Shown piece by piece: positions 1 to 64,000 of a stretch of DNA of 64,000 nucleotides. Numbering within the stretch: position 1 is the stretch's first letter; every line of letters begins with the position of its first letter. Position numbers and translations under genes: made by a program. Source of the DNA: a virus; IMG/VR virus record IMGVR_UViG_3300045988_179268, positions 96,001-160,000 of that record; one strand, given 5' to 3'. The notes under the pieces are model-generated. The model saw nothing but the letters and a program-made list of their open reading frames with translations, had not been told where the DNA came from and did not search any database.

Positions 1-1
1 C

Positions 2-1015
2 CTCCCCACACGACTGTACGGAGGAATTACTGAGACAGAAGGCTTTCAGCTTGCACCCCTTCGCCCAGTAGCAAACCTCACACTCAAAGACGCAAACAAC
101 CTCTACAAACCAATTCAAGAAGCACTAGCAGGTATTGGTATCGTCACCACCGGACGCGACGGAAGAATTGTAGTACGCGCCGCAACTCCTGAGCCTGCAT
201 ACAGCATCATGAAGGAAATTGCCGAAAACAATAACGCACCCGAACCAGTTAGGGTTGCATACCCCGTTTTTCGACGCGAAAGCACCGATGTACCCCAAGA
301 CTTCTACAGTGGGCTCATCGAATTTTACGGAATGTTCGTACAAGGACTCATTTCACCCAGCCACCGCGAAACAGTAAACGTCCTGCTCGGCAAAAGCCCC
401 GAAGAGCAAGCCGCATACTATGTTGGAATTGCCGCCGAAGGATACTCCAAATACAGCGAATCAGGCGGCGTGCCCTACGCGGCATACCTAGCGTCATCAG
501 CGCCTAACTGGGTAAATGACCTTCCTACACACATCCTCGGTGCGCCCCTGGCAAACTTTCAACGTAACCGTAAACGCGCAATCAAGGAACTCAACCAAAA
601 ATACGGCAACCCCCAAGGACACAGGTACACGGATGAAGAGCTTGCTCAGCAGATGAACATGCCGCTGGCTGAATATCTCAGCCATAAAGAATCCAATGAA
701 AATTGGGTTAAAATGCGTACCGTGGAAGAACTAACGTGGAAAGATAATGGGCAGGAACGTATTACCCACCACCTTGACCCGTCCAAAAACCATGTGCGTG
801 ACATGGACGCGGCAACCGACATGCTTCTAGCCATCCTAGATACTGGTATCGACCTAAATGATGTAGCCACCACCGAAGAATGCCTCCTCGCACTAACAAG
901 GAACGGCGGAGCCACAGCCGACCTTATTGAGCTACGAGACATTCCAAACTCATACAAGGGTAAGCTGGTGGAAAACTACAAGGAACGCCGCAAACAGACC
1001 CTAGAAGAAGAGTGA
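2..1015 (+). CDS. hypothetical protein, probably 5'-truncated by the window edge
   Basis: The frame of tracked ORF 209-1015 stays stop-free upstream to nt 2 (..GFQLAPLRPVANLTLKDANNLYKPIQEALAGIGIVTTGRDGRIVV..). The gene therefore likely starts outside the window. No nameable motif. Confidence 0.5.
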   Translation, partial: LPTRLYGGITETEGFQLAPLRPVANLTLKDANNLYKPIQEALAGIGIVTTGRDGRIVVRAATPEPAYSIMKEIAENNNAPEPVRVAYPVFRRESTDVPQDFYSGLIEFYGMFVQGLISPSHRETVNVLLGKSPEEQAAYYVGIAAEGYSKYSESGGVPYAAYLASSAPNWVNDLPTHILGAPLANFQRNRKRAIKELNQKYGNPQGHRYTDEELAQQMNMPLAEYLSHKESNENWVKMRTVEELTWKDNGQERITHHLDPSKNHVRDMDAATDMLLAILDTGIDLNDVATTEECLLALTRNGGATADLIELRDIPNSYKGKLVENYKERRKQTLEEE

Positions 1016-1018
1016 CCC

Positions 1019-1345
1019 ATGCAAGCCCAAAAAGATGAGTATCCTCAAATCACATACCGAAGAATGGGGAAAATAGCTTTAACAGCCGTCACAATACTAG
1101 CCGTCACGCCTTTCGTCGTTACAGCTATCGTCTTAACAATTGCACAGCGTTACGAATCACTGCGCGACAGCGGACTCCTAGCCATGTCAGCATCATACGA
1201 TGCCGACCCGACACGTTTGCCCCTGCAAGAGGTATATGACGCAAGGTATGGCATAATAGGTATAGTATTCCTGTTATGCTGGATACTGATACCTGTTATC
1301 ACCACCTTGTCCACCAACCCTACACCTAAAAAGGAAATAAAATAA
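1019..1345 (+). CDS. small membrane protein (2 predicted TM helices)
   Basis: 108-aa ORF packed 3 nt after the previous stop. Hydrophobic helices IALTAVTILAVTPFVVTAIVLTIA and IIGIVFLLCWILIPVITTL. Confidence 0.5.
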   Translation: MQAQKDEYPQITYRRMGKIALTAVTILAVTPFVVTAIVLTIAQRYESLRDSGLLAMSASYDADPTRLPLQEVYDARYGIIGIVFLLCWILIPVITTLSTNPTPKKEIK

Positions 1346-2043
1346 TGGCTAAGACTAATGAACCTGACACACACGTTACACCCGTGGAAGTAGTGAAGCC
1401 ACCACTTATTCGAACAATCGGATTCCTCCTACTTGCCTTCATCCTTGGAGCAACAACCCTGGCTGGTCTTGCATATGGTGGTGTATTGCCAGCCCCACAG
1501 CAGAGCAACAACAACAGCCAAGTAACGACGCAGACCATCGTCCGAACACTAACTGGCAATGACGCAAACACCGACAAGATTGAAGCAACAAACCAGCTGA
1601 CTGAAATCCTTAAGGCTATTGCGGCATCCCCTGACCCCAACGCCATTGGTGCAGAGGTTGCAGAAGGGAACTACGAGCATGTGCCAGAAATTCTTAAAAA
1701 CTCTGTCGTCTACGGCAATGAGGAAAGCCGCCGGGCAACAATGGTTGCAGTTATTTACCTTGCCGCCGGGCTAGGTAACACCCTTGGTGGGGCTGACAAT
1801 ATTAAGCCTATCAGTGAGCAGGCAGTTATCAACTCGGTTGAGGCAATCACCAGCACTGGAACTGTACACATCCCGCAGGCAATCTACACAAAGACCAATG
1901 TCCCTGTCACTGTAACCATGCAATATGACGGTGAAACGAAGAAATGGATGATTGACGGAAATGGTCTTGTGAACATGACGCTCACTGTGGCTCTGTACCA
2001 GACCGCCGCGTCCGCAACTGCATCCGCTACACCAACCCCCTAA
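1345..2043 (+). CDS. membrane-anchored protein with extracytoplasmic domain
   Basis: The ATG overlaps the previous stop (TAATG 1343-1347). N-terminal anchor IRTIGFLLLAFILGATTLAGLAY, then a soluble domain. Confidence 0.55.
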   Translation: MAKTNEPDTHVTPVEVVKPPLIRTIGFLLLAFILGATTLAGLAYGGVLPAPQQSNNNSQVTTQTIVRTLTGNDANTDKIEATNQLTEILKAIAASPDPNAIGAEVAEGNYEHVPEILKNSVVYGNEESRRATMVAVIYLAAGLGNTLGGADNIKPISEQAVINSVEAITSTGTVHIPQAIYTKTNVPVTVTMQYDGETKKWMIDGNGLVNMTLTVALYQTAASATASATPTP

Positions 2044-2059
2044 ATAAAGTATTTAAATA

Positions 2060-2100
2060 TACCCCTTGTGCGGTACAATAAACAGTACCGGCAAGGGGTA
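2060..2100 (+). terminator. hairpin after 1345..2043, with an embedded TACAAT -10-like hexamer (2074-2079)
   Basis: taccccttg (2060-2068) pairs with caaggggta (2092-2100). Inner pair cggtac/gtaccg. Weak U-tract. Confidence 0.4.
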
Positions 2101-2138
2101 TATCTACGCCCACAACACGACCTGAGGAGTCTGAAAGA

Positions 2139-4409
2139 ATGAGCGCACTGACCATCAAAACCGTGGAAATCCACAATTTCCGCACCCACAAGAAACTTAC
2201 AGAGTCATTCCCCGAAAGCGCCATCACTCACATCACCGGAGGAAACGGCGCAGGCAAATCAAGTATCGTGAACGCAATCCCCTGGGCACTCTTCGGCACC
2301 CGACCAGCAGGAGTCACAAAAAACCTAGACCTGCGCCGCGAAGGAACCCCGAAAACAACCTCAACCACAGTCAAAGTAACGTACAGTGTAGACAATGAAA
2401 CCTACCTAGCAACACGAACTATGAACCACAGGGGTACAACTCAGGTAACATTAGAGAAAATCGCCCCTGATGGTAATGCTCACCACCTAGCAGGTCCAGC
2501 AGTAGGTGACGGAACAAAAGCTATCATCCGAACTCTCGGAATGGGTGAAGACATCTTCATGAACACCGTCTTCTTCCGCCAAAAAGAAACTGATAGGTTC
2601 ATCAACTCCAAGCCCGAAGTGCGCCGCGACATCATCGAACAGCTGACCGGCATCACCGCCAACTCTCAGGCACTAGAAGAATGTGGCATCCACCGCCGCA
2701 TCAACAAGCGAGAGCTGGATAACAAAACGGTGGATAGGGCAGGAATTGAATCCCACCGTAAGACAGTTGCCACACTATCCGAGCAAGAACGCAAACTCGC
2801 AGAAACACTCGAAGCACAGCGCGACACCTACAGGAAACTTACAGCCGAAAAGAAAATCCTCACAGCACAAGCAAAAGAGACTCGCCAGAATTATCTCACT
2901 CTAACCACTGCAAAAAGCAACCTTGAGAACTGCGAACAGCGCCTCAAGGATGCTAAAGCACGCCTCAAAGAGGCTCAGGAAGCCGCTGAGAGGATTGAAA
3001 CTCGAATCACTAACGGGGAAGGCGTAGCCCTAGATTTTACCCTTGTAGAAGCCGCCTACCAGCAGAAGCTTGAATCACTGCAAGAAGCACGTGTTACGCA
3101 GACAACACTAGAGAACAGCATCTCCCAGCTGACTGAAACCATTAAACAGGGTGAATCGAAGCTTGCCTCAAAAGAAAACCCGTACTCTACATTGGAGGAA
3201 GCGGAATCATCTTATAAAGGAAGTGAAGCGCAAGAGCTAGAACTACATGAAGCCTTGCGTTCACTTAACGAACGTATAAGTATCATTACCCAGGTTAAGC
3301 TTCCCGAAGCTGAGCACAGCTACAACGAAATTGCTAATCTGAGCGGCACATGCCCTACATGCCAGCAAATCATCGCGAACAAAGAGTCCGTGTTAAAGCC
3401 TCTCGGTGAGACTATCTCAGCGCTAAAAGAGGAGCTAACGAAGAAAACGGAGATGCACTCCTCTGCCACAGAAAAGCTGGCAGAGGCGAGGAATGTTTCG
3501 ACAGTAGCTTCTAGCATTATCGAAGCCTACCAATCGGTAGATGAAGCAACCGCGAGCCTTAAGGACGTTAAGAGAAAACTCACAACAGCGAAAAGGAAGT
3601 ACAAAAAAGCGGAGGAAGAGTATAATTCAGCACTCAACGTCTATAACGACGTGAAAGAAATTGAAAACCTCACCCGCGAACTTGAAACTCAGAACCAGGT
3701 AAAGCAAACCGCATTATCAACCATCGCGTCCCTTAACGACGAAATTACCAGAGTGAAAGAGGTTATCAAATCCACCCCAAACGTCACTGAACACGCTGTC
3801 AAAACAGTAGAAGGTAAGCTTGCAACACTGGATGAAAAAATTGCGCAGAACACCACTAGCGGGCATAGCACTAGCGCTGAACATTCGAAAGTGGCGACCG
3901 AACATGCGGCACTCGCAACACGTCTCAAGCAAGAGGAAGCAGACGCAGAAGCATACGCATCTCTTCTCCAGGAAAAAGAAAGCATCCACTATGCCGAAGC
4001 CACGCTAAAAGAGTTCCGCAAAGCTGTCGCGGCGACAACAATCCCACGCCTAACACAGTTTGCGTCCGAACTTATTGCTGGATTCACTAATGGCGCAATT
4101 ATCGGAATCACCATCACTGAGGACTTCAACATTCTCGCACACTTTGCAACAGGCGAAACCCGCGAAGTTCAGCTACTCTCAGGTGGAGAACTTTCTGCCG
4201 TATCATTAGCTATCGGACTTGGCATCGCTAAAGTATTTGGTGGAACTACCAGCGCCCTAATCCTTGATGAGGCATTCACCGCCTACGACCCAAGGAACAT
4301 GGATTCTACCATCAAAACTATCCGTAGTATCATGAACGCCCAGCAGATTATCATCATTGCTCACAATGACACGGTGGAAGCAGTTGCGGATTACCGAGTG
4401 GAACTCTGA
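2139..4409 (+). CDS. SbcC/Rad50-family SMC-like ATPase with coiled coil and CxxC hook
   Basis: Walker A GGNGAGKSS near the N-terminus. Long heptad-like coiled coil with central CPTC (3351-3362). C-terminal signature LSGGELSAVSLA and Walker B LILDEAF. Confidence 0.85.
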   Translation: MSALTIKTVEIHNFRTHKKLTESFPESAITHITGGNGAGKSSIVNAIPWALFGTRPAGVTKNLDLRREGTPKTTSTTVKVTYSVDNETYLATRTMNHRGTTQVTLEKIAPDGNAHHLAGPAVGDGTKAIIRTLGMGEDIFMNTVFFRQKETDRFINSKPEVRRDIIEQLTGITANSQALEECGIHRRINKRELDNKTVDRAGIESHRKTVATLSEQERKLAETLEAQRDTYRKLTAEKKILTAQAKETRQNYLTLTTAKSNLENCEQRLKDAKARLKEAQEAAERIETRITNGEGVALDFTLVEAAYQQKLESLQEARVTQTTLENSISQLTETIKQGESKLASKENPYSTLEEAESSYKGSEAQELELHEALRSLNERISIITQVKLPEAEHSYNEIANLSGTCPTCQQIIANKESVLKPLGETISALKEELTKKTEMHSSATEKLAEARNVSTVASSIIEAYQSVDEATASLKDVKRKLTTAKRKYKKAEEEYNSALNVYNDVKEIENLTRELETQNQVKQTALSTIASLNDEITRVKEVIKSTPNVTEHAVKTVEGKLATLDEKIAQNTTSGHSTSAEHSKVATEHAALATRLKQEEADAEAYASLLQEKESIHYAEATLKEFRKAVAATTIPRLTQFASELIAGFTNGAIIGITITEDFNILAHFATGETREVQLLSGGELSAVSLAIGLGIAKVFGGTTSALILDEAFTAYDPRNMDSTIKTIRSIMNAQQIIIIAHNDTVEAVADYRVEL

Positions 4410-4597
4410 TATAATAAAAGCATAAAGGAATGAACCCAAGAACGGCTCATCAGATACAAGCAGGGAAGTTGCCAACCAAGCCCCGAAGGGACACCTGAAT
4501 GGTACACTGGGGAATAGAAGCAATAACAACAGCAACAACCTGCTAAGCACTAAGAGCACTCGGCAAAGCTGAATATGGGTCATAACCGAAACACCCG

Positions 4598-4630
4598 AGG
4601 GGCGTACAAGTTACTATCTTGTACGCCCCT
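4598..4630. terminator. 13-bp perfect hairpin in the 328-bp gap after the SbcC-like gene
   Basis: aggggcgtacaag / cttgtacgcccct with a 7-nt loop. No U-tract on the plus strand. Confidence 0.4.
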
Positions 4631-4737
4631 TAAAACATGCCTCAGCCAAAAAGACACACAAAACCACCTTGAACATATAACATGCACCACACTAAAATAT
4701 AACCTGTCACAACCACCAAACATTAAATGAGGCACAA

Positions 4738-5328
4738 ATGGCAACAACGCTAACCCTCCCAATCACACCAATCAAACAAACCATTGACGAAATCTTCGAT
4801 GAAAAGTTTTCCCGCCACAAAGAAAACATCTACCACCTAATCCCGCCACCCCACAAAAGCGATGACCCGCGCCACGACCAAATCTTACGCACAAAAGCAA
4901 TCAAGAAAAACGCGCTAACGCAAGCAGTAGAAGCCCTACGAATCTACAGCAACGACCCAGACCTCACTGCTACCAGCAAAAAGGTTTACATCTCAATCGA
5001 AACCGAGAAACCAGTCGGTACGCAAGATGCTAGTGGGCAACCAGCACCACTCGCATTACCTGGGCTAGAAGAACCAACCTACGAGAATGACAGCCCTCAC
5101 TACATTGTGCATAACCGCACGGAGTGGAAGAAGCTAACGAGGGGGCAGTGGCTCCACTGGAACCATAACACTCTTAACCTCACGGAGAAGAAGCCTGAAC
5201 GCGGCAAAAAATTCATCACACCAGCTGAAAACATTGAACAATTCATAGCCAGTAGAGTCGATGATGCCATTGACTGCGCCATCAAGTACGGGATAACCTC
5301 GTACAAGATTCTCGACCAGAACAACTAG
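4738..5328 (+). CDS. hypothetical protein
   Basis: 196-aa ORF co-oriented with its neighbours. Only nested antisense ORFs compete. No recognisable motif. Confidence 0.5.
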   Translation: MATTLTLPITPIKQTIDEIFDEKFSRHKENIYHLIPPPHKSDDPRHDQILRTKAIKKNALTQAVEALRIYSNDPDLTATSKKVYISIETEKPVGTQDASGQPAPLALPGLEEPTYENDSPHYIVHNRTEWKKLTRGQWLHWNHNTLNLTEKKPERGKKFITPAENIEQFIASRVDDAIDCAIKYGITSYKILDQNN

Positions 5329-5349
5329 GGAAGGAAGGTCTAATCTTCT

Positions 5350-5991
5350 ATGCCACGCAAACGAAACCCCTACGGGTACACTGTTGTCGAGAACGCCATC
5401 CTCAATAACCGTCATAGATGGGAGCCGGAAGCGCCACAGATGGAAGTCCCGCTAGGTGTTCAAAAGATGAACAGTACACAACGCGGAGAATACTACCGTA
5501 TCAAGCATGACGACCTCATGAAAGCCGCCGCAAAGGAAGCCAGCCGCGTAGCCGGAGTGAGTACGGAAGACGCAATCAACGCGATTAGCGCATACAGGAA
5601 CGTGGCTACGGCGCTACTTGCAAACGGCATCAGCGTAGACATGCTAGGAATGGTGGATATACACCGAAGCGAAAGCAAGCATAAACGCCTGACCACAAAA
5701 ATTAAACCCTGGCTATCTGGATTAATTAAACTGGCAGATGAACGACCAGACCTCACATTTACCGCGAACAACTGGTACACTCAGCTTTTTGAATATGGGT
5801 CACATATTCGAAAGACTCCAGGTTGGGACTATAAACGTTATGATGAAGAGCGTGAAGCAGGTAAGAAGCACCGCCGAAATGCACGCACCTACGCAGATGC
5901 GCTACGCGACCTAAAAACAGGCGCGCCTGTGCCAGACACGGCAATGATTCGCCGCCAATCTGAGGCGCAGAGGAAACGTTCTGCTATATAA
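5350..5991 (+). CDS. hypothetical basic protein
   Basis: 213-aa ORF with K/R-rich termini. No recognisable motif. Confidence 0.5.
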   Translation: MPRKRNPYGYTVVENAILNNRHRWEPEAPQMEVPLGVQKMNSTQRGEYYRIKHDDLMKAAAKEASRVAGVSTEDAINAISAYRNVATALLANGISVDMLGMVDIHRSESKHKRLTTKIKPWLSGLIKLADERPDLTFTANNWYTQLFEYGSHIRKTPGWDYKRYDEEREAGKKHRRNARTYADALRDLKTGAPVPDTAMIRRQSEAQRKRSAI

Positions 5992-6052
5992 GACATGGTT
6001 AGTTCCCTTTGGTGGGTAGGGCGGGCTTTAATAGTCTGGTTCTCCTAAATGG

Positions 6053-6090
6053 AAGGCGGCGCGCAGTATAGATGCGCGCCGCCTTTTCTG
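6053..6090 (+). terminator. rho-independent terminator
   Basis: GC-rich stem aaggcggcgcgc / gcgcgccgcctt followed by ttctgc. Confidence 0.7.
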
Positions 6091-6139
6091 CTATATACAA
6101 ACACAGCTGAAAATTTATAACTCACGGACAGATACGCGA

Positions 6140-9100
6140 ATGGCACGTACATATACAACATGGGGTAAAAGCCCTAACCTAACTCGACCAGCAAGCAACG
6201 GAAACCTCTTCATGAGACTCGTTGCTTCCATCATGCTTGCCCTCCTTATCGCCACCAGCTTCATGCCTGCAAGCGTGAACGTAGCCTTCGCGGACGACGG
6301 CGACAAGAAAACCGTAGAAAAACTTCAAGAAGCACAGAAACAACTAGGGGTAACCGAAAGTGGCGACAAGGGCTTCACTCAAGCTTTAGATAAAGCAAAA
6401 AAGGACGGGTCAAAAACGTCCTTCGCTAAAGTGCTAAACCGCGTACTTACCCCCTCGTATATTTATCAGCACCCAAAGTCAAGCACTGATGGCTATTATA
6501 AAGACAATAAGAAATGGTCATGCGACGCTAACGACCCCAATAAAGGTCTTCTCACATATCATAACTGCGACGTTCCTAACTATATTGCCGATTTGGGTCA
6601 AAATCTGTACAGCGCTGTAGCCCCCGGCGGTATCCAGCGTGGCGGCGCGGAATCTAACAAACTTGATATGCCCTGGCTAGGTCTGCCTACCGGGGTTAAA
6701 AGCGTGCCCGCAACTGCAAGTGCCCGCGTGGAAAAATACACCGCAATGGAGCTTTACGGATACAACCTTAGGGTAACCTACTACAACGGCGAGTTTGACC
6801 ATATTCAGGTGCAAACTGAGGCGCGCCTCATGGGTAATTTCGGTGCATCTCAAACCCTCGCGCTTGGTGTAAGCGCAATCTTTAACGGAGCAACCGAAGG
6901 CGCAAGCGGCGCTGTCCAGGCGTTCAAAGACGAATGGGCGAAAGGTAACCCATTCGGGTCTGTTGCCGCCGCGTTTACTGCTGGTGCCCAGACCTCTGCC
7001 GCCGCCGCAATCGACACTATCCTAGACACCTCAGACGCTAACGTCATGGCGACCCGTGGATACACGCGCGTAGGCATCAACAACACCCTTTACAATGCAC
7101 GCGCCGCAACTAACGCGGAGATGGAACAAGAAATTATCAACACCATCGCCGCCGCAATTGCAGGTAAAACACCCGAAGAAGTTCGCCTACCCGACGACCT
7201 GAAACAGCTTCAAACCCCACCAGCGCAACCCAGCGCAGGTGGCACAACCTGTATCGTCACTAACCCAGACGGAACCAAGAGCACCATCTCTAAACTGGCG
7301 GATGAAAATGCTTGTTCCGAAGCGGCAAAGACTGCCAACATGGAGAATCCTCAATACCAGTGGGACGCATCCGACAAGCAAGCTGAAAGCATTAAAGACT
7401 GGAAGGAGCACAACAAAGGCTGGTTTGAAGCGGCTCAAAAATACAACCTTACCTGTAATGTAGATGAGGACGAAGCGAAACGCGACGAAACCCTGTCCTC
7501 GTTCTACTCCTGCGTGCCCACAGCATACACTGCCGCCGTCCAAAAATACACGAAAGAAAAAGAAGGTGAAGCAGGCAAGAAGCTTGCCGAAACCCTCAAC
7601 CAGCCTGGTTTCTTCCAAGACTTCCTTAAGAAGAACCTAGCCGCAAACTTCAATAACCCTGCAAACCAGTACTATTGTTTAAATATTGACGGCACTGACA
7701 AGCTGGATGCAAACGGTAAGCCCATGAAGCTCTTCACGGCGAACGGTGCTTACAACCCAGACTGTACACCTACCCGCGCACCAATTAAAGGAGGTATCTA
7801 CGGTACGGGGGACGGGGCTATCACTGATACCCGCCGCGAACTTTATGATTCCAACTTAGCGTCCATGCTGTTCAGCTCTGATGGAGTTTTCACCGACTTC
7901 ACTAACGCAGGCATCATGTCTGCCGCCGCTGTAACCCGCTTCGCAAATGCCGCCCTTAACATCGGTATGTCACCACTTTTGCAGACCTTCGGAGTGGACA
8001 ACCTCATTGCTGAACTTATCACCCTGTTCACTAAGAGTGCCTTCTACCCCTTCGGCATCATCGCCGCGCTTATCGGTCTGCTACTTATCGTGCGTGAATC
8101 AATCACGAAGGGTAACCGTGGCATCAAGACATTAGCAATGTTTATCCTTGGACTGCTCGTCATCTCGACCACCGCAACCCTAACCCTCAACAAGCCCCAC
8201 GAAACCATTAAGTTTGTAGACAAGAGCGTAAATGTCCTCGACAGCTTCATCGCTGACGCACTTGTATCCAAGAGTATCGGTGATGAGATTTGTAGCGCCA
8301 CCGGAAATAGTGGCGTTATCAAATACGCTACAAAACGTACAGACTCAGACCCCGCAACTCGTACACTCATGTGTGAGGTCTGGCGAATGAACGTGCTCAC
8401 CCCTTGGAGCTACGCGCAATGGGGTACTGGGTATAATAACTTATACGCAGTGGATGCTAAACGCCCAACAACAGCGCACACCCTGACCAACACCAACAGT
8501 GCGCAGGTCAGCCGCGCGCCTGTCCAGATGGGTGCAGGCATCACTGTTAATAACTGGGCGTTGTATCAGCTGGACTTGATGAGTACGGGCACTACCACAG
8601 AGGATAACCCAAACCGCCCCGCCGGTATCACTAGCCGTGACATGTACCGTATCGTAGATGTCCAAGCTGGTCTTGATAACGGCGCAGGTACGGACTCACG
8701 CTATCTGCAACATTGGGCTGGGCGTGAAGCGATGAGCCGCGCGTCCGTAGGTGCCCTCGCGCCCGTTGCCGCCATTGTTACAGGGTTTGCTGTAGGGTAC
8801 TTTGCAGTCTACAAGGCAATCATCAAAGCCATGCTCCTGCTGATGCTTGTCTTCCTGCCGTTCATCCTCCTTATGGCGCTACTGGGCAAACGCACTAAGC
8901 AAGGTACCATGCGTTACGTAACGACCATCCTTGGATTGTATGCACAGTCGGCAATCTTGACGTTCCTTCTTTGCCTCATGTCAGTGCTACTCATCAATCT
9001 GACTAGCTCCGTCACGGCGTACATCTTCGTATTCATTGCTCAAACCTTGCTGTCGCTACTGCTACTGCTAGGCGCACGCAAGATTATGAAGAAGATTATG

Positions 9101-10162
9101 GGCGGTCACGGAATTGCCGGTACCATCAACATGACCGACAGCAAGCACATCCTGTCGAAGACGAAAGTCGGTAAGCAGGTTGTCAGGTTCTTTGAAACCG
9201 CTCCGGGTAAGGCTAAGCATAACTTCGCTAAGGGCTACGCTGAGAATGGTCTACGTGGTGGCATCACCGAAGCGGCAAAAACTGTCACTCAGCTACCCAC
9301 CATGAACCCCTACAACCGTAAGGGTGCAGTGCGAACTGTCCTTACTGCCCGCTCAACTGGTCTGGAAACTGCCCGCAAGAGCGTTCAAAACATGGACGGA
9401 TTCGATGAAGCAAAGAAAATTGCCCGCGACCTCAACGAAATTAACGCCGCTGAACACGGTGTTAAAGCCTCCGATACCAGCATTGACCGCCTCCGAAGCG
9501 CAAAGGACATCCGCGACGCAAAGAACATGGTCACTGCATTGCAGGAAGCTAAAGCTGAGGAGAAAGCCGCCGCTGAAAAAACCGTCCAGGAACGCTACGA
9601 AGCACAGAAGAACTATGTCGAACGGCTGGGCGGAACATGGCAGGCACCCGAAGGTAAGGAACATGAAGCTAACGTCCAATCCGCACTTGAAGAGCGTAAA
9701 CGTTCCAGTGAAGCCTCACACAGCATGGTTCAAGAAACCGTTGAGAAGCAGTCGGCACAATCCAGAACTCCGAAGGATGAGCGTTTTGACATTCAAAACG
9801 ACATCCGCGTCACCCCCGAAGAGAAAGCTATCCATAAGGTAGCTGGCAAGGAAAACACTCTAAGGTACGCCGCTAAATCTGTTGGGACTCGGGCGGCAAA
9901 CCGATTCCATGAGCGATTCCTCGACAATAGGAATACCGAACGGATAACCGAAGCTTTCCAGAGTGGCTACCTTAACGGGATGCCAGAAGAAGTCGAAAAC
10001 GCGCTAACTCTCACCGAGGAACAGCTGAATGACCGACCTCTGGAAGAGCTTGAGCGCATCCAAACCTGGCTCCGATACCATAAGACCAGCCAATCACCTG
10101 ATGAGCATAAGCGACTTCTTGAGGTACTGGAAAAGCTCATTAGCTATAAGAAGCGTAGGTAA
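6140..10162 (+). CDS. giant polytopic membrane protein; candidate mating-channel (VirB6/TrbL/PrgH-analogue) component
   Basis: 1340-aa ORF with a signal-like MRLVASIMLALLIATSFMPASVNVAFA. It has a large Cys-containing extracytoplasmic region, two clusters of TM helices (~aa 600-700 and 880-990) and a charged coiled-coil tail. The function is inferred only from architecture and from its position next to the M23 gene. Confidence 0.55.
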   Translation: MARTYTTWGKSPNLTRPASNGNLFMRLVASIMLALLIATSFMPASVNVAFADDGDKKTVEKLQEAQKQLGVTESGDKGFTQALDKAKKDGSKTSFAKVLNRVLTPSYIYQHPKSSTDGYYKDNKKWSCDANDPNKGLLTYHNCDVPNYIADLGQNLYSAVAPGGIQRGGAESNKLDMPWLGLPTGVKSVPATASARVEKYTAMELYGYNLRVTYYNGEFDHIQVQTEARLMGNFGASQTLALGVSAIFNGATEGASGAVQAFKDEWAKGNPFGSVAAAFTAGAQTSAAAAIDTILDTSDANVMATRGYTRVGINNTLYNARAATNAEMEQEIINTIAAAIAGKTPEEVRLPDDLKQLQTPPAQPSAGGTTCIVTNPDGTKSTISKLADENACSEAAKTANMENPQYQWDASDKQAESIKDWKEHNKGWFEAAQKYNLTCNVDEDEAKRDETLSSFYSCVPTAYTAAVQKYTKEKEGEAGKKLAETLNQPGFFQDFLKKNLAANFNNPANQYYCLNIDGTDKLDANGKPMKLFTANGAYNPDCTPTRAPIKGGIYGTGDGAITDTRRELYDSNLASMLFSSDGVFTDFTNAGIMSAAAVTRFANAALNIGMSPLLQTFGVDNLIAELITLFTKSAFYPFGIIAALIGLLLIVRESITKGNRGIKTLAMFILGLLVISTTATLTLNKPHETIKFVDKSVNVLDSFIADALVSKSIGDEICSATGNSGVIKYATKRTDSDPATRTLMCEVWRMNVLTPWSYAQWGTGYNNLYAVDAKRPTTAHTLTNTNSAQVSRAPVQMGAGITVNNWALYQLDLMSTGTTTEDNPNRPAGITSRDMYRIVDVQAGLDNGAGTDSRYLQHWAGREAMSRASVGALAPVAAIVTGFAVGYFAVYKAIIKAMLLLMLVFLPFILLMALLGKRTKQGTMRYVTTILGLYAQSAILTFLLCLMSVLLINLTSSVTAYIFVFIAQTLLSLLLLLGARKIMKKIMGGHGIAGTINMTDSKHILSKTKVGKQVVRFFETAPGKAKHNFAKGYAENGLRGGITEAAKTVTQLPTMNPYNRKGAVRTVLTARSTGLETARKSVQNMDGFDEAKKIARDLNEINAAEHGVKASDTSIDRLRSAKDIRDAKNMVTALQEAKAEEKAAAEKTVQERYEAQKNYVERLGGTWQAPEGKEHEANVQSALEERKRSSEASHSMVQETVEKQSAQSRTPKDERFDIQNDIRVTPEEKAIHKVAGKENTLRYAAKSVGTRAANRFHERFLDNRNTERITEAFQSGYLNGMPEEVENALTLTEEQLNDRPLEELERIQTWLRYHKTSQSPDEHKRLLEVLEKLISYKKRR

Positions 10163-10182
10163 AAAAGAAGGAAAATGACCTG

Positions 10183-13100
10183 ATGCGTGCGCACACCACA
10201 ATCACAGCTGAATCAGCAGTGACACCCCCTAACACCAATCCGAAAGGCGTTAGGGGGGTGTGGCGCACCCTGCTTGCCCTCCTAACCGCAACACTCCTAG
10301 CGTTTAGCCTCTACCCTGCGTTCAGTGTGAGTAGTGCGAATACTCAGCCTGCCCATGCGCTTGACGTGAATAAGTGGGTGATGTGCGATGCTTTCGGCAA
10401 AGACAGCTTGCCTGCCCGCCTGTACCAATATAGTCAAAGTAACGATTTGCAGTTCATGGCGTTCAGTAAGTCTGCCGCCGCCAGTGGACGCTCTAACCCT
10501 GATAGTGGCGCTAACATGCTACTCAAAGTTGTTGGTGTAGATATTGAGAAAAATAACCAACAACTTGTTATTGGTGGCACTGACGCGACTAACGGGGCTG
10601 GCTTCAACAAAGGTAACAAGCTGAATTTTTTTGATAGGTTCGGGCTGGGTGGCTACCAATTCACTGCCTATACAGGTGAGTGGAATTACTTGCGCATTGA
10701 CGCATGTGCGGCAAAGCCGGAAGCCAAAGACCCCAAAGCTAACCACTACTACGAAACCAGGCTCGACCCTACCGCAACTTGGGATAGGGCAAGTTCCAGC
10801 CTTGACCCGCGCACACAGATTTACGCCACTGGTCAGGGCGCACGCTACGCATCAGCCGCAGGAACCTACATCGGAAACATCCTTCTTGGCGCTACCACCT
10901 GGGTATTGGGGTTTTTCCTAGCACTCCTAGTCCTCAGCTTCAAAGATATTGCTAAGCTGATGGGCTTGACTGACATTCTCGTGGGCAACAACCCAGATGT
11001 ATTGGGCGGTATTTTGCGCCCGCTTCAAGAGAATTTCTTATTCCCATTCGCATCAATCATTGTACTAGGTGGACTACTTTTCCTAGTTAAGGGCATCATT
11101 CAGAATGATGGTGCCCGCGAAAAGTGGAAACGCTTCGGCATCGCCCTTTTCACAGGTATCTTCGCAGTATCATTCATCGCACTATCACCCAAACTACTAC
11201 CCCTCCCTAACCGTGCCGCCGCATGGGTTCAAAGCATCACCATTAAAGCGACCACACAGGAACTAACTAGCATGGGGGAATGGTGCTCCACTGAGGTAGG
11301 TAGTAAAAAGAGCACCTATAAAGCTGAGCAAGAAGGAAAGAGAGACGCATTTGAGACTGTCACAGATGAAGTGGCTCAGGTAGTCAGCGAGAACTATAGC
11401 GAAATTGTGGCTTCCCAGCTATCTTGCACATTCACGAAATTATTCGTCTTTGACCCCTGGGCACAGGGGCAGTTCGGAACTAACCCCAACCACCTGTGGG
11501 CTGAGGGTAAAGAGATTCCAGAATGGGCTAAAGACGGAAAGACCCTCGGCAATCACAACAGCAAGTGGGTTGGTGACGCAGGTGTACCTATGGGCGCTGA
11601 AACCTACCTCCACAACTGGGCAATCTACCAGTTATCAACCCAGACCACAAGCCATCTACAGACTGGCAATGAAACTGCCGGGAGGTCACGTGAAGCCCAA
11701 GGTGTATCTACCGACTGGTGGCGCGTTGTAGACGCACTCAGCAACTACGACGAAAAAGACGTTGAGCTGAAAGTTCCGCAAGCCCGCGACTTGCCAAGTA
11801 ATGTTTCTAATGGTGAGTGGGCGCGCCCTGCCGAAGCCGCAATGACCTCACCCTATGGAAACCGACCTGAACTTGGTGACGTGCATAAGGGTATTGACTT
11901 TGGCGCACAGTGTGGGGCACCCATCTATTCTGCTGGTAATGGCAAAGTGGTGTTCGCTCAGAAAGCGTCTGACGGCGCTAATGGTATCATTATTCAGCAT
12001 GACGGCGTTAGTACGATGTACTGGCACATGCAAGATGGCAGTTTGCAAGTCAAGGTTGGCGACGAAGTGAAAGCTGGACAGCAAATCGCTTCTAGTGGTG
12101 ACACTGGGCACGCATACGGTTGTCACCTTCACTTTGAAGTCCGTCCTGGCACCGACTGGGGTAACCAGGATAATGTTACTGACCCGCAAGCGTGGCTCAA
12201 AGAACGCAATATTGACGTAACCAAAGAGAAAGACGGACTGTCCCCTCATGCCGCCGCCGTCAGTACAGGTAACTCCAGCTCCGCTGTTGAAATTACCCGT
12301 GGCGCACAGGATATGGACTCCAAACCTCTTGCGGCGTGGAACACCTGGGTAGGCTCTTCCAGCGGTGCCCGCGTCGGCGTAGGGCTGTCTGCCCTCATCG
12401 TCGCTATTATCGCTCTTGCAGTACCGTCAATCCTTGCGCTAATGACTGCAATCTTAAGCGTACTGATTCAGCTATACATCCTTGTTGTGCCTTTTGCCGC
12501 ACTTGCCCTAATGACCTCCACTAAGCGAGGCATCGCATTTGCCAAGAAATACGGCAAGATGGCTCTCTACCTGTACTTCGCTAGGATAGGTTTGGGTCTG
12601 CTTCTCACCCTATCGGTGGTATTCGTATTATGGGGCTACAGCATCATGGCGACAGTCGGATTCTGGCAAGGCGTAGTTGTCATAGCCCTACTCTCACTGG
12701 CTCTATGGCTGATGAAAAACCGCATCCTCGCGTTTGCAGAAACTTACGCGGGTGGTCTAGTGCGAAAGCCTATGGAAGCGCTAGACAATATCGGTCTAGG
12801 TTTCAAGAGGCTAACGGGTATCGGTACTGCATCTGTAGTAAGTGGTGTTACAGCTAAGCGTGCAGGTGGTTCATTCCTGCAAGCCGCAAGTATTGCCGCC
12901 GCTGATAAGAAACGCGATATTGCCAATGAATCCAAATTTGGTCGCCTGACACTCCGTGCATCAAACAAAGCTAACGAGTTTGCACCGTCAAGGCTCCTCA
13001 AGCCTCAAGGTCATACCCCTACGGTGGATGACGCTGAGCTACTTGTCTGCTCGAACTGTAAGCGAACCTATAAGCATGGGGAAATGAACATGTTTATGGA

Positions 13101-13662
13101 TAAGCTTACAAAGCGCATGTACTGTCAGAGGTGTAAGTCCGAAGGTCTTATCCCAAATAGTGAGCTACTTGTTCCTATTAAGAATAAGGCTGACGAGGAG
13201 AAAGCTAAGAAACGCATGAAGCCAACTAACGATACGTACCTCACAATGGCACTGGCACAGCCAGAACTGCAACGTGAAAACGTGAAGAGTGACGCTGACG
13301 CTTTCAAAGCTTACAAGACTTTGACTACAGCGGCGGCGGACAGTATGGCAAGGCATCACCGAAGCGCCCTCGATGAACGTCAAAAGAGCGTTATTGTGTA
13401 CGAGTTGCCCGAAGCATTAAAGCCATACTTCAACGTAGACGCATACAACATCGCCCGCGATAACGACGACTTCGAAAAGATGCGCCGCCATTGGGGACTA
13501 GCAATCCACAAATACATCCAGGAAGAACTCGGATACAAAATTAACCGAACCCCGGAAGAAACACTAAACGACATTGTTCGCACAAGTGACGGCTATAGTC
13601 CGTGGTGGATGCTAGACCCAAACGCTAAACGAAATGACGAAGGCAACCAGACGGATGAGTAA
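10183..13662 (+). CDS. giant membrane protein with M23 (LytM-type) peptidoglycan endopeptidase domain and C-terminal CxxC..CxxC zinc-ribbon-like motif
   Basis: M23 signatures HKGIDF (from 11884) and GHAYGCHLHFEV (~12124). Signal/TM segments flank the domain. CSNC...CQRC lies at 13048-13134. Confidence 0.85.
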   Translation: MRAHTTITAESAVTPPNTNPKGVRGVWRTLLALLTATLLAFSLYPAFSVSSANTQPAHALDVNKWVMCDAFGKDSLPARLYQYSQSNDLQFMAFSKSAAASGRSNPDSGANMLLKVVGVDIEKNNQQLVIGGTDATNGAGFNKGNKLNFFDRFGLGGYQFTAYTGEWNYLRIDACAAKPEAKDPKANHYYETRLDPTATWDRASSSLDPRTQIYATGQGARYASAAGTYIGNILLGATTWVLGFFLALLVLSFKDIAKLMGLTDILVGNNPDVLGGILRPLQENFLFPFASIIVLGGLLFLVKGIIQNDGAREKWKRFGIALFTGIFAVSFIALSPKLLPLPNRAAAWVQSITIKATTQELTSMGEWCSTEVGSKKSTYKAEQEGKRDAFETVTDEVAQVVSENYSEIVASQLSCTFTKLFVFDPWAQGQFGTNPNHLWAEGKEIPEWAKDGKTLGNHNSKWVGDAGVPMGAETYLHNWAIYQLSTQTTSHLQTGNETAGRSREAQGVSTDWWRVVDALSNYDEKDVELKVPQARDLPSNVSNGEWARPAEAAMTSPYGNRPELGDVHKGIDFGAQCGAPIYSAGNGKVVFAQKASDGANGIIIQHDGVSTMYWHMQDGSLQVKVGDEVKAGQQIASSGDTGHAYGCHLHFEVRPGTDWGNQDNVTDPQAWLKERNIDVTKEKDGLSPHAAAVSTGNSSSAVEITRGAQDMDSKPLAAWNTWVGSSSGARVGVGLSALIVAIIALAVPSILALMTAILSVLIQLYILVVPFAALALMTSTKRGIAFAKKYGKMALYLYFARIGLGLLLTLSVVFVLWGYSIMATVGFWQGVVVIALLSLALWLMKNRILAFAETYAGGLVRKPMEALDNIGLGFKRLTGIGTASVVSGVTAKRAGGSFLQAASIAAADKKRDIANESKFGRLTLRASNKANEFAPSRLLKPQGHTPTVDDAELLVCSNCKRTYKHGEMNMFMDKLTKRMYCQRCKSEGLIPNSELLVPIKNKADEEKAKKRMKPTNDTYLTMALAQPELQRENVKSDADAFKAYKTLTTAAADSMARHHRSALDERQKSVIVYELPEALKPYFNVDAYNIARDNDDFEKMRRHWGLAIHKYIQEELGYKINRTPEETLNDIVRTSDGYSPWWMLDPNAKRNDEGNQTDE

Positions 13663-13747
13663 AAACATCCCCAAATCGGTTCGACCATAAAGTAACCAAC
13701 CGGCTAAACTAAATAAGTAACATAAATTTCTACAGGAAGAGGCACCC

Positions 13748-14314
13748 TTGAGGTCATTTGCCGCACCGCTAACCGTCGTTACTGGCAACACTACCGCACC
13801 AGCAACGTTGAGGACTACCCCTAACGGGCAAAAAGTCCTTAACGTGACGGTTGCAACAACTCCACAGCGCCGCGACCAGCAGACTGGAACCTGGCACGAC
13901 AGGGGTACGTCCCAGTTCTACACTGCTACCTTCTGGAATGATGATGCAGAGGCAGTAGCGCAGACTCTAACCCATAAGGGCATCTCCGTTGTGCTTATGG
14001 GCGACTTGGTGGAAACCGAAGTTGAATCCAAGAAGAACCCTGGCACTATGGTGCGTACCAAGAACATCGAGAACCCGCTTATTGCGCCATTGTCTAATAA
14101 GCGTCAAGCAGTAGTTGTAACCCCTCTCGAATATCAAGGCGGCGGCGCACCGGGACAGTACAGCCAGCAGGCACAGCCTGCGTACCAGAACCAGGGCGCA
14201 CCCGCTCAGGGGCAGAATTACAATAACGGCTGGAACGCTAATCAGCAGGCACAGCCTAGCTACGGTGAGCAGTGGAGCAACACGCCCGCTGGCGAAGATG
14301 CACCTCCCTTCTAA
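13748..14314 (+). CDS. ssb: single-stranded DNA-binding protein
   Basis: OB-fold-like N-terminus (LTVVTGNTTAPATLRTTPNGQKVLNVTVA..W..F), a G/Q/N/P-rich linker and an acidic tip EDAPPF. TTG start follows GGAAGAGG. Confidence 0.9.
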   Translation: MRSFAAPLTVVTGNTTAPATLRTTPNGQKVLNVTVATTPQRRDQQTGTWHDRGTSQFYTATFWNDDAEAVAQTLTHKGISVVLMGDLVETEVESKKNPGTMVRTKNIENPLIAPLSNKRQAVVVTPLEYQGGGAPGQYSQQAQPAYQNQGAPAQGQNYNNGWNANQQAQPSYGEQWSNTPAGEDAPPF

Positions 14315-14346
14315 AACAAGGCGGAGAAGCATAACTTAATATAGGT

Positions 14347-14386
14347 AAGGCACCTGGCATCTGTTTTATTAGATGCCAGGTGCCTT
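14347..14386 (+). terminator. rho-independent terminator
   Basis: 16-bp stem aaggcacctggcatct / agatgccaggtgcctt with loop gttttatt. Confidence 0.75.
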
Positions 14387-14401
14387 CGCTATGTTTCCTC
14401 T

Positions 14402-15571
14402 ATGGGAAATTATACGATACCGACAATTCTGCTTGTCCTCTACCTCATGCTCCTACCCGCCGTATCTTTTGCTTTGAAACGGTGGGATAAAAGTCGTGAG
14501 ATGAAGCTTATGGTGGACAATAAGGCGAAGAAAAAATCAGACCAGAGCGTATATAACCCAATTCACCCGACCTGGAAAGAGCGTCTAAAATACGCGAATA
14601 GCGACAAGCGCCATGTCGCCTTCAAGTTACATCCCCTTGTTATTAAAATGATGCCTAAGCCAGAGGTTGAAGAGGGTAAAGAGCCTGAGAAGCCGAAAGA
14701 AACTTTTGAGCTACCTCAGGTTCAGCGGCGCATGGTTACCCTTGGGGCACTGCTTTTAGGTGCGGTGTGCGCTTTTGTAGCGGCGCTTACGCCAATTCCG
14801 CATGTCTTGCTTATCTTGTCGCTGGTTCTTTGGGGTGCATACGTCGTAATTTCCCTTATATCCCCACGATGGTTCCTCAGTGAGAAAGCGAAAGTTACAC
14901 GAAAGCTCACTGACGCGGCAGAGAAGAAACTCAAAATCCCCAAGGAACTTGCCCCCGGCTGTTGGACTGTTGAATCATGGGATGACGAGACAAACCTAGA
15001 ACCAACAAAGCTAACCTTCGACATCAGCTCTGGCTTCACGGAAGGCACTGACCAGGCACTACTAAAAAACCTGAACGCAGTGCTCACCAACACCCGAACC
15101 TATGTCCTAGATGATGAAGACGGCAAGAACCCCATCGACCAAAAAGATGGCATCCTTCGCGTCCGCGCGAAACCGCCCATGCCTGTCATGGCAACGTTCG
15201 ACCCATACTATATTTTTGCCCCTGGTATTGAAGCGGGCGCTTTCGCTATCGGATTAGGTGACTCCGGTGGCGCTCAGTTACCCATTAAAGAGGGTAGCGA
15301 CACTATGGTTCAGGTTATCTATGTGAACATGTCTGGTGAAGCCGAAAAATATGCAAGCAAGCACGGCTTAAATATGGTCGCGCCACCAACCCCAATGGTT
15401 CTTATCATGGGTCCTACCGGCTCAGGTAAAGCACAGGCAATCACTGACCTTATCGAACGTACCCAGTTCTACGTATTCATTGACGGCGTTAAGACCATCG
15501 TTGAGGACATTCCTTATGACCCAGACAACCCGACACAACCCAAACCCCAATGGTCACAGGGGCAAGCCTAA
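14402..15571 (+). CDS. FtsK/SpoIIIE/TcpA-like DNA-translocase (coupling-protein candidate), N-terminal part with TM helices and Walker A
   Basis: N-terminal and central TM helices. Walker A MGPTGSGKA at 15410-15430. The ORF stops at 15571, before any Walker B. Confidence 0.6.
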   Translation: MGNYTIPTILLVLYLMLLPAVSFALKRWDKSREMKLMVDNKAKKKSDQSVYNPIHPTWKERLKYANSDKRHVAFKLHPLVIKMMPKPEVEEGKEPEKPKETFELPQVQRRMVTLGALLLGAVCAFVAALTPIPHVLLILSLVLWGAYVVISLISPRWFLSEKAKVTRKLTDAAEKKLKIPKELAPGCWTVESWDDETNLEPTKLTFDISSGFTEGTDQALLKNLNAVLTNTRTYVLDDEDGKNPIDQKDGILRVRAKPPMPVMATFDPYYIFAPGIEAGAFAIGLGDSGGAQLPIKEGSDTMVQVIYVNMSGEAEKYASKHGLNMVAPPTPMVLIMGPTGSGKAQAITDLIERTQFYVFIDGVKTIVEDIPYDPDNPTQPKPQWSQGQA

Positions 15572-16562
15572 GAAGCGTGTTCGACCGGGCGAAACAATCA
15601 CTATCGGTGGACGAACGCTAACTGTTGCACAGCGCAAGAAACCTAAACCGCCTAAAAAGTTTACCCATATTCCAGGTAGCGCACTTGACCTTGATTTGCG
15701 CATTAACACCGGCAAATTTGCGCCTGCCGGATTCAGCATTGATGTCGTTAGCTCATCATGGGGAGGCGCTAGTGTATTCACGCCAAGCGTAGACCCGCAC
15801 TACGGCATCTTTATTGATGACGAGGAGGAAGTACTTTGCGAAATCATGGAGAACCTTGCTGTTAGCAGAAAAGCGAGGCGGGGCGCTACCACTTGGCAAG
15901 CCCCTGTACGGGTTATCGACTGCACACCTACAGGTGAGTTTAAGAAGCGCAAGTTCCCCACGTCAATTGTCAGTAACACCTACTATGCAGAAGCGGCAAA
16001 TCAAGAGCTGAGAGTTTTAAAGCATCTAGCTACAGCGATACATGCTATCACTGAGAAAAGCATTGCGGCGGGCGCTACAGCACCTCCCAATAGGCATTAT
16101 GACCTCATGCTCTTATGGCTGACACCTGAACAAGCTGAAAACCTTGCGACCCATCACTCAGACCTGCTGGCATATGTAGCTGATACTGGCGGCACCATGC
16201 ACATTCCAGTTATCTTCATGGTGATAGGCGAAGCCCGCAAAGCAGATACATTCACAAAAATGCTTTCGCGAGCAATATTCATTGGCGAAAACAATAAGTC
16301 ATACATCCATGAAACCATCAATCAGCTAGTCGAAAGTGAAACAGGTAAACCTGTCCGCATTATCGACACAACTGCCAACAGATACCCGTTGGGATACGAA
16401 CCTGTATGGAACCCTAAGAGAAATATATTTCAATTAGCCTCGCTTTACACATTCAAGAGTCATGGCGTGTCTCTCAAAGGAACCTACCAGCAAGAAGCTA
16501 AAAACCACAACAAAGACATTTGGGACAGCTTCTTATCCAGTATCAATACCAGTGAACAATAG
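15480..16562 (+). CDS. continuation of the FtsK/TcpA-like ATPase in the +1 frame (Walker B part); split gene, frameshift or pseudogene
   Basis: Walker-B-like GIFIDDEEE at 15807-15830, ~129 codons after the Walker A lysine. This frame is open from 15372. Overlaps the previous ORF by 92 nt. Confidence 0.5.
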   Translation: MTALRPSLRTFLMTQTTRHNPNPNGHRGKPKKRVRPGETITIGGRTLTVAQRKKPKPPKKFTHIPGSALDLDLRINTGKFAPAGFSIDVVSSSWGGASVFTPSVDPHYGIFIDDEEEVLCEIMENLAVSRKARRGATTWQAPVRVIDCTPTGEFKKRKFPTSIVSNTYYAEAANQELRVLKHLATAIHAITEKSIAAGATAPPNRHYDLMLLWLTPEQAENLATHHSDLLAYVADTGGTMHIPVIFMVIGEARKADTFTKMLSRAIFIGENNKSYIHETINQLVESETGKPVRIIDTTANRYPLGYEPVWNPKRNIFQLASLYTFKSHGVSLKGTYQQEAKNHNKDIWDSFLSSINTSEQ

Positions 16563-16575
16563 CTACGGAGAACCA

Positions 16576-17484
16576 ATGCCCACTCAAACAACCGACACTA
16601 AAGAGACTACCCCTGAGCCACCCCGCATCACCTGGGAAGACCTCAATAAGCTACCTCAAAAATACCAGATTCACACTTCAACCGAAGTGGTGACAGTTGG
16701 CGACCTGCGCAAAGGCGACTGGGTACGTGACGATGAGAATAACATCCAGCCAATCCTCCACCTATTCCCAATACACGTACCTGCCCGCCAATTCGAAATT
16801 CAGCTAATCACAGGAGCCAAAGGAAAATACGGCGACACACACCTCATCAAATACACTATGGAAACAGACCGCCACCTATTCCATGAACGCCTCAAACACT
16901 CCCGCCGCGCCCTAAAACAGCTCAGCAAGAAGTCAATTAGCGTCTTAGAATATATGGCTGACCTGCCAAGTGACAAGAACCCACCTTGTACGGCACACAA
17001 CCTATTTATGGCGCTTTCACCGCACACATGGGGAAGTGCCCTATCCTGGAACGGCGCTAACGACACCGCCGATATTGCCAATCTGCGCGTAACCATCAAT
17101 AGGGTACTTGAAGCAATCGGTCCCATCGCGGAAGACACCATCAACTACAGGGATTTTGCGGCTATGTTTTTCCCCGAGACACTGGAAGCCGAAGAAAACC
17201 CCCTTGAGACATCCACCACAGAGGTAGTACGGAGATACGACACACAAAAAGCGGCACAGCAACTACTGCTACTCCTAAATACTCGAAAGTATGCCAAGAA
17301 GTACGCCAAGAAGCTCCCGTGGTACTGGTATATGAACCCCGGAAGGTACAACTATGGCGGCATTGAAATCGGTCACATCGTCACAGCAGAAGAACTCTAT
17401 GAGCTGTCCAAACAACTAAAAGAAGCCGAAACTAATGACAAAGAAGCCGATAATAGCCTAGTGGATATTGAGCTTCCAAATTAA
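16576..17484 (+). CDS. hypothetical protein
   Basis: The tracked ORF starts at 16462, but ATG 16576 follows GGAG (16567-16570) and avoids the overlap. The segment VVTVGDLRKGDWVRDDENNIQPI is only weakly Hint-like. Confidence 0.5.
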   Translation: MPTQTTDTKETTPEPPRITWEDLNKLPQKYQIHTSTEVVTVGDLRKGDWVRDDENNIQPILHLFPIHVPARQFEIQLITGAKGKYGDTHLIKYTMETDRHLFHERLKHSRRALKQLSKKSISVLEYMADLPSDKNPPCTAHNLFMALSPHTWGSALSWNGANDTADIANLRVTINRVLEAIGPIAEDTINYRDFAAMFFPETLEAEENPLETSTTEVVRRYDTQKAAQQLLLLLNTRKYAKKYAKKLPWYWYMNPGRYNYGGIEIGHIVTAEELYELSKQLKEAETNDKEADNSLVDIELPN

Positions 17485-17573
17485 CCCCCAAATCTAGCAT
17501 GTGGCACTAGCAAGCCGCGTGCTAGACTTGTCTCTGCTAAGTAATTTAAGAGGCACCAGACCATGAGGACGAC

Positions 17574-19010
17574 ATGCGTAACCAAGGAAACGAACTGCAC
17601 AAAAAGTACGTTGAACTACAGCACTGGGTTATTGGGGTAACCCTAGCTGACCCAGAAAACCACGCCCACGCACTCATCAACAAGGTTCACCCTAACGCCA
17701 TTCAAGAACCATCGCTAACACCCATCAGGAACGCGATTAAGCAAATTGTTGAAGATGGAGGAGCACCACCAACAGGTAGCGACGTTGCCCTCTGGTTGCA
17801 AAGATATGACCAGGCGGGCTACAATGCCGCCGGTCAAGAAGCAGGTATTGCAAACCTTGTAGACATGGGCGAGGAAGCCATTGTTGAGCACAATAATATC
17901 TCCATCATCCATGAGACGCTAAACGCCGCCGCATTTCATTCAGAGGTGCAAGACCTCACCAGCCGCTTCTACAACAACATTGAATCGGTTCCATACAGTG
18001 AGCTTTCAAGCTTTGCAGAGCAAGCTATCCAGAAACTTCAAGACCTCCGCGTGTCCTACTCGTCAAACGTTGATGAGTACACACATACGGCGGCTGAAAT
18101 TATGGAAGACCTTGACAAAGAGCTTAAAGAGATTAAAGCTGGTGGAAAGCAACTAGGTATCCCTCTGCGCAACTTTCCGCGTCTCAGCCAATACATTGGT
18201 GGTCTACAGCCAGGCAACCTTACTGTCGTTGCCGCGCGCCCTGCAATCGGCAAGACAACTTTCTGCTGTAACATTATCGCCCCGTTGTGCGAGGCGGGTC
18301 TTAGCGTGCAATTTTTCTCTATCGAAATGGGTTCGAAAGAGATTATGAAAAACATTCTGTCCTGCCGTTATGGAATCCCCCGCCCAGACTTCCATAAAGA
18401 AGAAGGGCTGACCCCTCAGATGGAAGAAGTCTTTGATGCGGCAAAGCCAAAAATCTCGCACTGGAAGTTCAGGACTGTCGAAAAAAGCGGCATCAACGTC
18501 ATGGAAATTCGACAGAAAGCAAAAGAGCTTGCAGAATCCGAAGATGGGCTGGATGTCGTAGTCGTAGACTACATCCAAATCGTTAAGCCTGACCAAGACA
18601 AAGGAACGACGCAGGACAACCTAGCTTACGTAACATACCAACTGAAATTCCTTGCAATGGAACTAGGTGTGCCAGTAGTAGCCACATGTCAGCTTGCTCG
18701 ACCGGCAACGAACGAGAAAGAGCAACCGCCCACAGCGTCCAGTATTCGAGGCTCTGACGCAATCTTCCAAGCGGCGAACCACCTTATTGGTCTGCATCGT
18801 GACCGTGAAGAGATGCCTGACACTACAGACATGCTTATTCTTAAGAACCGCTCAGGTCCCGCCGACATCACTATCCCCGTCGATACAGCGCTAAATATCT
18901 GTTTCTTCGCGGAAGATATGAACGAAATCTTAGCGGCACAGCGACGCGAAGATATTGCCAGCCCAGCACCTATCGAACCATCAAGGGCGTACAGTATTGA
19001 CGACTACTAA
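17574..19010 (+). CDS. dnaB: replicative DNA helicase DnaB
   Basis: Walker A ARPAIGKTTF, Walker B VVVDYIQIV and CQLAR/arginine-finger-like motifs. N-terminal DnaB-type helical domain. ~478 aa. Confidence 0.9.
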   Translation: MRNQGNELHKKYVELQHWVIGVTLADPENHAHALINKVHPNAIQEPSLTPIRNAIKQIVEDGGAPPTGSDVALWLQRYDQAGYNAAGQEAGIANLVDMGEEAIVEHNNISIIHETLNAAAFHSEVQDLTSRFYNNIESVPYSELSSFAEQAIQKLQDLRVSYSSNVDEYTHTAAEIMEDLDKELKEIKAGGKQLGIPLRNFPRLSQYIGGLQPGNLTVVAARPAIGKTTFCCNIIAPLCEAGLSVQFFSIEMGSKEIMKNILSCRYGIPRPDFHKEEGLTPQMEEVFDAAKPKISHWKFRTVEKSGINVMEIRQKAKELAESEDGLDVVVVDYIQIVKPDQDKGTTQDNLAYVTYQLKFLAMELGVPVVATCQLARPATNEKEQPPTASSIRGSDAIFQAANHLIGLHRDREEMPDTTDMLILKNRSGPADITIPVDTALNICFFAEDMNEILAAQRREDIASPAPIEPSRAYSIDDY

Positions 19011-19026
19011 GAGAAAGAAAGAATAA

Positions 19027-19386
19027 ATGCTAGTGCCCGGTATTGACTACCAGCCACTTAAAGAACTTGACGACCCTAAACACCGCACGACGGAACAACG
19101 TCTAGCAATTTTTAAAACAGTCTATGCTGACAGAGTGCGCCCCCAAGCGACCTATGGAAATTATTTCAGGAGATGGGGTCACGGAAGAATCTTCGGCACG
19201 ATTTTCCGAATCTACGAAAAGAAAATTATGCCCCAAAACGAGGTGAAACCCGAAGACTTTTCCGCTATCCTTGAAAGCATGTATAAGAAAGGCGTGCTCA
19301 TTACAGAGCAGTCATACGAAACGTTCCAGCGGGACTACCTAAAGAAGCGTGAAAGTGAGGTTGAATATGGCGACTGGGAAACGTAG
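19027..19386 (+). CDS. hypothetical protein
   Basis: 119-aa ORF directly after dnaB. Confidence 0.5.
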   Translation: MLVPGIDYQPLKELDDPKHRTTEQRLAIFKTVYADRVRPQATYGNYFRRWGHGRIFGTIFRIYEKKIMPQNEVKPEDFSAILESMYKKGVLITEQSYETFQRDYLKKRESEVEYGDWET

Positions 19387-20233
19387 CAAAAAGGCTGTAC
19401 ACAGCCTACAGGCTCTAACAGACTCCCTCGCGGCAGAACGCAATAACGCGCCTCACAATGCGGACGGTTTCAATAAGCCCATTTATAGGCATAATGAAAT
19501 CAACTACGACGCGCTTAATAACGTGGTTAATGAGATGGGCGAACGTGGCGGCGAACGCATCAAAGTGAATAACCGTGAACTTATTGAAGCGACTCTTGAT
19601 AAATTCGAGACGACGCTCATGCCTAAGCTTTACCGAGGGAAAAGCAGTCTCGTAACACTTTCAAGAAGTGACCATAACGGCGTTTCGGGCTTGGCTAAGA
19701 AAATAATGAGCACTCTTGATAAAGCGCCTAACCAGCGTGTCCCCTTGTTCATTCACATGCCAGATGTGATGGTCGATGCAAATATGCACGCATGGGGTGC
19801 AATTATGCGGTACGTTGCGAGAGGGCTACTCATCTCTTCACGATTTGTGAAAGTAGATGAGAGTGAGCTTCTTACCAAGAACAGGTCAGGTTTTACCGGC
19901 ACTCAGAAAAACGCGAGCCTTACGGAACAGAAAGCTGACGTGGTACTTTTTTCTGCCGCTGACATTGATGCGTACAACCCAACAGAAGCGGCAACCCTGG
20001 CAATGCTTTTCCGCCACTGGGCTGAGAGTGAAACAGCGGTTATAGTTGTATCGCCTCGACCCTTTGAAACCTGGCTAAGTCGCTTACCTCGCGAGGTTCA
20101 ACCAATGGTTGCTACACTGTTTGCAGGGAACATTATAGAACCCCCACGGAAGGCAAATGGCAACCGTAGGGCAGGCGCTAAATCTCAGGCTTCCACGCAG
20201 GGACTTAACCACGCCGCCCTACAGGGTCTTTAA
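19367..20233 (+). CDS. hypothetical protein
   Basis: ATG 19367 after GTGAGG is preferred over the tracked start 19349. No P-loop seen. Confidence 0.5.
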   Translation: MATGKRSKKAVHSLQALTDSLAAERNNAPHNADGFNKPIYRHNEINYDALNNVVNEMGERGGERIKVNNRELIEATLDKFETTLMPKLYRGKSSLVTLSRSDHNGVSGLAKKIMSTLDKAPNQRVPLFIHMPDVMVDANMHAWGAIMRYVARGLLISSRFVKVDESELLTKNRSGFTGTQKNASLTEQKADVVLFSAADIDAYNPTEAATLAMLFRHWAESETAVIVVSPRPFETWLSRLPREVQPMVATLFAGNIIEPPRKANGNRRAGAKSQASTQGLNHAALQGL

Positions 20234-20265
20234 CCATATTTCACCCAACTAAGGAGAACTAACCC

Positions 20266-21492
20266 ATGTCCACGAAGATTACCCTCACCGCAACTATTCA
20301 GAACGTATCTACTGCCCTCAAATGGATTCTTGACATGAGGGCTACAAGTGTTACCCTCACCATCGACCCCGACAACAACAAAGCGGAGTTCCGCCACACC
20401 AGTAAAATGGGTGAGCTAATCCCCGGATACCGTGAGCACCCTATCACATGCGAAAAAATTACCGGCGACAGGAAAGTGTCTGTCTACCTCGACAGTCCCG
20501 ACCAGCTGAGCAAGGCATTGAAACTTGCAAACATCGAGAAGACCGATAATAAGCTGTGTACTATTATTGTGAAGCTTACGGACACTGGCTCTGTGGATTC
20601 AGTGAAGATGACCGCAGGCGCGAACAATGCAGTGTTGGACACGTCTAAGCTTTCTCGTTCAAAGAAGCCGCATATCTCTGTTATTGGGTCTGTGCCTAGT
20701 TCCAATATTAATAACAGCATCAGGATTGCGCGTTCTATTAACTATAGGGATGACCCGTCTGGTCGATACGTTATTTTTAAGCTCAATGAGGAAAACCAGC
20801 TTGAGGTGATGACTTCCGCTAGTGTGCCTATGAACTCGGTGGCGCTTATCTACACGGCTCCATTCATTGCGCCTCTAAGCAACACGGACGAAGGGTTGGC
20901 GGCAACAGAAAACCTCAAAGTTGGTATTTCCATCACGCCAGAGCTTCATAACTTCACCGCTGAGCACACTGAGCTTATTTGCGGCTCCAACGAGAACTTC
21001 CTCGCCTTTGGATTCCGAGACACGGAGACTGGCGCTATCGCCCTCTACACTGACCGTGACGTTAAGCCGGAAGCAATTCAGTCGTTCAGGTCATTCTTCA
21101 CGAAGCTGAGCTCCCTTGAGCTTTCCCGTCAGCTGGAGATTGACATGGGGCACCTCAAGGAAACCCTTCTCACTATGTCCTCTGTTAATAACGATGTAAC
21201 GGAAGCAGACATTGACATGTTGGAGGACGGAAAAGTCCTTGTCCGTCTGGGTGACTGGGTGACGGAACTTACTGCAACAAATAAGGATGAGTCTCCAAAG
21301 GCGATTACTGCCCGAGTAGACTACCGCGCCTTCACTCAGTTTGTGACTGCAAGGACTGGCAGGACAGCAACTATTGGATTCCAGCCTACACCGCCCAGCC
21401 CAAGTACAGCCGACCTTGCTATTCATACATCAGATGACGGTGGCGGACACCTCTTCGTTGTAAGCCAGTGCCACAAGGTACAGGATAAGTAG
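20266..21492 (+). CDS. hypothetical protein (size and position compatible with a sliding-clamp-like fold; unproven)
   Basis: 408 aa. Strong RBS AAGGAGAAC. Alternating beta-like pattern. No diagnostic motif. Confidence 0.5.
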   Translation: MSTKITLTATIQNVSTALKWILDMRATSVTLTIDPDNNKAEFRHTSKMGELIPGYREHPITCEKITGDRKVSVYLDSPDQLSKALKLANIEKTDNKLCTIIVKLTDTGSVDSVKMTAGANNAVLDTSKLSRSKKPHISVIGSVPSSNINNSIRIARSINYRDDPSGRYVIFKLNEENQLEVMTSASVPMNSVALIYTAPFIAPLSNTDEGLAATENLKVGISITPELHNFTAEHTELICGSNENFLAFGFRDTETGAIALYTDRDVKPEAIQSFRSFFTKLSSLELSRQLEIDMGHLKETLLTMSSVNNDVTEADIDMLEDGKVLVRLGDWVTELTATNKDESPKAITARVDYRAFTQFVTARTGRTATIGFQPTPPSPSTADLAIHTSDDGGGHLFVVSQCHKVQDK

Positions 21493-21526
21493 CTCATATA
21501 AGATGCTTTAGGCACCAAGGGATAAG

Positions 21527-22174
21527 ATGACAGCAAATTATAACTATCTGCCAATCATTATCCCTTGGTGCCTTTTCCTTATTAGTGCATTCACTCAGCC
21601 CCCAGAATGGCTGAAACCTCGAAATAAAGCACGTAAACTATGGGTGCAAGCCCACCTGCTTGCCGTTTTACCCGCCACTATAATTGCCGTAGCTTTACAA
21701 ACCCACCCCTGGTATGCCAATAATATTCCAGCTACAGCAGGTGCTTCAATTCTCACCTACATGTACATCCAATCATCTTGGACAGATATGCAGTACCGCA
21801 AAGCAAGCGAATCACACCTTATGCATGGGTGGGCGCTATTTGTTGTTACAGCCGCCCTATACCATGATGCTAACACAGTAGCGTCTTCATTAGCCGCCCT
21901 ATTCCTAACGGCTTTAATGCGCCGATGGTGGGCTGGAGATGCCACGGCACTATGTGTCGCCGTAACCTGCGTTTCCCCAATCCTCATGGCGAACCCTGAC
22001 TCAATGGTAGCGTTTGGGGCATCAATGCTTTTTGTGGTCATTACTGCGCTAATCACGGCGGTACTTTCTTCAAGCAAAAAGCCGATTAAAATACCTCTAA
22101 TACCCATTGCACTTGCGCCTTTCTTGCTCATGCCTGCGATATATATGCTCACCCCTGCTATGGTTCAAGCGTAA
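21527..22174 (+). CDS. polytopic membrane protein, A24 prepilin-peptidase-like (CpaA/TadV-type) candidate
   Basis: ~6 TM helices. Two candidate catalytic Asp contexts: SWTDMQYRK, and WWAGDATAL (compare GxGDxKL). C-terminal IPLIPIALAPF. Confidence 0.4.
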   Translation: MTANYNYLPIIIPWCLFLISAFTQPPEWLKPRNKARKLWVQAHLLAVLPATIIAVALQTHPWYANNIPATAGASILTYMYIQSSWTDMQYRKASESHLMHGWALFVVTAALYHDANTVASSLAALFLTALMRRWWAGDATALCVAVTCVSPILMANPDSMVAFGASMLFVVITALITAVLSSSKKPIKIPLIPIALAPFLLMPAIYMLTPAMVQA

Positions 22175-22207
22175 ATATGCTAACCCGCTAGTAAGGACGT
22201 GCAACGC

Positions 22208-23113
22208 ATGGTCGAAGTGCCCACCGAAGAAATTGAAGTTGTTAGCAATGGTGATACGGCAGATACCGTAGAGCTTTTTCATAAAGGGGAAGAGCTTACC
22301 GCTGACGACGGCGCAAAACTAACCAAAGCCATCTCTGCAACTTCCGAAGCGCTATGGAGGCTCCTATATCTCGCGCACAGTTCAGAAGTTTACAAGAAGC
22401 AGGGCTTTAAAACGTGGAAAGAATACATTGAAAAGAACTTTAGTGGTTCTTTATCCTCAGCCAATGCTTTAGTGACGCAGGGCGCTGTTATTGAAGGAAT
22501 CACGCAAGCCGCCCCCGAGGGTGTAGACATTCACATCACTCAGGCTCAAGCGCGGAACCTGAAAAAGGTTATTGAAGAAGTTGCCGCTGTAGTTGCTGAA
22601 CGCACAGCAGGTAAAACCGCCGAAGAAGCCGAAGAAATTATCCGCGAAACAGTGGATGAAAAGCTGGAAGAAATTAACGCCGCAAAGGAAGCTGAGAAGG
22701 CGAAAAAAGCCGAAGAGCAAAAGAAAATTGAGGCGGAACAGCAAATGTATGAAGCCGCCGCAACAGAAATTATCCGCCAAGCCGAAGCTGAACATGGCAT
22801 CTACACGGTAGACGGCATAGACGGTGACTCATCCGAAGAACCTGAATACGAATACACCCTGGACGAAGAAGACGACTACGCGCTAGAAGCTGAGACTGAA
22901 CATAAGGCGAAAGCCCTAAAGAACCTTTACACCACTATTGGTAAAGCAAGCTCATTGCCAGACGGTAAAGAAGCGCTAGAACTCATACCGCATGAAAGAG
23001 TCACCAAGACCCACACGGAATTGTCTGAGCTTGAACAGAAAATCCACGACATCATCGTAGCGATTGAAAGCCGCTATGGTAACAGTATCCTGCGCAACAC
23101 TATGAGCAACTAA
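22208..23113 (+). CDS. hypothetical protein with HTH-like N-terminal region and acidic coiled coil
   Basis: KQGFKTWKEYIEKNFSGSLSSANALVTQG resembles ParB/KorB-type HTH contexts only loosely. E/K-rich coiled coil. Confidence 0.45.
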   Translation: MVEVPTEEIEVVSNGDTADTVELFHKGEELTADDGAKLTKAISATSEALWRLLYLAHSSEVYKKQGFKTWKEYIEKNFSGSLSSANALVTQGAVIEGITQAAPEGVDIHITQAQARNLKKVIEEVAAVVAERTAGKTAEEAEEIIRETVDEKLEEINAAKEAEKAKKAEEQKKIEAEQQMYEAAATEIIRQAEAEHGIYTVDGIDGDSSEEPEYEYTLDEEDDYALEAETEHKAKALKNLYTTIGKASSLPDGKEALELIPHERVTKTHTELSELEQKIHDIIVAIESRYGNSILRNTMSN

Positions 23114-23130
23114 CTAGAGGAGAACCCAAT

Positions 23131-24120
23131 ATGCCACGCATGAACTTTGGTGGGGATAAGCCCGCTGGACGTTACGGTAACCTGTTCAGCAACATGGGGT
23201 CCTATGCGGAAAGTGAAACTCCAGTAGAAGAAGTAATTGAAACGGTTGCTGAGGAAACGGTTGAGCCAGCGGCACCACCTGCGCCTCAAGCAGTACCCAC
23301 AGTAGAAGTAGAGATGCAACAAACCGCTGAGGAGGTGGAAGCTACCGAGGAACAGGTTCTAGCGGCACTGCAAAGCAAGCTGAACGCCCCCACCTCGACT
23401 ACCCCGGAAGATGAAGCCCCCGAACCATTAGACACGGTGGACGAAGAAGAGGAAACCGAGTTTGAAGCTGAACCATCACCTGCTAACGAAGAAGATGCCA
23501 TTGAAACTACATATGGCTATGACCCAGGTGTAGCAGACGAAGATGAAGGCGGAGTTAGCTACACTGCACCCGAAGAGCCTATCTCATCTACCAGCTTTGA
23601 CGAAAGCGATGAAGAAGCTACCATTGCAGAGGTGCCAGGCGAACTTGTAGACGCAGACGAAGAAGCTTCTGAGTCACCCATGACGGAACCTTCGGAGGCA
23701 CCTATCACTCATGGCGTGGTTGCTCTTATTGTTAGCCTCTACGAAGCAATCAGCCCCCTAGAGTCAAACGAGCTAGAGGCTCTTAATATTCTTCTAGGCA
23801 ACCATACGGATACCAGGGTTGTTGAAATCATCGAGAGTATCATTAGTGATACTGACCAAACTAAGAGTCTACTTGATACTGTGGCTCAGCTTTCCGCTGT
23901 AGACACCAGTGACAGCACTAAAGCCGCCGTAAGGTACACCATGCTACTGTTCCGTTATGACGAAACAACTCTTAGGAACCTTGCAACAATACTTGGAGTA
24001 GACGGGCTAGGTGACGACGCAAGCACCGAGGATATTGTCGAAACCCTGGCAACAACTCTTGCAAGCACTCCCGCCGCCGTATTCAACGTCGCGAAAACTA
24101 TTAACAGCATCATTCCATAA
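23131..24120 (+). CDS. highly acidic, partly disordered protein
   Basis: 329 aa with a long E/D/T/P-rich N-terminal half and a structured C-terminal third. Confidence 0.55.
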   Translation: MPRMNFGGDKPAGRYGNLFSNMGSYAESETPVEEVIETVAEETVEPAAPPAPQAVPTVEVEMQQTAEEVEATEEQVLAALQSKLNAPTSTTPEDEAPEPLDTVDEEEETEFEAEPSPANEEDAIETTYGYDPGVADEDEGGVSYTAPEEPISSTSFDESDEEATIAEVPGELVDADEEASESPMTEPSEAPITHGVVALIVSLYEAISPLESNELEALNILLGNHTDTRVVEIIESIISDTDQTKSLLDTVAQLSAVDTSDSTKAAVRYTMLLFRYDETTLRNLATILGVDGLGDDASTEDIVETLATTLASTPAAVFNVAKTINSIIP

Positions 24121-24134
24121 AAACCCTTTTAAAA

Positions 24135-24179
24135 TATGGGGACAGTAACCAGTAGGAAACTTGGTTACTGTCCCCATAT
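24135..24179 (+). terminator. rho-independent terminator
   Basis: 17-bp stem atatggggacagtaacc / ggttactgtccccatat. Confidence 0.7.
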
Positions 24180-24180
24180 T

Positions 24181-24189
24181 TGGTACAAT
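24181..24189 (+). promoter_or_regulatory. extended -10 promoter (TGgTACAAT) for recG-like gene
   Basis: tggtacaat lies immediately after the terminator, 47 nt before ATG 24236. Confidence 0.5.
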
Positions 24190-24235
24190 AGAAGGAGTTT
24201 TTTATTACCATAAAGCAGAGCAAAACGGAGCGATT

Positions 24236-26962
24236 ATGACGTTAGAAATTCCCAAAAACTTACCCACCGTGAACCCTGCAACACTTATGCCATACGATGT
24301 CTATGTAGTCATAGACGGAACCGACATTCATCTCACCGCGTCTTCGAATCATAACTTCACAGGTGCGGAATTTCTGCGTTCACTCTACCGCCGTGCATAC
24401 ACTTCCGAAACTATGCGTGTCACCACTAGCGGAACCATCATCACACTCAGCACCACGGCTCTGCACGCCCCAACCATGCACGCACTGGCTGAGCTACTGA
24501 GCTACACGCTGTCAATCCCCGCTATTCGACTAACGGGCGACTCTAAAGCGTTATATAACGTGATGCCCTGGAAGGCGGCGGCTTTCTACGCACCCTCAAC
24601 TACAGAAAAGCATGGCGCAAGCTTCTTCAAAATTGCGCCTCTAAGCCCTCGGGGTGTCAATGATGAGACATTTAAGTATCTGCGTCACCTTGGAGGCTGG
24701 AAATCCGCTGACGATAATACGTGGCGCGTCCCCATGAATAAAATATTTAAGTTCATCCAGAGCAATACTCCCGGCGAACGCGGCATTGCAATTACCCGTT
24801 CCCTAGCAAGCCTGCTAGTGGAACCAATTGGTGCGCCATTTGACGGAAACGTACTCAGCCTCAAAGATACCCCCATTAGCGCACTGCATTTCGCTAAGTA
24901 TGACACACGCCCACAGAATAGTAAGCGCGAAAAAGGTAAAACCCTCGCGGAAAGCCTCACGTCCTTTGGGTATAAGACCATTTTTGATGTTCTATACAAT
25001 CTGCCTCGTAGGTACCTCGACCTCAGCAACCCTGTAACCTCACTGCGTGGACTCGACGCAGGGGAAAACGCATACATTGTTGGTCGAGTTAGCAACTGGC
25101 ACCCTATGAAAGAAAAGAAGGGTGCATGGTGTACCATTAAGACCTCTGAGAGGAACATTAAGGTAGCTTTTTGGGGTCCATACCAGTGGCGAGAAAAGAA
25201 ATTCCCCGTAAGCACGGAAGTTATCGTTGGGGGAAAGGTTACTTTCTACAATGGTCTAACTCTGACCGCTGACTTTATCGACACCCTAGATGTGTCATCG
25301 ACAGACAACCCGTATGTCCCTATCTATGCGCAGTCGCCCGCCCGAGGCATCATGACGAACCTCATCTCAAACCTTGTGCGTGAAGCCTTGACTCGCCTCA
25401 CCATCGACGGAAACCCTGGCATTGAGCAGAACGACTATTGGGCTACTGAAACGCTCCCTGATGGCATCCTGCCCATCAATGAAGCTTTGATGCGCCTACA
25501 CTTCCCTGAAAAAGAAGATGACGTTGTTGAAGCAATCGACTCTTTAGCTTGGTACGAACTTGTGCTTATGCAAGTTATTGTGAAAACCTCTGCCGCCGCT
25601 GGCAAAGATGCAAAAGGCATCAAAAACTCAGGGCGAAAAAGTAACTACGCTCAGCAAGTTATTCAAGGGCTACCATACACCCTGACGAATGACCAGCAGA
25701 CCGCCTACAAAACGCTAACGGAACGCATGGGGGAAAGCGCCCCTATGGATGCGCTACTATCTGCTGACGTGGGCGCAGGCAAGACTATCATCCAGATTTT
25801 AGCCGCACTCACCGCTGTAGATTCGGGGAGACAGGCTGTAATTGTTGCGCCTACAGAGATTCTGGCGCGCCAAATTTATGCCGCCGCGCAGACTGCAATA
25901 GGTGAAGTTGAGGGCTGTGAGCCACTGTACCTGTCTGGCTCAATGAAAGCGGCAGAACGTAAGCAAGCTATCCAAGACATTAAAGACGGAACCGCAAAGC
26001 TGATTATAGGTACCCACACCCTTCTAAACGCAACAGAGTTTCACGATTTAGGGTTTGTGTGCTTTGACGAACAGCAAAAATTTGGCGTAGAACAGCGTGA
26101 CCGACTGCTCAGCGTCCGCCCAGACGGAGCTATCCCCGATTTTCTCCTGGCAACTGCAACACCTATCCCGCGAACCATCGCGCAAATTGAATACGGCGAA
26201 GTGGACTTCATTCAGATGCAAGAAAAGCCTGCTGGTCGTAAGCCTGTCGAAACGGAATGGGTGGAATCTAAATATGACCACCTACTCCATCACCCTAAGC
26301 ACGCCGTATGGCACGACTTGAACAAGGAAATCAAAGCAGGGCACCAAGCATTCATTGTCGCCCCCCTGGTGGAAGAGAATAATGACTTGGAAGCACCCAG
26401 CGTTAAAGAACTTGCAAAAGACCTGCATGGAGTACTCCCCAAGGCTAAAATTGGTGTCCTACACGGCAAAATGAAACCTAAGGAACAAGAAGAAGCAATG
26501 AACTCTTTCCGCTCAGGCGAGACAGACGTTCTTGTCGCATCCACCATCGTAGAAGTCGGCGTAGACGTACCTAACGCTACACGCATCGTCATCATGGGTG
26601 CTGAACGGCTAGGTGCATCATCTCTACACCAGCTAAGAGGACGTGTCGGACGTAGCGACCTTCACGCGAAGTGCTGGCTTGTCAGCCCAGCAGAAACCAA
26701 AAGTGCCCAAGCGCGCATGGAAGCCCTAGTGAACTATGATGACGGATTCACCATCGCAGAAGCAGACACTGACACACGTGGTGAAGGTGACATTCTCACC
26801 AGCACACAGCACGGCATCACCCGCAACAGGTTCCTGCGTCTCAGCAAACACCGCCACATCATCCCTAGCGCCATTGAACACGCGGAAGCTATTGTATCTA
26901 ACCCAGAATACCGTGCCGAAGCACTGCATGACGCAAAAAAGTTCTTTAGCGATATGCACTAG
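24236..26962 (+). CDS. recG: RecG-like branched-DNA helicase
   Basis: Wedge/OB-like segment, then DVGAGKT, DEQQKFGV, TATPIPRT, VEVGVDVPNAT and QLRGRVGR. Start moved to ATG 24236 (after GGAG) because 24161-24235 covers the terminator and promoter. Confidence 0.9.
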   Translation: MTLEIPKNLPTVNPATLMPYDVYVVIDGTDIHLTASSNHNFTGAEFLRSLYRRAYTSETMRVTTSGTIITLSTTALHAPTMHALAELLSYTLSIPAIRLTGDSKALYNVMPWKAAAFYAPSTTEKHGASFFKIAPLSPRGVNDETFKYLRHLGGWKSADDNTWRVPMNKIFKFIQSNTPGERGIAITRSLASLLVEPIGAPFDGNVLSLKDTPISALHFAKYDTRPQNSKREKGKTLAESLTSFGYKTIFDVLYNLPRRYLDLSNPVTSLRGLDAGENAYIVGRVSNWHPMKEKKGAWCTIKTSERNIKVAFWGPYQWREKKFPVSTEVIVGGKVTFYNGLTLTADFIDTLDVSSTDNPYVPIYAQSPARGIMTNLISNLVREALTRLTIDGNPGIEQNDYWATETLPDGILPINEALMRLHFPEKEDDVVEAIDSLAWYELVLMQVIVKTSAAAGKDAKGIKNSGRKSNYAQQVIQGLPYTLTNDQQTAYKTLTERMGESAPMDALLSADVGAGKTIIQILAALTAVDSGRQAVIVAPTEILARQIYAAAQTAIGEVEGCEPLYLSGSMKAAERKQAIQDIKDGTAKLIIGTHTLLNATEFHDLGFVCFDEQQKFGVEQRDRLLSVRPDGAIPDFLLATATPIPRTIAQIEYGEVDFIQMQEKPAGRKPVETEWVESKYDHLLHHPKHAVWHDLNKEIKAGHQAFIVAPLVEENNDLEAPSVKELAKDLHGVLPKAKIGVLHGKMKPKEQEEAMNSFRSGETDVLVASTIVEVGVDVPNATRIVIMGAERLGASSLHQLRGRVGRSDLHAKCWLVSPAETKSAQARMEALVNYDDGFTIAEADTDTRGEGDILTSTQHGITRNRFLRLSKHRHIIPSAIEHAEAIVSNPEYRAEALHDAKKFFSDMH

Positions 26963-26989
26963 AAGTAACTACCTGCAAGGAGACAAACA

Positions 26990-27688
26990 ATGGGGAAACT
27001 AGCAGAACGCCTTCAAGATTTTGGAGACTACCTAGACCAGAACCTTGAAGACAGAGGGCGAACACACCTTAGCTTCATCAAAGCAACATGGAACACTAAG
27101 GACAAAAAACAAATCCTCACGTGGGTGACCATCCTCATAGTAGGGCTTATCGCCGGAGTAGCAGTTGATTTAACGTTACCCAACATCCTACTAGTCACTA
27201 TCCCTAAATGGGTGTTTATCGGCGCGCCTGTCATGTACACCGGCGGCACATTAACATACCTTGCCGCATATGCAACAGGTCAGTGGCTCACAGATAAAAC
27301 CGGCGGACAGTGGGTGCCCGTAAAGATGCAACCTTGGGCAAGTCCCAGGCTTAGATTATGGGCAGTAGTCATGTTTGCTGTACTAATGACCGTATGGGTG
27401 TTCTATGCGGCGGCGGCAGACAACCCCTTATGGACTTTCAACGGCTTCCTCCCCATCACATTCATGCTGACCTTCACCTCATTCCTACTAAGGACAGAGG
27501 ACGAAAAAGAAGCTGAATCGTTCGGGATTAGAGACGAGCGAACCCGCGAACATGACGAAGCCGCGAAAAAACGTGCAGAAAAAATAGCTGAACGAAAAGA
27601 AAAAGCGAAAGCTAAAGCCGCTAAACGAGGCTCCTTCACCGACAGGTTGTTAGGAAATCAACCTAACAAAAACACATCAGCAGAATAA
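26990..27688 (+). CDS. membrane protein with basic C-terminal tail
   Basis: 4-5 TM helices, then an EKEAESF..KKRAEKIAERKEKAKAKAAKR tail. Confidence 0.55.
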   Translation: MGKLAERLQDFGDYLDQNLEDRGRTHLSFIKATWNTKDKKQILTWVTILIVGLIAGVAVDLTLPNILLVTIPKWVFIGAPVMYTGGTLTYLAAYATGQWLTDKTGGQWVPVKMQPWASPRLRLWAVVMFAVLMTVWVFYAAAADNPLWTFNGFLPITFMLTFTSFLLRTEDEKEAESFGIRDERTREHDEAAKKRAEKIAERKEKAKAKAAKRGSFTDRLLGNQPNKNTSAE

Positions 27689-27698
27689 ATCTAAGCAA

Positions 27699-27747
27699 TA
27701 TAGCGAGGCACCCCACATGTTTTGAGTTGTGGGGTGCCTCGCTATAG
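27699..27747 (+). terminator. rho-independent terminator
   Basis: 19-bp stem tatagcgaggcaccccaca / tgtggggtgcctcgctata. Confidence 0.8.
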
Positions 27748-27796
27748 AAATACTATACACTCCCTAAACTAACCTAAACGCTAAAGGAGAACTAAG

Positions 27797-28711
27797 TTGT
27801 CCCCACCTGAACATGTTTGCTGGACGCACGGGATTACCCAAACCGTCGGTGAACAAGACGACGCGCTGATGGGTCAGGCACACGCCTCAACAGGATTAGC
27901 CGCTTTCCTAGCTTTCCTAGCTTTCGCAGGGAGTGGCGCTGTGAATCTAGTCCTTGGAAATGAGCCTAGCATGGGGCAATACGTGCTTTCAGCCGTAGCG
28001 TTTGTCGCCGGGGCGTTAATTCCAGACTTCGATAACACGTCATCGACAGCGAAGTCGTCTATGGGGATCTTTGGCGGGCCTATCACCTTCGCATTCCGTG
28101 AAAGTTCCAGACTTGTACAGACCATTCATACGAAGCAAGATGCCAAATCCCGCGCTAAGGCACACGATGTCGTACACCGTGGTTTCTGGCACTCGCTGGT
28201 GGGCGCTGTAGCCTTAGCACTTATTGTAAATTTCCTAACGAGTAACCCTCTAATGACGGCAATCACGCTTCCACTCGGGTTTCTAGGAATCGGAAATCTT
28301 GGTGCCCTCATTGCCGCCGTGATTTGCTTAGCGGCGTTACATATCGCAGTTTCAGGTCTTAACCTCGGTGCGTTAAAGGCGGCGAAAAGCACTAAAAATC
28401 TTGGCTCAACGCTCATGTTCTTAGTGTCCGTGGCAGTGACGCTGATGTTCTTTAACAGCATCCCCGCTGGGCAGTACGTGTGGCTAGGATATAGTCTTGG
28501 TATAGGCGCTGTCGTCCATATTATTGGTGACGCATTCACCAAGGCAGGAGTCCCGTTATTCTCCCCAATTATTCCACGCAAAGGTAAATTATGGTACACC
28601 TACAGGTTCGCAACCTTCGAAGCTAAAAGTGAAGCCCTTAATAGTGGCGTGCTGTGGGGGAGTGTCGCAGTCATAGTCATATCGACCCTCATACTACTAC
28701 AACGACTCTAG
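27797..28711 (+). CDS. YdjM/DUF457-like membrane-bound metal-dependent hydrolase
   Basis: Motifs LIPDFDN, HRGFWHSL and HIIGDAFTKAGVPLFSP within a polytopic membrane protein. TTG start follows AAGGAGAAC. Confidence 0.65.
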   Translation: MSPPEHVCWTHGITQTVGEQDDALMGQAHASTGLAAFLAFLAFAGSGAVNLVLGNEPSMGQYVLSAVAFVAGALIPDFDNTSSTAKSSMGIFGGPITFAFRESSRLVQTIHTKQDAKSRAKAHDVVHRGFWHSLVGAVALALIVNFLTSNPLMTAITLPLGFLGIGNLGALIAAVICLAALHIAVSGLNLGALKAAKSTKNLGSTLMFLVSVAVTLMFFNSIPAGQYVWLGYSLGIGAVVHIIGDAFTKAGVPLFSPIIPRKGKLWYTYRFATFEAKSEALNSGVLWGSVAVIVISTLILLQRL

Positions 28712-28721
28712 GAGTATAAAG

Positions 28722-29210
28722 ATGAACCTTTTCACCAGCGTTATTCTCATTGCTATTACCGTAGCGTCACTTGCATCAGCGTACATTGCCGCCAAGAAGC
28801 TAAACCGCCTCAACGAGGCGCTAGAACTTATCGCGGAGCTGGACGTTTCCATCAACCTATTCATGTGGAAAATTTCAGATAAGGCAGAGAAGAACCTCCC
28901 CTCTGACCCTGACGAGGATGGTAACTACCCAGCGTGGTACACCCTTGCAAACTACCCGTATAGCGCAGGTGGTTCTAGTACTTACGCCCTACACAAGAAC
29001 GCAGTACACACCGTACTGCTGTCCATTAACGATGAGCATCTAACGGGCGACGCTAAGCGTAAGTATGATGAAGAAATCGCACCAGTTATCTTGCAATTCA
29101 AAGAGCAAGTTGAACGTCGCGACCAGCTTGCGCTAGAACTATCGCAAGACCCAGTGATTAGCCGCTTTGTGAAGCATCTGCCTAAGCCCCTCATGCCTCA
29201 GGCGTACTAA
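28722..29210 (+). CDS. membrane-anchored hypothetical protein
   Basis: N-terminal TM LFTSVILIAITVASLASAYIAA, then a soluble domain. Confidence 0.5.
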   Translation: MNLFTSVILIAITVASLASAYIAAKKLNRLNEALELIAELDVSINLFMWKISDKAEKNLPSDPDEDGNYPAWYTLANYPYSAGGSSTYALHKNAVHTVLLSINDEHLTGDAKRKYDEEIAPVILQFKEQVERRDQLALELSQDPVISRFVKHLPKPLMPQAY

Positions 29211-29241
29211 GCGGTAAAGCTTTTACTTAAGGAACGGATAC

Positions 29242-29862
29242 ATGGCGCAAGCACCTAAAAACAGCGCGAAATCATCAGATAATAAGCCTCCTGCAAGAGC
29301 CTACTATACAGACTATATTGACCCGACAGACGTGGAAGCCGCCCTAGGCCGAAACCCTGACTTAGTGCTATTCTCGGAGATGTCCAAACTTGCACGAAGC
29401 AACGCCATCCGCAAGTTTAAACGCTCCCAAGCAATTAACAAGGAAGCGGTTCTTGACCTCGCTAGGTTGCTCAAATCTGGTGCGCCTGTCCTGTATAACA
29501 CTCGAAAGAAACGTATCGAGATTCCGATTTCAGCGTCCAAAGTTCGAAGCACAGGGCATAGCAACGTCACTATCAGTACAGACCTGACTAAAGCAGGTGG
29601 GTTAGAAGCCGCCGCATCTATCTACCTCTCACATTTGCAAGAGTCGTACACTCCGGCAGAACTTGCTGAGTTCAAAGCTCAGCAAAAAGCTGAGCAGGAA
29701 GCCGCCGCTAAACTTACACAGGCTGAGCTTGAAGCAATCGACAATGCGGAATACGAGCATTGGCTGGGTCTTGAACGTAGCGCAGACGGAGGCGCAGACC
29801 TCATCGCACTTGTTAAAGAAGCACGTCAAGAAGGAAAAGAATATCAGGAGGCAATTAAATAA
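29242..29862 (+). CDS. hypothetical protein
   Basis: 206-aa ORF with an E/A/K-rich C-terminal helix. Confidence 0.5.
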   Translation: MAQAPKNSAKSSDNKPPARAYYTDYIDPTDVEAALGRNPDLVLFSEMSKLARSNAIRKFKRSQAINKEAVLDLARLLKSGAPVLYNTRKKRIEIPISASKVRSTGHSNVTISTDLTKAGGLEAAASIYLSHLQESYTPAELAEFKAQQKAEQEAAAKLTQAELEAIDNAEYEHWLGLERSADGGADLIALVKEARQEGKEYQEAIK

Positions 29863-30002
29863 TGGATGGGTTTCAGAACATCATCATTTTCCTGTTTGCT
29901 CTCGTGGTTGTAGCCGCTGTAGGTATCTTGACCCCCTTTGGGCGTGAAATCCTGCACAATTTCCTCATGTTTCTACAAGGGGTTCAGGTCGGAAATTCTT
30001 AA
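29862..30002 (+). CDS. 46-aa small membrane protein (below the ORF-track cutoff)
   Basis: The ATG overlaps the previous stop (TAATG). MDGFQNIIIFLFALVVVAAVGILTPFGREILHNFLMFLQGVQVGNS. Followed by a terminator. Confidence 0.4.
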   Translation: MDGFQNIIIFLFALVVVAAVGILTPFGREILHNFLMFLQGVQVGNS

Positions 30003-30016
30003 AATTTAGTATTATT

Positions 30017-30057
30017 TAGCACGCCGGGCGGCACCAAAAAGACTGCCCGGCGTGCTA
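30017..30057 (+). terminator. rho-independent terminator
   Basis: 13-bp GC-rich stem tagcacgccgggc / gcccggcgtgcta. Confidence 0.75.
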
Positions 30058-30107
30058 TCATTATGGGGTACTAGTGACCTGAATCTATCAAGAAAGCGGA
30101 ATACCGA

Positions 30108-30734
30108 ATGCGCGTATCTATCCAGGGATATGAAGCCCCTGTCTACCAGCCATACAACGGCGACGGCTCCCATAACGCCGCCGCCGGACATGCATCAACA
30201 GCACTCTACACGGGCAATGATATTGAGCGTAAAGTGTTTGAAGTGTTGCCTGATGAGTTGAAAGAAGCAGACACATTCCCAGATGAAACCGTCTACTGCA
30301 TCACCAACGCTTTCATCCAGATTATCGCAGAACTGCAACTTGCCTACCAGTTCTACCTTAATGAAACTCACGCACTTCCCATCACTACAGAACAGCAACG
30401 CGGGTTTAAGACCTCAGTATCTAACATGCGAGTCCAAGCAGTTGTTCGTCAAACTCAGGAACTTTTCTACCCACTGACCTACGACATTATTGAGCCACAC
30501 ATTGTGGAGCATGATATGGAAGCTATCACTGATTGGGTGCAGAAAATTAAGTCACGCGCGAACGTTGCTCTCGGCAGGATAGCCCAGAATTTCAGCCACA
30601 CATTTGCTGGTGTCCCAAGCCCACCCGAAGGGTACTATGTAGGTGAGGATGCTGAACACTATGAAACATTCGTGCAGGGCGAAAATAGCCACGACTATGC
30701 TCCCGTAGAAATCATCTCCCTCAACGCCTTATAA
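30108..30734 (+). CDS. hypothetical protein
   Basis: 208-aa ORF. No motif recognised. Confidence 0.5.
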   Translation: MRVSIQGYEAPVYQPYNGDGSHNAAAGHASTALYTGNDIERKVFEVLPDELKEADTFPDETVYCITNAFIQIIAELQLAYQFYLNETHALPITTEQQRGFKTSVSNMRVQAVVRQTQELFYPLTYDIIEPHIVEHDMEAITDWVQKIKSRANVALGRIAQNFSHTFAGVPSPPEGYYVGEDAEHYETFVQGENSHDYAPVEIISLNAL

Positions 30735-30755
30735 TCAGATAGAAAGACAACACAT

Positions 30756-31475
30756 ATGCAAGATAACCCACGGACAATAGATGTAGTTTTGGACATCCCT
30801 ACGCATCTAGTCTTGACCGAGAACTTGCGACTCACCCCTTTTGTGCGTGCCGCAATCGTGAAGTCGCTACGCGGAATAGCGTCTAGTCACGCCTCAAAAT
30901 TTGTTGAAGACAACCCTGAGTTCACCCCATTCAGACATTACATCGTCAGATTCGAAGTCCTGGGAATGAATAAAGGGCTTAGACTCGACCCAACTAACTA
31001 TGCGCCAACGCTAAAGCCCATTATCGACGGCTTCACTGGGCGCTGGTGGGATGATGACGACGCAGGGCACCTACTGGAAACCACATTCGCGTATGGCGGG
31101 CTATGGAAAAGCCCCCCTGAGGAACTTATCAAATATCGAAGGTTCCGAATCCGCATTACCGAGGTAAACCCGGAGCATTACACCGCAGAACCAATAGAGC
31201 GACCGTATCTTGAAGAAATAGCTTCGCAATGGGAGCTAGACCCTGCATATAGCATCCCCAAAGTCCCCCAAGACGGGAAAACAGACCCCAACGACGGAGT
31301 GAAACAATACTTTAAACTTATCACCCGTGAGGAACGGAAAAAGGAAGCGAAGAAACTCAAAACAGCCGCTTCGAAGCTACTCAACGAACCCGAAGAAGAC
31401 TCAGAAATCAAAATTGAAGTAACCATACCGGCACCAGATGAAACACCGCCAGACCCAGTAGAACTTGACTGGTAG
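30756..31475 (+). CDS. RusA-like Holliday-junction resolvase domain protein (tentative) with acidic C-terminal extension
   Basis: LDPTNYAPTLKPIIDGFTGRWWDDDDAGHL resembles the RusA D.DN..K...Dal....DD core. Confidence 0.4.
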   Translation: MQDNPRTIDVVLDIPTHLVLTENLRLTPFVRAAIVKSLRGIASSHASKFVEDNPEFTPFRHYIVRFEVLGMNKGLRLDPTNYAPTLKPIIDGFTGRWWDDDDAGHLLETTFAYGGLWKSPPEELIKYRRFRIRITEVNPEHYTAEPIERPYLEEIASQWELDPAYSIPKVPQDGKTDPNDGVKQYFKLITREERKKEAKKLKTAASKLLNEPEEDSEIKIEVTIPAPDETPPDPVELDW

Positions 31476-31481
31476 CCAGGC

Positions 31482-31546
31482 AAATAGAACCTCTCAGATA
31501 TGTAGTATATAAAGCCTAAATACTACACGCTTGAGAGGTTCTATTT
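31482..31546 (+). terminator. long two-tier hairpin plus T5 tract
   Basis: Outer 15-bp stem aaatagaacctctca / tgagaggttctattt. Inner stem gtagtat / atactac. Followed by ttttt. Confidence 0.7.
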
Positions 31547-31548
31547 TT

Positions 31549-32052
31549 GTGCGCATTGAAATAACTAACGCGACCGACGTTTTTGCTCGCGACAACCAAT
31601 TCTGGGAATTTGGCGGCTTCACATTCAGCAAACCCATTACACAGACCCAGTTCATCTGGGTAGGAGGCATACTCGCCGCCGCATATTTCCTATTCACCAT
31701 TCTCGCAAGCGTATTGCTAGGAATGTCTTTCATCATTTCCCTGCTGTGGACATGGGCACCCGCACTCGTCTTAGCCTACCCGCTGGGCAAAAAATTAGGC
31801 GACACATCAGAAAAATTTGACGGCATGACTGCCGGTAAATACCTCCTCGCTAAGCGCCGCTGGAAGAACCAAGCACGCGGATACCTTGACTGCGTAGAAT
31901 ACGACCCTAACGCTAAGCGAATCTACCGAATCGCAAGCGCAATTCAGGTATCAAACCGTGCTGACGACGCATTAGCAGAACTGCGAAAAACCGAAGAAGC
32001 CTACACGAAGAAGCCATTCATCGGCAAAAAGAAAGGTGCGCCTAAGAAATGA
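31549..32052 (+). CDS. TcpE/PrgI-like small conjugation membrane protein (VirB3 analogue candidate)
   Basis: Start taken at GTG 31549 after GAGAGG, because the tracked TTG 31531 lies inside the terminator stem. FWEFGGFTFSKPITQTQFIWVGG, then 2 TM helices. Stop overlaps the next ATG (ATGA 32049-32052). Confidence 0.45.
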   Translation: MRIEITNATDVFARDNQFWEFGGFTFSKPITQTQFIWVGGILAAAYFLFTILASVLLGMSFIISLLWTWAPALVLAYPLGKKLGDTSEKFDGMTAGKYLLAKRRWKNQARGYLDCVEYDPNAKRIYRIASAIQVSNRADDALAELRKTEEAYTKKPFIGKKKGAPKK

Positions 32053-33284
32053 GTCCCGAAGTCTACCGCCACGGTCAGCCAATGACAATTGGCATTAATG
32101 AACGCGCCGCCATTCCCGTCTTTTTCGACCTTCACTCAGCAAATAGGAATGACGAACCGCCCGTCACGCTATTTACAGGGAAACCAGGTAGCGGTAAAAC
32201 TTTTAGTATTCTCTGGACGTTATCTCTCGCCGCCCTCCAAGGTGCCGCCGTGGTAGGTATCGACTGGAAAGGCGACCTCCTGAAAATCCTCAATATCGAG
32301 GAAGTCTTAGGTGTCCCCACTAACGTCAAAACTATTGACGCAACCAAGGAAGAGAACATTGGTATTCTCGACCCCTTCGTCATCTTCGATAACCATGACA
32401 ACGAAAAAGAAGCCGCCGCTGACATTCAAACAGCTGTAAACGCACTCATTCACGCACTTATGCCGGGCGCACTTGCGGATGGGGAAATTAAGCCTTGGGT
32501 TGCGGCAACAATCAGCGACGTTATCAAAGCATACCCCAAAGAAAAAAGCATGAACGTGTTCTTTAACATGCTTCTAGACGTAGCTAGTGCCAATGGCAAC
32601 CAGAAACTCAAAGGTTTTGCACTCAGCCTCCAAAACACCCTTAACGAAGGTGCCGGAGTTATCCTGTGCGCCGAACCTGACCGAAAACCAGCACGCTACT
32701 TTGACTTCACACCTGGCGCTACCGTCATCGACCTATCCCGCCTACACGAGCTACCGAAGACAGTAGAAGACCTCAACGACCCTAGCAAAGCAGTCGGACA
32801 AGCAATCCTAACAATGGTCACACTACTCGTCCGCCAAAGTATGCTAAGAATGCCTAAGAACATTAAAAAAGTTCTCGCAATTGACGAAGCATGGGCAATT
32901 CTCGGCAACGAATCCGGCATGTCCCTAGTTAAATCAACCTCAAAACTAGGACGCTCCATGAACCTAGCAGTCATACTAGGTAGCCAGAGCTACAAAGACG
33001 TTTTCAACAACACAACAGGTCTTGACACCTCCCTAGCAAGCACACATTTCGCCTTCGCCAACTCACGCCAAGACGCAGAAATAGGTGCCCTCGCAATGGG
33101 GCTACAAGGAGACGACGCAGAACAGGTCATTAGTGCTATAACTCAATTACAGCAGGGACACTGCATCATGCAGGACATCCGCAAACGTCGAGGACACGTA
33201 CACATGATTGTGTGGCTAGAAGAACTAGTCAAAGCGTTCAGCACTAACCCATTCGACGAAACCCACCAACAGCAAGAAATTTAG
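32049..33284 (+). CDS. VirB4/TraC-superfamily (AAA_10/DUF87-like) conjugation ATPase, short form
   Basis: Walker A GKPGSGKTF. Walker B with the characteristic AIDEAWAILG. Translationally coupled to the TcpE-like gene. Confidence 0.65.
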   Translation: MSPEVYRHGQPMTIGINERAAIPVFFDLHSANRNDEPPVTLFTGKPGSGKTFSILWTLSLAALQGAAVVGIDWKGDLLKILNIEEVLGVPTNVKTIDATKEENIGILDPFVIFDNHDNEKEAAADIQTAVNALIHALMPGALADGEIKPWVAATISDVIKAYPKEKSMNVFFNMLLDVASANGNQKLKGFALSLQNTLNEGAGVILCAEPDRKPARYFDFTPGATVIDLSRLHELPKTVEDLNDPSKAVGQAILTMVTLLVRQSMLRMPKNIKKVLAIDEAWAILGNESGMSLVKSTSKLGRSMNLAVILGSQSYKDVFNNTTGLDTSLASTHFAFANSRQDAEIGALAMGLQGDDAEQVISAITQLQQGHCIMQDIRKRRGHVHMIVWLEELVKAFSTNPFDETHQQQEI

Positions 33285-33306
33285 CAACTAACCAAGGAGA
33301 ACACCT

Positions 33307-35061
33307 ATGGCACAGGACTCAACGTTAAGCCGTAAAAAGCGCTACCTGCCGCCAAACATTGTCTATGTTTCAGGCACAGAACAGTTTAATAAGTTGCAGA
33401 ACCCTAATAAGCCCCTTAAATCCGAGGCTATAGAAGGTGTTTATGATGCGGCTTTCTACCGCGAGTTCCTGAAATACCTCATGCCGCCCATCACCCCCGG
33501 CGAGGGTCCACGCATCCCAACTAAAGACTCCACAAGCATCTACGGCGTAACCGAAGATGAAGTGAACGAACTGTTATTCCCTGAAATTATTGGCATCTGC
33601 CCAACCATCGAATACCTATGGAATGACATCACCTCAGACCTGCCGTCCATCCCTAACACAATGGACGCTATCGTAGTACACTCAGACTACTATGCGGAAC
33701 TGCGCCGCAATAGCTTGAGGAACCCTCAGCAGGTACCTAACGTACTGCGAATCATGACTACCATCATGGAGACTACGCCCATCTTCGTCCTTGAAGATGC
33801 AAAAGATGCGCTGGAACACAGCCAATATCAGGCTATCCAAGTGGAGATGCAGAACCTACTGTTCACTAAGCAACTGCCGTACACCACTTACAACATTGAA
33901 ATCACCCGCATGGTGCCCAATAACCCCGAAGCGCCTTGGGATACCCTGCCGGAAAACTTCATTGCCTTACAGTTTTACGAAAAAATTCAGCTATTTCTTG
34001 CAAACCCGCCTGAATTTGGCGACCCGGTATTATCGTTCAGAGGCACACTAGAGTCGCGTGTAGACCCTGAGCTTGCCGCAATTCAAGAGGACATCGACCC
34101 TGACGCTACGCATATCAACGGTTCACCGTACCTTGGGCGCGTCATCACAGTAACATCTAAAAAAGGTGGTACTGGTAAGACAACAACCTCGCTAGGTATC
34201 GCACACGCACTCACCACATGGGGTAAAGAAGCTGTGGCGTACAACTATGCAGAGCACGCACTGAAAGTTATTGTGGTAGACCTTGACCTGCAAGACGGTC
34301 AGGTTGGTCTTAACACTAGCGACCAAAGCAAAACTGTTATCGGTATTTTCAACGATTTTCGTGAGTCTACCATCACTAGTGGGCATCGTGTGCTAGGTGA
34401 AGATAAGAAAAAAGACTGGGGCATTATTGAAAAGTACATTATCCGTAACGACCGAGTAGGTTACGACACGCTTCTTGCACCAGAAGACCCGCGTGACTTG
34501 AACGACCTAGACCCTCACTTCTATCGAGCTATAATCAGCACCTTACGTGAGCACTACGACGTAATCATTATTGACACGTCTGTTCAATTAACAGACCCAT
34601 ACATGGTGTTCTGCGCATACCCACTTACCTACAAACTGTATTATGTTGCTGAGCCTTACCCCGGTCCTTTGGACACTATGAAACGACAGTTTAACTATGG
34701 GTTAGGGTCTACACGCAACGGCGGTGGCGGCATGAACCCTCAGCGTATCAGCATCTTTGTAAACAAGATGGAACCTGACCATATCGTTAAGAAAGGCTCC
34801 GCTTTTGCGTTCTGGGACGTTGCAGACTACTCCGTCGGCGGAATCCCAGTGCTTACGGGTGTACCTTATTTACATGAAGCCGCACTAGACGCGGTGAATG
34901 TCAGCTTACCAGGCGGATTCAACTACCTACTGAATAACAAAGGCTACTCCGAAGGCATGTCCCTGTTAGCATACGACATTGTACGCGGCACAGGATATAA
35001 CCTGTTCAGCCCTGAACAGACAAACGATTTGGAAGACTATTTCGCCATGTCAAACCTATAA
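33307..35061 (+). CDS. ParA/MinD-superfamily ATPase of the CpaE/TadZ type with long N-terminal domain
   Basis: Deviant Walker A SKKGGTGKTTTS. VIVVDLDLQDGQV and DVIIIDTS motifs. RBS AAGGAGAAC. Confidence 0.7.
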   Translation: MAQDSTLSRKKRYLPPNIVYVSGTEQFNKLQNPNKPLKSEAIEGVYDAAFYREFLKYLMPPITPGEGPRIPTKDSTSIYGVTEDEVNELLFPEIIGICPTIEYLWNDITSDLPSIPNTMDAIVVHSDYYAELRRNSLRNPQQVPNVLRIMTTIMETTPIFVLEDAKDALEHSQYQAIQVEMQNLLFTKQLPYTTYNIEITRMVPNNPEAPWDTLPENFIALQFYEKIQLFLANPPEFGDPVLSFRGTLESRVDPELAAIQEDIDPDATHINGSPYLGRVITVTSKKGGTGKTTTSLGIAHALTTWGKEAVAYNYAEHALKVIVVDLDLQDGQVGLNTSDQSKTVIGIFNDFRESTITSGHRVLGEDKKKDWGIIEKYIIRNDRVGYDTLLAPEDPRDLNDLDPHFYRAIISTLREHYDVIIIDTSVQLTDPYMVFCAYPLTYKLYYVAEPYPGPLDTMKRQFNYGLGSTRNGGGGMNPQRISIFVNKMEPDHIVKKGSAFAFWDVADYSVGGIPVLTGVPYLHEAALDAVNVSLPGGFNYLLNNKGYSEGMSLLAYDIVRGTGYNLFSPEQTNDLEDYFAMSNL

Positions 35062-35507
35062 TTTGCGGGCAAGGGAACAGTCTTCTCCAACCCGTCATAA
35101 AGAAGTGGGACGGTAGGTTCAGTATCTACAGTATCAACTTTATCTGACACGGGTTTAATAACGGATTTAGAAGGTTTAGATTTAACGCTCTTCACCTTAC
35201 CAGACGGTTTCTTAGCCCCGCCAGGAGGTACGTTCACTTCTTCGGCGGGGCTAAACCATAATCCAATCACAACCATCAAGAAAGAAACCGTAAAAATAGC
35301 TACACTAAGCCCACCAAAAGAATCCCATAAGCCAATCATCCCAGCAAAACCAGCTAAACGACCGACCACACCTATGATTAAAGCCGCACCAAAGCCTACA
35401 AAAAGACCCAACCTAGCAACATAACCAGCCCAACCCTCACCATTTTTACGCACAAAAAATAGGGCACCCGAACGCACCCACCATAGCCCTAAAAACTTCT
35501 TCAACAT
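35037..35507 (-). CDS. membrane protein with K/S/P-rich tail
   Basis: The only long ORF in 35.06-35.5 kb. 3 TM helices. Convergent with 33307..35061 and overlapping it by 25 nt. Confidence 0.45.
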   Translation of the reverse strand: MLKKFLGLWWVRSGALFFVRKNGEGWAGYVARLGLFVGFGAALIIGVVGRLAGFAGMIGLWDSFGGLSVAIFTVSFLMVVIGLWFSPAEEVNVPPGGAKKPSGKVKSVKSKPSKSVIKPVSDKVDTVDTEPTVPLLYDGLEKTVPLPANYRFDMAK

Positions 35508-35625
35508 AACCTCAAAACACCTGCAAAATCAAGGGAAAACATACATAAAAGGCATAGCGCAAAACGCGCACAGCTATACAGTACTTAGACCTAAAATAAC
35601 CGCCCCTATTCGAAGGAAATCTGAT

Positions 35626-37191
35626 ATGCCTGCCGGACTGTCACTATCAGCGCTCAAACAGAACAACCACAACCCTGCCAGCCGTGAAAAAGACGAAGAA
35701 AACCGACTAAAAAACCTCAGCGCAAGCATCACCCAATACGCAGAAGACCAGCTTCCACCACCGGCACCTGAGCCTGACGTAGCGGAAGCTGAGCCGCCCG
35801 TGCCTGCCATTGACCAAGAAGCGTTAATGGCAGAAATTCTGCGTCAAGTACGAGAAGAACACAATAAAGCATCTGTCCCGCAAACGGCAGTCGTCACCAG
35901 TGACGACCTTGCCGCCGCATCAAAAGAAAAATACGGCTCCGTGGAACCAGCAGGGGAGTACAGCGCCCTCCGTAAATCCACACCCACCAGCCTCATAGAA
36001 CCCGACAACTTCCCGCTCAGTAGCATCATCACAGACGCATACGACATGGGAGCAAGCGACGTTTACATCCAACCCGAAACACCTATTCGATTCAAGGTGG
36101 GTGGCGGCTTAGCGCCCTACTACCAGCAACCTACACCTACCCGCAACGATGTTTCACGTCTACTTGAAAAAGTTACTCAGACTACCTCTTCTACAACGTT
36201 CCGCGCTGAAAAAGAACTAGACATTTCCTACACCATCCCTAAAGGAAAATACGCTGGCAGAAGGTGCCGTCTTAACGTAACATACGTTTCACCGGGTCTG
36301 TCGAACATCAATATGGTGTTCCGACTACTCGCTACCGACATTCAAGACCCATCCTACTACAACGTACCCAAAGCTTTCATTGATGCACTTCATCAAAAAG
36401 CAGGGCTTATCGTAGTCGCAGGCGTTACAGGTAGCGGTAAAACAACCACCATCGCATCAGGTCTATACTACGCGCAATGCAACGTCACAACACCACACCC
36501 CGTCACCGGCGAACCAATGGGCGTAACTATCGTCACCATCGAACAGCCAATCGAGTACCTATTCGACAACAACAACCCCAACTCAAACGGTAGCCTATTC
36601 ATCCAGCGAGAAGTGAACACCGACACACGCTCATTCCTCAACGGCATCAAATCAGCGCTACGCCAAAACCCGAACATTATGCTTATCGGTGAGGTGCGTA
36701 ACGAGCTGGAAATCCAAGCCGCGTTACGCGCCGCTGAAACAGGTCACCTTACCCTAACCACCGTCCACGCACAGGACTGTGCAGGCATCATTGAACGCTT
36801 AGCGACCAATGATGACGGTACGCTACGCGCAAATTCATTAGCTTCCATCGCATCTAGCGGGCGCGTATTCATGACGCAGGCACTAGTCAAGCGCATGGAT
36901 GGCGGGCTAATTCCTGCACATGAAGTCTTAGAGATTAGGCAATCGGACAGAGTGCTTATTGAAGACATCAAAACAGGCAATATTTCCGACATTCGCCAAC
37001 GCCTACAAGATGAAGGCGAAGACATGTGCTCCACTCTTATGAATTTGTGCCGTGCTGAAACGGGTCCCTGTTACGTTAAGGATGCGCTAGAACACGCGCC
37101 TGACCCGCACAGGTTCCTCACCCTTATCCGCACAGCCGAGGCAAACGGCGAACAGTTCAACTACCACCCAGACGAACTAAAAAACATTTAG
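35626..37191 (+). CDS. PilT/PilB/GspE-family secretion ATPase (type II/IV secretion NTPase)
   Basis: ASDVYIQPETPIRFKVGG, Walker A AGVTGSGKTTT, LIGEVRNELE and AAETGHLTLTTVHA. Confidence 0.85.
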   Translation: MPAGLSLSALKQNNHNPASREKDEENRLKNLSASITQYAEDQLPPPAPEPDVAEAEPPVPAIDQEALMAEILRQVREEHNKASVPQTAVVTSDDLAAASKEKYGSVEPAGEYSALRKSTPTSLIEPDNFPLSSIITDAYDMGASDVYIQPETPIRFKVGGGLAPYYQQPTPTRNDVSRLLEKVTQTTSSTTFRAEKELDISYTIPKGKYAGRRCRLNVTYVSPGLSNINMVFRLLATDIQDPSYYNVPKAFIDALHQKAGLIVVAGVTGSGKTTTIASGLYYAQCNVTTPHPVTGEPMGVTIVTIEQPIEYLFDNNNPNSNGSLFIQREVNTDTRSFLNGIKSALRQNPNIMLIGEVRNELEIQAALRAAETGHLTLTTVHAQDCAGIIERLATNDDGTLRANSLASIASSGRVFMTQALVKRMDGGLIPAHEVLEIRQSDRVLIEDIKTGNISDIRQRLQDEGEDMCSTLMNLCRAETGPCYVKDALEHAPDPHRFLTLIRTAEANGEQFNYHPDELKNI

Positions 37192-37399
37192 TTAGCATTA
37201 AAAAGTGCTAAAATGTTCCGCAAAAAGTTTGGAAAATCAGACCTGGAAATACGTCCCACAAGCGGCGTAAACTCTAGGCGCTTGATATATAACTACACAG
37301 ATAAATAAAAACCTCTCCAGCACCCCATACGCGGGCACATAGGGCAAGGAAGTCGAGCGCCAAGCCCTATAAAATCAGAGAGACTAACGGAAACAAAAT

Positions 37400-37447
37400 G
37401 GTAAGCCCCTAACCTTTTATTATGAAGGTTAGGGGCTTACCATTTTT
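37400..37447. terminator. bidirectional rho-independent terminator; left edge of the skewed module
   Basis: 15-bp stem ggtaagcccctaacc / ggttaggggcttacc. Flanked by aaacaaaa (U-tract for the minus strand) and attttt. Confidence 0.8.
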
Positions 37448-37458
37448 AGTCCCAAAAA

Positions 37459-39102
37459 CTAAAACTCAAAAGCTGAAACGCCATCAAAAACAGACCCATC
37501 AGGGCGACACAAACGAATAGCGCGGATACGGTCATCACAACCATTCGCCAACGCCCACTCATTCACCTTACGCATCATACGGTCACCAGTACACAACCAC
37601 AATACCTGACCAAACACGCTCCTATCATCCTTATACTGCCCCAAAATAGTCTCCAAACGACCAGGCTTCTTACCGAAGCCACGCTCAATCTCAACAGCAA
37701 CACTGCGAGGCTCCCCATCCTCGCCACGCGGAACCATGCACACAATATCCGGCACATGGTACTTCGTCTCAGACGCACCACTCATTACCGCCCACATCCA
37801 CTCATTACCGCCGTAACACTCAGGAGAAACCCCAACACCACCAGCCGCACGCCAACTACGCAACACCTCACCACGGCGCGCAATCAAAACATCGCGCACG
37901 TCAAACCCAGCACGACCCCTAAACATTCCATGAATAGCGCCATTAATCACACGGTCAGGAATCACACTGAAACCACGAGCAACCTGCCCACCAACAACAC
38001 GACCACCAGATACTAAACCACCCAACCCCAAAACATCAACCGCACCATTCACCAACATCGCCCCCACATAATGAATAAGAGTACGATGCTGAAACTCGCT
38101 ATTACCCAGCGTCTTACGCGACACAGTAGCCCCACCAACACCAAACTCATCCAAACCCACACGTGTACCAACCCATACCGTATGACGCAAACCAGGAATG
38201 TCCACCGCCTCCAAACAGCCACGCCCCTGCAACCCCTTCAAATACTTCAACGCCGTAACCCTAGTAGAAACCCCCAACAACAACATCACAGCACGCACAT
38301 CAACCCAGCCAAACAGCCCAACAAACCCCATAATCTCAACCTCACGGCGCGAACCCATCAAACGCGGCGCAACACCACCATCCCCCTTGGAAGCCCTACG
38401 CACACGCTTCAAGCGCTCAGCCACAACATCCGGCGACTCACCAACCAACGGCGGAGACACAACATCAACCTCCCCAACACGAGACAGCCAATAAGAAGCC
38501 TGCTCCAACGCCAAACCATTAGAAACCTCAGTAGAACTCATACGCGAACCTCTCCCATCGTAATCAAAACGAAAACATGACAACTCACCAACACCAGCAC
38601 CTAGCCCCAAACCTCCCGGCGGCGCAACCAACCCACCTAACTCAACACCAACAGCATCACCTAAAGCCTCAACCCCCACACCAGACGCAGGAACAACAAA
38701 CCCATCCTGAATCGCCTCAAAATCAACACCATTCACGCCACCAAAAGACCACCTAGCGCGCGGAGTAACACCAAAAGAAAACCCGCCATGCACAAAAACA
38801 CCACCAACCGTAGAAACAACAGACCCATCCCAAACATACCCAGCACACTCCGCCGCAAAAGACCTAAACGCAACAGGAACCTGCGAAAAATCACGCACAC
38901 CCCGCGCACGCTCCAACACAGACCCATCCTCAACCGCAACACCAGACCCCAACACAAAACCATTCACCAAATGCCCAACACTGAACCCCGCATCACCCAA
39001 CTCACGAATAGACCCAGACCCAGAAAAAACATCCGGCGCTAAACCCTCAACAACCTTACGACCAACATTAACAACAGCCGAAGAAACAGACCCATCAACC
39101 AT
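37459..39102 (-). CDS. Replic_Relax (plasmid replication-relaxation)-like protein with G/V-rich N-terminal extension
   Basis: Start moved to ATG 39102 (GGAGG 7 nt upstream). wHTH-like VRAVMLLLGVSTRVTALKYLKGLQGRGCLEAV, HRTLIHYVGAML, and a PD-(D/E)xK-like VPDIVCMV...AVEIERGFGKK..LGQY. Confidence 0.55.
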   Translation of the reverse strand: MVDGSVSSAVVNVGRKVVEGLAPDVFSGSGSIRELGDAGFSVGHLVNGFVLGSGVAVEDGSVLERARGVRDFSQVPVAFRSFAAECAGYVWDGSVVSTVGGVFVHGGFSFGVTPRARWSFGGVNGVDFEAIQDGFVVPASGVGVEALGDAVGVELGGLVAPPGGLGLGAGVGELSCFRFDYDGRGSRMSSTEVSNGLALEQASYWLSRVGEVDVVSPPLVGESPDVVAERLKRVRRASKGDGGVAPRLMGSRREVEIMGFVGLFGWVDVRAVMLLLGVSTRVTALKYLKGLQGRGCLEAVDIPGLRHTVWVGTRVGLDEFGVGGATVSRKTLGNSEFQHRTLIHYVGAMLVNGAVDVLGLGGLVSGGRVVGGQVARGFSVIPDRVINGAIHGMFRGRAGFDVRDVLIARRGEVLRSWRAAGGVGVSPECYGGNEWMWAVMSGASETKYHVPDIVCMVPRGEDGEPRSVAVEIERGFGKKPGRLETILGQYKDDRSVFGQVLWLCTGDRMMRKVNEWALANGCDDRIRAIRLCRPDGSVFDGVSAFEF

Positions 39103-39165
39103 CAGGAAACCTCCAAAACTTATAAAGAAACTCGCAATCCACATAGCCGAAAACCCACGGCAATG

Positions 39166-39176
39166 TGTGATACAAT
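39166..39176 (+). promoter_or_regulatory. extended -10 promoter (tgTGaTACAAT) for the lipoprotein cassette
   Basis: tgtgatacaat matches the element-wide consensus. It interlocks back-to-back with the minus-strand -10. Confidence 0.45.
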
Positions 39177-39183
39177 CATACCA
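39175..39183 (-). promoter_or_regulatory. extended -10 promoter (TGgTATGAT) for 37459..39102
   Basis: The minus strand reads ttggTATGAT. ~70-nt leader to ATG 39102. Confidence 0.45.
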
Positions 39184-39216
39184 ACCAAACCCCCACCACA
39201 TCAAAGGAAAATCCCC

Positions 39217-39429
39217 ATGAAGAAGCTGTACAACATCGCAGGACTCACCTTAATCGCCACGCTTACCCTCACCGGATGCGGCAATAGTGAGAACACCCAA
39301 AAACCAGATACCACCAAGACATCCCAATCCGAAACAGACAGCCCACGCCGCGTAGTGAAACCCTGCGGGGCAGACACCACCGGCGACATTGAAATGGGTC
39401 AGGGACTCTGCGACCACGAAGAAAGGTAA
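39217..39429 (+). CDS. small lipoprotein
   Basis: MKKLYNIAGLTLIATLTLTGCGNSEN has a signal peptide plus the lipobox LTGC. RBS AAGGAAA. The tracked start 39163 would overlap the promoters. Confidence 0.6.
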   Translation: MKKLYNIAGLTLIATLTLTGCGNSENTQKPDTTKTSQSETDSPRRVVKPCGADTTGDIEMGQGLCDHEER

Positions 39430-39441
39430 CGAACAAACACT

Positions 39442-39720
39442 ATGGAATCATTCATCTACGGAGTTGTTAAAGTAACTCTCGAATACCACACGTACCCCAA
39501 TAACCCGGAAAAGAACCATATTGAAACCCGTGCATGGTACCTAGACGATAATAACAACAAAATTAAAACTGTCAGCACTAGTGACAACCCCCAAATGGAA
39601 GTAGTTCACGCCCTCTCAGAACACAACAAGCCAGTATACCAGAACGGTTTAGTGGGTGAGATGCTAGTCATTAATACAAATGACTACTCAATCTTCGAAA
39701 CCAAATACATTACCCACTAA
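39442..39720 (+). CDS. hypothetical protein (ordinary, AT-leaning composition)
   Basis: 92-aa ORF followed directly by a strong terminator. Confidence 0.55.
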   Translation: MESFIYGVVKVTLEYHTYPNNPEKNHIETRAWYLDDNNNKIKTVSTSDNPQMEVVHALSEHNKPVYQNGLVGEMLVINTNDYSIFETKYITH

Positions 39721-39726
39721 CAAAAA

Positions 39727-39773
39727 AGTATCCCTTAAACTCTCTACAGAGAAGAGTTTAAGGGATACTTTTT
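39727..39773 (+). terminator. rho-independent terminator
   Basis: 17-bp stem agtatcccttaaactct / agagtttaagggatact, then ttttt. Confidence 0.8.
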
Positions 39774-39787
39774 GCCCTATATTTTAA

Positions 39788-40588
39788 CTAACGCCAAGAC
39801 TCCGCGTGGTTCAAATCGCCTTCACAATACGCATAAACAACATCAAACATCTCAGGATACTGCTTAATAAACTCCGCCGGACTCATGCCAGCATACGCCA
39901 AACTAGGACCACCAATCAAAAGCGCCGTCTGAGTCGAACTAAAAGCATCGGAAGACCCATACACCCCCAAAAGCTTCACAATATCCTCCCTCACAGAACC
40001 GCCCTCAAACTGGAAACCAGGGTACCCCATGACACCCACCCACGCCGGATGCTTCGAAAAATCGGACAAAGGGAACCTAAGCACACGATTACTCTTAACC
40101 ATCTCCTCCAACTCACCCGAAGTCACACCCAAATACTCACAGACAGCACGCTCCGTATAGACACCCTGCAAATCTTCACCAAACACCGACTCCACGGCAG
40201 TAAGACCCCTTGAACCCTTGGCGACGGCAGTGTCAATCCCCTCACAAATGTAAGAAGTAAGCTTCTCCCCGTCACCCTCAGCGACATCAAGATACCCCGC
40301 CTCGCACAAGTCATCAACAGCCTTGCAAAGCATCTCCTTAACCCCCTCAACAGTTAGCGGGAACTTGCCTCTACCACCATAAGCAGAATAATAAGGCTGA
40401 GAACCCTCACGTTCACGAAGCATAAACAGCCCAACAGCCGCACAACAATGAAACAGCAAAACACGTTGAAGAGACTCAGTAATCACAACATCACCAGAGC
40501 CAACCTTCACATCAACATACTCACAAACCTCCTGCTTCACACCAGCAAGAACCTCAGCCTGCGCACTAGAAATAACACGAGAAGACAT
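39788..40588 (-). CDS. hypothetical protein, HTH-like plus C-terminal 'FQF...SP' module (family 2)
   Basis: 266 aa. ERAVCEYLGVTSGELEEMVKSNRVL, GYPGFQFEGG and LIGGPSLAYAGMSPAEFI. Confidence 0.55.
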   Translation of the reverse strand: MSSRVISSAQAEVLAGVKQEVCEYVDVKVGSGDVVITESLQRVLLFHCCAAVGLFMLREREGSQPYYSAYGGRGKFPLTVEGVKEMLCKAVDDLCEAGYLDVAEGDGEKLTSYICEGIDTAVAKGSRGLTAVESVFGEDLQGVYTERAVCEYLGVTSGELEEMVKSNRVLRFPLSDFSKHPAWVGVMGYPGFQFEGGSVREDIVKLLGVYGSSDAFSSTQTALLIGGPSLAYAGMSPAEFIKQYPEMFDVVYAYCEGDLNHAESWR

Positions 40589-40629
40589 TAAGCAACCCCC
40601 ACAATAGAAAGAAAAATAAGTGCAAAACT

Positions 40630-40638
40630 ATGATACCA
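40630..40638 (-). promoter_or_regulatory. extended -10 promoter (TGgTATCAT) for 39788..40588
   Basis: The minus strand reads tttggtatcat ~40 nt upstream of ATG 40588. Confidence 0.45.
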
Positions 40639-40713
40639 AACAAGGCAACACAAACACTAAAAACTGGGAGGGGTGAAACAAAAAACTTCACCCCTCCCAG
40701 CACCTACAAACGG

Positions 40714-41910
40714 CTACCCGCAATACCGCACAACCGCAAGAACCGCATCCACATACTCATCACCAAGACGCGCATACTCAACAGGCGCAACCAACCCAAA
40801 CCACGGCGACGGACTCTCCAAAAACTCAACAATACGGTCATCACCCCAACCCCAATCACGCAACTCACCCACAAGACGCACAGACCCAGAGAAAAACACC
40901 CAATCAATCACTAACCCATCATCCCCATAAACAGGCATCAGATGCACACCCTCAACAATATAATCGCCATCCCCATACTTCCCCGCCAGCAACTCGCCAG
41001 ACTCACACATACCCGCCACTACATCCTCAGGAACCCCCAACCCCTTAGCTACCTTGTGGGGTGGCAAACCAGCCCAACGGACACCATTAGAACGCTCATC
41101 AATACTAGCGAAACGGTGAACCAAAACACCCCACGGGACACGCAAAACCTCAGCCAAAGCCCCCAAATCAGCCAAAGAACCGCCACCCACAGACGGAACA
41201 ACACCTGCCACCGTCAAAGCAACAACATTCCCCGGCACTGGAACATTACCCACACCAGCACGCCCCCACGCACGCCCAACAACCTCAGCGCGCCGCCCCA
41301 ACGCACATTCACGCGCATCATCCAACACAAGAGCAACCAGAGCCTCATCACCCGACATCAACAACTCAGCCGCCGACAAAAACCCATACTCAAACGACGG
41401 CGTGAACAAAAAATCATCAGTAATATGAGGCTTCACACCAACAGCCCTGAACATCTTCACACACTCAAAAAACTCAGGGTTAAACCTCAAAGCGCCCTCA
41501 CCAGACACACTCCAAACTCCCTTACCGGCACCACCCCAAAACTGGGCACGAGTAAACAGCAAAGCACCCTCCCAGATGCCACCATTAAGGTAACCCTCCT
41601 CATACAGGCGCATCACCTCAGTGCCCGGCAACCCCTTATCCTCCAGCTCAGCCAAAGACAACCCGTCACCCCACTCACAATAAATACCCCACCCGGCAGA
41701 ACCGCCTCCAAACGCTTCCTCCAAACGCTCATACATGAACTCAGTAGAGACACCAAGAACACTAGAAACTAGCTCAAAATGCTCATTCTCCCAATCATAA
41801 GTAGACTTGGGAAGCCCTAAAGAACGAACCCTCAACACATCCTCAGCAGAGAAAAACTTGAAGCCAGGGTACTCATCAAAAACATTGTGCAACATGGAAG
41901 TAGCCTCCAA
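40714..41910 (-). CDS. hypothetical protein (family 2, duplicated module)
   Basis: 398 aa. GGAGG RBS before ATG 41910. G/V/W-rich. C-terminus FLESPSPWFGLVAPVEYARLG. Confidence 0.55.
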   Translation of the reverse strand: MEATSMLHNVFDEYPGFKFFSAEDVLRVRSLGLPKSTYDWENEHFELVSSVLGVSTEFMYERLEEAFGGGSAGWGIYCEWGDGLSLAELEDKGLPGTEVMRLYEEGYLNGGIWEGALLFTRAQFWGGAGKGVWSVSGEGALRFNPEFFECVKMFRAVGVKPHITDDFLFTPSFEYGFLSAAELLMSGDEALVALVLDDARECALGRRAEVVGRAWGRAGVGNVPVPGNVVALTVAGVVPSVGGGSLADLGALAEVLRVPWGVLVHRFASIDERSNGVRWAGLPPHKVAKGLGVPEDVVAGMCESGELLAGKYGDGDYIVEGVHLMPVYGDDGLVIDWVFFSGSVRLVGELRDWGWGDDRIVEFLESPSPWFGLVAPVEYARLGDEYVDAVLAVVRYCG

Positions 41911-42054
41911 AAGAAAAACAAAAATACTTGCACTCCCTATAATACCCCCCCCCTCAAAAAATCAAGAAAACACGCCGGTAAACATCTCTAGATACAATAC
42001 ATCCCACGCATAGAAGAGAATTAGAACACCCCTAAAGAGCATCCATCGCAAATA

Positions 42055-42065
42055 TGTGGTACAAT
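42055..42065 (+). promoter_or_regulatory. extended -10 promoter (tgTGgTACAAT) for 42179..43000
   Basis: Exact match to the island consensus. The ~110-nt leader contains the perfect hairpin ggttgagg-tgag-cctcaacc (42077-42096). Confidence 0.5.
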
Positions 42066-42178
42066 CTAAACATGAAAGGTTGAGGTGAGCCTCAACCCAC
42101 CACCCCACCCTAACCATACAGGGAACCCAAAAAAGGGGCGAACACCCAATCATTAAACACAGAAAGAGAGCATCAACA

Positions 42179-43000
42179 ATGCGAAACATCACCCCCTTCC
42201 TCTACTGGGAAACCCTCAACACCAACGACGGTATCCTCCTCATCCCCACCGACAACACCACCAACGACCGCATGGCAATCTACACCATCGACCAGGTAAC
42301 CAACACCGACCACGCCACCGCACGCCTGCGCCACGCAAGCTTCAACGCACCCAAGACCATCACCCTCACCCGCACCAACGGACAGCTCACCACCAACGAC
42401 CTACCAGACCTCAAAGCCGTAAACATCGGCACCCGAGGCGACGCTATCGAACCCACCTACTACGCCGTCGAAAACGACGACAACATCACCATCTGGTACA
42501 GCACCGAACACTACAACGACATCGCCATCGCACACACCCTCAAAGCCAACGGAGAAACCCGCGTAATCTTCCACGAACCCGACGAATACGATACCCCCGA
42601 AGGCGGGTACAACATCTGGACAGTCCTCCAAGCAACCGAAAACTACGAAGACACCGACACCCTCCCCGAAACCTTCAACATCCCAGAAGCCAACACCGCA
42701 CCTCTCACCCCCGAAACCGCACTAGCACTCCACGACACCCTCAACCACCCCGAATACCACACCCTCAACGACAAAGAAACCCTCGAAGAAGAACTAATCT
42801 CCCTCTGGCAAAACATCTCAGACTACTACGCAATCCCTGGCGAAATGCACTGGGTATCCGACACTGAAATCCTCTGGCGCGCCAAAGACTACCTCACCAC
42901 CGTACACGACATCGCAATCAAAGAAGGACGCGCCAACCTAGCCAACCAAACCCTCCACCACATCAACACCATCACCACCCACACCAACTACGAAGAATAA
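42179..43000 (+). CDS. hypothetical T/N/D/H/E-rich protein (A+C-rich coding strand)
   Basis: 273-aa ORF with diverse, protein-like sequence (..ILWRAKDYLTTVHDIAIKEGRANL..). It has its own promoter. Only one short mirror ORF lies antisense. Confidence 0.55.
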   Translation: MRNITPFLYWETLNTNDGILLIPTDNTTNDRMAIYTIDQVTNTDHATARLRHASFNAPKTITLTRTNGQLTTNDLPDLKAVNIGTRGDAIEPTYYAVENDDNITIWYSTEHYNDIAIAHTLKANGETRVIFHEPDEYDTPEGGYNIWTVLQATENYEDTDTLPETFNIPEANTAPLTPETALALHDTLNHPEYHTLNDKETLEEELISLWQNISDYYAIPGEMHWVSDTEILWRAKDYLTTVHDIAIKEGRANLANQTLHHINTITTHTNYEE

Positions 43001-43021
43001 CCCCCAAAACACCAAAAGATA

Positions 43022-43057
43022 CCCCTGGCAACCCGCACAAACACGGGAAACCAGGGG
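43022..43057 (-). terminator. hairpin terminator, U-tract only on the minus strand
   Basis: cccctgg / ccagggg with inner cccg / cggg. The minus strand continues tatcttttggtgtttt. Lies 27 nt after the stop of minus ORF 43084..45360. Confidence 0.55.
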
Positions 43058-43083
43058 CATCTTCCTATACCACCAACAACACA

Positions 43084-45360
43084 CTAACCACCCAAAACCG
43101 ACACAACCTCACCCACCGAAACACCCAACCCCAACACCGGCGAACCAACCGGCACATCAACCCAACCACCAGAAACACCCCAACCAGAACGACCAAACAA
43201 CCCAGCAGACCCACCACCACCAGAAACAACCCCCACCGGCGAACCAAACCCCTCACTACCAGCCACAAACCCCAAACCCAACCCACCATCCAAACCACCA
43301 CGCCCAGAAACAACCGAACCAACAACACCAGACAAAACACGCCCACCAACAGACCCCAAAACACCATCCAAACCACCACGCAACAACCCCCACAAAACAC
43401 CAGAACCCAAACCCGCAACCCTACCAAACACCGGACAAACCCCCGACAACCCCAAACCACCACCAACACCAGACACCACATCAACCAACCCCACCACAGA
43501 CGAAACACCCCTCAAACCACCAACCAAAGAACCCACCGGCGACCCACCAGGCAAAACACCACCACCAAACACACCCGACAAACCCCCAACACCCCACAAA
43601 CCAGACACACCATCAACCACACCACCACAAGAACCAGCAACCCCCACCGACAAAACACCACCACCAAACACCGACCCAAACCCCACAGGAACAAGCCCCG
43701 CCCCAAACACAAGAGAACGCCACAACCACCCATCAACATCAACCACAGCCCCAACACCCCCATCAACAAAACCACCATCAACATCAAAACCCTCAACAGC
43801 ACCAACAACACCAGACACACCCGGCACAAAACCACCAGCCCCAACACCCCAAACACCAACCCTACGCCCAAAACCAGCCCCAACACCACCACCACCCAAA
43901 ACACCCAAACCAGCAGACGACAAACCCCAAGAACAAGACAACCCGCCAACACCAGAAACACCCCCACCAACCGGCAACCCAAAAACCCCAACAACACCCG
44001 ACAAATCAACACCAAACCCCGAAACAGAACCCAAACCAGCCAACGCATCCAACCCAGACACCCCCGACACCAACCACGGCACAGCAACCCCAACACCACC
44101 AGAAACCCCACCAACATCCGCCGCACCAGCACCCACACCACCAAACCCAGCAGAGCCAACCCCACCAAAATCAACCCCACCGACAAAATCACCAACGGGC
44201 AAACCAATCGGCAAACCGCACACCCCAGACCCCATAAACAACCCCACTGGCGAACAACCCAACATGCCCAATAACCCATCAACCCCACCAGCCACAGAAC
44301 CACCAAACCCAGACGAAGAACCAAACCTCACGCCAGAACCACCCACAACACCAAACAAACCCGAACCTCTAGAAGCCCCCACAGACCTATTAAAACTAGT
44401 AGAAGGTAAAACAGTACCGCCAATAGACAAAACACCCTCAGAAGCCCCCTCAAGCCCCGTAGAAACCCCCTCTATAGTAACCCCATCAGTAGCAGGCTCA
44501 GAAAACTCCTCGCCACCACCCCAAAAACCCTCAACAAAACCGCCACCAACACCAACCCCCACAAAACCCCCAACACCATCCACAACACCAGACGAGCCCC
44601 ACCCCACCGACACACCAACCCCCACAGGCTCAACAAAACCGGCACCACGAAGCGAACCACCCCAAACACCAACCCGCCCATCAACCCCCAACAACCCAAC
44701 AACACCAGAATCAACGCCCCACAACTCAACACCAACCCCACCCGGAACAAACACCCCACACACACCACCAGACAACCCATCCCCCAACAACCCAGAACCC
44801 AAACCACCAACACCAACACCAGACTCCAAAACACCACGCCCAACAACCACAACAACCACACTCCAAAAAAGAAAAAACAAAAAAATAGTACACCACAAAC
44901 ATAGCCACAAAAACACCCCCACCCAGACAACCCCCAAAAAACAAAACCCCCAACACCCACCCAACAAACAAAAACCCCACAAAAACACCCCCACAACAAA
45001 AAAAACCAAACCAACCACCCCAAGCAAACCCCAAAAAACAACGCACCACAAACCCAAAACCACACAAAGAACTTGGGCAACACTAAAAATAAACACCAAA
45101 AACACGAATAACCAAGACACAAGACACAAGAGAAAAGGAAAAAGCAACAAGACATAACAGACACAGACACGCAAAGAGGAAAGCAATAACACTACAAAGA
45201 AAGAAGTACCCAGGATAAACAGATACACAAAATAAACACCAATACACGACAGACATAGAGGATAAGCGCAGACACATACACCATAAACAGAAAGAAGCAC
45301 AGGCACACAATACGCAAGCACAGAAAAACACGAAGGCAACAACAGATACAAGAGACACAC
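43084..45360 (-). CDS. candidate G/V/S-rich low-complexity protein (start uncertain; coding strand unresolved)
   Basis: 758-codon stop-free frame, with a minus-strand terminator just downstream. Composition resembles the G/V-rich N-terminus of 37459..39102. The N-terminal C/W/F-rich 170 aa look unnatural. Confidence 0.3.
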   Translation of the reverse strand: MCLLYLLLPSCFSVLAYCVPVLLSVYGVCVCAYPLCLSCIGVYFVYLFILGTSFFVVLLLSSLRVCVCYVLLLFPFLLCLVSWLFVFLVFIFSVAQVLCVVLGLWCVVFWGLLGVVGLVFFVVGVFLWGFCLLGGCWGFCFLGVVWVGVFLWLCLWCTIFLFFLFWSVVVVVVGRGVLESGVGVGGLGSGLLGDGLSGGVCGVFVPGGVGVELWGVDSGVVGLLGVDGRVGVWGGSLRGAGFVEPVGVGVSVGWGSSGVVDGVGGFVGVGVGGGFVEGFWGGGEEFSEPATDGVTIEGVSTGLEGASEGVLSIGGTVLPSTSFNRSVGASRGSGLFGVVGGSGVRFGSSSGFGGSVAGGVDGLLGMLGCSPVGLFMGSGVCGLPIGLPVGDFVGGVDFGGVGSAGFGGVGAGAADVGGVSGGVGVAVPWLVSGVSGLDALAGLGSVSGFGVDLSGVVGVFGLPVGGGVSGVGGLSCSWGLSSAGLGVLGGGGVGAGFGRRVGVWGVGAGGFVPGVSGVVGAVEGFDVDGGFVDGGVGAVVDVDGWLWRSLVFGAGLVPVGFGSVFGGGVLSVGVAGSCGGVVDGVSGLWGVGGLSGVFGGGVLPGGSPVGSLVGGLRGVSSVVGLVDVVSGVGGGLGLSGVCPVFGRVAGLGSGVLWGLLRGGLDGVLGSVGGRVLSGVVGSVVSGRGGLDGGLGLGFVAGSEGFGSPVGVVSGGGGSAGLFGRSGWGVSGGWVDVPVGSPVLGLGVSVGEVVSVLGG
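44264..45157 (+). CDS. alternative reading: P/T/K/N-rich disordered protein (frame open from 43088)
   Basis: By hand translation the plus frame is stop-free over 43088-45157, but there is no ATG/GTG/TTG before 44264 and no RBS. Shares wobble positions with the minus ORF. Confidence 0.2.
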   Translation: MPNNPSTPPATEPPNPDEEPNLTPEPPTTPNKPEPLEAPTDLLKLVEGKTVPPIDKTPSEAPSSPVETPSIVTPSVAGSENSSPPPQKPSTKPPPTPTPTKPPTPSTTPDEPHPTDTPTPTGSTKPAPRSEPPQTPTRPSTPNNPTTPESTPHNSTPTPPGTNTPHTPPDNPSPNNPEPKPPTPTPDSKTPRPTTTTTTLQKRKNKKIVHHKHSHKNTPTQTTPKKQNPQHPPNKQKPHKNTPTTKKTKPTTPSKPQKTTHHKPKTTQRTWATLKINTKNTNNQDTRHKRKGKSNKT

Positions 45361-45709
45361 AAAAGAAGATAAGAGGCAACACAGTACGTATACACAAGAA
45401 AGGCAAAAGAAGCATAAAGAGAGGACATAAGAGCGGAAGGCACATATATGCTAGAAACACATAGGGATACACGCAGACTAAGTAATACACGACAGGTATA
45501 GAGAGGGTAGGTAGATAGGGTAAGCACGCATAGGATGGCACACGGTATATACGGAGGGGCTAGAAACGGTTAGTGGGTGTGAGTGGTGGTAGGTTGGGCA
45601 GGGTGGAAGGTGGTGTGGTGGTTGGGTGTGGTGTGGGTCATATTGCTCACGCGGTTGGTTGCTCTTTCCCTTTTTTCTTTCTCCTTTTCTTGTGTTTTTG
45701 GTAGCGTGC

Positions 45710-45772
45710 TGTGGCGCGGGGTATTTTTGGGTGTTTCGGTATGTGGGGGAATGTATCATTTGCCCTAGTCAG
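45710..45772 (+). repeat. 63-bp direct repeat, copy 1
   Basis: tgtggcgcggggtatttttgggtgtttcggtatgtgggggaatgtatcatttgccctagtcag is identical to 45955-46017. Confidence 0.9.
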
Positions 45773-45811
45773 GACGTTTTTGCGTTTTGGGTGACAGGGC
45801 TGTAGTAGTGG

Positions 45812-45843
45812 CTTAAAATCAACCTGTAGAAGTTGATTTTAAG
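45812..45843 (+). terminator. hairpin 40 nt after repeat copy 1
   Basis: cttaaaatcaac / gttgattttaag, then gtgtttt. Confidence 0.4.
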
Positions 45844-45954
45844 GTGTTTTATATAGATTTTTGAGGTGAATTGGGTTGTCTGCGTCTTTGGCGCAGGGGT
45901 TTTGGTGGTAATTATGACGTTTTTTAGGTTTTTTGGGTGGGTTTTTGTGTGCAT

Positions 45955-46017
45955 TGTGGCGCGGGGTATTTTTGGGTGTTTCGGTATGTGGGGGAATGTA
46001 TCATTTGCCCTAGTCAG
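45955..46017 (+). repeat. 63-bp direct repeat, copy 2
   Basis: Identical to 45710-45772. The two tracked ORFs read the repeat in different frames, so it is probably non-coding. Confidence 0.9.
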
Positions 46018-46058
46018 CGCGTTATGCACTTTGGTACAGATTCTCATTTTCAGGGGTT

Positions 46059-46086
46059 AAAAATCAACCTCCAGGGGTTGATTTTT
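46059..46086 (+). terminator. hairpin 42 nt after repeat copy 2 (same stem core as 45812-45843)
   Basis: aaaaatcaacc / ggttgattttt. Confidence 0.4.
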
Positions 46087-46220
46087 GGTAAGCGCATGGT
46101 GCGAGCGCGATTTTAAGCCTTGGTGCCGGGGTGTCGAAGGATGGTTTTTATTGCTTTGCGGGTGCCAGGTGTGGTAGGTTGCGCCATTGTGTATCACAAG
46201 CTTGCGTGTCGTCTATTTTC

Positions 46221-46231
46221 TGTGGTATAGT
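46221..46231 (+). promoter_or_regulatory. extended -10 promoter (tgTGgTATAGT)
   Basis: tgtggtatagt lies 77 nt before ATG 46308. The leader has hairpin ggcgggtaa-tcg-ttacctgcc. Confidence 0.5.
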
Positions 46232-46307
46232 TATAGGGTAATCATATGGCGGGTAATCGTTACCTGCCGTTATTCTTCATCTTGTTCCTATGGAGGGATT
46301 GTTAGTT

Positions 46308-46661
46308 ATGGCTTTTAGTGTTGAGATTCAGGTTAGGGCTAAGAACACTTATGCCCGGTTGGTGTGTTCTTTGTCTGAGATTGGTGCGCTGTTCTCTACG
46401 GGCAGTTTTGTGAAGGCGGCGGTTTTGAATTTGGCGATGTTTGATGCGAGCGCTTCGTCTGCTAATCCTAGTGTGTGGGATGGGGTGGATGAGAAAGAGC
46501 GTCGCTTGCAGTGGTCGTACAATGAGTTGCGTAACCTTGCGTCTTCTTTTGCCCCCGATTGGGCTGAGGCTGTTGCTAAGGATGATGAGGCGCTGGCTTT
46601 GGAGATTTTGAACGCTGTGGATGATGTGGTTTCTTATGCGCGTGAGCGTGTATTTGGTTAG
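46308..46661 (+). CDS. hypothetical protein
   Basis: ATG 46308 after GGAGGG is preferred over the tracked start 46290. 117 aa. Confidence 0.55.
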   Translation: MAFSVEIQVRAKNTYARLVCSLSEIGALFSTGSFVKAAVLNLAMFDASASSANPSVWDGVDEKERRLQWSYNELRNLASSFAPDWAEAVAKDDEALALEILNAVDDVVSYARERVFG

Positions 46662-46675
46662 CACTGTCTTGTGTT

Positions 46676-46732
46676 AGCGAAGGGGCGGGTTCCTGTTTGG
46701 GTTCCCGCCTCGCTTCTCTACTTTTGGTTTTC
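46676..46732 (+). terminator. hairpin plus T-rich tail
   Basis: agcga..ggcggg / cccgcc..tcgct, then tctctacttttggtttt. Confidence 0.6.
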
Positions 46733-46830
46733 TGCTTGGGTGAGTGTGTGCTTGCTTGGGTGGCATGTTTTGTTTTTGTGGGTGGGTGTTCTGCCTGCTT
46801 CATTGAGTTTATTGAAAGGGAGTTTTGTTG

Positions 46831-47916
46831 ATGTCTGTTTTTCCTGGTGATGTTGTGTCTACTGTTGTGGGTGTTCTGCATGTGCAGACTATTGTTATGG
46901 AGCGTTCGCGTGAGGATGTGTCTTTCGCGGTGTCTGGTGTTGATGGTGGGGGTGTGGTTCACTCGAACATTCCTATTGGTGAGGGTGTGGTTCCGTTGGC
47001 TGTTGATGTGCCTGAGTCTGAGGCGTTGGTGTGGTTTGACCGTGAGCGTCGCTTGAAGCGTTTGGGGGATGCTGTGTTTAGTCCTGGTGATGGTGTTAGG
47101 GCTTTGGGTAAGCTGATGGAGGGGCAGGGTGTTGAATTGTCGTTGTCTGACTGTGAACCTGCTGAGGCTGTTGTTAGGTGGCTGGGTGAGGTTGAGGCTT
47201 CTCTGGTTGGGGCGAGGGCGTGGGTTACAGGGAAGCGTATGGAGTGCCTGCGTGCGTTTGAGGATTTTCATGCGGGCTGGTTGAAGTATCATAGTCGCCC
47301 TTGGGGTGAGCCGTCTTTGGGTGAGCGTTGTGATGTGCGACCTGGTATTGGGTTTAGGTCTGGTGGTGTGTATCGGTTCCGACGTGAGGGTGCGCCTATT
47401 GAGGATGGGTATGAGTATTTCAAGGTTGTTCGTACTGTCGGTCAGCCTGAGATTGTTATTTATGGTGCGTCTACTGAGGTAAGTGAGTGTCTGGGTTTTA
47501 TTCATGGTGTTAAGTATGGTCCTAACTATGATTATCTTCTCCTGCTGGCTGAGGTTGGCGGTAAGAAGATTTCGATGCTGGCGGATACTGTGAAGCTTCT
47601 GCCTATTGGTTCTTTTGAGGATATTGAGTCTTACCTTGAGTTGAGTGAGTATGAGGACGTTTCTCTTCCTGGCGCATTGCGCAACATTTTCCTTGACCTG
47701 TTTGCCGCTGGTGACGGTAAGCCTAAGTGCCTGCCCTCCCGTGAAGAGCTTAACGGTGGCTACTACGGTTGGGGTGATGACTACGGTAAGCGTTGTGGTG
47801 AGTTGATGGAGGCAAGTGCTGACATTCTGTTCGATATTGAGAAGAGTATCGGGTATGTCCGGTGGTTGCGTGAACAGCTGGTAGGCTTCTATCGTGAGCT
47901 AGGGTTCACTATCTAG
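46831..47916 (+). CDS. family-1 paralog (V/G-rich, G+T-recoded copy)
   Basis: Aligns with 52996..54063 and 60347..61120 (VSGV, WFD, ARAWV..KR.ECL, VYRF, GKPKCLPS, FDIEKSIGYVRW). RBS GAAAGGG. Confidence 0.65.
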   Translation: MSVFPGDVVSTVVGVLHVQTIVMERSREDVSFAVSGVDGGGVVHSNIPIGEGVVPLAVDVPESEALVWFDRERRLKRLGDAVFSPGDGVRALGKLMEGQGVELSLSDCEPAEAVVRWLGEVEASLVGARAWVTGKRMECLRAFEDFHAGWLKYHSRPWGEPSLGERCDVRPGIGFRSGGVYRFRREGAPIEDGYEYFKVVRTVGQPEIVIYGASTEVSECLGFIHGVKYGPNYDYLLLLAEVGGKKISMLADTVKLLPIGSFEDIESYLELSEYEDVSLPGALRNIFLDLFAAGDGKPKCLPSREELNGGYYGWGDDYGKRCGELMEASADILFDIEKSIGYVRWLREQLVGFYRELGFTI

Positions 47917-48161
47917 GGGGGTCGCCGCCTAGGGAGGGGTGGCGTATGGGAGCCGCTGAATCCTCCGGCTACTAGGTTTGGGTGACCGCTCTTGTAGTTG
48001 ATGGCGAGCGCTCTCTTGGGCGGCTATGTCTTAGTGGTGGTTGTTTGCTGGTTGCTTCGCTAAGTGTGGTGATGGGTGTGAGTGCTTGAAGGGTGCTCAT
48101 GCCCATCATTTGTTTCTGCTGGGGTGAGCCACACACTATAGCTTGCGCCCCCGTCTGAATC

Positions 48162-48172
48162 TGTGGTATAAT
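48162..48172 (+). promoter_or_regulatory. extended -10 promoter (tgTGgTATAAT)
   Basis: tgtggtataat lies 70 nt before ATG 48242 (RBS GAGGAG). Confidence 0.55.
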
Positions 48173-48241
48173 TAAATTGTTCAATCGGGGGTGTTTCCCG
48201 TAAAGCCAATGACCAATACGCATGTTTGAGGAGTCACACAA

Positions 48242-48640
48242 ATGTCCTGCGCTGTTAAGATGATGAAGCCCTACACTTACACCACCCTTCCCTTTACCGC
48301 TACCAGCACTGCCCACATGGGCGATGTTGAGTCATGGGTTTCTTCTAAGATGACTCTTGAGTTCGTATCCTGGGATTCAGGTGAGGAGGCTCACGTTACT
48401 TATGGGGTGCAGGCGACTAACCCGGCTAAAGAGCCTGGCGATGACGGCTGGTTGATTGGTCGTGTGACTATGAGTGTTGATGTTGAGGGTGAGGTTGCTC
48501 TGAGTGATGCTCTTATGCGTCGTATGGTGGAAGACTTTAAGGTTGTGATGCGTAATCGTGTAGCGCAGGGTCAGGCTCTTGTGGACTTTGAGGGTGGGGT
48601 TCCGGTCTTTAAGCAGACTGTGACGTTCGCTACCGTGTAG
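48242..48640 (+). CDS. small acidic hypothetical protein
   Basis: 132-aa ORF with promoter, RBS and a downstream hairpin (aaagccg..cggcttt). Confidence 0.6.
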   Translation: MSCAVKMMKPYTYTTLPFTATSTAHMGDVESWVSSKMTLEFVSWDSGEEAHVTYGVQATNPAKEPGDDGWLIGRVTMSVDVEGEVALSDALMRRMVEDFKVVMRNRVAQGQALVDFEGGVPVFKQTVTFATV

Positions 48641-48775
48641 TAGGTGGCATGTGTTAGCTTTAAGCCGTGGGGTGGCTTCCTGTACAGGGGTTGCTTTGCG
48701 GCTTTATTTATGTTTCCTGTGACTTATATGTGGTTGTGGTGTTTCCACCTCGTAGGTTGCCTCAATGTTTCACTG

Positions 48776-48786
48776 TGTGAGATAAT
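48776..48786 (+). promoter_or_regulatory. extended -10 promoter (tgTGaGATAAT)
   Basis: tgtgagataat. The transcript would begin at the RBS-loop hairpin 48793-48812. Confidence 0.45.
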
Positions 48787-48855
48787 GGGTATGAGTACTT
48801 AGGAGGGTGCTCATGTTAATTATTTATTTTCTTGTGAAAGGAAGGTGTGCCTGTT

Positions 48856-49032
48856 ATGGGTGTTGTGAAGGGTGGTCGCTCTTTGGTTCGTGAGTCTGGT
48901 GTGGTTCGTTGGGATGATGGTTCGCGCCTGTTTGGTGAACGGTTTGCGAGCGCCAACTATAAGGTCACTATCGGGCGCGTTAATGTTGGTACTGCTGAGG
49001 TTGGCATTGGGTCGTCTGAGGGGCGGAGGTAA
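48856..49032 (+). CDS. small hypothetical protein (58 aa)
   Basis: ATG after GAAAGGAAGG. Its stop lies next to the GGAGG of the following small gene. A micro-ORF (48813-48893) overlaps it in another frame. Confidence 0.4.
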   Translation: MGVVKGGRSLVRESGVVRWDDGSRLFGERFASANYKVTIGRVNVGTAEVGIGSSEGRR

Positions 49033-49035
49033 GGC

Positions 49036-49209
49036 GTGCCTATTTGGGTTATTGCTTTAGAATCCTATGTCCTAATTATGGTTCTAGTTTTCAGTCTTGG
49101 CATTGCTCTTGATGTGAACATGAGGAGTCTTGTTGAGATGCTTGCAGTGATTCATATACCTGTTCTTATTGCCGCCGGTGTAGCTCACTTTGGGCTACAC
49201 ATAATCTAG
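49036..49209 (+). CDS. 57-aa small membrane protein (below track cutoff)
   Basis: GTG 6 nt after GGAGG (49025-49029). VPIWVIALESYVLIMVLVFSLGIAL...IPVLIAAGVAHFGLHII. Confidence 0.45.
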   Translation: MPIWVIALESYVLIMVLVFSLGIALDVNMRSLVEMLAVIHIPVLIAAGVAHFGLHII

Positions 49210-49247
49210 GTGACTTTCGATTGCCACTTATAACAGGAAGGTGAAGT

Positions 49248-49409
49248 ATGGGTCTGCTGATTATTGTCTTGGTTTTTGTTTTGATTGAGGCTTTACTTTC
49301 TCTTGTTGGGGTGTGTCTTGGTTGGGGTGCCTATGAGTACTTAATGATACATGTTGTACTGTATGGCGTTACGTTTGTTGTGGCAGGTTCCAGTATGACC
49401 TCTGTGTAG
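49248..49409 (+). CDS. 53-aa small membrane protein (below track cutoff)
   Basis: ATG after AGGAAGG. MGLLIIVLVFVLIEALLSLVGVCLGWG...VVLYGVTFVVAG. Confidence 0.45.
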   Translation: MGLLIIVLVFVLIEALLSLVGVCLGWGAYEYLMIHVVLYGVTFVVAGSSMTSV

Positions 49410-49503
49410 ATGACGGCTAGGTGTTGTACGTGGTGTGCGGCTAACTAATATAGTTCTTTGTGTCCCACTTCACACATATTTGGCTTGCATACAGTTTTAA
49501 ATC

Positions 49504-49514
49504 TGTGATAGACT
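49504..49514 (+). promoter_or_regulatory. extended -10 promoter (tgTGaTAGACT), with TTGCAT -35 at 18-nt spacing
   Basis: aatctgtgatagactata is nearly identical to the boxes at 55920 and 57231. Confidence 0.55.
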
Positions 49515-49586
49515 ATAAATATAAGGCAAGCGGGAAAGAAACCCGAAAGCCACGAAGCATCAACCAACTACCGAAGGGTGGCAACC

Positions 49587-49901
49587 ATGTCCGTCGCAAC
49601 TTTCAACTTTGAGCTTTCCGCTGAGGAACTTGCAGAGCTTGCACCCCACGCAAACTACGAGTACTCCAACTGCTGTGAAGTCAAGGTAGACCACATCGAC
49701 ATTAACGACTACGATAACACCATCACCCTTACTCTAGGAAATGACCACGGTGCGCATGAGGTGGATGCTACCCCTGAGTCTGCTGAGGACTTCGAGGCAC
49801 TTACCTCTCGTTACGAGGGAGACGAGATTGCCGGGTACCGTCTCGACAAGGCTATCTACAGCCTCGACCCCGAAGATGGAGAGGTTGAAATCAACATCTA
49901 A
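49587..49901 (+). CDS. small highly acidic protein
   Basis: ATG 49587 follows GAAGGG + 8 nt. By my count 26 D/E versus 4 K/R in 104 aa. Confidence 0.65.
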   Translation: MSVATFNFELSAEELAELAPHANYEYSNCCEVKVDHIDINDYDNTITLTLGNDHGAHEVDATPESAEDFEALTSRYEGDEIAGYRLDKAIYSLDPEDGEVEINI

Positions 49902-49908
49902 ACATTGA

Positions 49909-49945
49909 CAAACCCCCTATGGAGTTAGTACCCATAGGGGGTTTG
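49909..49945 (+). terminator. rho-independent terminator
   Basis: caaaccccctatgg / ccatagggggtttg. Confidence 0.8.
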
Positions 49946-50024
49946 TGTTATATGCTTGTCTTAGCGGTGGAACGGCATTCTCTGTGGCATAGTTAGATAA
50001 TCTTCATAGTGAACCTTTGGCGCG

Positions 50025-50033
50025 TGTTACAAT
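50025..50033 (+). promoter_or_regulatory. extended -10 promoter (TGtTACAAT)
   Basis: gtgttacaat lies 68 nt before ATG 50101. Confidence 0.45.
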
Positions 50034-50100
50034 TGTTGTGTATGGGTTGGGTAGTCCGCCTAGCCGCATAATCCACATTTATTAGCTGGAGAGGGATACT

Positions 50101-50853
50101 ATGACTGAGAATAGCCACAAGGAAGCGCCCGCATGGGTGGAGGTCACTCCTGATACTGTTACTGCGCCCGCTGACTTGTTGCGTGTGGCTAACGTTGTGT
50201 TCGACCTGTTGAGGGCGTTTCGTGTTGATGAAGACCCGGACTTGAAGGAAGCTATTGAGAGGGCTTTAGATTGGGATACGAACGCGGCTAAGGGTAAGGT
50301 GCCCTATCATATTCTGGAGCCTCTAAAGGCTTTGCCTAGCCGTGAGGTCATTGATGCCCGCATTGACTATTATAGGCATGAGATGCAGGCGGGGCGTGTA
50401 GATAACATGTGCGGTATTCCTGCGTTCCTTAGTGGTTCTATGCTTACGGCTGATGAGGTGTCCCGCAATACTGGAATCCCGGAAGATGAGCTTCTACGTG
50501 AAGCGGATTCGTTTGCTTCACGGTTTGTTACAGACCTTGAGTATGAGGATGCTGATGGTAATGAGTCGCCGCGTTTCTACTCAGAACAATTTAAGCCGGA
50601 TGGGACGCTTGATGACCGTAAAGCTGACTATATTTCTGCGGCTGGGAATTACTTTAACGATGCGCCGGGGTTCTTCCATGACGTGTTTTCACCTCAGCTG
50701 ATTTTGGGTTATGTTAGCCCGGTGGCTTATGCCGCTTTGAGCGATGAGCATCTGGAGGCGTGCAAAGAGACGAACCGCCTGTACATGGAGTGCTGGGACA
50801 TCACCGCTGACGACGACATCGAAGACCTAATGTTCCCCTACGAAGAAGAGTAG
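50101..50853 (+). CDS. hypothetical acidic protein, family 2 (HTH-like plus FQF/SP module)
   Basis: LTADEVSRNTGIPEDELLREA, PRFYSEQFKPDG and ILGYVSPVAYAAL parallel 39788..40588. Confidence 0.6.
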   Translation: MTENSHKEAPAWVEVTPDTVTAPADLLRVANVVFDLLRAFRVDEDPDLKEAIERALDWDTNAAKGKVPYHILEPLKALPSREVIDARIDYYRHEMQAGRVDNMCGIPAFLSGSMLTADEVSRNTGIPEDELLREADSFASRFVTDLEYEDADGNESPRFYSEQFKPDGTLDDRKADYISAAGNYFNDAPGFFHDVFSPQLILGYVSPVAYAALSDEHLEACKETNRLYMECWDITADDDIEDLMFPYEEE

Positions 50854-50899
50854 CTGTTTGCACCCTGCATCAACATTCCAATATAGAGTGACTTTAAGG

Positions 50900-50908
50900 T
50901 GTTATACT
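50900..50908 (+). promoter_or_regulatory. extended -10 promoter (TGtTATACT)
   Basis: ggtgttatact lies 40 nt before ATG 50948. Confidence 0.4.
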
Positions 50909-50947
50909 GGTTAGCACGTTTCTCGATATTGCTAGGAGTGGCACGTA

Positions 50948-51142
50948 ATGACTTTCCATATTGATAGTTCGGTACTGTCCGTGCTTTGTGCATGTTCCCT
51001 TGTGCTTTGCCTTTTTGGATTTTTTCGCGCAATGTCTAAGTTTATAGGCGCTACGGATGCGCGTGAAGCTCCCGTTTGGGTTCTTTGGATGGGTGTTTGC
51101 GCGGTTGGTGTTATCCTATCTGTGATGTCCATGATTCTCTAG
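50948..51142 (+). CDS. small membrane protein (64 aa)
   Basis: GGAG RBS. Two hydrophobic helices. Confidence 0.45.
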   Translation: MTFHIDSSVLSVLCACSLVLCLFGFFRAMSKFIGATDAREAPVWVLWMGVCAVGVILSVMSMIL

Positions 51143-51338
51143 CGCATGGGGTTATATCCGCCATCTTTGGGGGCTAATGTTGCCGTGTCTACTTTCACCA
51201 CTGTGGCGGCTATCTATGTGGTGATGTGGTAAAGAAAAGAGTAGAACGGCGTTAAGTTCACACGTTACACCACAGCTACATTCACCTCTTCAAGCCATTG
51301 CCGCCGTTTATCCGCTAATTTCTTTTTAGGAGTAATCT

Positions 51339-51629
51339 ATGTACATAAATATGGATGCCGTGGTTCATTCAGCAATTTTCTTAGCGTTTGCAGGAGTTGG
51401 TGCAATGATGGTGTACCAGGGGTTTGTGACTATCGGGCAAGCTAAGAATAAATTCCAAGCCTTTATAGGGTTCCTTACTGGTATTGTCGGTATCTTCACG
51501 GTGTGTTGGGGTTTGGCGAACGCATTTCCGCATAACCCGAACGCGGGTACACTTCCAGCTAGTACAGGTGACACTAGTTCAGTGAATACTAATAACAGCG
51601 GTGGCGGCGACATCATTAATGGGTTGTAG
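51339..51629 (+). CDS. small membrane protein (96 aa)
   Basis: AGGAG RBS. 3 hydrophobic segments and a G/N/S-rich tail. Confidence 0.5.
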   Translation: MYINMDAVVHSAIFLAFAGVGAMMVYQGFVTIGQAKNKFQAFIGFLTGIVGIFTVCWGLANAFPHNPNAGTLPASTGDTSSVNTNNSGGGDIINGL

Positions 51630-51635
51630 TGCGCC

Positions 51636-51857
51636 ATGTTGGAGGTAGCTGTTACGGGGGCTAATATTGCTTCCGTGTTCCATGTGGTATTTTTCTTGCT
51701 AATTGCGGGCATTGGTCTGTTGTTGGTGATGTTGGCTGTCGGGGTTACTTCATCTCCTCTTGATACTGCAATGGACGCTATTCTAGGTGTAGCTATTGGC
51801 GTTATTGGGATAAGCATGTTCTGCTTTGGGGTGCAGATGGTGTTTCCGCTTAATTAG
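51636..51857 (+). CDS. small membrane protein (73 aa)
   Basis: Starts 7 nt after the previous stop. 2-3 TM helices. Confidence 0.5.
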   Translation: MLEVAVTGANIASVFHVVFFLLIAGIGLLLVMLAVGVTSSPLDTAMDAILGVAIGVIGISMFCFGVQMVFPLN

Positions 51858-52022
51858 AGTTTGGGCACGATTCCCGCTAGTGGGGGGGGTGGTAGTTCGG
51901 TGAGTGTTGAGTTGATGGTGGTTGCTTCGCAATGGTTTGCAACTTATTTGTTGCTTGACAGCGCCACGGCATCCTGTATATTCTAGATACTAATCATTGT
52001 TTTCTATAGGAGTGTGCTTATC

Positions 52023-52445
52023 ATGTTTTTTAGTTCTGTCGCCACTGACTCTTTGTTGCTTTTTGCGATGTTTGGTAGCTTTTTCACGGTATTACCTGGA
52101 ATTGTTCTACAGCTGTTCGCGCTAATGGATGAAGATGAGGAGCCATTCGGTAAGCGACAGTATTTCAACTTGGCAAAAATGACGTTTATGACCGGGGTGC
52201 TGTTTGCTGGCATTGCGGTCTGTATTCATATCTTTGCCCCGGATAATGTGGTTCCTAATAGAAGCTCTGTGCCTGAGTTGTGGGCGATGTTGTGGGTCGC
52301 GCCGGTCATGTCCCTTGTATTATGCTTTGTCACTACTGGGCTAACTGCTTTGGTCGCGGTTCTGTGGCGTGTTCTTGATGCGCTGTTGAAGTACCCTGTC
52401 GGTTGGTGGTGCGCACTAATGGGGCGTACTGGCGACAGTGAATAG
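52023..52445 (+). CDS. membrane protein (140 aa)
   Basis: ATG 52023 is 10 nt after TAGGAG. 4 TM helices. Confidence 0.55.
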   Translation: MFFSSVATDSLLLFAMFGSFFTVLPGIVLQLFALMDEDEEPFGKRQYFNLAKMTFMTGVLFAGIAVCIHIFAPDNVVPNRSSVPELWAMLWVAPVMSLVLCFVTTGLTALVAVLWRVLDALLKYPVGWWCALMGRTGDSE

Positions 52446-52478
52446 TTGCATAACTCGCGATTGATGTCGCGGTAAATT

Positions 52479-52489
52479 TGTGGTACACT
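52479..52489 (+). promoter_or_regulatory. extended -10 promoter (tgTGgTACACT), with TTGATG -35 at 17-nt spacing
   Basis: tttgtggtacact lies 62 nt before ATG 52551. Confidence 0.55.
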
Positions 52490-52550
52490 ATTTTTAAATA
52501 CGAGGCGTTAAGTATCACGCCCAACACATCAACCCCTAAGGGAGTCCCCC

Positions 52551-52946
52551 ATGCGTTTCACGTCTAACTTCAAGTTCAAGGCTGTCACTCCTAGTCCCGA
52601 TAAGCTTGCCGACTTTTGGTGGCATGACGAGTTCGCCGTCGAGAATGTCGAGATTAAGCAGGCGAACGACCCGCAGGAACAAGGCAACTATGTCGTAAAG
52701 TTCACTATTGAAGAGCCTTTCTATCTCCCCTCTAATGATGAGGATGATGACTATGTGCCGGATAACTGGGAACCTTCCAAGATGACTTTTATGCAGTGCG
52801 AACCCGTTCCCTACGGTTTGGCTGTACGCATTAAGGATGAAATTATCCGAATGACGGCAAACGGATATATTGACGCGCCTGACGTTATTAATGGCATGGA
52901 TATGTACGACTTGGAGATTGCCTACGGCGGCATCTCTGGCATGTAG
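52551..52946 (+). CDS. small acidic protein
   Basis: 131 aa. D/E-rich (..PSNDEDDDYVPDNWEP..). Confidence 0.6.
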   Translation: MRFTSNFKFKAVTPSPDKLADFWWHDEFAVENVEIKQANDPQEQGNYVVKFTIEEPFYLPSNDEDDDYVPDNWEPSKMTFMQCEPVPYGLAVRIKDEIIRMTANGYIDAPDVINGMDMYDLEIAYGGISGM

Positions 52947-52995
52947 CATCCCGTGGGCACCCAATACCCAACCAACACCCCTAGAAGGAGGAATC

Positions 52996-54063
52996 ATGGA
53001 TATTTCTGCTGTAAATCGAGGCGACATCCTCATTGATGAACCATACGTCTACCGCGTCCTGACTGTAACGACTGATGGTAAGGCGCGACTACTGCGACCT
53101 AATGGCGACATTGGAACCGCAACCATTACCCCTGATGAGCCTTGGGAGCATGTGCCTAATGCCACGGCTGAGGATTGGCTGTTGTACTGCGCTAAGAGTC
53201 GCGCCGCCCAGCAAATCATCACGAACCTTAGCGGTACTGACCTTAAAGACCCTATTAGCGCATACAACGCCGAACATGGGGCGCTAGGCGTGGAAGTAGG
53301 TCTACAGCTGACCCAACAGCAGAAGCAGGCTATCTGCAAGCGCCTAGACGAATACGCTGAGGCGGTAAGTGAGGCGCGCGCCTGGGTTGCAAAGCAACGC
53401 ATCCGATACAGTGAAGCGACCGCAACGCTGTTTGAGAAGATGCCCGAAGATACCTACAGTATCGCGGAGCCTCGTTACTTCGAGTCACTAACCCACCCTC
53501 AGGTGGAATTGAGGGGTGCAACTCTCGCTGTCGGGCGCGTCTACCGATTCAACTGCAAGAAGAGCAGTAACTCTGCTGGGCGTTCGCGAGGCTATTTCCG
53601 TGTAGACAGCATCAAGGGGAAGAAGGCACATGTAACCCTAGATGACGGTACTACCGGCTACATGTGCATTTCAGACTGGAACGCATGGGAATACCCCCTA
53701 CAGCTAGTAACCAGCACCGAAACCTACGACTGCTCAAACAGGTTCTCGCCTGTAAATGTAGATGACCCCACGGAGGGTTTCGCATACGCCAAATATCTGG
53801 GAACGATGCGTCACCTCGGCGTGGAAGCCGCTAAAGCATACCAGAACCTATTTGAGAAGCCGGAACGTCCCGCAATGCTAACCGGACTGTTCCGTAAAGA
53901 TTTCTACTCGCCTCTCTACACGGGTTCACGCCGCAACCCCAACAACATTCAGGAAGCATACAAGGCGGCTAACCAGGAAATTGAGCAGGTCTATGACCGC
54001 CTCGCAGATACTGAACACGAACTGCGTGACACGCGGGAACTTGTGAGCTTCCTAACAGTGTGA
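52996..54063 (+). CDS. family-1 paralog
   Basis: ATG 52996 follows GGAGG; the tracked start 52870 overlaps the previous gene. EARAWVAKQR and GRVYRFN..GYFRV motifs are shared with 46831..47916. Confidence 0.65.
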   Translation: MDISAVNRGDILIDEPYVYRVLTVTTDGKARLLRPNGDIGTATITPDEPWEHVPNATAEDWLLYCAKSRAAQQIITNLSGTDLKDPISAYNAEHGALGVEVGLQLTQQQKQAICKRLDEYAEAVSEARAWVAKQRIRYSEATATLFEKMPEDTYSIAEPRYFESLTHPQVELRGATLAVGRVYRFNCKKSSNSAGRSRGYFRVDSIKGKKAHVTLDDGTTGYMCISDWNAWEYPLQLVTSTETYDCSNRFSPVNVDDPTEGFAYAKYLGTMRHLGVEAAKAYQNLFEKPERPAMLTGLFRKDFYSPLYTGSRRNPNNIQEAYKAANQEIEQVYDRLADTEHELRDTRELVSFLTV

Positions 54064-54135
54064 ACCGAAGCGAAAAAGTTGCTTTTAGTATCAACGCCTG
54101 ATATACTGTAAGCATCAGACGCACCATAGTGTGAA

Positions 54136-54178
54136 ATACCCCCAAGCCTATAGGGACAGGTTTGGGGGTATTTTTTTT
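54136..54178 (+). terminator. strong rho-independent terminator
   Basis: atacccccaa / ttgggggtat followed by T8. Confidence 0.85.
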
Positions 54179-54652
54179 GTTTGCTTGCAGGTTTCCCAGA
54201 GGTTTGCGACAGTAAGCAACGATGCAACGTGTCGCATTTATCCTCATCTTATTTTCTTAGTTTGCCAATTGTCGCCGTCTCGCAACACTATTATTGCAGT
54301 CGGTTACTCTATAACTCCCTTATGTTGCTTGTAGGTACTGGCTTCTACGCGGTTTTCATGCCAGGTGTTTGCCCCAGGCATTGTTCAGGTGAATACCCCA
54401 GGCATCACGCCCTAGAATTGTGCAGGCGTAGTTCGCGGTTAGTTCATAGTTTATGTCAAGCAATATTCATCTCACCCCGCAAAGGCGACCTTTTGAGCTG
54501 TTCTAGATTGCGATATACGGGTTACATGCATTGCTGAAATGGTGCATGTGAAATATACTCCCGCTATCCCCATGCTGGTTGCCTAGCACTCATAATGGCA
54601 TGGCGTTACCAATTGCTGATAGTGGGAACAATAGAATAGGAGGAACCTACAT

Positions 54653-55831
54653 ATGGTTTCTATTAAATCGTTTGTTGCGCGTGCAAGCGCAGGTGTTCGC
54701 TCTGACATTCTTTCCCTGAGTAACGAGTGTAAGATGCTACTCCCGGATGGGGCTACTTTACGTAGTGCTAAGTACGAGATTTTGACTACCGATAAGCATA
54801 GTGTCGCTATTGGCGACACAAGGTATTATCGTATTCGTGCTTTGCGTAGGATTGAGCGTCCGTTTGGGTTGCCGCCGGTTGAGCCGGGTGACCTTGGCGG
54901 GTATGTTACTTTTGATACTGGAAACTCGCTTTCTAACGAAGGTGATTGCTGGGTCGCTGATGAAGCGTTTGTGTCAGGTTATGTTTCGGGTGATTCTCAG
55001 GTGACTGGTCACGCCCATGTTGGTTACCCATCTACAGTTAGCGGTAAGTCGCTCATTTCTGATTTTGCGCAGGTGATTGACGGTGCCCATGTGGATGAAT
55101 CGTTAGTTACTGGTTTTGCACAGGTGGTTGGTCGTAATTTTGAGGGGCTATACCTTGAAGAGCCTTCGCTTGAACTTCTTGGTGAACAGACGCAGGTGGT
55201 CAATCACTCGTGGGTTTCGGGTCGTGCCCGTGTTTCTGATGGTGCGTATGTGCATAGGTTTAGTTCTATTAAGGGTTCATCTGTTGTGTCTGGTCCCATC
55301 TTTTTGACGAATGGCTCAAGTGTTGCGGGTGTTGTGCTTACAAGCGAGTGTGACATGGTGCTTATTCGTGGTGAGTTTATTGATGAGCCTATGAACATGT
55401 GGGGTTGCCCGAAGGGTATTGTTGTCCACGAGGGTGATGGTAAGATTGAGACTTTGCAGGCGCTTGGTGACATTGACCGTGGAGCTGTCTTACCTTACTT
55501 TGGCGGGGACTATTTACGTTGTGCTAGGACTCCTAAAGAGATAGGTAAGATTTACGGCATTGAGGAACTTGAGTTTCACGATACTGGCAATGGGACATGG
55601 GCAAGCTCTTTTGACAAGAGTATCGAAGCGCCACGCAAGATACTCGTTTCTTCTGCGACTGGCATCGAGTATTTCGAGCCTGCATCCAAAGAGGAAAAGG
55701 CAGAGTATCGCGATAAGATGGTCGAGAAAGCTGAAAGTATGCGTGAGGTTCTTAAAGGGCAACGAGACATAAGGGATACTATTCAGTCTGATGAACGAGC
55801 GGCTTGGCACGCCGAACACCCGGAAGAGTAA
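54653..55831 (+). CDS. beta-helix-like repeat protein with acidic C-terminal coiled coil
   Basis: AGGAGG RBS. Degenerate repeats of the type VSG.S.V.G.A.V (GYVSGDSQVTGHAHVGYPSTVSGKSLISDFAQVIDGAHV..). Confidence 0.6.
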   Translation: MVSIKSFVARASAGVRSDILSLSNECKMLLPDGATLRSAKYEILTTDKHSVAIGDTRYYRIRALRRIERPFGLPPVEPGDLGGYVTFDTGNSLSNEGDCWVADEAFVSGYVSGDSQVTGHAHVGYPSTVSGKSLISDFAQVIDGAHVDESLVTGFAQVVGRNFEGLYLEEPSLELLGEQTQVVNHSWVSGRARVSDGAYVHRFSSIKGSSVVSGPIFLTNGSSVAGVVLTSECDMVLIRGEFIDEPMNMWGCPKGIVVHEGDGKIETLQALGDIDRGAVLPYFGGDYLRCARTPKEIGKIYGIEELEFHDTGNGTWASSFDKSIEAPRKILVSSATGIEYFEPASKEEKAEYRDKMVEKAESMREVLKGQRDIRDTIQSDERAAWHAEHPEE

Positions 55832-55919
55832 GGAATACTAGCATATAAGAGAAGAATGCATCTATGGTAGTATGGATGTTCCACCTCGCCTATATTTGCT
55901 TTGCGCATGGTTTAGAATC

Positions 55920-55930
55920 TGTGATAGACT
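55920..55930 (+). promoter_or_regulatory. extended -10 promoter (tgTGaTAGACT), with TTGCGC -35 at 18-nt spacing
   Basis: aatctgtgatagactata is the same 18-mer as at 49501-49518. Confidence 0.55.
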
Positions 55931-56001
55931 ATAGGTGTAGCAAGGAAGATGATTTCCAATGAAAAGCTACAGCCACTTTCCTAGACTGAGAGGTTGTCGT
56001 T

Positions 56002-56325
56002 ATGCAGACCATTTACAACACTGACCGCCACTTCATTTCCTCTGTGGACATTGCACTTACTGAGGGTGCCATTACTAACGTGGATGAACTGATTGCCGGT
56101 ATTAAGGGCTTCAAGCGTGCCGCCGATGGCTCTGTTGTCTACGGTCCGTATATTGTTCAGAGTGACACGGTGCGCGTTGAGCTTGATGCAGGTATCGAGG
56201 CAACCCTTATTCTTAGCGAGAATGCTGTAGAGATTTCTGCTATTGACCTCGAAGATGGATTTGCTGTTGATATGGTAACGACTCCTGAGGCGAAGGAGTT
56301 GATGGAGTACTTCGAAACTATCTAG
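56002..56325 (+). CDS. small acidic protein
   Basis: 107 aa. ~20 D/E versus 6 K/R by my count. RBS GAGAGG. Confidence 0.6.
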   Translation: MQTIYNTDRHFISSVDIALTEGAITNVDELIAGIKGFKRAADGSVVYGPYIVQSDTVRVELDAGIEATLILSENAVEISAIDLEDGFAVDMVTTPEAKELMEYFETI

Positions 56326-56337
56326 TGCTTAAATACA

Positions 56338-56378
56338 TAAACCCCCTTATTGCAGAGGGCTTGCAACGAGGGGGTTTA
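56338..56378 (+). terminator. rho-independent terminator
   Basis: taaaccccct / agggggttta with an inner ttgca / tgcaa pair. Confidence 0.75.
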
Positions 56379-56659
56379 TGTGCGCCTACTACGGCGTATG
56401 CTCAGTGAATTACTATAAATGGACGTGTTACCCACTATGGATTTTCGCACTACACATGCGGCGTATCATTGGCAAAGCTTCATCGCCTGTAACCTATTGA
56501 AAAAAGGGGGTGTACAAGAAGCTGACATTATGCTATGATTGTAACAACGTTGAATCCTGGGGAGGATGGGACGTTGAAGAGCCTTAGGGTGGGTACCCTA
56601 AGGCTCTTCTTTTTGCCCACTCAGGCATAGTAAGTCAATGTTCGCTACATGTTTATTTC

Positions 56660-56670
56660 TGTGGTACACT
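56660..56670 (+). promoter_or_regulatory. extended -10 promoter (tgTGgTACACT)
   Basis: ttctgtggtacact. TTCGCT -35 at 18-nt spacing. Confidence 0.5.
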
Positions 56671-56707
56671 TGGTTTAATAAGTTTTCTACCGAAAGGGGT
56701 TCACATC

Positions 56708-57136
56708 ATGGCACAGGTTATCAACATCATCAACTTCATGGGCCGCCAGCTTCTTGAAGAGGTCGAGGAAGGTCGCTTCAAGCTTGGTGAAATGACTGAG
56801 CTTAACCGTCAGGCAACCCTCAATGCACTTACTGAGAACGAAATTGCTAAGGTTGAGGCGATTGAGGAAAATGAAGATGGCACCTTCCTGCTGGCTCTGG
56901 AAGGGCGAGAGATTAGCGCGTTGATGGGCAACTACTTTGCAGACTATGGACCCCTAGTTGCAACCATCAGGGAGCCTAGTAACTTCCTCTTTAAGGCTAA
57001 TGACTATCTTCTCTTCGCTACCGTAAAGGCTGACGGTGAGCTTGCCGATAAGTTCCGGGAGATGGTAGAAAGCGATTGGTCTTACTCAACCTACGTGGAT
57101 GAGTTCGACGACCGGGAGGGCACCCTTACCATCTAA
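56708..57136 (+). CDS. small acidic protein
   Basis: 142 aa. RBS GAAAGG. E/D-rich. Confidence 0.6.
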   Translation: MAQVINIINFMGRQLLEEVEEGRFKLGEMTELNRQATLNALTENEIAKVEAIEENEDGTFLLALEGREISALMGNYFADYGPLVATIREPSNFLFKANDYLLFATVKADGELADKFREMVESDWSYSTYVDEFDDREGTLTI

Positions 57137-57145
57137 CGACATGCT

Positions 57146-57178
57146 GAAAGCCCCTCAGTAATAAGCTGAGGGGCTTTC
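57146..57178 (+). terminator. rho-independent terminator
   Basis: gaaagcccctcag / ctgaggggctttc. Confidence 0.8.
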
Positions 57179-57230
57179 TCTATTCCTTAAAGGTGTGACA
57201 GATTCCGTTTCGGGTGTATGACGCTAAATC

Positions 57231-57241
57231 TGTGATAGAAT
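57231..57241 (+). promoter_or_regulatory. extended -10 promoter (tgTGaTAGAAT)
   Basis: aatctgtgatagaatata. Confidence 0.5.
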
Positions 57242-57307
57242 ATATGTGTAGGGCAAGCAGATTGGAAACCTGATGTCCATTTAAACCCACTGAAAGGATT
57301 GTTAATC

Positions 57308-57700
57308 ATGGCAACCCCGTTCCTAACCTTTGCAAACGAACAGAATTTGACTATCGAGTTCATGTTCGACTCTTGGGAGAAACTTCGTTACGTTGCGGAA
57401 AATAAGCCGCCGGTCTTACTCAAAGGTTATATGCACACTGAATCGGAAGACCACGGCGGCGGATTCGTAAGCCATATCGCCACAATCGACCCCGACGTTG
57501 CATTTATTACCGGCGACAACAAAGTTAGCTACGGCACTGCCGTAAAGAAGAAGACTAATCATTTCATGATGCACCTTTTAGCCGGTGGCTCAGCCGCAAA
57601 GCTCTACATTAAGGATTACACCATTGAAGTGGACGAAGAAGAGGGCGGTATTACACTAAGGTTCACTGAGCTTTTCCAGGAAAACCCTTACGAGTGCTAG
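57308..57700 (+). CDS. small hypothetical protein
   Basis: ATG 57308 follows GAAAGG + 10 nt. 130 aa. Confidence 0.6.
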   Translation: MATPFLTFANEQNLTIEFMFDSWEKLRYVAENKPPVLLKGYMHTESEDHGGGFVSHIATIDPDVAFITGDNKVSYGTAVKKKTNHFMMHLLAGGSAAKLYIKDYTIEVDEEEGGITLRFTELFQENPYEC

Positions 57701-57759
57701 ATTGATAGTAATATAGGTTCAGCTTGTGGGTTTTATGGCAATTAGCGGGATGTGTAGCA

Positions 57760-57939
57760 ATGCGGAAGAAGTACGTTATAGCTTCCCTGTCGGTATTCTT
57801 ACTCGCTGGCGCTTATTCTGGGCTATGGGTTGCAAGCGTTTCTGACGGATATGTTCGCCTGTGGTGGTTCGCTCTTTCGGTAGTAATGGGGAGTATTGGC
57901 GGTATATTTTCCGTGTGGTCAGATTCTCTACGCAGGTAG
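57760..57939 (+). CDS. small membrane protein (59 aa)
   Basis: MRKKYVIASLSVFLLAGAYSGLWV...WWFALSVVMGSIGGIF. The tracked start 57724 is less likely. Confidence 0.45.
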   Translation: MRKKYVIASLSVFLLAGAYSGLWVASVSDGYVRLWWFALSVVMGSIGGIFSVWSDSLRR

Positions 57940-58022
57940 TTGGCTTACTTGCGCAACGGTCACCATAAAAGGCATCTACTTTCGATGTAGTAGATGCCCT
58001 TGCCTGCATTTTGGAGTTAATT

Positions 58023-58223
58023 ATGATGTTCTTAAAAGCTGTCGTAGCTGTCATTCCATTCATCATTTCGGTGTTTATGGGGATAGGCGGTGCCCTCATC
58101 ATTGAGGAATGCCAGGACAAGGGCAAACCTGGTTCACCTTTGGGGCATATGCTTATAGCGGTGGGCATGATTGGCGTTGTAGTAACACCCGCGTTAGCTA
58201 TCCTATGGTTGCGACATTACTGA
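58023..58223 (+). CDS. small membrane protein (66 aa)
   Basis: ATG after GGAG. Two TM helices flank EECQDKGKPGSP. Confidence 0.45.
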   Translation: MMFLKAVVAVIPFIISVFMGIGGALIIEECQDKGKPGSPLGHMLIAVGMIGVVVTPALAILWLRHY

Positions 58224-58323
58224 GTGTGCGACTACGCAGGCGGCGCATCTGGCTACACACCCTGACCTAACTACCTTACAGTGATGCGGCACATACCGCT
58301 TTAATAATTCCCCCGTTATCGCT

Positions 58324-58334
58324 AGTGGTAGAAT
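58324..58334 (+). promoter_or_regulatory. extended -10 promoter (TGgTAGAAT)
   Basis: agtggtagaat lies 67 nt before ATG 58401. Confidence 0.45.
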
Positions 58335-58400
58335 GGTAGAGATACTATCTGTTCTTGTGGCGCGCAACGTCACACGCAAACTCTCTACAGGAAGGTTCTC

Positions 58401-59264
58401 ATGATTGCCCCATACACGTTCTTAATTCCGCTAGTTGTCGGCGGTATTGGTATCCTCGCCTCAGTCTGGCTATTTAAGACGTTTGTCAGTAATGATGCTG
58501 ACGGCGGCGATTCTCGCCACTGGTGGATGAATTGCACCCATGTAGGTGTCTGGGTCGTACTGCTACTGTCCCTGCTGATTGTTGGTGTGGTAACCAAGCC
58601 TGGAGAGGCGGCATTCGGGAACCTGCTGACTGGTTGGGGTGTTGGAGGGTTTATCGCCCTTGTCGTTAGCGTGCTTCTCCTGATGCTATTTGATGCTTTC
58701 GATGAGGATGACGGGTTGTGGGCTGGTCGTGTGCTTCGCACCTGGTCTACCGTAGGTCTGCTTCTCCTGACGCAAGGCTTGTGGAGTGCTAGTGCTTCAC
58801 CGTCCAGGTTTGGTTCAAACCCGGTGTCGCTAGAGTATGCGGTTGCCGCCGATGGCTCCAAAACATCTGTGGTGTCTGAAAAATATCAGCTAGTGAAAGG
58901 TGAATCTGAGACGTGGGTTTCTGTAGGTAAAGAAGACCGTGGTAGTAAAGAACCTGTTCAGGTATATTCATGGGTTGAGGCTCGTGAACTATCCTCCTCA
59001 GGCGAGGTGCTGGTTGCCTCTAAGGTAATCTATAAGTCGGATGAGGATGAGGTTGCCGTGATTGATGATGTCCCAGCAAACGGCAAAGCCTGGGTTGAGT
59101 ACAGAGACATGTTCTACCTCGCCCCCGCCGGTCTCCTAGATTCTTCCCGCCCAGACCCCCTACAGGGTAAGCTGTGCGTACAGGGTCGAGATAGCGGATG
59201 CGCGGTGAACGCGAAGCCCGCATACAAGAAGATTATGATTCACGTACCAATGGGCGGAAAGTAG
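58401..59264 (+). CDS. membrane protein with C-terminal extracytoplasmic domain
   Basis: 287 aa. 4 N-terminal TM helices, then a soluble beta-rich domain. RBS AGGAAGG. Confidence 0.6.
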   Translation: MIAPYTFLIPLVVGGIGILASVWLFKTFVSNDADGGDSRHWWMNCTHVGVWVVLLLSLLIVGVVTKPGEAAFGNLLTGWGVGGFIALVVSVLLLMLFDAFDEDDGLWAGRVLRTWSTVGLLLLTQGLWSASASPSRFGSNPVSLEYAVAADGSKTSVVSEKYQLVKGESETWVSVGKEDRGSKEPVQVYSWVEARELSSSGEVLVASKVIYKSDEDEVAVIDDVPANGKAWVEYRDMFYLAPAGLLDSSRPDPLQGKLCVQGRDSGCAVNAKPAYKKIMIHVPMGGK

Positions 59265-59363
59265 GGCACTATGGCTAACTTCTTTGTAGGTCTGTTTCTA
59301 CTATTGGTTTTATTGTTCTTCTGATCGCGGACTTTTTGGCTCATTGTTGCCTGGTTCGCAGGA

Positions 59364-59561
59364 ATGTTCTTATGGGTAAGCGCCTTTGGTTATGCCCTAT
59401 CCTTAATGTTTAGTGATTCATCGGCAACCCCGTATGTGTGGGGCGCTATCCTGGGCATACCCCTGTGGTGTATCGGCAGTCTCTTCTACTCGACATTTGA
59501 GTTTTGCGGGGAAAGCCGTGATTCGCAGTGGGAACCACATTACCCACGTTATAGGCGTTGA
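59364..59561 (+). CDS. small membrane protein (65 aa)
   Basis: Two hydrophobic helices. Weak RBS. Confidence 0.4.
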   Translation: MFLWVSAFGYALSLMFSDSSATPYVWGAILGIPLWCIGSLFYSTFEFCGESRDSQWEPHYPRYRR

Positions 59562-59598
59562 GCTGTCGTATGGCTATTCGTTGCTTGGAAAGGTGTAA

Positions 59599-59913
59599 GT
59601 GTTGCCTGATTCACATTTTATACTTAGTGTATTGGCGTTCATCGTGATTGCTTGGGTCTGGAGCACGCTCTGGTTCTCACCCTTTAAAAAAGGTTGGCGC
59701 GGCTTCGTTGAGTGCGCTGGTTGGTCCGGGTTTGCGGCAATGTTCCTGAGCCTCTTTATGCTTTTTGCGGCGCAGATGATAAATCGCCCCATCCGTGATG
59801 GCGAGTTTCTGACTGTAGCTCTGATTGAACTAGTGGTGTTCGTCATATCCACCGTGTGCATATGTATCCCCGATTGGTTGCCTGCCGGTAATGATGTGAA
59901 CGATGCAGAATAG
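59599..59913 (+). CDS. small membrane protein (104 aa)
   Basis: GTG start after GGAAAGG. 3 TM helices. Confidence 0.5.
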   Translation: MLPDSHFILSVLAFIVIAWVWSTLWFSPFKKGWRGFVECAGWSGFAAMFLSLFMLFAAQMINRPIRDGEFLTVALIELVVFVISTVCICIPDWLPAGNDVNDAE

Positions 59914-59975
59914 CGGTATGATAGAAAGCGTAGGGTAACTCTACCTCACTATCTCATTCCATTTAGGAGGCACAT

Positions 59976-60095
59976 ATGGCTTACAATGCTTCACGCGGTT
60001 TCTTGCGTTCTTTCGGAATTTCCACGGCAGGTTATTTTATGGGGTTCGCTTTGGCTGACCTAATTTTCACCTTTATCTCTAGAGGTGGCTTCTAG
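59976..60095 (+). CDS. 39-aa small membrane protein (below track cutoff)
   Basis: ATG 6 nt after AGGAGG. MAYNASRGFLRSFGISTAGYFMGFALADLIFTFISRGGF. Confidence 0.4.
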   Translation: MAYNASRGFLRSFGISTAGYFMGFALADLIFTFISRGGF

Positions 60096-60148
60096 AGGTA
60101 CGAAATAGCCCTGCTGACCAGTGAGTAATTACTGCTCGATACAAGCAC

Positions 60149-60192
60149 GTATTGAATGAAGAGCCTTCTAAGTGTAGAAATGCAGTTAGAAG
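60149..60192 (+). terminator. rho-independent terminator
   Basis: aagagccttctaa / ttagaaggctctt, then tgtgt. Confidence 0.8.
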
Positions 60193-60279
60193 GCTCTTTG
60201 TGTACCTGCCGCTACAGCTGTCCGCGCTTCAACACTGCGTTTCAGTAAGAGCATTAATCCCATAAGCAACCCTGAAATA

Positions 60280-60290
60280 TGTGGTAAACT
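60280..60290 (+). promoter_or_regulatory. extended -10 promoter (tgTGgTAAACT)
   Basis: atatgtggtaaact. Confidence 0.5.
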
Positions 60291-60346
60291 ATGAATAGTC
60301 AATAAGTCCTGTGTTCACAATGACCACCTATAGAAAGGTTGCAAAT

Positions 60347-61120
60347 ATGCCTGTTTCTCCCCGCGATATTATTTATATTCACTCTCCCTTTTACGTTCAC
60401 GCCGTAAAGTCGGAAAAGAATCTTGACGGTGAATTTCTCACCGTGTCCGGTGTAGAATATGATGGCGAATATTGGAGGGACTTTCCGGTTCAGGAAGGCA
60501 ATTATGTCACCCTGGCAGAAAATGCCTCTGAGTGTGATGTTTGCAAGTGGTTTGACTATGCGCACCGCCTCCACAGCATCACCCGCGCTATCTTCGTTCC
60601 CCGCGAAGATGAGGGGGCGGCTTACCGTAACTACTGCCAGAACAGCGATATACCTCGATACCATCTGTGTTTGTCGCTGACTGACCGTAACCCCGCCAAT
60701 ACCGTCTCTAAACTCTTGCTTGATGCTAAGGATGCTCTTGCTGAGGCGCGCGATTGGGTACTGAAAAAGCGCCGCGAGTGTCTAGATGTTTTTGCTGAGC
60801 GCTACGCTGATTATCAGAAAGAACCCTCTGATGAGCCTCTTAATGAGGTGTTAGGTAGTGTCTATGCTGAAATGTTCAGCTTCGGGGGAGGTAAGCCTCT
60901 ATGCCTCCCCTCCCCGGCTGAGGGATACGTTATCTATGGCAAGACCTATGACGAATGCGCCGCCCGGTTGATGGAGGTCACCTTCGAAATGATGTTCGAT
61001 ATTAGTAAGAGCATTAGCTATATCGAGTGGGTGCATAGTGAGCTTGATTCCCTCTATAATGAACTGGCGCGTAAGTTCGACCCTGCCTGCTGGGAAGTAG
61101 TAGAGAAGCTTTCCATCTAA
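60347..61120 (+). CDS. family-1 paralog (short form)
   Basis: ATG 60347 follows GAAAGG + 8 nt. Aligns end to end with 46831..47916, apart from a ~130-aa insert present in the latter. Confidence 0.65.
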   Translation: MPVSPRDIIYIHSPFYVHAVKSEKNLDGEFLTVSGVEYDGEYWRDFPVQEGNYVTLAENASECDVCKWFDYAHRLHSITRAIFVPREDEGAAYRNYCQNSDIPRYHLCLSLTDRNPANTVSKLLLDAKDALAEARDWVLKKRRECLDVFAERYADYQKEPSDEPLNEVLGSVYAEMFSFGGGKPLCLPSPAEGYVIYGKTYDECAARLMEVTFEMMFDISKSISYIEWVHSELDSLYNELARKFDPACWEVVEKLSI

Positions 61121-61125
61121 TAATC

Positions 61126-61166
61126 GCGTTGCCTCTTAGCCATATGCTTTAGCTGAGGGGCAACGC
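61126..61166 (+). terminator. hairpin terminator
   Basis: gcgttgcctcttagc / gctgaggggcaacgc (one mismatch, one G-U). Confidence 0.65.
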
Positions 61167-61189
61167 AATGTTTAGATGACGGTGTTGAT

Positions 61190-61438
61190 ATGGATTTTTA
61201 TTTTGCTGAGTTAGGGAACGTACTCCTTGCTGTGCTGGTTGTGGTTGCACTCGCGATACACAGCATCCTCTTTCTGGTAGGATTTGCTACTATTATCGCT
61301 CTGTCTTGCCGTGTGGCAAATTTTATCCTTGTAGACCTTTCACCTGGTAAGCGTAAGCTGGCTTTGACGGCGCTTATTACCGTCGATATTGTTTTAGTTA
61401 TTGCCGCGATAGCGGCGACAGTATCCCTAATGCGTTGA
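61190..61438 (+). CDS. small membrane protein (82 aa)
   Basis: 3 hydrophobic helices. Confidence 0.5.
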   Translation: MDFYFAELGNVLLAVLVVVALAIHSILFLVGFATIIALSCRVANFILVDLSPGKRKLALTALITVDIVLVIAAIAATVSLMR

Positions 61439-61485
61439 GGCGTATCCCTGCTGTACGTCAAGCTTAATTTGTTAGGTAGTGTTTT

Positions 61486-61731
61486 ATGACTCCTTATGCT
61501 TCCTATGTCGCAATGGCTATTATGAACTCTTTGTCACTTGCGATTAATGGCTTTCTCATTGGTTTTGCAGGGTATATTTTAGTTGTGCGTTTTTCAAGTA
61601 GTGTGACTAAGGTGCTTGGATGCTTGCTTATGGTTGGCGGGTTCATTGTGACTCTTCTGGGTATCTTTTTGACGCTTTCGCCGCATGTACCGGAAAGTTC
61701 AACGTTTACAATTTCTGGTTATAGCAAGTAG
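61486..61731 (+). CDS. small membrane protein (81 aa)
   Basis: 3 hydrophobic helices. Confidence 0.5.
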   Translation: MTPYASYVAMAIMNSLSLAINGFLIGFAGYILVVRFSSSVTKVLGCLLMVGGFIVTLLGIFLTLSPHVPESSTFTISGYSK

Positions 61732-61757
61732 TTACAATTTGCGTACTGTCTAAAATA

Positions 61758-61768
61758 TGTGCTACACT
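61758..61768 (+). promoter_or_regulatory. extended -10 promoter (tgTGcTACACT)
   Basis: atgtgctacact lies 75 nt before ATG 61843. Confidence 0.5.
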
Positions 61769-61842
61769 GTAAATGTAGCGAGGAAGAAGGCTTCTAGAAA
61801 AGCTACAGACCATCCACTGCTTACCGAAAGGCTATCTCCATC

Positions 61843-62232
61843 ATGTGTGAATCCATTCTCAACTTCCAGGGCGAAACCCAGACCTTCAAGGCATACATCG
61901 ACCCCATCGACAGCTTCACCGCCGACAGCCTTGCAGGAACCCTTAACGAGAAGGCACGCACCATCTCCATTGCTTGCGGTGAAGGTGACACGGAGGCAAC
62001 CCTCTACTTCTTTGATGAAGACCAGCGCGCAATCGAAGTTGAGGACGAAGACGGCAACATTTCGACCGTAACCGCAACCGTAGACTTGAGCCGCCTCGAA
62101 TACGACGACAAGCTCATCCTACAGCTCATGGGCGCGCGTGACTTGCTGGGCGAACAGGTGTCCATCTTCCAGGGCATTAACTTTATTGATGTGTCCATTG
62201 AGGAGGCTGTGTCTAACCAGCTTGGAATCTAG
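61843..62232 (+). CDS. small acidic protein
   Basis: 129 aa. RBS GAAAGG. D/E-rich (..YFFDEDQRAIEVEDEDGN..). Confidence 0.6.
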   Translation: MCESILNFQGETQTFKAYIDPIDSFTADSLAGTLNEKARTISIACGEGDTEATLYFFDEDQRAIEVEDEDGNISTVTATVDLSRLEYDDKLILQLMGARDLLGEQVSIFQGINFIDVSIEEAVSNQLGI

Positions 62233-62252
62233 CTAACACCCGGAGAGGTGGT

Positions 62253-62282
62253 CGCCCGCGTATCGCCAAGGACACGCGGGCG
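62253..62282 (+). terminator. GC-rich hairpin after 61843..62232
   Basis: cgcccgcgt / acgcgggcg. No U-tract. Confidence 0.5.
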
Positions 62283-62706
62283 GTTCCATACCCAATACAT
62301 CCCAGCAATATGCGGGGCAACTATCTGGTGCCACCATCATTAATTAGGACAAGTTGCTTTTCTATCGGCGTGAAGACATGATGCTCCCTATATTCTTCTT
62401 CCAGATGATAACCCCTTAGTGGATGAGGTCTATACCCCATCTCAGTAAGGGGTTATCTCTATACCGATGTCCCCCGCTAGTCGTTGGCGCGGCTATTGCC
62501 AGGCTGGGTCTGTCTCTAAGGGCGTCCTCACTGAATGATGCGCGCCCTTAAGATTCTCCCCTGAGAGATTGAAGATACTCTCAACAATGAAGCACTGATT
62601 GTCGAGAGTATCGGTGTCACCAAGAAACTTTCCCAGTCCCTTAAGCTGGTTGCCGAATAAGGCTTTCATTGCATCAAGAAGAGCCGCCCATCAGTAAGAG
62701 ATATTG

Positions 62707-62712
62707 TACAAT
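62707..62712 (+). promoter_or_regulatory. -10 hexamer TACAAT upstream of structured-RNA copy 1
   Basis: ttgTACAAT ends 10 nt before the conserved acctcgcc, the same spacing as in copy 2. Confidence 0.4.
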
Positions 62713-62721
62713 ATAAATAAC

Positions 62722-62911
62722 ACCTCGCCTGTGAGAGATGGGAGAGGTGTTGAATCTAAACGGATAGGTGACTCTGGTTGCCTGTCAAGACCAGGATAGC
62801 TGGCTCAGGTCGGCTTGAGGGTCACCGTTAGGGAGAATCCCTGACCCACCCAGACATGGAAGAGTAGATATATTATCATGTCTTCTCTTGCGTGTTTTGA
62901 GGTGGCTCTAC
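62722..62911 (+). ncRNA. putative structured RNA, copy 1 (~190 nt; family not recognised)
   Basis: No ORF. Conserved blocks shared with 63545-63752. Hairpins supported by compensatory changes between the copies. Confidence 0.5.
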
Positions 62912-63061
62912 GAAAAAATTGTGTTGCACGTACCTGCTGGAACCACAAAGTAAAAGGTGCCCTGCTGATATTTATCCTCTAACCGTGGGCGCGTATCGTA
63001 GATAGTGTGGCTAAAGCCGCTCAGGTTTGCGAGGGCTGGCAGTTGTGCCACCTATTAAAGT

Positions 63062-63072
63062 TGTGATAGAAT
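63062..63072 (+). promoter_or_regulatory. extended -10 promoter (tgTGaTAGAAT)
   Basis: gttgtgatagaat matches the consensus. Confidence 0.45.
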
Positions 63073-63078
63073 GGATTT

Positions 63079-63184
63079 GTCCTCCTTAAGGGGTGGATGT
63101 CATTGTGGATGGGGCTCCCCGGCAATTCACTATGTGACCTGCGGATGTTTGGTCATATGGCGGCTTGCCGGGGTGTTTCTTTAT
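63079..63184 (+). ncRNA. candidate ~105-nt sRNA with 5' CCUCC motif
   Basis: Promoter at 63062. Terminator ccccggcaa / ttgccgggg (63117-63173) plus tgtttcttt. The 5' region reads tgtcctccttaagggg. Confidence 0.3.
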
Positions 63185-63526
63185 GCTCGGCAATATCTTT
63201 ATTACATAACGGTTGCCTGCATTATAATTGCTATGGGTGACGGAATGGTTTCCTTGGTTGATGTGGGCGTGTCGCTTGCAAAATTACACGTTGCTGTGTT
63301 ATATTTAGAAATGACTGCCTCCTGTTGGCAATTCTTTCTTTCTGGGTGACCCCAAGTTTCATTATGCGGATTCTGCTTACTCGCGTAATGGGGCTTGGGG
63401 TTTCTTCTTTGTAGGCATCTCCCTTATAGACAATATGGCATTAGGTTCGAAACCCCTGCCTGGGCAAGCGGGCGACCCCCTTATTTGCGCCGCCTGCATC
63501 CCTAACTCGCAGATAGTTAAAAGATA

Positions 63527-63535
63527 TGGTATAAT
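63527..63535 (+). promoter_or_regulatory. extended -10 promoter (TGgTATAAT) upstream of structured-RNA copy 2
   Basis: tatggtataat ends 10 nt before acctcgcc. Confidence 0.55.
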
Positions 63536-63544
63536 CCAAGTATT

Positions 63545-63752
63545 ACCTCGCCTGTGAGAGACGGGAGAGGTCGTTAAAATAAACGGACACTACTAAGCTC
63601 AGATGGGTTACGGTGGTGTCAAGACCAGGAGGGCTGACCCTTTGTTGGGTTGGCTTGAGGGTTACCGTCAGGGAGAATCCCTGACCCACCCAGCCGTTGG
63701 GAGAGTAGGCATACCATCATGCCTTTTCTCGCGTGTTTTGAGGTGGCTCTAC
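63545..63752 (+). ncRNA. putative structured RNA, copy 2 (~208 nt)
   Basis: Same conserved 5' end (acctcgcctgtgagaga), core (gtcaagaccagga; ggcttgagggt.accgt.agggagaatccctgacccacccag) and 3' end (gcgtgttttgaggtggctctac) as copy 1. Confidence 0.5.
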
Positions 63753-63780
63753 TTTGAGAGCATCTAGCCCCTAGTTACGT

Positions 63781-63811
63781 AAACCCCCTACAGGAAGCCC
63801 ATAGGGGGTTT
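63781..63811 (+). terminator. rho-independent terminator
   Basis: aaacccccta / tagggggttt, a 10-bp perfect stem. Confidence 0.75.
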
Positions 63812-64000
63812 ATTGGTATTCACTATCACCTTATCGCGCTTCTTTTCAGCCTTGAAAGCCCCTCAGTCGCCACGTAAGCCAGGAAAACCAATGATTACTA
63901 AAATCCCCCATAGTACACAGTAAAAGGTGTTAGAATCGCTTTCAACGGCTTTCTAGGCGTGTCGCCACACCATTTGCGTAACCCGTAATCTTTATGCTAA

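Follow-up and report, generated by a model that had tools for sequence, protein, structure and literature searches.

The block at positions 31549-37191 of the analysed window, a 64-kb stretch of an element of roughly 300-400 kb, unites Gram-positive-type conjugation parts with a PilT-like motor ATPase and an organiser resembling ParA, which is said never to be the case in Gram-positive conjugation systems. With moderate confidence, the region is read as encoding the 'energy centre' of a type IV secretion system (T4SS) of monoderm type (FA/FATA-like), located in the cytoplasm and inner membrane and most probably serving DNA transfer. Nothing in the window implies a pilus or fibre. The block forms a distinct, conserved unit in the backbone of giant extrachromosomal-type elements, an uncharacterised family known from metagenomes only.

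All relatives of the block were metagenomic contigs of roughly 130-410 kb, the giant elements carrying it (about 200-410 kb) being of human metagenome origin; none was found in PLSDB, INPHARED or the GTDB representatives, and IMG/VR lists two related contigs as viral. The gene order was identical across relatives with 40-97% identity in the PilT-like protein. Where identity falls to 33-36%, the segment with the PilT-like gene and the gene next to it is inverted but still adjoins the ParA-like, VirB4 and TcpE genes. The direct adjacency of monoderm-type T4SS parts to ParA/MinD-type and PilT-type ATPases, which an earlier note on this DNA had pointed out, is considered real because it has been retained across deep divergence. 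Replication and repair genes lie on either side of the block, and an abrupt strand-composition switch, which may be a replication origin, occurs within about 8 kb of it, likewise in distant relatives. Shine-Dalgarno motifs precede most genes. The module matched no defence-system families, and no capsid, portal or terminase match was obtained in the 64-kb window.

The first gene of the block (31549..32052, plus strand) encodes a TcpE/PrgI (VirB3-like) membrane protein of 167 aa from a GTG start, the length also given by metagenome gene calls; begun at TTG 31531, the ORF would comprise 173 aa. A TM hairpin occupies residues about 39-76. The window protein alone matched Pfam PrgI (E 1.5e-4) and TcpE (E 8e-3), both under the cut-off, and its orthologues and Nocardiopsis TcpE were matched by hhalign (97.2% probability, E 2.8e-11); this profile-profile match to a set with a genuine TcpE supports the earlier TcpE/PrgI-like assignment. 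The gene is translationally coupled to the next one by the ATGA overlap already recorded in the earlier note (32049-32052). The second gene (32049..33284, plus strand) encodes a VirB4-type ATPase of 411 aa, which consists of the C-terminal ATPase domain only, without the usual N-terminal half, and carries Walker A (GKPGSGKT) and Walker B (IDEAW) motifs, the latter including the DEAW reported before. It matched Pfam AAA_10 with 118 bits (E 5.6e-34), and the NCBIfam ranking was headed by TcpF (E 1.7e-21), followed by CedB, TraC and VirB4. In tblastn, 87-95% of the protein aligned to the C-terminal half of VirB4s of about 846 aa from Bacillus and Nocardiopsis plasmids, and the nearest VirB4 matches were TcpF and plasmid VirB4s of Bacillus, Nocardiopsis, Enterococcus, and Clostridium.

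The third gene (33307..35061, plus strand) starts 22 nt past the VirB4-like gene and encodes a two-domain ATPase of 584 aa. Its N-terminal part (residues about 13-245) is receiver-like with five beta-alpha units (AF2 pLDDT 80-93) and is, in the predicted structure, a pseudo-receiver. The C-terminal part is a ParA/MinD ATPase whose deviant Walker A motif (KKGGTGKTT) retains the two lysines found in ParA/MinD proteins that form active dimers. Pfam assigned AAA_31 (E 2.6e-8), CbiA, and, weakly, VirC1, and all MinD and ParA models of NCBIfam fell far short of their cut-offs. Foldseek matched the model to ParA, MinD, and Wzc, with TadZ (3fkq) at rank 29, and sequence profiles placed the protein no nearer TadZ or VirC1 than MinD; a search of 5.8 billion proteins yielded only 7 clusters. 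The protein had been described as a CpaE/TadZ-type ParA ATPase. The motifs KGGTGKTT and DLDLQDG are indeed present, whereas the TadZ label describes no more than a likeness in architecture, a pseudo-receiver joined to a ParA fold.

The fourth gene (35626..37191, plus strand) encodes a PilT/DotB-clade hexameric secretion ATPase of 521 aa, in which about 130 aa of low-complexity sequence extend the full PilT architecture at its N-terminus. Walker A, Asp box, Walker B, and His box are intact; the GSGKTTT and AAETGHL motifs behind the previous PilT/GspE-type designation were found, and Pfam T2SSE matched with E 1.3e-33. No curated NCBIfam model reached its cut-off, the scores being 215 bits for pilT_fam (cut-off 319), 114 for DotB, 110 for TraJ, 41 for VirB11 (cut-off 250), and 30 for the TadA-type model (cut-off 373). 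The TadA/CpaF type was rejected on these values in favour of the PilT/DotB clade, and the protein is not a canonical VirB11. Aquifex PilT (2ewv) gave 136 bits over residues 130-503, and an NJ tree placed the protein in a clade of its own. PilT-clade ATPases usually retract type IV pili, and we know of no type IV filament system in which a retraction ATPase can build a fibre without an assembly ATPase. The ParA-like and PilT-like genes share their transcription direction with the TcpE-like/VirB4-like pair. Given the 565-nt gap after the ParA-like gene, the antisense gene within it, and the inversion in distant relatives, the PilT-like gene may be a separate transcription unit. The antisense gene (35037..35507, minus strand) encodes a small two-TM membrane protein of 156 aa; relatives also have a small gene in this place (156 aa in L001-L006, 104-105 aa in L009-L011), and the products have a C-terminal TVPL motif in common.

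Further T4SS parts were found elsewhere in the window. A giant polytopic membrane protein of 1340 aa (6140..10162, plus strand) has a VirB6-like CD3337/EF1877 'mobilome membrane protein' domain (NF046089, E 3.5e-8, under the cut-off) and at least seven predicted TM segments, and a paralogue is encoded just outside the left edge of the window. Adjoining it, 10183..13662 (plus strand) encodes the M23 giant listed in the earlier note, a membrane-anchored peptidoglycan hydrolase of 1159 aa (Peptidase_M23, E 3.2e-25). Each of the two VirB6-like proteins is followed by a hydrolase (one M23, one Phage_lysozyme2), and this pairing of putative VirB6-like giants with predicted cell-wall hydrolases indicates a monoderm-type T4SS. 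No VirB7/9/10-type outer-membrane components were among the Pfam/NCBIfam matches of the larger ORFs scanned, and no T4CP, VirB8/TcpC-like protein, or recognisable relaxase was found in the window. A previously proposed FtsK-like coupling protein was not recovered there, the Walker-A ORFs with helicase/ATPase identity being SMC-like, DnaB, RecG-like helicase, VirB4-like, and PilT-like only, with none of FtsK/VirD4 type. A conserved polytopic membrane protein of 215 aa (21527..22174, plus strand; invariant D87 and D138) had been described as A24 prepilin-peptidase-like, a reading that goes back to motifs only. Pfam gave no Peptidase_A24 match even at E 10, hhalign against GspO and an actinobacterial A24 peptidase gave a probability of 0.1, Foldseek found no match from a low-confidence model, and profile searching against 1.84 billion representatives recovered no more than its own small family; A24 membership is thus unsupported. 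Class III signals and Flp motifs, for which a search had been suggested, were present in no ORF, and neither a T2SSF platform nor a PilB/TadA assembly ATPase was among the Pfam matches of the window's larger ORFs, in agreement with the earlier note, which had seen no class III pilin or GspF/TadB-type platform.

As in monoderm conjugative T4SSs (MPF-FA/FATA: pCW3 Tcp, pCF10 Prg/Pcf, ICEBs1 Con, and Tn916), the VirB4-type ATPase has a VirB3-like TcpE/PrgI partner to which it is coupled, peptidoglycan hydrolases have VirB6-like polytopic proteins as neighbours, and the VirB4 is most similar to TcpF and the Bacillus/Nocardiopsis plasmid VirB4s. Unlike in these systems, the VirB4 is of half length without the N-terminal domain, TcpC/PrgL, T4CP and relaxase were not seen in the window, and the parts are scattered over more than 30 kb, with replication and repair genes in between. 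In a Nocardiopsis plasmid, a standard TcpC-TcpE-VirB4-VirB6-SLT cluster includes a large MinD/ParA gene with an N-terminal extension. Agrobacterium VirC1 is a ParA-type ATPase that recruits the relaxosome and works with a T4SS, and CedB of archaeal Ced DNA import belongs to the VirB4 family, its model matching the VirB4-like protein; similarity to CedB and VirC1 is weak and confined to P-loop regions. Like TadZ/CpaE beside TadA in Tad (Flp) pili, the ParA-like protein combines a pseudo-receiver with a ParA/MinD ATPase and is encoded beside a hexameric secretion ATPase. However, no TadZ/CpaE model or structure was preferred over MinD/ParA, the partner is of PilT and not TadA/CpaF type, Flp pilin and TadB/C were not found, and TadV is unsupported.

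DotB/TraJ of type IVB systems (Dot/Icm, IncI R64) and VirB11 of type IVA systems are likewise hexameric secretion-superfamily ATPases serving T4SSs. DotB and TraJ are themselves PilT-like, their 110-114 bits against the window protein providing a precedent for a PilT-family ATPase in a T4SS, and a Bordetella T4BSS plasmid carries a DotB-like gene. Their hosts are diderm, and outer-membrane core complexes are part of the machinery. The present ATPase is nearer to PilT than to DotB, stands in its own clade and is N-terminally extended. The docking place of VirB11/DotB lies under the VirB4 hexamer (PMC12857230). By analogy with these diderm systems, the PilT-like hexamer could be a third traffic ATPase beneath VirB4, and the VirB11-like role offered as an alternative in the earlier note lies nearer to the evidence than a fibre, even though canonical VirB11 identity does not hold. 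Like TadZ, which serves TadA in this way, and VirC1, which does so for the relaxosome, the ParA-like protein might position or recruit either the ATPases or the DNA substrate, and the VirB6-like giants with the upstream hydrolases would supply the channel and wall-crossing parts. Chimeric transfer systems in which core VirB4-type ATPases are joined to parts of another secretion or filament family include PAPI-1 and R64, with type IV pili and T4SS ATPases, and mycobacterial pRAW, with T4SS and T7SS (PMC12857230); they have a full T4P or ESX locus, whereas only the PilT-like ATPase and the ParA-like protein were seen here.

It is fairly unlikely that the module is non-conjugative, that is, a T4SS-derived machine for Ced-like DNA uptake, for effector or DNA release, or for a phage-like life-cycle step of a giant element. 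The CedB match of the VirB4-like protein (E 3.4e-9), its match to a PHROG family, the related contigs in IMG/VR, the lack of T4CP and relaxase in the window, and the other functions held by T4SSs without VirD4 (PMC12857230) are consistent with such a machine. On the other hand, capsid, portal and terminase were not matched in the window, Gram-positive conjugative elements typically have VirB6-like/hydrolase pairs, a conserved neighbouring gene possibly encodes a MobC-like protein for DNA processing, and T4CP and relaxase may lie beyond the window. It is also unlikely that two unrelated housekeeping functions happen to adjoin T4SS genes, with the 584-aa ATPase partitioning a giant replicon of low copy number and a separate role for the PilT-like protein. 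Giant replicons require active partition, the Walker A lysines are those of active dimers, and the block sits among replication and repair genes near the possible origin. However, a simple partition ATPase, as the earlier note had also considered, fits the operon context poorly: no ParB or centromere-binding gene follows 33307, the VirB4-like gene lying 22 nt upstream instead; the N-terminal domain is a pseudo-receiver, where type Ia ParA has an HTH; the NCBIfam partition models ParA/SopA/RepA scored 16-27 bits against cut-offs of 180-725, so that no plasmid-ParA cut-off was reached; and the adjacency to VirB4 and PilT outlasts both inversion and divergence. Very unlikely is the hybrid mating apparatus of the earlier note, with an element-encoded Tad/type IV pilus-like fibre driven or positioned by the PilT-like and TadZ-like proteins and cooperating with the T4SS as in R64/PAPI-1, where T4P-assisted conjugation is known (PMC12857230). 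In favour of such a fibre, the ATPase has true pilus-retraction PilT proteins as nearest kin, the domain order of TadZ recurs in the ParA-like protein, the two invariant membrane Asp of 21527-22174 are separated by 51 residues and lie in sequence contexts like those of A24, and the pilus search covered the window, most of the element lying outside. Against it, pilin, platform, and verifiable prepilin peptidase were lacking in the window, and a fibre needs an assembly ATPase, a retraction ATPase being insufficient.

The preferred T4SS module is closed by a bidirectional intrinsic terminator (37398..37443, 20-bp stem) that a terminator scan identified on both strands. Beyond it, a conserved neighbour of the PilT-like gene (37459..39204, minus strand) comprises a 581-aa ORF, called as 547 aa, whose product had no Pfam, PDB or PLSDB match and is 29-34% identical to proteins of 947 aa (L012) and 875 aa (L014) adjoining the PilT-like gene. 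The alignment suggests a possible winged-helix part and PD-(D/E)xK-like motif in its conserved C-terminal region. As a lead, it is possibly a replication-relaxation/MobC-like DNA-processing protein, the L012 homologue matching MobC_subf with E 0.005. The gene directly 5' of the TcpE-like gene (30756..31475, plus strand) is present in all relatives; its product is 37% identical to those of L012 15141-15620 and L014 15793-16299, had no Pfam match, and at motif level may be read as RusA-like (IDPxNYxPTxKxxIDG...WDDD). Just 5' of the module, a strong hairpin followed by a U-run (31482..31546, plus strand; RNA fold -35.2 kcal/mol, z -6.2, with none of 200 shuffles folding equally well) holds in its 3' arm the GAGAGG Shine-Dalgarno motif for the GTG start at 31549. 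It is likely a terminator, attenuator or translational gate, and relative L010 has a different hairpin at the matching position upstream of the module.

The block consists of four ORFs, all on the + strand, encoding a TcpE-like protein (31531/31549-32052), a VirB4-like protein of 411 aa (32049-33284), a ParA-like protein of 584 aa (33307-35061), and a PilT-like protein of 521 aa (35626-37191). The positions of the ORFs, the ATGA overlap between the TcpE-like and VirB4-like genes (32049-32052), and every motif quoted in the earlier note (DEAW, KGGTGKTT, DLDLQDG, GSGKTTT, and AAETGHL) were confirmed by reading the sequence. The likely start of the first gene is the GTG at 31549, since it is preceded by GAGAGG and metagenomic gene calls agree with it. 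The best explanation, at about even odds, is that these genes encode the ATPase core of a DNA-transfer type IV secretion system (T4SS) of monoderm type; the gene identities and their conservation were directly observed, and the functional roles are those we infer.

In relatives sharing 40-45% identity in the PilT-like protein, the gene order (RecG-like ... YdjM ... TcpE-like, AAA_10, ParA-like, a small antisense gene, PilT-like) was the same as in the window. Where identity falls to 33-36%, on contigs of 128-272 kb, the TcpE, AAA_10, and ParA-like genes remained contiguous, and the PilT-like gene was inverted together with its neighbour, yet the pair still adjoined the other three. A chromosomal PilT-like match (P0056) had unrelated neighbouring genes, which indicates an association peculiar to this family of elements. 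Two further conserved members of the block were added by BLASTP, at 30756-31475 and 37459-39204 (- strand). The former (+ strand) immediately precedes the TcpE-like gene in every relative and carries a RusA-like motif (IDPxNYxPTxKxxIDG...WDDD) with no Pfam match. The latter, beside the PilT-like gene, is 29-34% identical to proteins of 875 and 947 aa in relatives. The N-terminal half is variable and G/V-rich; in the C-terminal half, which is conserved, the alignment suggests a PD-(D/E)xK-like motif and possibly a winged helix. Its identification as a relaxase was rejected, as PDB, Pfam, and PLSDB gave no match and the sole hint was a weak match to MobC (replication-relaxation; E 0.005) in one homologue, from the distant relative L012; as a candidate novel relaxase or nuclease it is a lead only.

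The block is followed, after the PilT-like gene, by a bidirectional terminator of 20 bp. On its 5' side, a hairpin at 31482-31546 has two perfectly paired stem segments of 16 and 8 bp (-35.2 kcal/mol, z -6.2) and then a U-run, with the TcpE-like gene's Shine-Dalgarno sequence sequestered in the 3' arm; for the module, the structure is possibly a terminator, an attenuator, or a translational switch. In the relative L010, the equivalent position has a hairpin that is not homologous to this one. Further upstream, a 46-aa peptide (29862-30002, + strand) has an N-terminal TM segment (MDGFQNIIIFLFALVVVAAVGIL...) but not the Glu5 that a type IV pilin should have; a gene of equal length was called in all close and mid-distance relatives. 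In one distant relative, the counterparts of window 30108-30734 and 30756-31475, part of the conserved stretch preceding the TcpE-like gene, are separated by an inserted TnpB/Cas12f-like gene (Cas12f1-like_TNB; L012:15726-17270, - strand), which indicates that the backbone tolerates IS-type insertions at that site.

Taken alone, the first ORF gave sub-threshold Pfam matches only (PrgI, E 1.5e-4; TcpE, E 8e-3). When the window protein was combined with two orthologues, the resulting profile matched, by hhalign, one containing a Nocardiopsis TcpE (Pfam score 73 bits) with 97% probability and E 2.8e-11. At the family level, the profile-based assignment as TcpE (VirB3-like) is regarded as solid, and together with the ATGA coupling it places a VirB3-like TcpE/PrgI protein beside VirB4, as in monoderm T4SSs. 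The second ORF is a VirB4-family ATPase (AAA_10, 118 bits against a cut-off of 27.5; E 5.6e-34). Among the curated models, TcpF was the best (E 1.7e-21), followed by CedB, TraC, and VirB4; as there is just the C-terminal domain to match, the scores against TcpF, TraC, and VirB4 were far under the equivalog cut-offs. Some 87-95% of the protein aligns with the C-terminal half of VirB4 proteins of ~846 aa, whose genes, on plasmids of Nocardiopsis and Bacillus, lie within canonical TcpC-TcpE-VirB4-VirB6-hydrolase clusters; the N-terminal domain of VirB4 is therefore missing. The gene at 30756-31475, just upstream, was discarded as its probable source, since it looks RusA-like by motif.

Other putative T4SS components were found in and beside the window. 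The 1340-aa product of 6140-10162 gave a match to a CD3337/EF1877 VirB6-like domain that is significant (E 3.5e-8) but below the curated cut-off (32.7 bits against 120), and it is followed by a hydrolase gene (to 13662) whose Peptidase_M23 match (E 3e-25) bears out the M23 hydrolase reported in the earlier note. A related locus (L025) extended the view by 7.9 kb to the left, where a paralogue of 1369 aa matches that domain too (E 4.9e-8) and a Phage_lysozyme2 protein comes next. The pair of channel protein and hydrolase is duplicated, once with Phage_lysozyme2 (L025:260-5843) and once with M23 (window 6140-13662). VirB3-like and VirB4-like proteins with two VirB6-like proteins and two hydrolases make up a monoderm pattern of gene set. 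A VirB8-like TcpC/PrgL protein had no Pfam or NCBIfam match among the window ORFs scanned, a search that remote homologues could escape. The FtsK-like coupling protein mentioned previously is absent from the window: a Walker-A scan for FtsK/VirD4-type ORFs returned only the SMC-like, DnaB, RecG-like, VirB4-like, and PilT-like proteins and chance motifs, and neither a coupling protein (T4CP; VirD4/TcpA/FtsK-like) nor a relaxase was detected as a P-loop ORF or a Pfam match in the 64 kb. The missing T4CP, the CedB match, and the IMG/VR listing favour a T4SS derivative that is non-conjugative or phage-related, an explanation that we nevertheless regard as rather unlikely. A defence role of the block was rejected, as PADLOC gave generic P-loop matches only.

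The PilT-like protein matched T2SSE (Pfam, E 1.3e-33). Its residues 130-503 align with Aquifex PilT with the Walker A, Asp box, Walker B, and His box intact; the PilT/PilU architecture of N-domain and ATPase is complete, and the AIRNLIRE region is conserved in part only. The best model was pilT_fam (TIGR01420; 215.3 bits, cut-off 319.1), followed by DotB (114 bits, cut-off 463), TraJ (110 bits, cut-off 368), ComGA (110 bits), GspE/PilB (about 86 bits), VirB11 (41 bits, cut-off 250), and the TadA type (TIGR03819; 30 bits, cut-off 373); the cut-off of no curated model in this ranking was reached. By these scores the protein is not the TadA/CpaF assembly ATPase of a Tad pilus. In a rough NJ tree, the element family formed a clade of its own beside PilT and DotB-like sequences. 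The general absence of a VirB11-class ATPase from monoderm systems does not hold here, where the conserved neighbour is an ATPase of the PilT/DotB clade.

The ParA-like protein matched AAA_31 (E 2.6e-8) and CbiA in the P-loop region only, and its relatives form only 7 clusters among 5.8 billion proteins. In the AF2 model, residues 13-245 were confidently predicted (pLDDT 80-93) as five beta-alpha units, giving a receiver-like N-domain without an acidic pocket, and the ATPase domain was of moderate confidence only; Foldseek recovered ParA, MinD, and Wzc for the latter. The CpaE/TadZ-type designation fits the predicted two-domain architecture, which is TadZ-like, but gained no clear backing as family membership: sequence profiles favour MinD, and the two-domain TadZ structure 3fkq ranked only 29th in Foldseek (E 5e-3). 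TadZ identity found no support by sequence, as the PDB profile search placed MinD first and TadZ was absent. A standard T4SS cluster of a Nocardiopsis plasmid includes a large MinD/ParA gene with an N-terminal extension, which may serve as a loose precedent; orthology with it was rejected, as only the ATPase domain aligns. A partition function of the ParA-like protein, with the PilT-like protein serving some separate function, is improbable in our view. The near-origin position and a motif that looks active (the deviant Walker A motif is present) are in its favour, but it is opposed by the operon context, the preserved adjacency, and the lack of a ParB-like gene next to the ParA-like gene; scores against models of plasmid partition ParA (type I) were 16-27 bits, with cut-offs of 180-725.

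Fibre components were sought in the window. No ORF in its six frames combined a class III or Flp-type signal (G/xxxxE type) with a hydrophobic segment, profile scans of the window ORFs gave no T2SSF (TadB/TadC) match, and no pilus assembly ATPase was found among them; the earlier note had likewise seen neither a class III pilin nor a GspF/TadB-type platform. The membrane protein encoded by 21527-22174, described there as A24-like, is a conserved polytopic protein with invariant TD87...RK and AGD138 and a PxxPxxxxPF motif, a layout resembling the D...GD...FGP of A24 controls at motif level only. Its identity as a prepilin peptidase gained no support from Pfam, hhalign, AF2 with Foldseek, tblastn, or a profile search. 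Six members of its family had no match to Peptidase_A24 (Pfam, E up to 10), and two control A24 proteins matched at 1e-13 and 1e-30 in the same test; hhalign gave 0.1% probability, Foldseek found nothing with a poor AF2 model (pLDDT 60), and the profile search of 1.84 billion representatives yielded only 7 proteins, none informative. Although most of the element lies beyond the inspected window, a hybrid apparatus using a pilus is very unlikely, with the pilin, platform, and assembly ATPase all missing from the window.

In a monoderm-type transfer T4SS, the PilT-like hexamer would take the role of VirB11 or DotB, which dock beneath the VirB4 hexamer (PMC12857230), and the ParA-like protein would be an organiser of the TadZ/VirC1 type. 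Among known systems, the FA/FATA conjugation machines come nearest; the block differs from them in its truncated VirB4 and in breaking the rule of no VirB11-class ATPase; according to a 2025 review, VirB11 homologues are universally absent from Gram-positive T4SSs (PMC12857230). The DotB/TraJ-containing type IVB systems offer a functional analogy, but they are diderm. The PAPI-1, R64, and pRAW chimeras show that VirB4-centred machines are able to borrow foreign modules (PMC12857230); what they borrow is a whole machine, however, and not one ATPase. The literature search found no paper joining VirB4, TcpE, and PilT. A more specific proposal is put forward tentatively, as less probable than the general one: the block may be the first monoderm-type T4SS with a permanently recruited VirB11-class (PilT/DotB-like) motor, a TadZ-like organiser, and a VirB4 without its N-terminal domain, serving as the transfer engine of a new, highly prevalent extrachromosomal family of 200-410 kb in the human microbiome. 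A monoderm-type VirB3/VirB4 pair that has stayed next to a PilT/DotB-like ATPase and to a ParA-like protein through divergence down to 33% identity would offer a natural counter-example to the no-VirB11 rule. It would also give a handle on how T4SSs and type IV filament machines exchanged traffic ATPases. Gram-positive systems lacking VirB11 have only VirB4 and a coupling protein to energise substrate transfer.

The exact PilT-like protein was found on many contigs of 300-412 kb from human-metagenome assemblies, with identical gene order in all, and one member of its 90% cluster was recorded on 149 contigs. The family of the window comprises contigs of about 130-412 kb, found in metagenomes only; complete members include ENA ERZ27319633 k141_217275 (412 kb) and ERZ28637164 scaffold_1 (367 kb). 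The region had no nucleotide match in PLSDB (plasmids) or INPHARED (phages), where protein matches reached at most about 32% identity; GTDB species representatives included no close relative, and IMG/VR listed two relatives, fragments at 54% identity. The window has a GC content of about 49%, no tRNA, and Shine-Dalgarno motifs before most genes. Most of its ORFs belong to no family; those identified include an SMC/LmuB-like ATPase, SSB, DnaB, a RecG-like helicase, and YdjM. Identity with Inocles was rejected because their GC content is 24-32% (PMC12340149). Segatella LEEs (PMC10635906) are unlikely, given the lack of a close plasmid or genome match, the Shine-Dalgarno motifs in most genes, and the T4SS parts of Bacillota/Actinomycetota type. 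The family is apparently new to the collections and papers searched and probably represents a new giant element of the human microbiome; the record of the exact PilT-like protein on 149 contigs of up to 412 kb, with nothing similar in PLSDB, INPHARED, or the GTDB representatives, suggests that it may be an unrecognised large mobile replicon, alongside Inocles.

A strand-composition bias was observed at 37500-45500, most extreme at 43000-45000, where about 2 kb of the + strand is made up almost wholly of A and C (AT skew to 0.92, GC skew to -0.80). This stretch contains degenerate CA-rich tandem repeats, and both skews flip abruptly afterwards, at about 45500. The bias tracks the strand and not gene orientation; a G/V/W-rich ORF of variable length (43084-45360, - strand) lies inside it. 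Similar switches occur in the distant relatives L012 (about 4500-7500) and L014 (about 2000-5000), a few kb from the PilT-like gene and its neighbour. Possible meanings of the switch are an origin or a terminus of replication, or a bias related to single-stranded DNA. At the other end of the window, the SMC/SbcC-like ATPase (2139-4409, + strand) matched the LmuB model of Lamassu from end to end (E 6.7e-36) and is flanked by small ORFs at 1345-2043, 4738-5328, and 5350-5991.

Follow-up and report, generated by a model that had tools for sequence, protein, structure and literature searches.

A conserved strand-composition switch between two-letter arms in an uncultivated conjugative element

What could drive protein-coding DNA almost to a two-letter alphabet and then exchange both letters for their complements within a few hundred base pairs? 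This question is raised by a locus in a window of 64,000 nucleotides (positions 96,001 to 160,000 of the viral record IMGVR_UViG_3300045988_179268), in which A and C make up 76% of the plus strand across 37,459-45,540 (keto fraction, i.e. G+T, 0.238; GC skew -0.49; AT skew +0.56) and even 89% across 43,084-45,100 (keto 0.112, GC skew -0.71, AT skew +0.85), and G and T make up 68% across 45,570-49,430 (keto 0.681, GC skew +0.35, AT skew -0.38). The base counts given in an earlier note on this module are exact (54 of 60 nucleotides A or C in 43081-43140, 16 T in 43088-43800, 36 of 40 G or T in 45601-45640). The flip at 45.5 kb is completed within about 500 bp, and AT skew changes sign about 400 bp after GC skew, which leaves 45,100-45,500 A-rich and T-poor. 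Measured with 1.5 kb on each side of a position, the largest A/C-to-G/T step of the window is +0.545 at 45,500, 14 sd beyond the 1,196 control positions (sd 0.039, maximum 0.137), so that the excess of skew that the note had proposed to check was indeed found. Purines make up a fraction of 0.49-0.53 in all segments, and the GC content of the skewed module is that of its flanks. The polarity is that of an origin, as had been claimed: on either side of 45.5 kb, the G/T-rich strand is the one whose 5'->3' direction leads outward.

The same step is present in 15 related loci from at least 10 lineages and three assembly sources (ENA, Logan, JGI), with GC contents of 0.37-0.61 and contigs of up to 437 kb, and in every related locus it lies 0.3-7.6 kb upstream of the homologue of a 581-aa protein gene. 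An assembly or sequencing artefact, either a chimeric join or strand-specific base-conversion damage, has nothing in its favour beyond the odd composition and is practically negligible as an explanation: ENA, Logan and JGI/IMG-VR assemblies made with different assemblers agree, their sequences diverge by 1-70%, the homologous modules carry the skew too, the opposite of the refuting case named in the note, and normal codon periodicity and conserved proteins are found throughout the region.

In the left arm, two minus-strand genes of unknown function (266 and 398 aa; 39788..41910) are lineage-specific, with a third-position G+T of 0.87-0.88; in L001 this pair is absent and other genes take its place. 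The neighbouring 273-aa gene (42179..43000, plus strand) faces inward, so that its coding strand is the A/C-rich one; it has normal codon periodicity and is conserved in L001-L003 (the L001 homologue being called as 274 aa). It converges with a minus-strand Gly/Val-rich gene, and between the two a hairpin CCCCTGG...CCAGGGG with a T-rich tail on the minus strand can be read from the sequence (43023..43058). The Gly/Val-rich gene itself is the 'pure A/C' core of the arm (43084..44880, minus strand, approximate 5' end). Its product, about 560-630 aa long, is conserved and rich in Gly, Val and Ser; the gene has a third-position G+T of 0.97 and differs from its L001 counterpart by indels in multiples of 3. 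The protein shares 74% identity with L001, 45% with L004 and 47% with L007, with conserved blocks; the L004 protein is less biased than that of the window, in which residues are shifted toward G, V, L and W, i.e. those with G/T-only codons. A P/T-rich plus-strand reading of the same interval was rejected as a mirror artefact of the true minus-strand gene.

Next to the core lies a non-coding stretch (44881..45100) with about 97% A/C on the plus strand and with indels that are not multiples of 3; G and T each number 0-3 per 50 nt in 44,900-45,049. In the following switch zone (45100..45560) the plus strand is at first rich in A (about 50-60%) and poor in T and then becomes purine-rich, GC content reaches its minimum (0.38-0.41), and GCTAGA occurs in or near the zone at 45450 and 45559. 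The plus strand then continues (45570..45700) with a G/T-only segment rich in G runs (45570-45640) and a T-rich pyrimidine tract (45640-45700). Both the graded order A/C, A/C/G, A/G, G/T and counterparts of the latter segment recur in L001, L004, L007 and L010. Two units spaced by 245 nt follow on the plus strand (45710..46095), each consisting of a 69-nt repeat and a hairpin. The repeats (45710-45778 and 45955-46023) are 97% identical and contain the conserved motif TTTGCCCTAGTCAG..GCGTT, the hairpins (11-13 bp, AAAATCAACC..GGTTGATTTT, at 45815-45840 and 46060-46085) complete the units, the fold z-scores are -6.8 and -3.8, and motif and hairpin are also found in L001, L004 and L007. Since there is no conserved ATG, the units are not coding; an Rfam search matched no family, and we consider them a candidate binding or nick site. 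The right arm contains outward-facing plus-strand genes of 123, 363 and 132 aa (46290..48640; third-position G+T 0.88, 0.85 and 0.76), which had no matches in family searches; the 123-aa gene is conserved, and the 363-aa gene is widespread but missing from L001 and L003.

Both edges of the module had been described as abrupt and its flanks as ordinary, which is only partly correct. In the window lineage the left edge is a true step: third-position G+T of the outward strand is 0.91 in the 581-aa gene but only 0.68 in the convergent ATPase gene on the other side of the perfect 20-bp hairpin that separates them (37398..37443, terminator-like on both strands), and the step of strong skew coincides with this hairpin. 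Equivalent hairpins are present in L001, L004, L007 and L010, but the hairpin itself does not set the boundary, because strong skew runs past that of L004. On the right, the 49.4-kb edge is not the end of the skewed domain. A promoter-like cassette (CTTCACACATATTTGGCTTGC ... TATAAAT) with a 107-aa gene (49468..49901, plus strand), similar to cassettes found in L004, has ordinary composition, and its gene (49578-49901) forms an unskewed island with a third-position G+T of 0.42, beyond which the skew returns (0.70 in 50101-50853, 0.72 in 54653-55831). This tail of the G/T-rich arm (50101..55831, plus strand) alternates between skewed and unskewed genes (0.47 in 52870-54063), the skew being patchy from gene to gene. 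Instead of being ordinary, the flanks are weakly skewed with the same sign (keto 0.433 left, 0.547 right), and their genes are all on the plus strand.

The bias belongs to the DNA strand and is independent of the genes. On the outward-running strand, G+T at third codon positions is as high as 85-99% in both gene orientations, and in the window the minus-strand genes of the left arm have 85-91% G+T at third positions and the plus-strand gene 42179-43000 has 93% A+C, in line with the earlier note. Within 8 kb of the switch the median outward-strand third-position G+T is 0.81 for outward-facing (n=41) and 0.75 for inward-facing genes (n=17). Five orthologous ATPase genes were compared at the 42 fourfold sites whose residues are identical in all of them: the coding strand has a G+T of 0.07 in L004, where the gene lies on the A/C strand, and of 0.93 in L010, where it is inverted and lies on the G/T strand; the remaining three genes have 0.33-0.43. 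A third-position pyrimidine preference is retained, as T in outward and as C in inward genes, which together with the stable purine fraction indicates a transition-type conversion.

These data bear directly on the possibility that strong divergent transcription from the switch forms R-loops, in which displaced sense strands are deaminated and the increasingly G-rich RNA reinforces the process. Most arm genes of the window do face outward, which makes the G/T strand their sense strand, a strong terminator lies at the left step, the strongly skewed stretch of L010 matches a co-oriented gene block, and the switch has G runs and a purine tract. However, inward-facing genes are skewed like outward-facing ones, at least half of the arm genes face inward in L007 and L001, and the secretion-system genes of L004 reach 0.92 while being antisense to the supposed transcript. 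In L021 the skew decays smoothly across genes of both orientations (0.96, 0.90, 0.76, 0.73, 0.70, 0.57), neither strand of a two-letter stretch can hold a -10 box of the TATAAT type, and a scan for promoters found none for the leftward unit. We therefore consider this variant of the note's interpretation improbable.

The note had also suggested that the 12 kb are a small foreign replicon that cointegrated into the large element together with its own origin and skew. Such an event would fit the sharp left edge in the window lineage and the fact that the module contains non-coding DNA rich in repeats besides a Replic_Relax-like gene. Against it, every lineage, even at protein identities as low as about 30%, has the locus at the same backbone position, with the ATPase, ParA-like and VirB4-like genes beside it. 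Its GC content equals that of the flanks, and searches of PLSDB and INPHARED yielded no small replicon of this type that exists on its own. Its internal genes turn over and the skew stays: the gene sets at 39.1-42.0 kb differ between the window and L001 and both are skewed, which points to a skew that arose in situ. L007 carries an unskewed four-gene island flanked by skewed genes, and the skew extends into secretion or backbone genes in L004, L010 and L021. Taken together, cointegration is very improbable; of the note's overall interpretation, the origin polarity, the strand bias and the absence of an artefact stand, and the cointegrated replicon and the R-loops are not supported.

Across 124 genes of 5 lineages, the skew declines the farther a gene lies from the switch (Spearman rho -0.45, p 1e-7), with medians of 0.87 (<2.5 kb), 0.85, 0.66, 0.62, 0.64, 0.59 and 0.58 (25-46 kb). 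Near-saturation of silent sites is seen up to about 5 kb away, and the decay spans about 10 kb. On the G/T strand of close relatives, per-site A->G and C->T changes are about 2.5-3 times faster than the reverse, a sign that the process is still under way. We conclude that the two-letter arms are a real, conserved, strand-based and distance-dependent feature, and that a gene-independent substitution pressure acts outward on both sides, driving the outward 5'->3' strand to G/T and its complement to A/C.

Is this pressure mutational, or is the two-letter composition itself selected, with ordinary mutation and purifying selection purging A and C from the outward strand? Possible reasons would be a strand free of primase, nuclease or restriction sites, or an unfoldable A/C single strand. 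Variable third positions of the core gene show 55 G/T changes versus 17 transitions, compared with 32 versus 245 in flanking secretion genes, and 13 of 13 singleton keto/amino variants are a new A or C, such variants being rarer among older ones; A and C are thus short-lived on the G/T strand, which fits selection and counts as well toward an ongoing directional substitution. Palindromic six-mers occur 1.5 times per kb in the core and 6.5-7.9 times in the flanks, non-coding 44,881-45,100 is as pure as silent sites, and A and C are excluded about equally (pooled residuals on the G/T strand: A/(A+G) 0.072, C/(C+T) 0.092). Corrected for composition, however, the arms avoid palindromes no more than the flanks do (observed/expected 0.48-0.56 and 0.44-0.52, respectively). 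The gradual decay through unrelated genes, including those of the secretion system, does not stop at a functional boundary, the skewed extent varies widely among lineages, and the G/T strand is not structure-free, since G·T pairs and G-quadruplexes remain available to it. Given also the large cost to protein sequence and no nameable benefit, we regard selection as rather unlikely.

Our best explanation, to which we give a little less than an even chance, is a strand-separation site (oriT and/or oriV), from which the outward 5'->3' strands are single-stranded for long and driven to G/T. The duplex would be opened at about 45.1-46.1 kb for transfer and/or replication, and the outward strands would be displaced as unwinding or leading-strand synthesis leaves the site, remaining single-stranded unusually long. 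On these strands, deamination or a comparable lesion specific to single-stranded DNA would turn C into T and A into G far faster than the reverse changes occur, so that longer-resident genes would have gained more skew and newly inserted genes would still be ordinary. Long-lived single-stranded DNA, proposed already in the earlier note, remains the most economical cause; that single-strandedness and deamination produce the pattern is an inference.

Several observations are difficult for strand separation. The switch region yielded neither a replication initiator nor DnaA boxes nor a proven nick site, and the plus-strand gene array to its left, at least 55 kb long, would be head-on to a departing fork. 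Beyond about 4-10 kb the skew is null or reversed in L024-L026 and L010, so the case for a replichore boundary at the switch is not clear. During ordinary replication the lagging-strand template is exposed for a short time only, and saturation of about 95-99% requires a rate asymmetry of roughly 50-100-fold or more. The excess of G<->T changes over transitions fits purifying selection against A/C equally well, and patchiness demands recombination and gene turnover as extra assumptions, which the patchy divergence supports. In spontaneous deamination and in vertebrate mtDNA, A is less depleted than C, unlike the equal depletion found here.

Both this equality and the very high asymmetry would suit enzymes better than spontaneous chemistry, i.e. 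host-defence or element-encoded deaminases that repeatedly hypermutate single-stranded DNA at conjugative entry or donor processing, with the DNA beside the site being single-stranded longest. The domain is centred on the presumed target of a relaxase-like protein and adjoins genes of a Gram-positive type IV secretion system. Transfer alone, however, exposes one strand and predicts a single polarity and no sign flip, which also weighs against strand separation by conjugation alone; no deaminase domain was found among the scanned ORFs of the window, and we know of no natural single-strand adenine deaminase of this kind. Repeated enzymatic hypermutation is hence decidedly unlikely.

Returning to strand separation, the gene of the relaxase-like 581-aa protein (37459..39204, minus strand) has homologues that are always located on the G/T-rich arm and point away from the switch. 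The N-terminal half of the protein is G/V-rich and disordered; the protein further has a winged helix and, at its C terminus, a nuclease-like PD..ExE..K domain. The designation 'Replic_Relax-like' in the note has no direct Pfam match for the window's protein; by transitive homology, with 15 of 39 diverse homologues matching PF13814, the family appears to be a distant relative of the Replic_Relax/MOBC relaxases (see also PMC5357655 and PMC3424549). Its position suggests that the switch site may be the target of the gene's product.

The region is best read as the conserved cis-acting hub of an uncultivated conjugative element of about 319 kb that belongs to a family of giant elements, the hub being formed by the non-coding site at about 45.1-46.1 kb and paired with the nearby MOBC/Replic_Relax-like nuclease gene. 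We found no published description of such two-letter arms in the literature, and the locus points to a very strong, strand-specific process of mutation or selection that has no described parallel in bacterial mobile elements.

The strand composition around 45.5 kb was recalculated across the 64-kb window, and the counts given in the earlier note were reproduced exactly: 54 of the 60 nucleotides at 43081-43140 are A or C, only 16 T occur in 43088-43800, and 36 of the 40 nucleotides at 45601-45640 are G or T. On the plus strand, the fraction of G+T (keto fraction) is 0.238 in 37,459-45,540 (GC skew -0.49, AT skew +0.56), 0.112 in the subregion 43,084-45,100 (GC skew -0.71, AT skew +0.85) and 0.681 in 45,570-49,430 (GC skew +0.35, AT skew -0.38). 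We then compared the 1.5 kb to the left with the 1.5 kb to the right of each position, using 1,196 positions away from the module as controls. The step from A/C to G/T peaks at 45,500 with a value of +0.545, the largest in the window, while the controls have a standard deviation of 0.039 and a maximum of 0.137. The cumulative GC skew of the 64-kb window has its minimum at the same point, which is referred to as the switch in the following. The flip is graded: G takes over from C beginning at about 45,050, and T takes over from A only at about 45,550, and because the first change precedes the second, the stretch 45,100-45,500 is A-rich and T-poor; its GC content is the lowest of the region. Locally, the GC skew reaches -0.8 and the AT skew +0.95, and 85-99% of the silent sites are confined to two letters. 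It is a real and conserved feature with overwhelming statistical support.

The strong skew is restricted to a local domain, which extends over about 4-10 kb in each arm, i.e. in the skewed DNA on either side of the switch, and decays outwards. Both edges had been described as abrupt; the right-hand edge at 49.43 kb turned out to be merely one unskewed gene (49578-49901, third-position G+T 0.42), beyond which the skew returns (third-position G+T 0.70 in 50101-50853 and 0.72 in 54653-55831). The flanking DNA, which had been taken as ordinary, instead carries a weaker skew of the same sign, with a keto fraction of 0.433 on the left and 0.547 on the right, and all flank genes are located on the plus strand on both sides. 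This weak skew extends to the ends of the window, and the left background continues for at least 10 kb farther in a relative. In the related loci L010 and L024-L026, which are located on other metagenomic contigs, the skew is null or reversed at 4-10 kb from the switch, and because it is null or reversed beyond this distance in some lineages, we regard the feature as more probably a local domain than a replichore boundary. A hairpin at 37.4 kb was ruled out as the determinant of the boundary, as the skew continues past an equivalent hairpin in the related locus L004. Palindromes of 6 bases occur in the whole window at 0.44-0.56 and those of 4 bases at about 0.75-0.8 of the composition-corrected expectation. 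This shortage is general, a restriction-avoidance-like signature of the whole element and not of the skewed arms; added selection against palindromes in the arms was ruled out, the ratio of observed to expected being equal to that of the flanks.

The skew had been proposed to be a property of the DNA strand and not of the coding strand, which is borne out by its independence of gene orientation and by inverted ATPase orthologues. By codon-position statistics, the module genes have a normal coding structure except for an extreme third position: G+T amounts to 87-91% in the minus-strand genes 37459-39204, 39788-40588 and 40714-41910 and to 76-88% in the plus-strand genes right of the switch, and A+C amounts to 93% in the plus-strand gene 42179-43000. 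Up to 8 kb from the switch in five lineages, the third-position G+T of the outward strand, i.e. the strand running 5'→3' away from the switch, has a median of 0.81 in genes facing away from the switch (n=41) and of 0.75 in genes facing toward it (n=17). In L004, the gene of a VirB11-like ATPase belongs to the A/C strand and in L010, where it is inverted, to the G/T strand. Its coding-strand G+T, taken at the 42 fourfold sites in codons for residues shared by all five orthologues, is 0.07 in L004, 0.93 in L010 and 0.33-0.43 in the other three. The inverted VirB11/T2SSE-type ATPase gene of L010 (12959-14494) and L011 is co-directional with the relaxase-like gene of these loci, whereas the ATPase gene (35626-37191 in the window) and the relaxase-like gene are convergent in the window family. 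Divergent R-loops as the source of the asymmetry are quite improbable, because inward-facing genes bear the same strand skew and the skew does not follow the direction of transcription.

Across 124 genes, the skew weakens away from the switch (Spearman rho -0.45, p 1e-7), with large scatter. The median falls from 0.87 and 0.85 in the first 5 kb to about 0.62-0.66 at 5-15 kb and to 0.58 at 25-46 kb. The series of the related locus L021 (0.96, 0.90, 0.76, 0.73, 0.70, 0.57) runs across a change in gene orientation, and that of L020 is also monotonic. The purine fraction stays at 0.49-0.53 in all segments and the third-position pyrimidine preference is retained, for T in outward and for C in inward genes, both of which are predicted by a transition-type conversion (A↔G, C↔T).

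At 39.1-42.0 kb, the window and its close relative L001 harbor unrelated genes, and both sets are skewed; in L007, four unskewed genes are lodged among skewed ones. In alignments of close relatives (L001-L003 and L004-L006), one kb may show 0-1 differences and the next about 200, and this patchy divergence points to frequent recombination among family members. The suggestion that the module is a small replicon cointegrated into the large element is contradicted by this turnover of genes under a constant skew, by the conserved position in the backbone, by a GC content equal to that of the rest and by the spread of the skew into backbone genes, and we consider it hardly credible.

Homologues of the 581-aa relaxase-like protein, which is encoded on the minus strand at 37459-39204, were found on metagenomic contigs of 190-370 kb in ENA and Logan and on contigs of 56-360 kb in IMG/VR, and an identical copy of the neighbouring 363-aa protein is located on a contig of 319,497 bp. 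All ENA, Logan and IMG/VR loci examined have the same step with the same polarity, which is seen in 15 related loci. A profile-based scan of IMG/VR revealed eight distant loci (28-32% identity, GC 0.37-0.61, contigs of 35-437 kb), and an A/C-to-G/T step is located 0.3-5 kb upstream of the relaxase-like gene in 8 of 8; the gene always faces outward and lies on the G/T arm. Because independent loci, both related and distant, share the step and its polarity, misassembly and sequencing damage are excluded, and the chance that the feature is an artefact is practically negligible. This shows that the step characterises the locus throughout a wide superfamily. The ancestral order is likely to have been switch, short gap and gene, with extra genes intervening in the lineage of the window.

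The family comprises uncultivated elements of 190-370 kb, with wider relatives of up to 437 kb and a GC content of 0.37-0.61; it is classed as viral in IMG/VR and is missing from PLSDB, INPHARED and the GTDB representative genomes. Megablast of 37-50 kb against PLSDB and INPHARED gave no match, nor did tblastn against PLSDB of the 581-aa protein and its less biased homologues P0014 and P0046, or of P0046 against INPHARED. The GTDB representative genomes contained no match to the 581-aa protein; for the ATPase, they contained just 28%-identical Patescibacteria matches, which are uninformative.

The window appears to be a section of a large conjugative element. Its products include a YdjM-family protein and, from an uninterrupted plus-strand array of large ORFs running toward the switch, an SbcC-like ATPase, an M23 peptidoglycan hydrolase, an SSB, a DnaB-type helicase, a RecG-like helicase, a PrgI-like protein, a VirB4-like AAA_10 ATPase, a ParA-like ATPase and the VirB11/T2SSE-type ATPase. 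This array covers window 1-37191 and, in the related locus L017, positions 1-20792, together at least 55 kb, and its coding strand has more A than T (AT skew about +0.2 to +0.3) and more C than G. The VirB4-like protein has just 27-28% identity to known plasmid proteins, and the DnaB-like protein just 23-27% to known phage proteins. The module proteins and the homologues of the core gene (43,084 to about 44,880, minus strand) had no match in Pfam, PHROGs or NCBIfam, sequence searches of the PDB yielded nothing useful, a tRNA search found none, and Rep, DnaA and Rep_3 domains were not found in the scanned ORFs of the window.

The 363-aa gene (46825-47916), a neighbour of the switch, is accessory. 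It is present in L002 but missing from the close relatives L001 and L003, and it is very widespread, with 249 clusters, the best 120 of them at 60% identity or more, on contigs of up to 376 kb. The AlphaFold model of its product had a pLDDT of 55.8, which is too low for a fold search. In the skewed right-hand tail, the gene 54653-55831 encodes a 392-aa protein with matches to two PHROG families of unknown function (E 3e-25 and 1e-22) and a weak one to the YdcK family. A conserved promoter-like cassette, CTTCACA..ATTTTGGCTTGC..N..TA(C/G)ACTATA(A/T)A, is located 5' of genes for small acidic proteins, with one copy in the window (49468-49530) and two in minus orientation in L004 (about 5130-5200 and 5960-6040); some of the genes behind it are skewed and others are not.

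The near-pure A/C core is a real minus-strand gene. Its indels relative to L001 are all multiples of three, which no longer holds upstream of about 44,650, and its Gly/Val/Ser-rich product shares 74%, 45% and 47% identity, with conserved blocks, with the counterparts in three other lineages. Where the core protein of L004 keeps many K, N, T, Q, M, I and Y, that of the window has G, V, L and W, i.e. residues with codons composed of G and T only, and this replacement argues that the pressure on the DNA rewrote the protein. A P/T-rich surface protein on the plus strand of the core was rejected: its frame lacks a start codon ahead of 44,264, and the P/T-rich reading is a mirror image of the minus-strand protein, which is conserved across four lineages. 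Periodicity cannot tell the plus from the minus frames of the core, because both share the third codon position. Two-letter DNA of this kind has no stop codons on either strand, and GTG and TTG starts are abundant on the G/T strand, so that many long spurious ORFs result. These include 43065-45541 (minus strand) and 44264-45157 (plus strand, the mirror P/T-rich frame) in the window, 7160-7825 in L004 and 2434-3183 in L007; spurious "proteins" rich in Cys, Val, Leu and Phe have been taken up by gene callers in relatives.

The 581-aa protein itself had no direct match in Pfam, PHROG or NCBIfam, and neither it nor its eight closest relatives matched PF13814 at E≤1. In an AlphaFold model based on nine homologues, the N-terminal half is disordered and the C-terminal half is predicted to form a winged helix followed by an α/β domain. 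A fold search with this model returned MarR-type winged helices only; the putative nuclease domain, which was modelled with moderate confidence, had no fold match of its own. A profile search of 1.84 billion representatives yielded 455 clusters (at 50% identity) that share the C-terminal ~330 residues, and the family consists of proteins of 500-1000 aa with variable N-terminal halves. Across 39 diverse homologues, P485, D486, E505 and E507 do not vary and K512 shows a conservation of at least 90%, corresponding to a PD…ExE…K pattern, and 15 of these 39 match PF13814 (Replic_Relax) with a best E of 6e-6. PF13814 has a PD-(D/E)XK fold, is usually fused to an HTH and is annotated for the relaxation and replication of plasmids (PMC3424549); in CONJscan, its counterpart is the MOBC relaxase superfamily (PMC5357655). 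The family of the 581-aa protein likewise combines an HTH with a PD-(D/E)XK core and its conserved acidic and lysine residues. Calling the gene Replic_Relax-like, as in the earlier note, was thus right, but by transitive homology through these 15 homologues and not by a direct match. In the homologues P0011-P0158, the excess of G, V, W, F, L and C over K, N, T, H, Q and P ranges from -0.20 to +0.45, so that the degree of skew varies widely and recurs within the family; the residue bias of the distant members P0039, P0135 and P0075 equals that of the window protein.

The centre of the locus (44,881-46,290) is non-coding. From left to right, it consists of an A/C-only stretch, the A-rich and T-poor zone, a G/T segment rich in G runs (45,570-45,640) followed by a T-rich pyrimidine tract, and two units at 45710-46095 with a spacing of 245 nt, each comprising a 69-nt repeat (97% identical) and a stable hairpin, AAAATCAACC..GGTTGATTTT. 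The core motif of these units, TTTGCC(C/T)(T/A)(A/G)GTCAG.GCGTT, recurs together with the hairpin in L001, L004 and L007. This motif of about 20 nt, which can also be written TTTGCCYNNGTCAG.GCGTT or TTTGCCCTAGTCAG..GCGTT, adjoins the hairpin ..ATCAACC..GGTTGAT.. just to the right of the switch. Motif and hairpin are located at about 2570-2900 in L001, about 6500-6770 in L004 and about 1920-2010 in L007. The window, L001 and L004 have two copies each and L007 has a single recognisable one; in L010, the same position is occupied by another pair of 20-nt repeats, TTT[AG]CTCTAGGGGTGGAA. Rfam contained no family match at gathering and E-value thresholds. Two small minus-strand ORFs (45478-45759 and 45769-46047) were rejected as genes, their ATG not being kept in L001. 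The hexamer GCTAGA was likewise rejected as an iteron: three lineages have a cluster of it at the switch, yet it is not rarer than chance elsewhere in the window.

Substitutions were polarised among the close relatives L001-L003 with the window as outgroup. On the G/T strand, A→G and C→T changes occurred at 0.028 and 0.019 per site, respectively, and the reverse changes at 0.008-0.009. The total substitution counts are about balanced (29 vs 46), which is the expectation close to equilibrium. Among the third-position variable sites of the core gene in five close relatives, 55 are G/T sites and 17 are transitions; the corresponding numbers for three flanking secretion-system genes are 32 G/T-or-A/C sites and 245 transitions, which amounts to a 25-fold shift between core and flank. 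All of the singleton keto/amino variants (13/13) are newly arisen A or C, and keto/amino variants relative to G/T variants decrease from 0.72 among singletons to 0.22 among older variants. From this we conclude that A and C are short-lived on the G/T strand. Their short life may be due to either very fast reversion by hypermutation or selection, which these data do not separate. Selection for two-letter strands as such appears unlikely to us, and palindrome avoidance as its purpose is disfavoured, because 6-base palindromes are at half their expectation window-wide and not lower in the arms. With respect to mutation, A is depleted less strongly than C both by chemistry and in vertebrate mtDNA, as C deaminates faster. 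This order was found only in the AT-rich locus L020, and the pooled result for the G/T strand is contrary to it (A/(A+G) 0.072, C/(C+T) 0.092). Plain spontaneous deamination is therefore disfavoured, A being as depleted as C on the G/T strand, and enzymatic deamination of single-stranded DNA in transfer is a rival explanation that we also rate as very unlikely.

On each side of the site, the strand running 5'→3' away from it is G/T-rich, a geometric statement that is robust, and the origin-type polarity proposed in the earlier note therefore holds. The G/T strand would be the displaced strand or the lagging-strand template if unwinding or leading-strand synthesis runs outward from the site. 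Our preferred reading, which we hold tentatively and at slightly less than an even chance, is a strand-opening site (oriT and/or oriV) with long-lived single-stranded outward strands. The duplex would be opened at this site, the outward strands would stay single-stranded for an unusually long time, and C→T and A→G changes would build up on these exposed strands. This reading is based on five points: the site is anchored to a relaxase-like gene and carries conserved repeats and hairpins, and the skew decays with distance, disregards the direction of genes and depends on residence time. It also has weak points: the long gene array on the left would be head-on to a fork coming from the site, conjugative transfer alone predicts no two polarities, the rate asymmetry needed is very large, and the skew is null or reversed past 4-10 kb in some lineages. 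A 5'→3' resection from a double-strand break at the site was rejected by reasoning only, since it predicts the opposite polarity. We further regard it as conceivable, if rather doubtful, that this giant uncultivated superfamily (150-440 kb, GC 37-61%) uses an undescribed mode of DNA processing. A MOBC-like PD-(D/E)XK nuclease would open a conserved site, both strands would be displaced outward over several kb, and hypermutation of about 100-fold or more, or active upkeep of two-letter strands, would leave a near-binary, self-marking signature that rewrites the resident proteins.

Several known systems resemble the locus in part. As in Lobry-type replication skew, G exceeds C and T exceeds A on the strand leaving the switch, the sign changes abruptly at a single point, and the skew continues weakly into the flanks. 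Whole replicons, however, usually show a skew of no more than about 0.1-0.3, and the locus is far stronger, forms a local decaying domain without a replichore-wide plateau and is anchored to a relaxase-like gene instead of a recognised replication initiator. Vertebrate mtDNA shares the axis of G+T versus A+C, a comparable strength at silent sites, the independence of orientation, a gradient fitting single-stranded time and an amino-acid composition that is pulled along. In contrast to mtDNA, the locus is bipolar around an internal site, occupies a few kb of a ~319-kb element and has A as depleted as C on the G/T strand. The MOBC oriT-relaxase modules of Firmicutes and Actinobacteria likewise have a winged-helix and PD-(D/E)XK-type protein beside a Gram-positive-type secretion system, the secretion genes being here those for the VirB4-like AAA_10 protein, PrgI, the M23 hydrolase and the VirB11-like ATPase, as well as a non-coding region with repeats and hairpins upstream. 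However, the window protein is below every Pfam threshold and has no tblastn relatives in PLSDB, and the proteins of its family are much larger. The literature searched makes no mention of a composition skew around MOBC oriT sites. None of replication skew, mtDNA and MOBC modules covers a local, bipolar and near-saturated domain.

The leading regions of conjugative plasmids also combine a special composition with small genes of unknown function beside a probable oriT. A survey of Enterobacterales plasmids from 2026 found only mild effects of this kind in these regions, with higher GC, a more variable GC skew and some palindrome depletion (PMC13478746), whereas the skew of the locus is orders of magnitude stronger and is present on both sides with opposite signs. 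Moreover, the arms are without ArdA, PsiB and Ssb-type genes, the SSB gene being 30 kb off, and the genes on both sides face away with mostly G/T sense strands, which is not what transcription of the incoming strand requires.

The nearest described elements, in size and in being misfiled as viral, are the "Hodor" megaplasmids of the human gut with 211-389 kb, which have a GC content of 44.6-47.1%, Rep_3, ParA/ParB/ParM, sortases and a MOBH-like HD-nuclease relaxase (bioRxiv 10.64898/2026.02.21.707213; PMC12934698). Both groups are hundreds of kb in size (here contigs of 190-370 kb, that of the window ~319 kb), uncultivated and equipped with Gram-positive-type conjugation genes; both are filed as viral in viral databases, near-absent from plasmid databases and have a large non-coding region taken as the origin. 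The relaxase-like gene here is, in contrast, of the PD-(D/E)XK type, and the GC content of the window is 0.49. Of the Hodor markers, Rep_3, sortase and HD nuclease were not seen within the 64-kb window, and a ParA-like gene is present. A relation of the family to the Hodor megaplasmids is possible; the words "skew" and "strand" are absent from the paper describing them (bioRxiv 10.64898/2026.02.21.707213; PMC12934698). Inocle elements were excluded by their GC content of 24-32%. Literature searches on extreme skew, on G/T- or A/C-rich strands and on leading-region asymmetry yielded no description of such a feature.

Compositional asymmetry between strands is of a known kind. To our knowledge, animal mitochondria are the only other case of so strong an asymmetry. 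Here, it is local, bipolar and near-saturated, occurs in bacterial-type mobile DNA beside a relaxase-like gene and is kept across elements that differ by 24 points in GC. The interest of the locus thus rests on this magnitude, on the link to the relaxase-like gene, on the generality over a GC range of 37-61% and on the question of mutation versus selection. Either way, the step provides a simple sequence signature for finding such sites and this superfamily of elements in metagenomes, and it is a warning for gene callers, as two-letter stretches give rise to spurious long ORFs and mirror-image "proteins". Whether long-lived single-stranded DNA exists at this site, and what makes it, becomes a testable question. 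If the asymmetry is selected, it would point to an unsuspected functional need for non-self-complementary two-letter DNA by a transfer or replication site. If it is mutational, it would serve in uncultured elements as a natural record of the places, the direction and the duration of single-strandedness, and local mutation pressure would override selection at the protein level, as in a 600-aa protein that consists to about three-quarters of G, V, S and L.

Follow-up and report, generated by a model that had tools for sequence, protein, structure and literature searches.

A glycine/valine-rich orphan gene, its antisense mirror frame and the strand-biased domain around them in a giant extrachromosomal element

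Related systems and the present locus

Antisense shadow ORFs, long stop-free frames that result from the codon composition of a real gene on the other strand and keep a fixed phase relative to it, are usually met in high-GC DNA. Among low-complexity proteins, the PE_PGRS proteins of mycobacteria carry an N-terminal PE domain followed by Gly-Gly-Ala or Gly-Gly-Asn repeats, with the elastin-like and Gly/Val-rich proteins offering a second comparison. Deamination of an exposed single strand is a mechanism of strand asymmetry, as on the mitochondrial heavy strand, and in bacterial replichores the skew is uniform and weak. In one review, the strand asymmetry of prokaryotic and mitochondrial genomes is presented as a consequence of the replication mechanism (PMC3269012). 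At the level of whole elements, the Inocles have been described as giant extrachromosomal elements of ~350 kb in oral streptococci with a GC content of 24-32% (PMC12340149).

The DNA considered here, referred to as the window, is a stretch of 64,000 nucleotides (positions 96,001 to 160,000 of IMG/VR record IMGVR_UViG_3300045988_179268). The element that carries it belongs to a family of giant elements that is widespread yet undescribed and whose members, like the Inocles, are uncultivated, circular, a few hundred kb in size, found in human-associated metagenomes, composed mostly of genes of unknown function and long overlooked. Identity with the Inocles was rejected on GC content, which is ~49% in the window. 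Phage and plasmid collections held no match at either the DNA or the protein level, GTDB species genomes scanned for a host yielded nothing useful, no tRNAs were found in the window and a viral-contig scan with the 398-aa neighbour found nothing. Relatives were located with a convergent neighbour gene (42179-43000) as anchor, giving tract-bearing loci from 260-410 kb metagenomic elements (16 sequences, the window counted).

The subject is a 2.4 kb tract of the window that is written largely in two letters and is open on both strands. Comparison with the relatives indicates that the tract very probably consists of one minus-strand protein-coding gene (43084-44850) and, upstream of it, ~0.7 kb of non-coding sequence. 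What is unusual is a property of the wider region, the extreme strand-specific composition of the surrounding 12 kb.

Strand bias around the 45.5 kb switch

A and C make up 89% of the plus strand of the tract (A.43, C.46, G.08 and T.03 over 43088-45157). The skews calculated over 2 kb are -0.71 for GC and +0.89 for AT, with values of ~0.43 and 0.45 in the neighbouring ~8 kb and of ~0.1 further off. To the left of ~45.5 kb the skew lies between -0.43 and -0.71 and to the right between +0.26 and +0.37, with the cumulative-skew minimum at this point. Both GC and AT skew change sign in a non-coding switch region (45560..46289), a candidate origin and/or divergent promoter, which holds a duplicated 245-nt module, also visible in the relative L001, each copy having a 69-nt repeat and a AAAATCAACC-N6-GGTTGATTTT palindrome. 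On both sides the strand running away from the switch has an excess of G+T, which together with the change of sign is an asymmetry of the origin type. Every gene within ~8 kb of the switch is affected, third positions being 85-97% G/T in 37459-39204(-), 39788-40588(-), 40714-41910(-), 46290-46661(+) and 46825-47916(+) and 93% A/C in the oppositely oriented 42179-43000(+), while DnaB at 17.5 kb is balanced. At four-fold sites the base frequencies are G.36, T.63, A.003 and C.009, with G/T at 100 of 126 variable sites. The genes at 1-37 kb are oriented towards the switch, an arrangement unusual for an origin. No cluster of DnaA boxes was found at 45.5 kb and no initiator gene was recognised.

The most likely cause of the strand bias, as inferred from these patterns, is single-strand deamination around 45.5 kb. 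In a domain of ~12 kb around the switch, the outward 5'->3' strand would have been driven almost wholly to G and T at synonymous sites, with deamination (C->T, A->G) acting on the strand that replication initiation or divergent transcription leaves unpaired, and a mutationally tolerant Gly/Val-rich protein would have let replacement sites follow the G/T bias. As in bacterial leading strands and the vertebrate mitochondrial heavy strand, one strand is rich in G+T and poor in A+C, the bias reverses its sign at a definite position and it extends to genes whatever their orientation, but the magnitude and locality of the bias set it apart from replication-type asymmetry and no origin signature beyond the skew was found.

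An unlikely alternative is that selection acting directly on the DNA or RNA, and not mutation pressure, keeps the composition at two letters. A strand made of A and C only is nearly free of palindromes and consequently has few Type II restriction sites and, as ssDNA, little secondary structure. Such DNA might shield a region, or give it an advantage, where that region is the first to be replicated, transferred or expressed, and the element does encode conjugation-like ATPases. Genes of both orientations are biased alike, and the tract has only 1.7 palindromic 6-mers per kb and the skewed flanks 4.1-4.3, compared with 6.6-8.0 elsewhere in the window. This loss of palindromes is, however, an arithmetic consequence of the skew, leaving cause and effect indistinguishable, and the sign change at 45.5 kb with decay over distance is what single-strand exposure around an initiation site predicts.

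The minus-strand gene and its mirror frame

The original prediction described a minus frame of 758 codons (43084-45360) and a plus frame of ~690 codons with common third-codon positions, all of which was reproduced. The minus frame is without stops over 43087-45450 (788 codons), the listed ORF of 758 aa starting from GTG, and the plus frame over 43088-45154 (689 codons). Much of this stop-freeness is due to the scarcity of T, with all three plus frames open over 43088-44234. The predicted phase-locking of T (13 of 16 residues in one phase and one phase empty) was matched exactly by a recount over 43088-43800 (T 13/3/0, with G 39/14/0 in the same stretch) and persists when counted over the whole tract (T 37/24/8, G 109/39/19). 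The triplet constraint claimed for 2.4 kb holds for 43088-44850, where base and phase are strongly associated (chi2 = 252, p = 2e-51), but not for 44852-45451 (chi2 = 3.0, p = 0.8), and the periodic, coding part is 1.77 kb in length.

The gene on the minus strand (43084..44850) runs from a GTG start at 44848-44850 to a TAG stop at 43084-43086 and encodes an orphan protein of 588 aa rich in Gly, Val, Ser and Leu, its coding strand being 88% G+T and its third positions 97% G/T. The frame is intact in 15 of the 16 tract-bearing sequences (14 of 15 full-tract sequences open over at least 643 codons, plus the partial L007), with several frameshifts in L019 as the only exception. Relative to L001 and L002, ~15 of 15 indels within 43088-44870 are multiples of three, one being a compensating 2+1 pair; those from 44917 onward are of 1, 1, 2, 4, 4... 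nt and break the frame. Third-position variability was scored by degeneracy class in both frames over 13 distinct sequences, with 47 of 124 doubly synonymous sites variable, 28 of 59 sites that are non-synonymous in the plus frame only, and 4 of 40 that are non-synonymous in the minus frame only (plus-only versus minus-only, Fisher p = 7e-5; pairwise version, p = 0.007 and 0.003). This degeneracy-class test separates two frames with common third positions and is reusable elsewhere. The dN/dS ratio is 0.34-0.56 in the minus frame against 0.40-0.78 in the mirror frame, and lower in the minus frame in 5 of 5 pairs. Less biased homologues (P0005, P0054 and a ~525-aa 'MTTRLVDADTPN...' group) contain K, N, Q, H, Y and T, align over the whole minus protein, have starts of their own, ATG codons, that coincide with the inferred start and match the minus reading only. 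The original prediction had left the strand undecided, keeping 'both' open, and had proposed the comparison of homologues as a check. That comparison yielded frame-preserving indels and synonymous-biased substitution in the minus frame, and because of the comparative data (frames, indels, third positions, homologues and dN/dS) the minus strand alone is read as coding, and only over 43084-44850.

A Shine-Dalgarno-like GGAG (44861..44864 on the minus strand; CTCC on the plus strand) lies 10 nt upstream of the GTG start. The sequence tTGGAGtGTG GTT (GTT/TTG) GTG, with its GGAG-N10-GTG spacing, is identical in 15 of 15 sequences examined, and a related lineage has GGAAGGA-N12-ATG at the aligned start position. 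Between the convergent genes, the hairpin with a U-tract predicted after the minus stop proved to be real, forming an intrinsic terminator with a U-rich tail of the minus transcript (43003..43069; -37.6 kcal/mol, z = -5.8), with a consensus structure kept in 10 loci and three pairs changed on both sides (covariation). The terminator is read as minus-sense because two conserved U-G pairs (one invariant, one in 9 of 10 loci) would be C-A mismatches in plus-sense RNA. Both this terminator and the resemblance to neighbouring G/V-rich minus genes, advanced in favour of the minus strand in the original prediction, are valid evidence for it. The convergent neighbour itself (42179..43000 on the plus strand, 273 aa) is coded on the A/C-rich strand and has homologues 72-96% identical in 22 loci. 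A sigma-70 promoter scan gave hits that were not above those in shuffled sequence, none being positioned to serve the minus gene, and a search for structured RNA in the leader and switch region gave no Rfam match.

The region upstream of the gene (44851..45560) is A/C-rich and then A/G-rich, and in it triplet periodicity is absent (p = 0.2-0.8). Its openness in several frames is due solely to the scarcity of T, and the minus reading upstream of 'WSVV' had no protein-level conservation among relatives. Database gene calls of 745-767 aa run into this non-coding region, the gene callers having taken the right strand but added 150-180 spurious Cys/Trp/Phe-rich residues, and a careless annotator could equally settle on the antisense frame, whose Pro/Thr-rich translation looks plausible. 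The unnatural-looking N-terminus of the minus reading, rich in C/W/F (44851-45360), lies outside the gene. The 'natural disordered' composition of the plus translation would result from any A/C-only sequence, the A/C-only codon families being Pro, Thr, Lys, Asn, Gln and His alone, and its K/N/H-rich tail (44870-45157) is likewise outside the gene. Both readings looked odd because their odd parts fall in sequence that is non-periodic, has frame-breaking indels and is not part of the gene.

The P/T/K/N-rich mirror frame (43088..45154 on the plus strand) appears to be a shadow and not a gene. In such a frame TAA or TAG can arise only where the minus strand has a Tyr codon, and TGA only where it has His or Gln, and the mirror frame is stop-free in the window because the minus protein there has no Tyr, His or Gln. 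Relatives with Tyr in the minus protein carry plus-frame TAA, in-frame TAA stops occurring in 12 of the 16 tract-bearing sequences. In common with antisense shadow ORFs, the mirror frame has no RBS, conserved start or selective constraint of its own. It differs from them in that the third positions are common to both frames and that, at ~690 codons, it is as long as the gene, a consequence of the complete absence of Tyr, His and Gln that makes the present case more extreme. Two further mirror ORFs were found in the window, 40942-41772(+) opposite 40714-41910(-) and 46576-47505(-) opposite 46825-47916(+).

Translation of both strands, giving a G/V-rich minus and a P/T-rich plus product at least in the window's clade, is very improbable. 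The plus frame is fully open over 605-689 codons in one clade (the window, L003, L005 and L006), contains an in-frame ATG at 44264 in the window and yields a translation resembling a natural proline/threonine-rich disordered protein. The openness is, however, automatic with a Tyr/His/Gln-free minus protein, and L007, of the same clade, has TAA stops in the plus frame. As the original prediction noted, there is no start before 44264 and no ribosome-binding site was seen upstream of it; this ATG is the sole start-like codon of the frame and is unique to the window, with ACC at its position even in the 96%-identical L003. Antisense dual coding would be marked by extra constraint in the second frame at sites silent in the first and by a second frame that is intact in homologues and has its own start, but the plus-changing third positions vary as freely as the silent ones (28/59 versus 47/124) and the frame is neither kept intact nor given a start of its own among the relatives. 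The comparison suggests that the plus ORF is an arithmetic by-product that is not translated, with dual coding in the window's clade unsupported.

More improbable still is a tract of low-complexity DNA that codes for nothing, such as a spacer flanking an origin, with open frames that are a by-product of its two letters. The three open plus frames noted above, the adjoining 44851-45560, which is truly non-coding and yet open in several frames, and the lack of a fold in AlphaFold would fit such a view; it is opposed by the periodicity at p = 2e-51, the frame-preserving indels, the dN/dS of 0.34-0.56 with degeneracy-dependent constraint, the conserved start, RBS and terminator, and the homologues of ordinary composition. 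This non-coding reading is contradicted for 43084-44850 and valid for 44851-45560. Translation of the plus strand alone into a P/T-rich product, possibly by stop-codon readthrough from 42179-43000, with which the plus frame is in phase in the window with just two TAA codons (42998 and 43085) between them, has the smallest probability and was rejected, since the phase match is a coincidence not shared by L001, where the mirror frame and the upstream gene are in different phases, and since most relatives have additional TAA stops in the frame, a conserved terminator hairpin stands between the two genes, and the minus frame is the only one with which the substitution pattern and the homologues of lesser bias agree. 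These comparative data show which strand is read, where the gene begins and ends, that it is under purifying selection and how the mirror ORF arose.

The orphan protein and its setting

The 588-aa protein is an acidic, low-complexity chain (G 34%, V 21%, S 11%, L 9% and F 5%) in which K, Q, H and Y are absent, Arg makes up only 2.6% and Asn, Ile, Met and Thr are nearly lacking, the codon types of its gene being GGK, GTK, TTK and TGK. As judged from sequence searches, it belongs to a small orphan family seen only in these uncultivated extrachromosomal elements of 260-410 kb, which come from human-associated metagenomes. When 1.84 billion representatives were searched with a profile, only eight proteins were recovered, each a member of the same family. 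Neither the window protein nor any of 24 homologues matched a Pfam family, Pfam and PHROG gave no family for the minus or plus reading or for most neighbours, and no sequence relative of the minus protein was found among solved structures. AlphaFold gave no confident fold for the window protein or for P0005, the least biased homologue (pLDDT 39 and 37). At ~40% identity the family has many invariant columns, with conserved Trp, Asp, Glu, Arg and Pro positions, suggesting a defined structure or interactions and not a purely entropic polymer. As for its role, the best guess is that it serves the element as a structural or scaffold protein, either flexible or rich in beta structure.

The very high glycine content and low complexity are shared with the PE_PGRS proteins, and the homologue P0028 is so named by JGI. 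The present protein, however, has no PE domain or Pfam match and pairs its glycine with Val/Ser and not with Ala/Asn; the identification was rejected and the name regarded as a composition artefact. With elastin-like and Gly/Val-rich proteins it shares a G+V content of 55%, the motifs FVPGV and VPGGVGV and a mostly non-regular structure as predicted by AlphaFold, but it lacks a regular repeat unit and has many invariant columns.

A tentative reading of the locus as a whole, possible though open to considerable doubt, is that these elements keep a ~12-kb switch domain, a putative origin or divergent promoter, close to two letters per strand, with four-fold sites 99% G/T in the outward direction, either by very long single-strand exposure or by selection for palindrome- and structure-free DNA, and that the resident proteins have been remodelled accordingly, leaving the orphan without Lys, Gln, His or Tyr. 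If true, few local strand asymmetries on record for a prokaryotic replicon would be as extreme, and the orphan would offer a natural case of protein evolution with a reduced codon alphabet. Should the bias reflect a long-lasting single-stranded state, it would locate the initiation site and hint at an unusual mode of replication or transcription. The locus shows how far bias can push the amino-acid make-up of a real, selected protein.

Coding strand of the A/C-rich tract

The plus strand of the tract at 43060-45560 is 85% A+C and carries two long open frames: a P/T-rich plus frame, stop-free from 43088 up to 45154 (689 codons), and a G/V-rich minus frame, stop-free over 43087-45450, in which the listed ORF (43084-45360) encodes 758 aa. 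Third-codon positions are common to both frames such that Pro lies opposite Gly and Thr opposite Val. The original prediction described 2.4 kb of two-letter, triplet-periodic sequence, and its count of T residues by phase over 43088-43800 (13/3/0) was exact on recount. The periodicity itself holds, with the periodic segment shortened to 1.77 kb since the association of base with phase was strong in 43088-44850 (chi2 = 252, p = 2e-51) and absent in 44852-45451 (chi2 = 3.0, p = 0.8).

The two frames were compared across 16 sequences, the window among them. The minus frame was open over at least 643 codons in all relatives with a complete tract except locus L019 (BNJU01003487.1), which has several frameshifts. 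At 6900-9400 of L019 the homologous gene is broken across three minus frames with protein blocks still recognisable, and these frameshifts are suspected to come from sequencing errors at homopolymers within A/C runs, not to mark a pseudogene. In 12 of these 16 the plus frame was interrupted by in-frame TAA stops, and it was open only in the window and in relatives L003, L005 and L006. Three-way DNA alignment revealed about 15 indels within 43088-44870, all multiples of three, one of them a 2+1 pair 12 nt apart; starting at 44917, indel sizes ran 1, 1, 2, 4, 4 nt and so on.

Frames with common third positions were separated by a degeneracy-class test on 13 distinct sequences, in which the silence of a third position is set by the first two bases of its own plus codon in the plus reading and of the following plus codon in the minus reading. 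Third positions were variable at 47/124 sites silent in both readings (0.38), at 28/59 non-synonymous in the plus reading only (0.47), at 4/40 non-synonymous in the minus reading only (0.10) and at 2/15 non-synonymous in both, the plus-only and minus-only classes differing with a Fisher p of 7e-5. Run pairwise in simple form, the test gave p values of 0.007 and 0.003. In 5/5 pairs dN/dS was lowest in the minus frame (0.34-0.56), with 0.40-0.78 for the mirror frame and values above 1 in the remaining plus frames.

Searching 5.8 billion proteins yielded 53 relatives, including P0005 (40% identical over 97% of the query) and a group of ~525-aa homologues with the N-terminus MTTRLVDADTPN. Both P0005 and this group contain Lys, Asn, Gln, His, Tyr and Thr, and the reverse complements of their genes cannot encode a P/T-rich protein. 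The blocks WGLSSA-LGVL, GGFVPGV, GLGLGFV-GSEG-GSP and GG-VD-P-GSP--GLG are common to the homologues and the window's minus translation. A profile search of 1.84 billion clustered proteins found only eight representatives, all belonging to this one family. The ATG of the homologues aligned with a GTG at 44848-44850, preceded at 10-nt spacing by a GGAG identical in 15/15 sequences. The hairpin after the minus stop (-37.6 kcal/mol, z = -5.8) persists across ten loci, where three of its pairs have changed on both sides and two U-G pairs are conserved (one in 10/10, one in 9/10); in RNA of plus sense these two would become C-A mismatches. The hairpin's U-rich 3' tail is present on the minus strand only. 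Because frame integrity, indels, third positions, dN/dS, homologues and signals agree, the coding gene is, on this sequence evidence, 43084-44850 on the minus strand, encoding 588 aa. The question of which strand was coding, or both, is thus answered by a single gene on the minus strand, whose mirror ORF arises automatically, coding on both strands not being borne out; the puzzle has an ordinary answer and the coding arrangement is not of a new kind.

The mirror frame and the 588-aa protein

In the mirror frame TAA or TAG is possible only where the next minus codon starts TA (Tyr) and TGA only where it starts CA (His or Gln), so that the frame is stop-free in the window because its minus protein lacks Tyr, His and Gln. 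Relatives with Tyr (e.g. ...GGAVYGG...) show the matching plus-frame TAA. Outside the gene, several frames are open because T makes up only 3-10%. The sole start-like codon of the mirror frame, ATG 44264, was found in the window alone, the position being ACC in L003, L005, L006, L001, L016 and L022, and the phasing of the plus frame with the upstream gene is likewise peculiar to the window. Both the C/W/F-rich minus "N-terminus" and the K/N/H-rich plus "tail" lie inside non-coding 44851-45560, into which the minus calls of gene callers run (745-767 aa). Long T/R/N/Q/P/H-rich mirror ORFs also occur elsewhere in the skewed domain, at 40942-41772(+) (276 aa) opposite the real gene 40714-41910(-) and at 46576-47505(-) (309 aa) opposite 46825-47916(+).

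The protein is 34% G, 21% V, 11% S, 9% L, 5% F, 5.8% D+E and 2.6% R with no K, and had no match in Pfam, PHROG or PDB. Two AlphaFold runs, on the window protein and on homologue P0005, gave pLDDT values of 39 and 37. The label "PE_PGRS" given by one source is a composition artefact. Many Trp, Asp, Glu, Arg, Pro and Phe positions are invariant at ~40% identity, which together with the dN/dS of 0.34-0.56 indicates real, if relaxed, selection. Tentatively, the protein is proposed to serve the element as a structural or scaffold component. The G/V-rich neighbouring minus gene remarked on earlier corresponds to 37459-39204(-), whose 581-aa product is G/V/S-rich in its N-terminal half, of ordinary composition in its C-terminal half and without a family match.

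The mobile element and its relatives

The window is part of a large mobile element encoding SbcC-like ATPase, DnaB helicase, RecG-like helicase, a 1159-aa M23 peptidase protein, a VirB4/TraG-like AAA_10 ATPase, and ParA/TadZ-like and T2SSE ATPases. Most remaining window genes had no family match, no tRNA genes were found in the 64 kb, and nothing similar to the element turned up in phage collections, plasmid collections or GTDB species genomes. An Inocle was ruled out by GC content, ~49% in the window versus 24-32% in Inocles (PMC12340149). The convergent anchor gene (42179-43000(+), 273 aa) retrieved two IMG/VR contigs (307 kb and 361 kb) and 20 metagenomic loci, whose contigs reach 360 kb, and exact copies of window proteins were found on 319-412 kb contigs in JGI, ENA, Logan and NCBI data. 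The family is widespread, with DnaB and T2SSE variants on >100 contigs of up to 412 kb, and one homologue locus (L026) comes from a sample of the Human Microbiome Project. In sixteen relatives the anchor is directly followed by a tract of like composition, but not in four (L008-L011), where the anchor has 74-77% identity and the sequence past 6820 has balanced composition and different plus-strand ORFs. Some database copies in the anchor cluster (42179-42997(+); P0066, P0071, P0073) are 304-306 aa rather than 273 aa and may be alternative start calls or extensions.

Strand asymmetry around 45.5 kb

The two-letter bias is regional and not confined to the tract gene. Third positions are 85-91% G/T in genes 37459-39204(-), 39788-40588(-), 40714-41910(-), 46290-46661(+) and 46825-47916(+), 97% G/T in the tract gene, 93% A/C in the oppositely oriented 42179-43000(+) and balanced in DnaB at 17.5 kb. 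The extreme domain spans 37000-49000, genes at 1-36 kb being near-balanced. GC and AT skew change sign at ~45.5 kb, fading past ~8 kb either side, with GC skew between -0.30 and -0.71 left of the switch and between +0.26 and +0.37 right of it, and AT skew opposite in sign; the regional skew is shared by related lineages L023 and L024. Four-fold sites in the tract gene have frequencies of G.36, T.63, A.003 and C.009, with G/T differences at 100/126 variable sites.

Where a strand spends time single-stranded, deamination of C to U/T and of A to hypoxanthine (which reads as G) would deplete that strand of A and C with overall GC unchanged. Such deamination is the accepted explanation of G+T-rich leading strands and of the mitochondrial heavy strand. 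The outward 5'->3' strand is G/T-rich on both sides of the switch, a geometry that fits either a replication bubble in which priming of the lagging strand is delayed or strong transcription diverging from 45.5 kb, and we infer that single-strand deamination around this point would be the likeliest source of the bias. Strand asymmetry in prokaryotic and mitochondrial genomes is treated, in outline, as a consequence of the replication mechanism in one review (PMC3269012). Alternatively, the composition could be kept by selection, for instance against palindromes, in keeping with palindromic 6-mers being rarer in the tract (1.7 per kb) than elsewhere in the window (6.6-8.0). A purely gene-by-gene transcriptional effect is argued against by the anchor gene, which on the opposite strand carries the regional bias rather than one of its own strand.

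A 245-nt module is duplicated here. Its 69-nt repeats (45710-45778 and 45955-46023) are 97% identical, and after each comes the palindrome AAAATCAACC-N6-GGTTGATTTT (45815-45840 and 46060-46085). The module is a candidate origin or promoter element because it is sited in the non-coding interval in which the skew changes sign. The same duplicated module occurs in L001 at ~13540-13900. Every ORF of at least 200 aa in 1-37200 is on the plus strand, pointing towards the switch, and would be head-on to replication if 45.5 kb were the origin.

The locus is thus an extreme case of known things, strand asymmetry plus a shadow ORF; what is unusual is how strong and how local that asymmetry is, and the mark it has left on a protein under selection.
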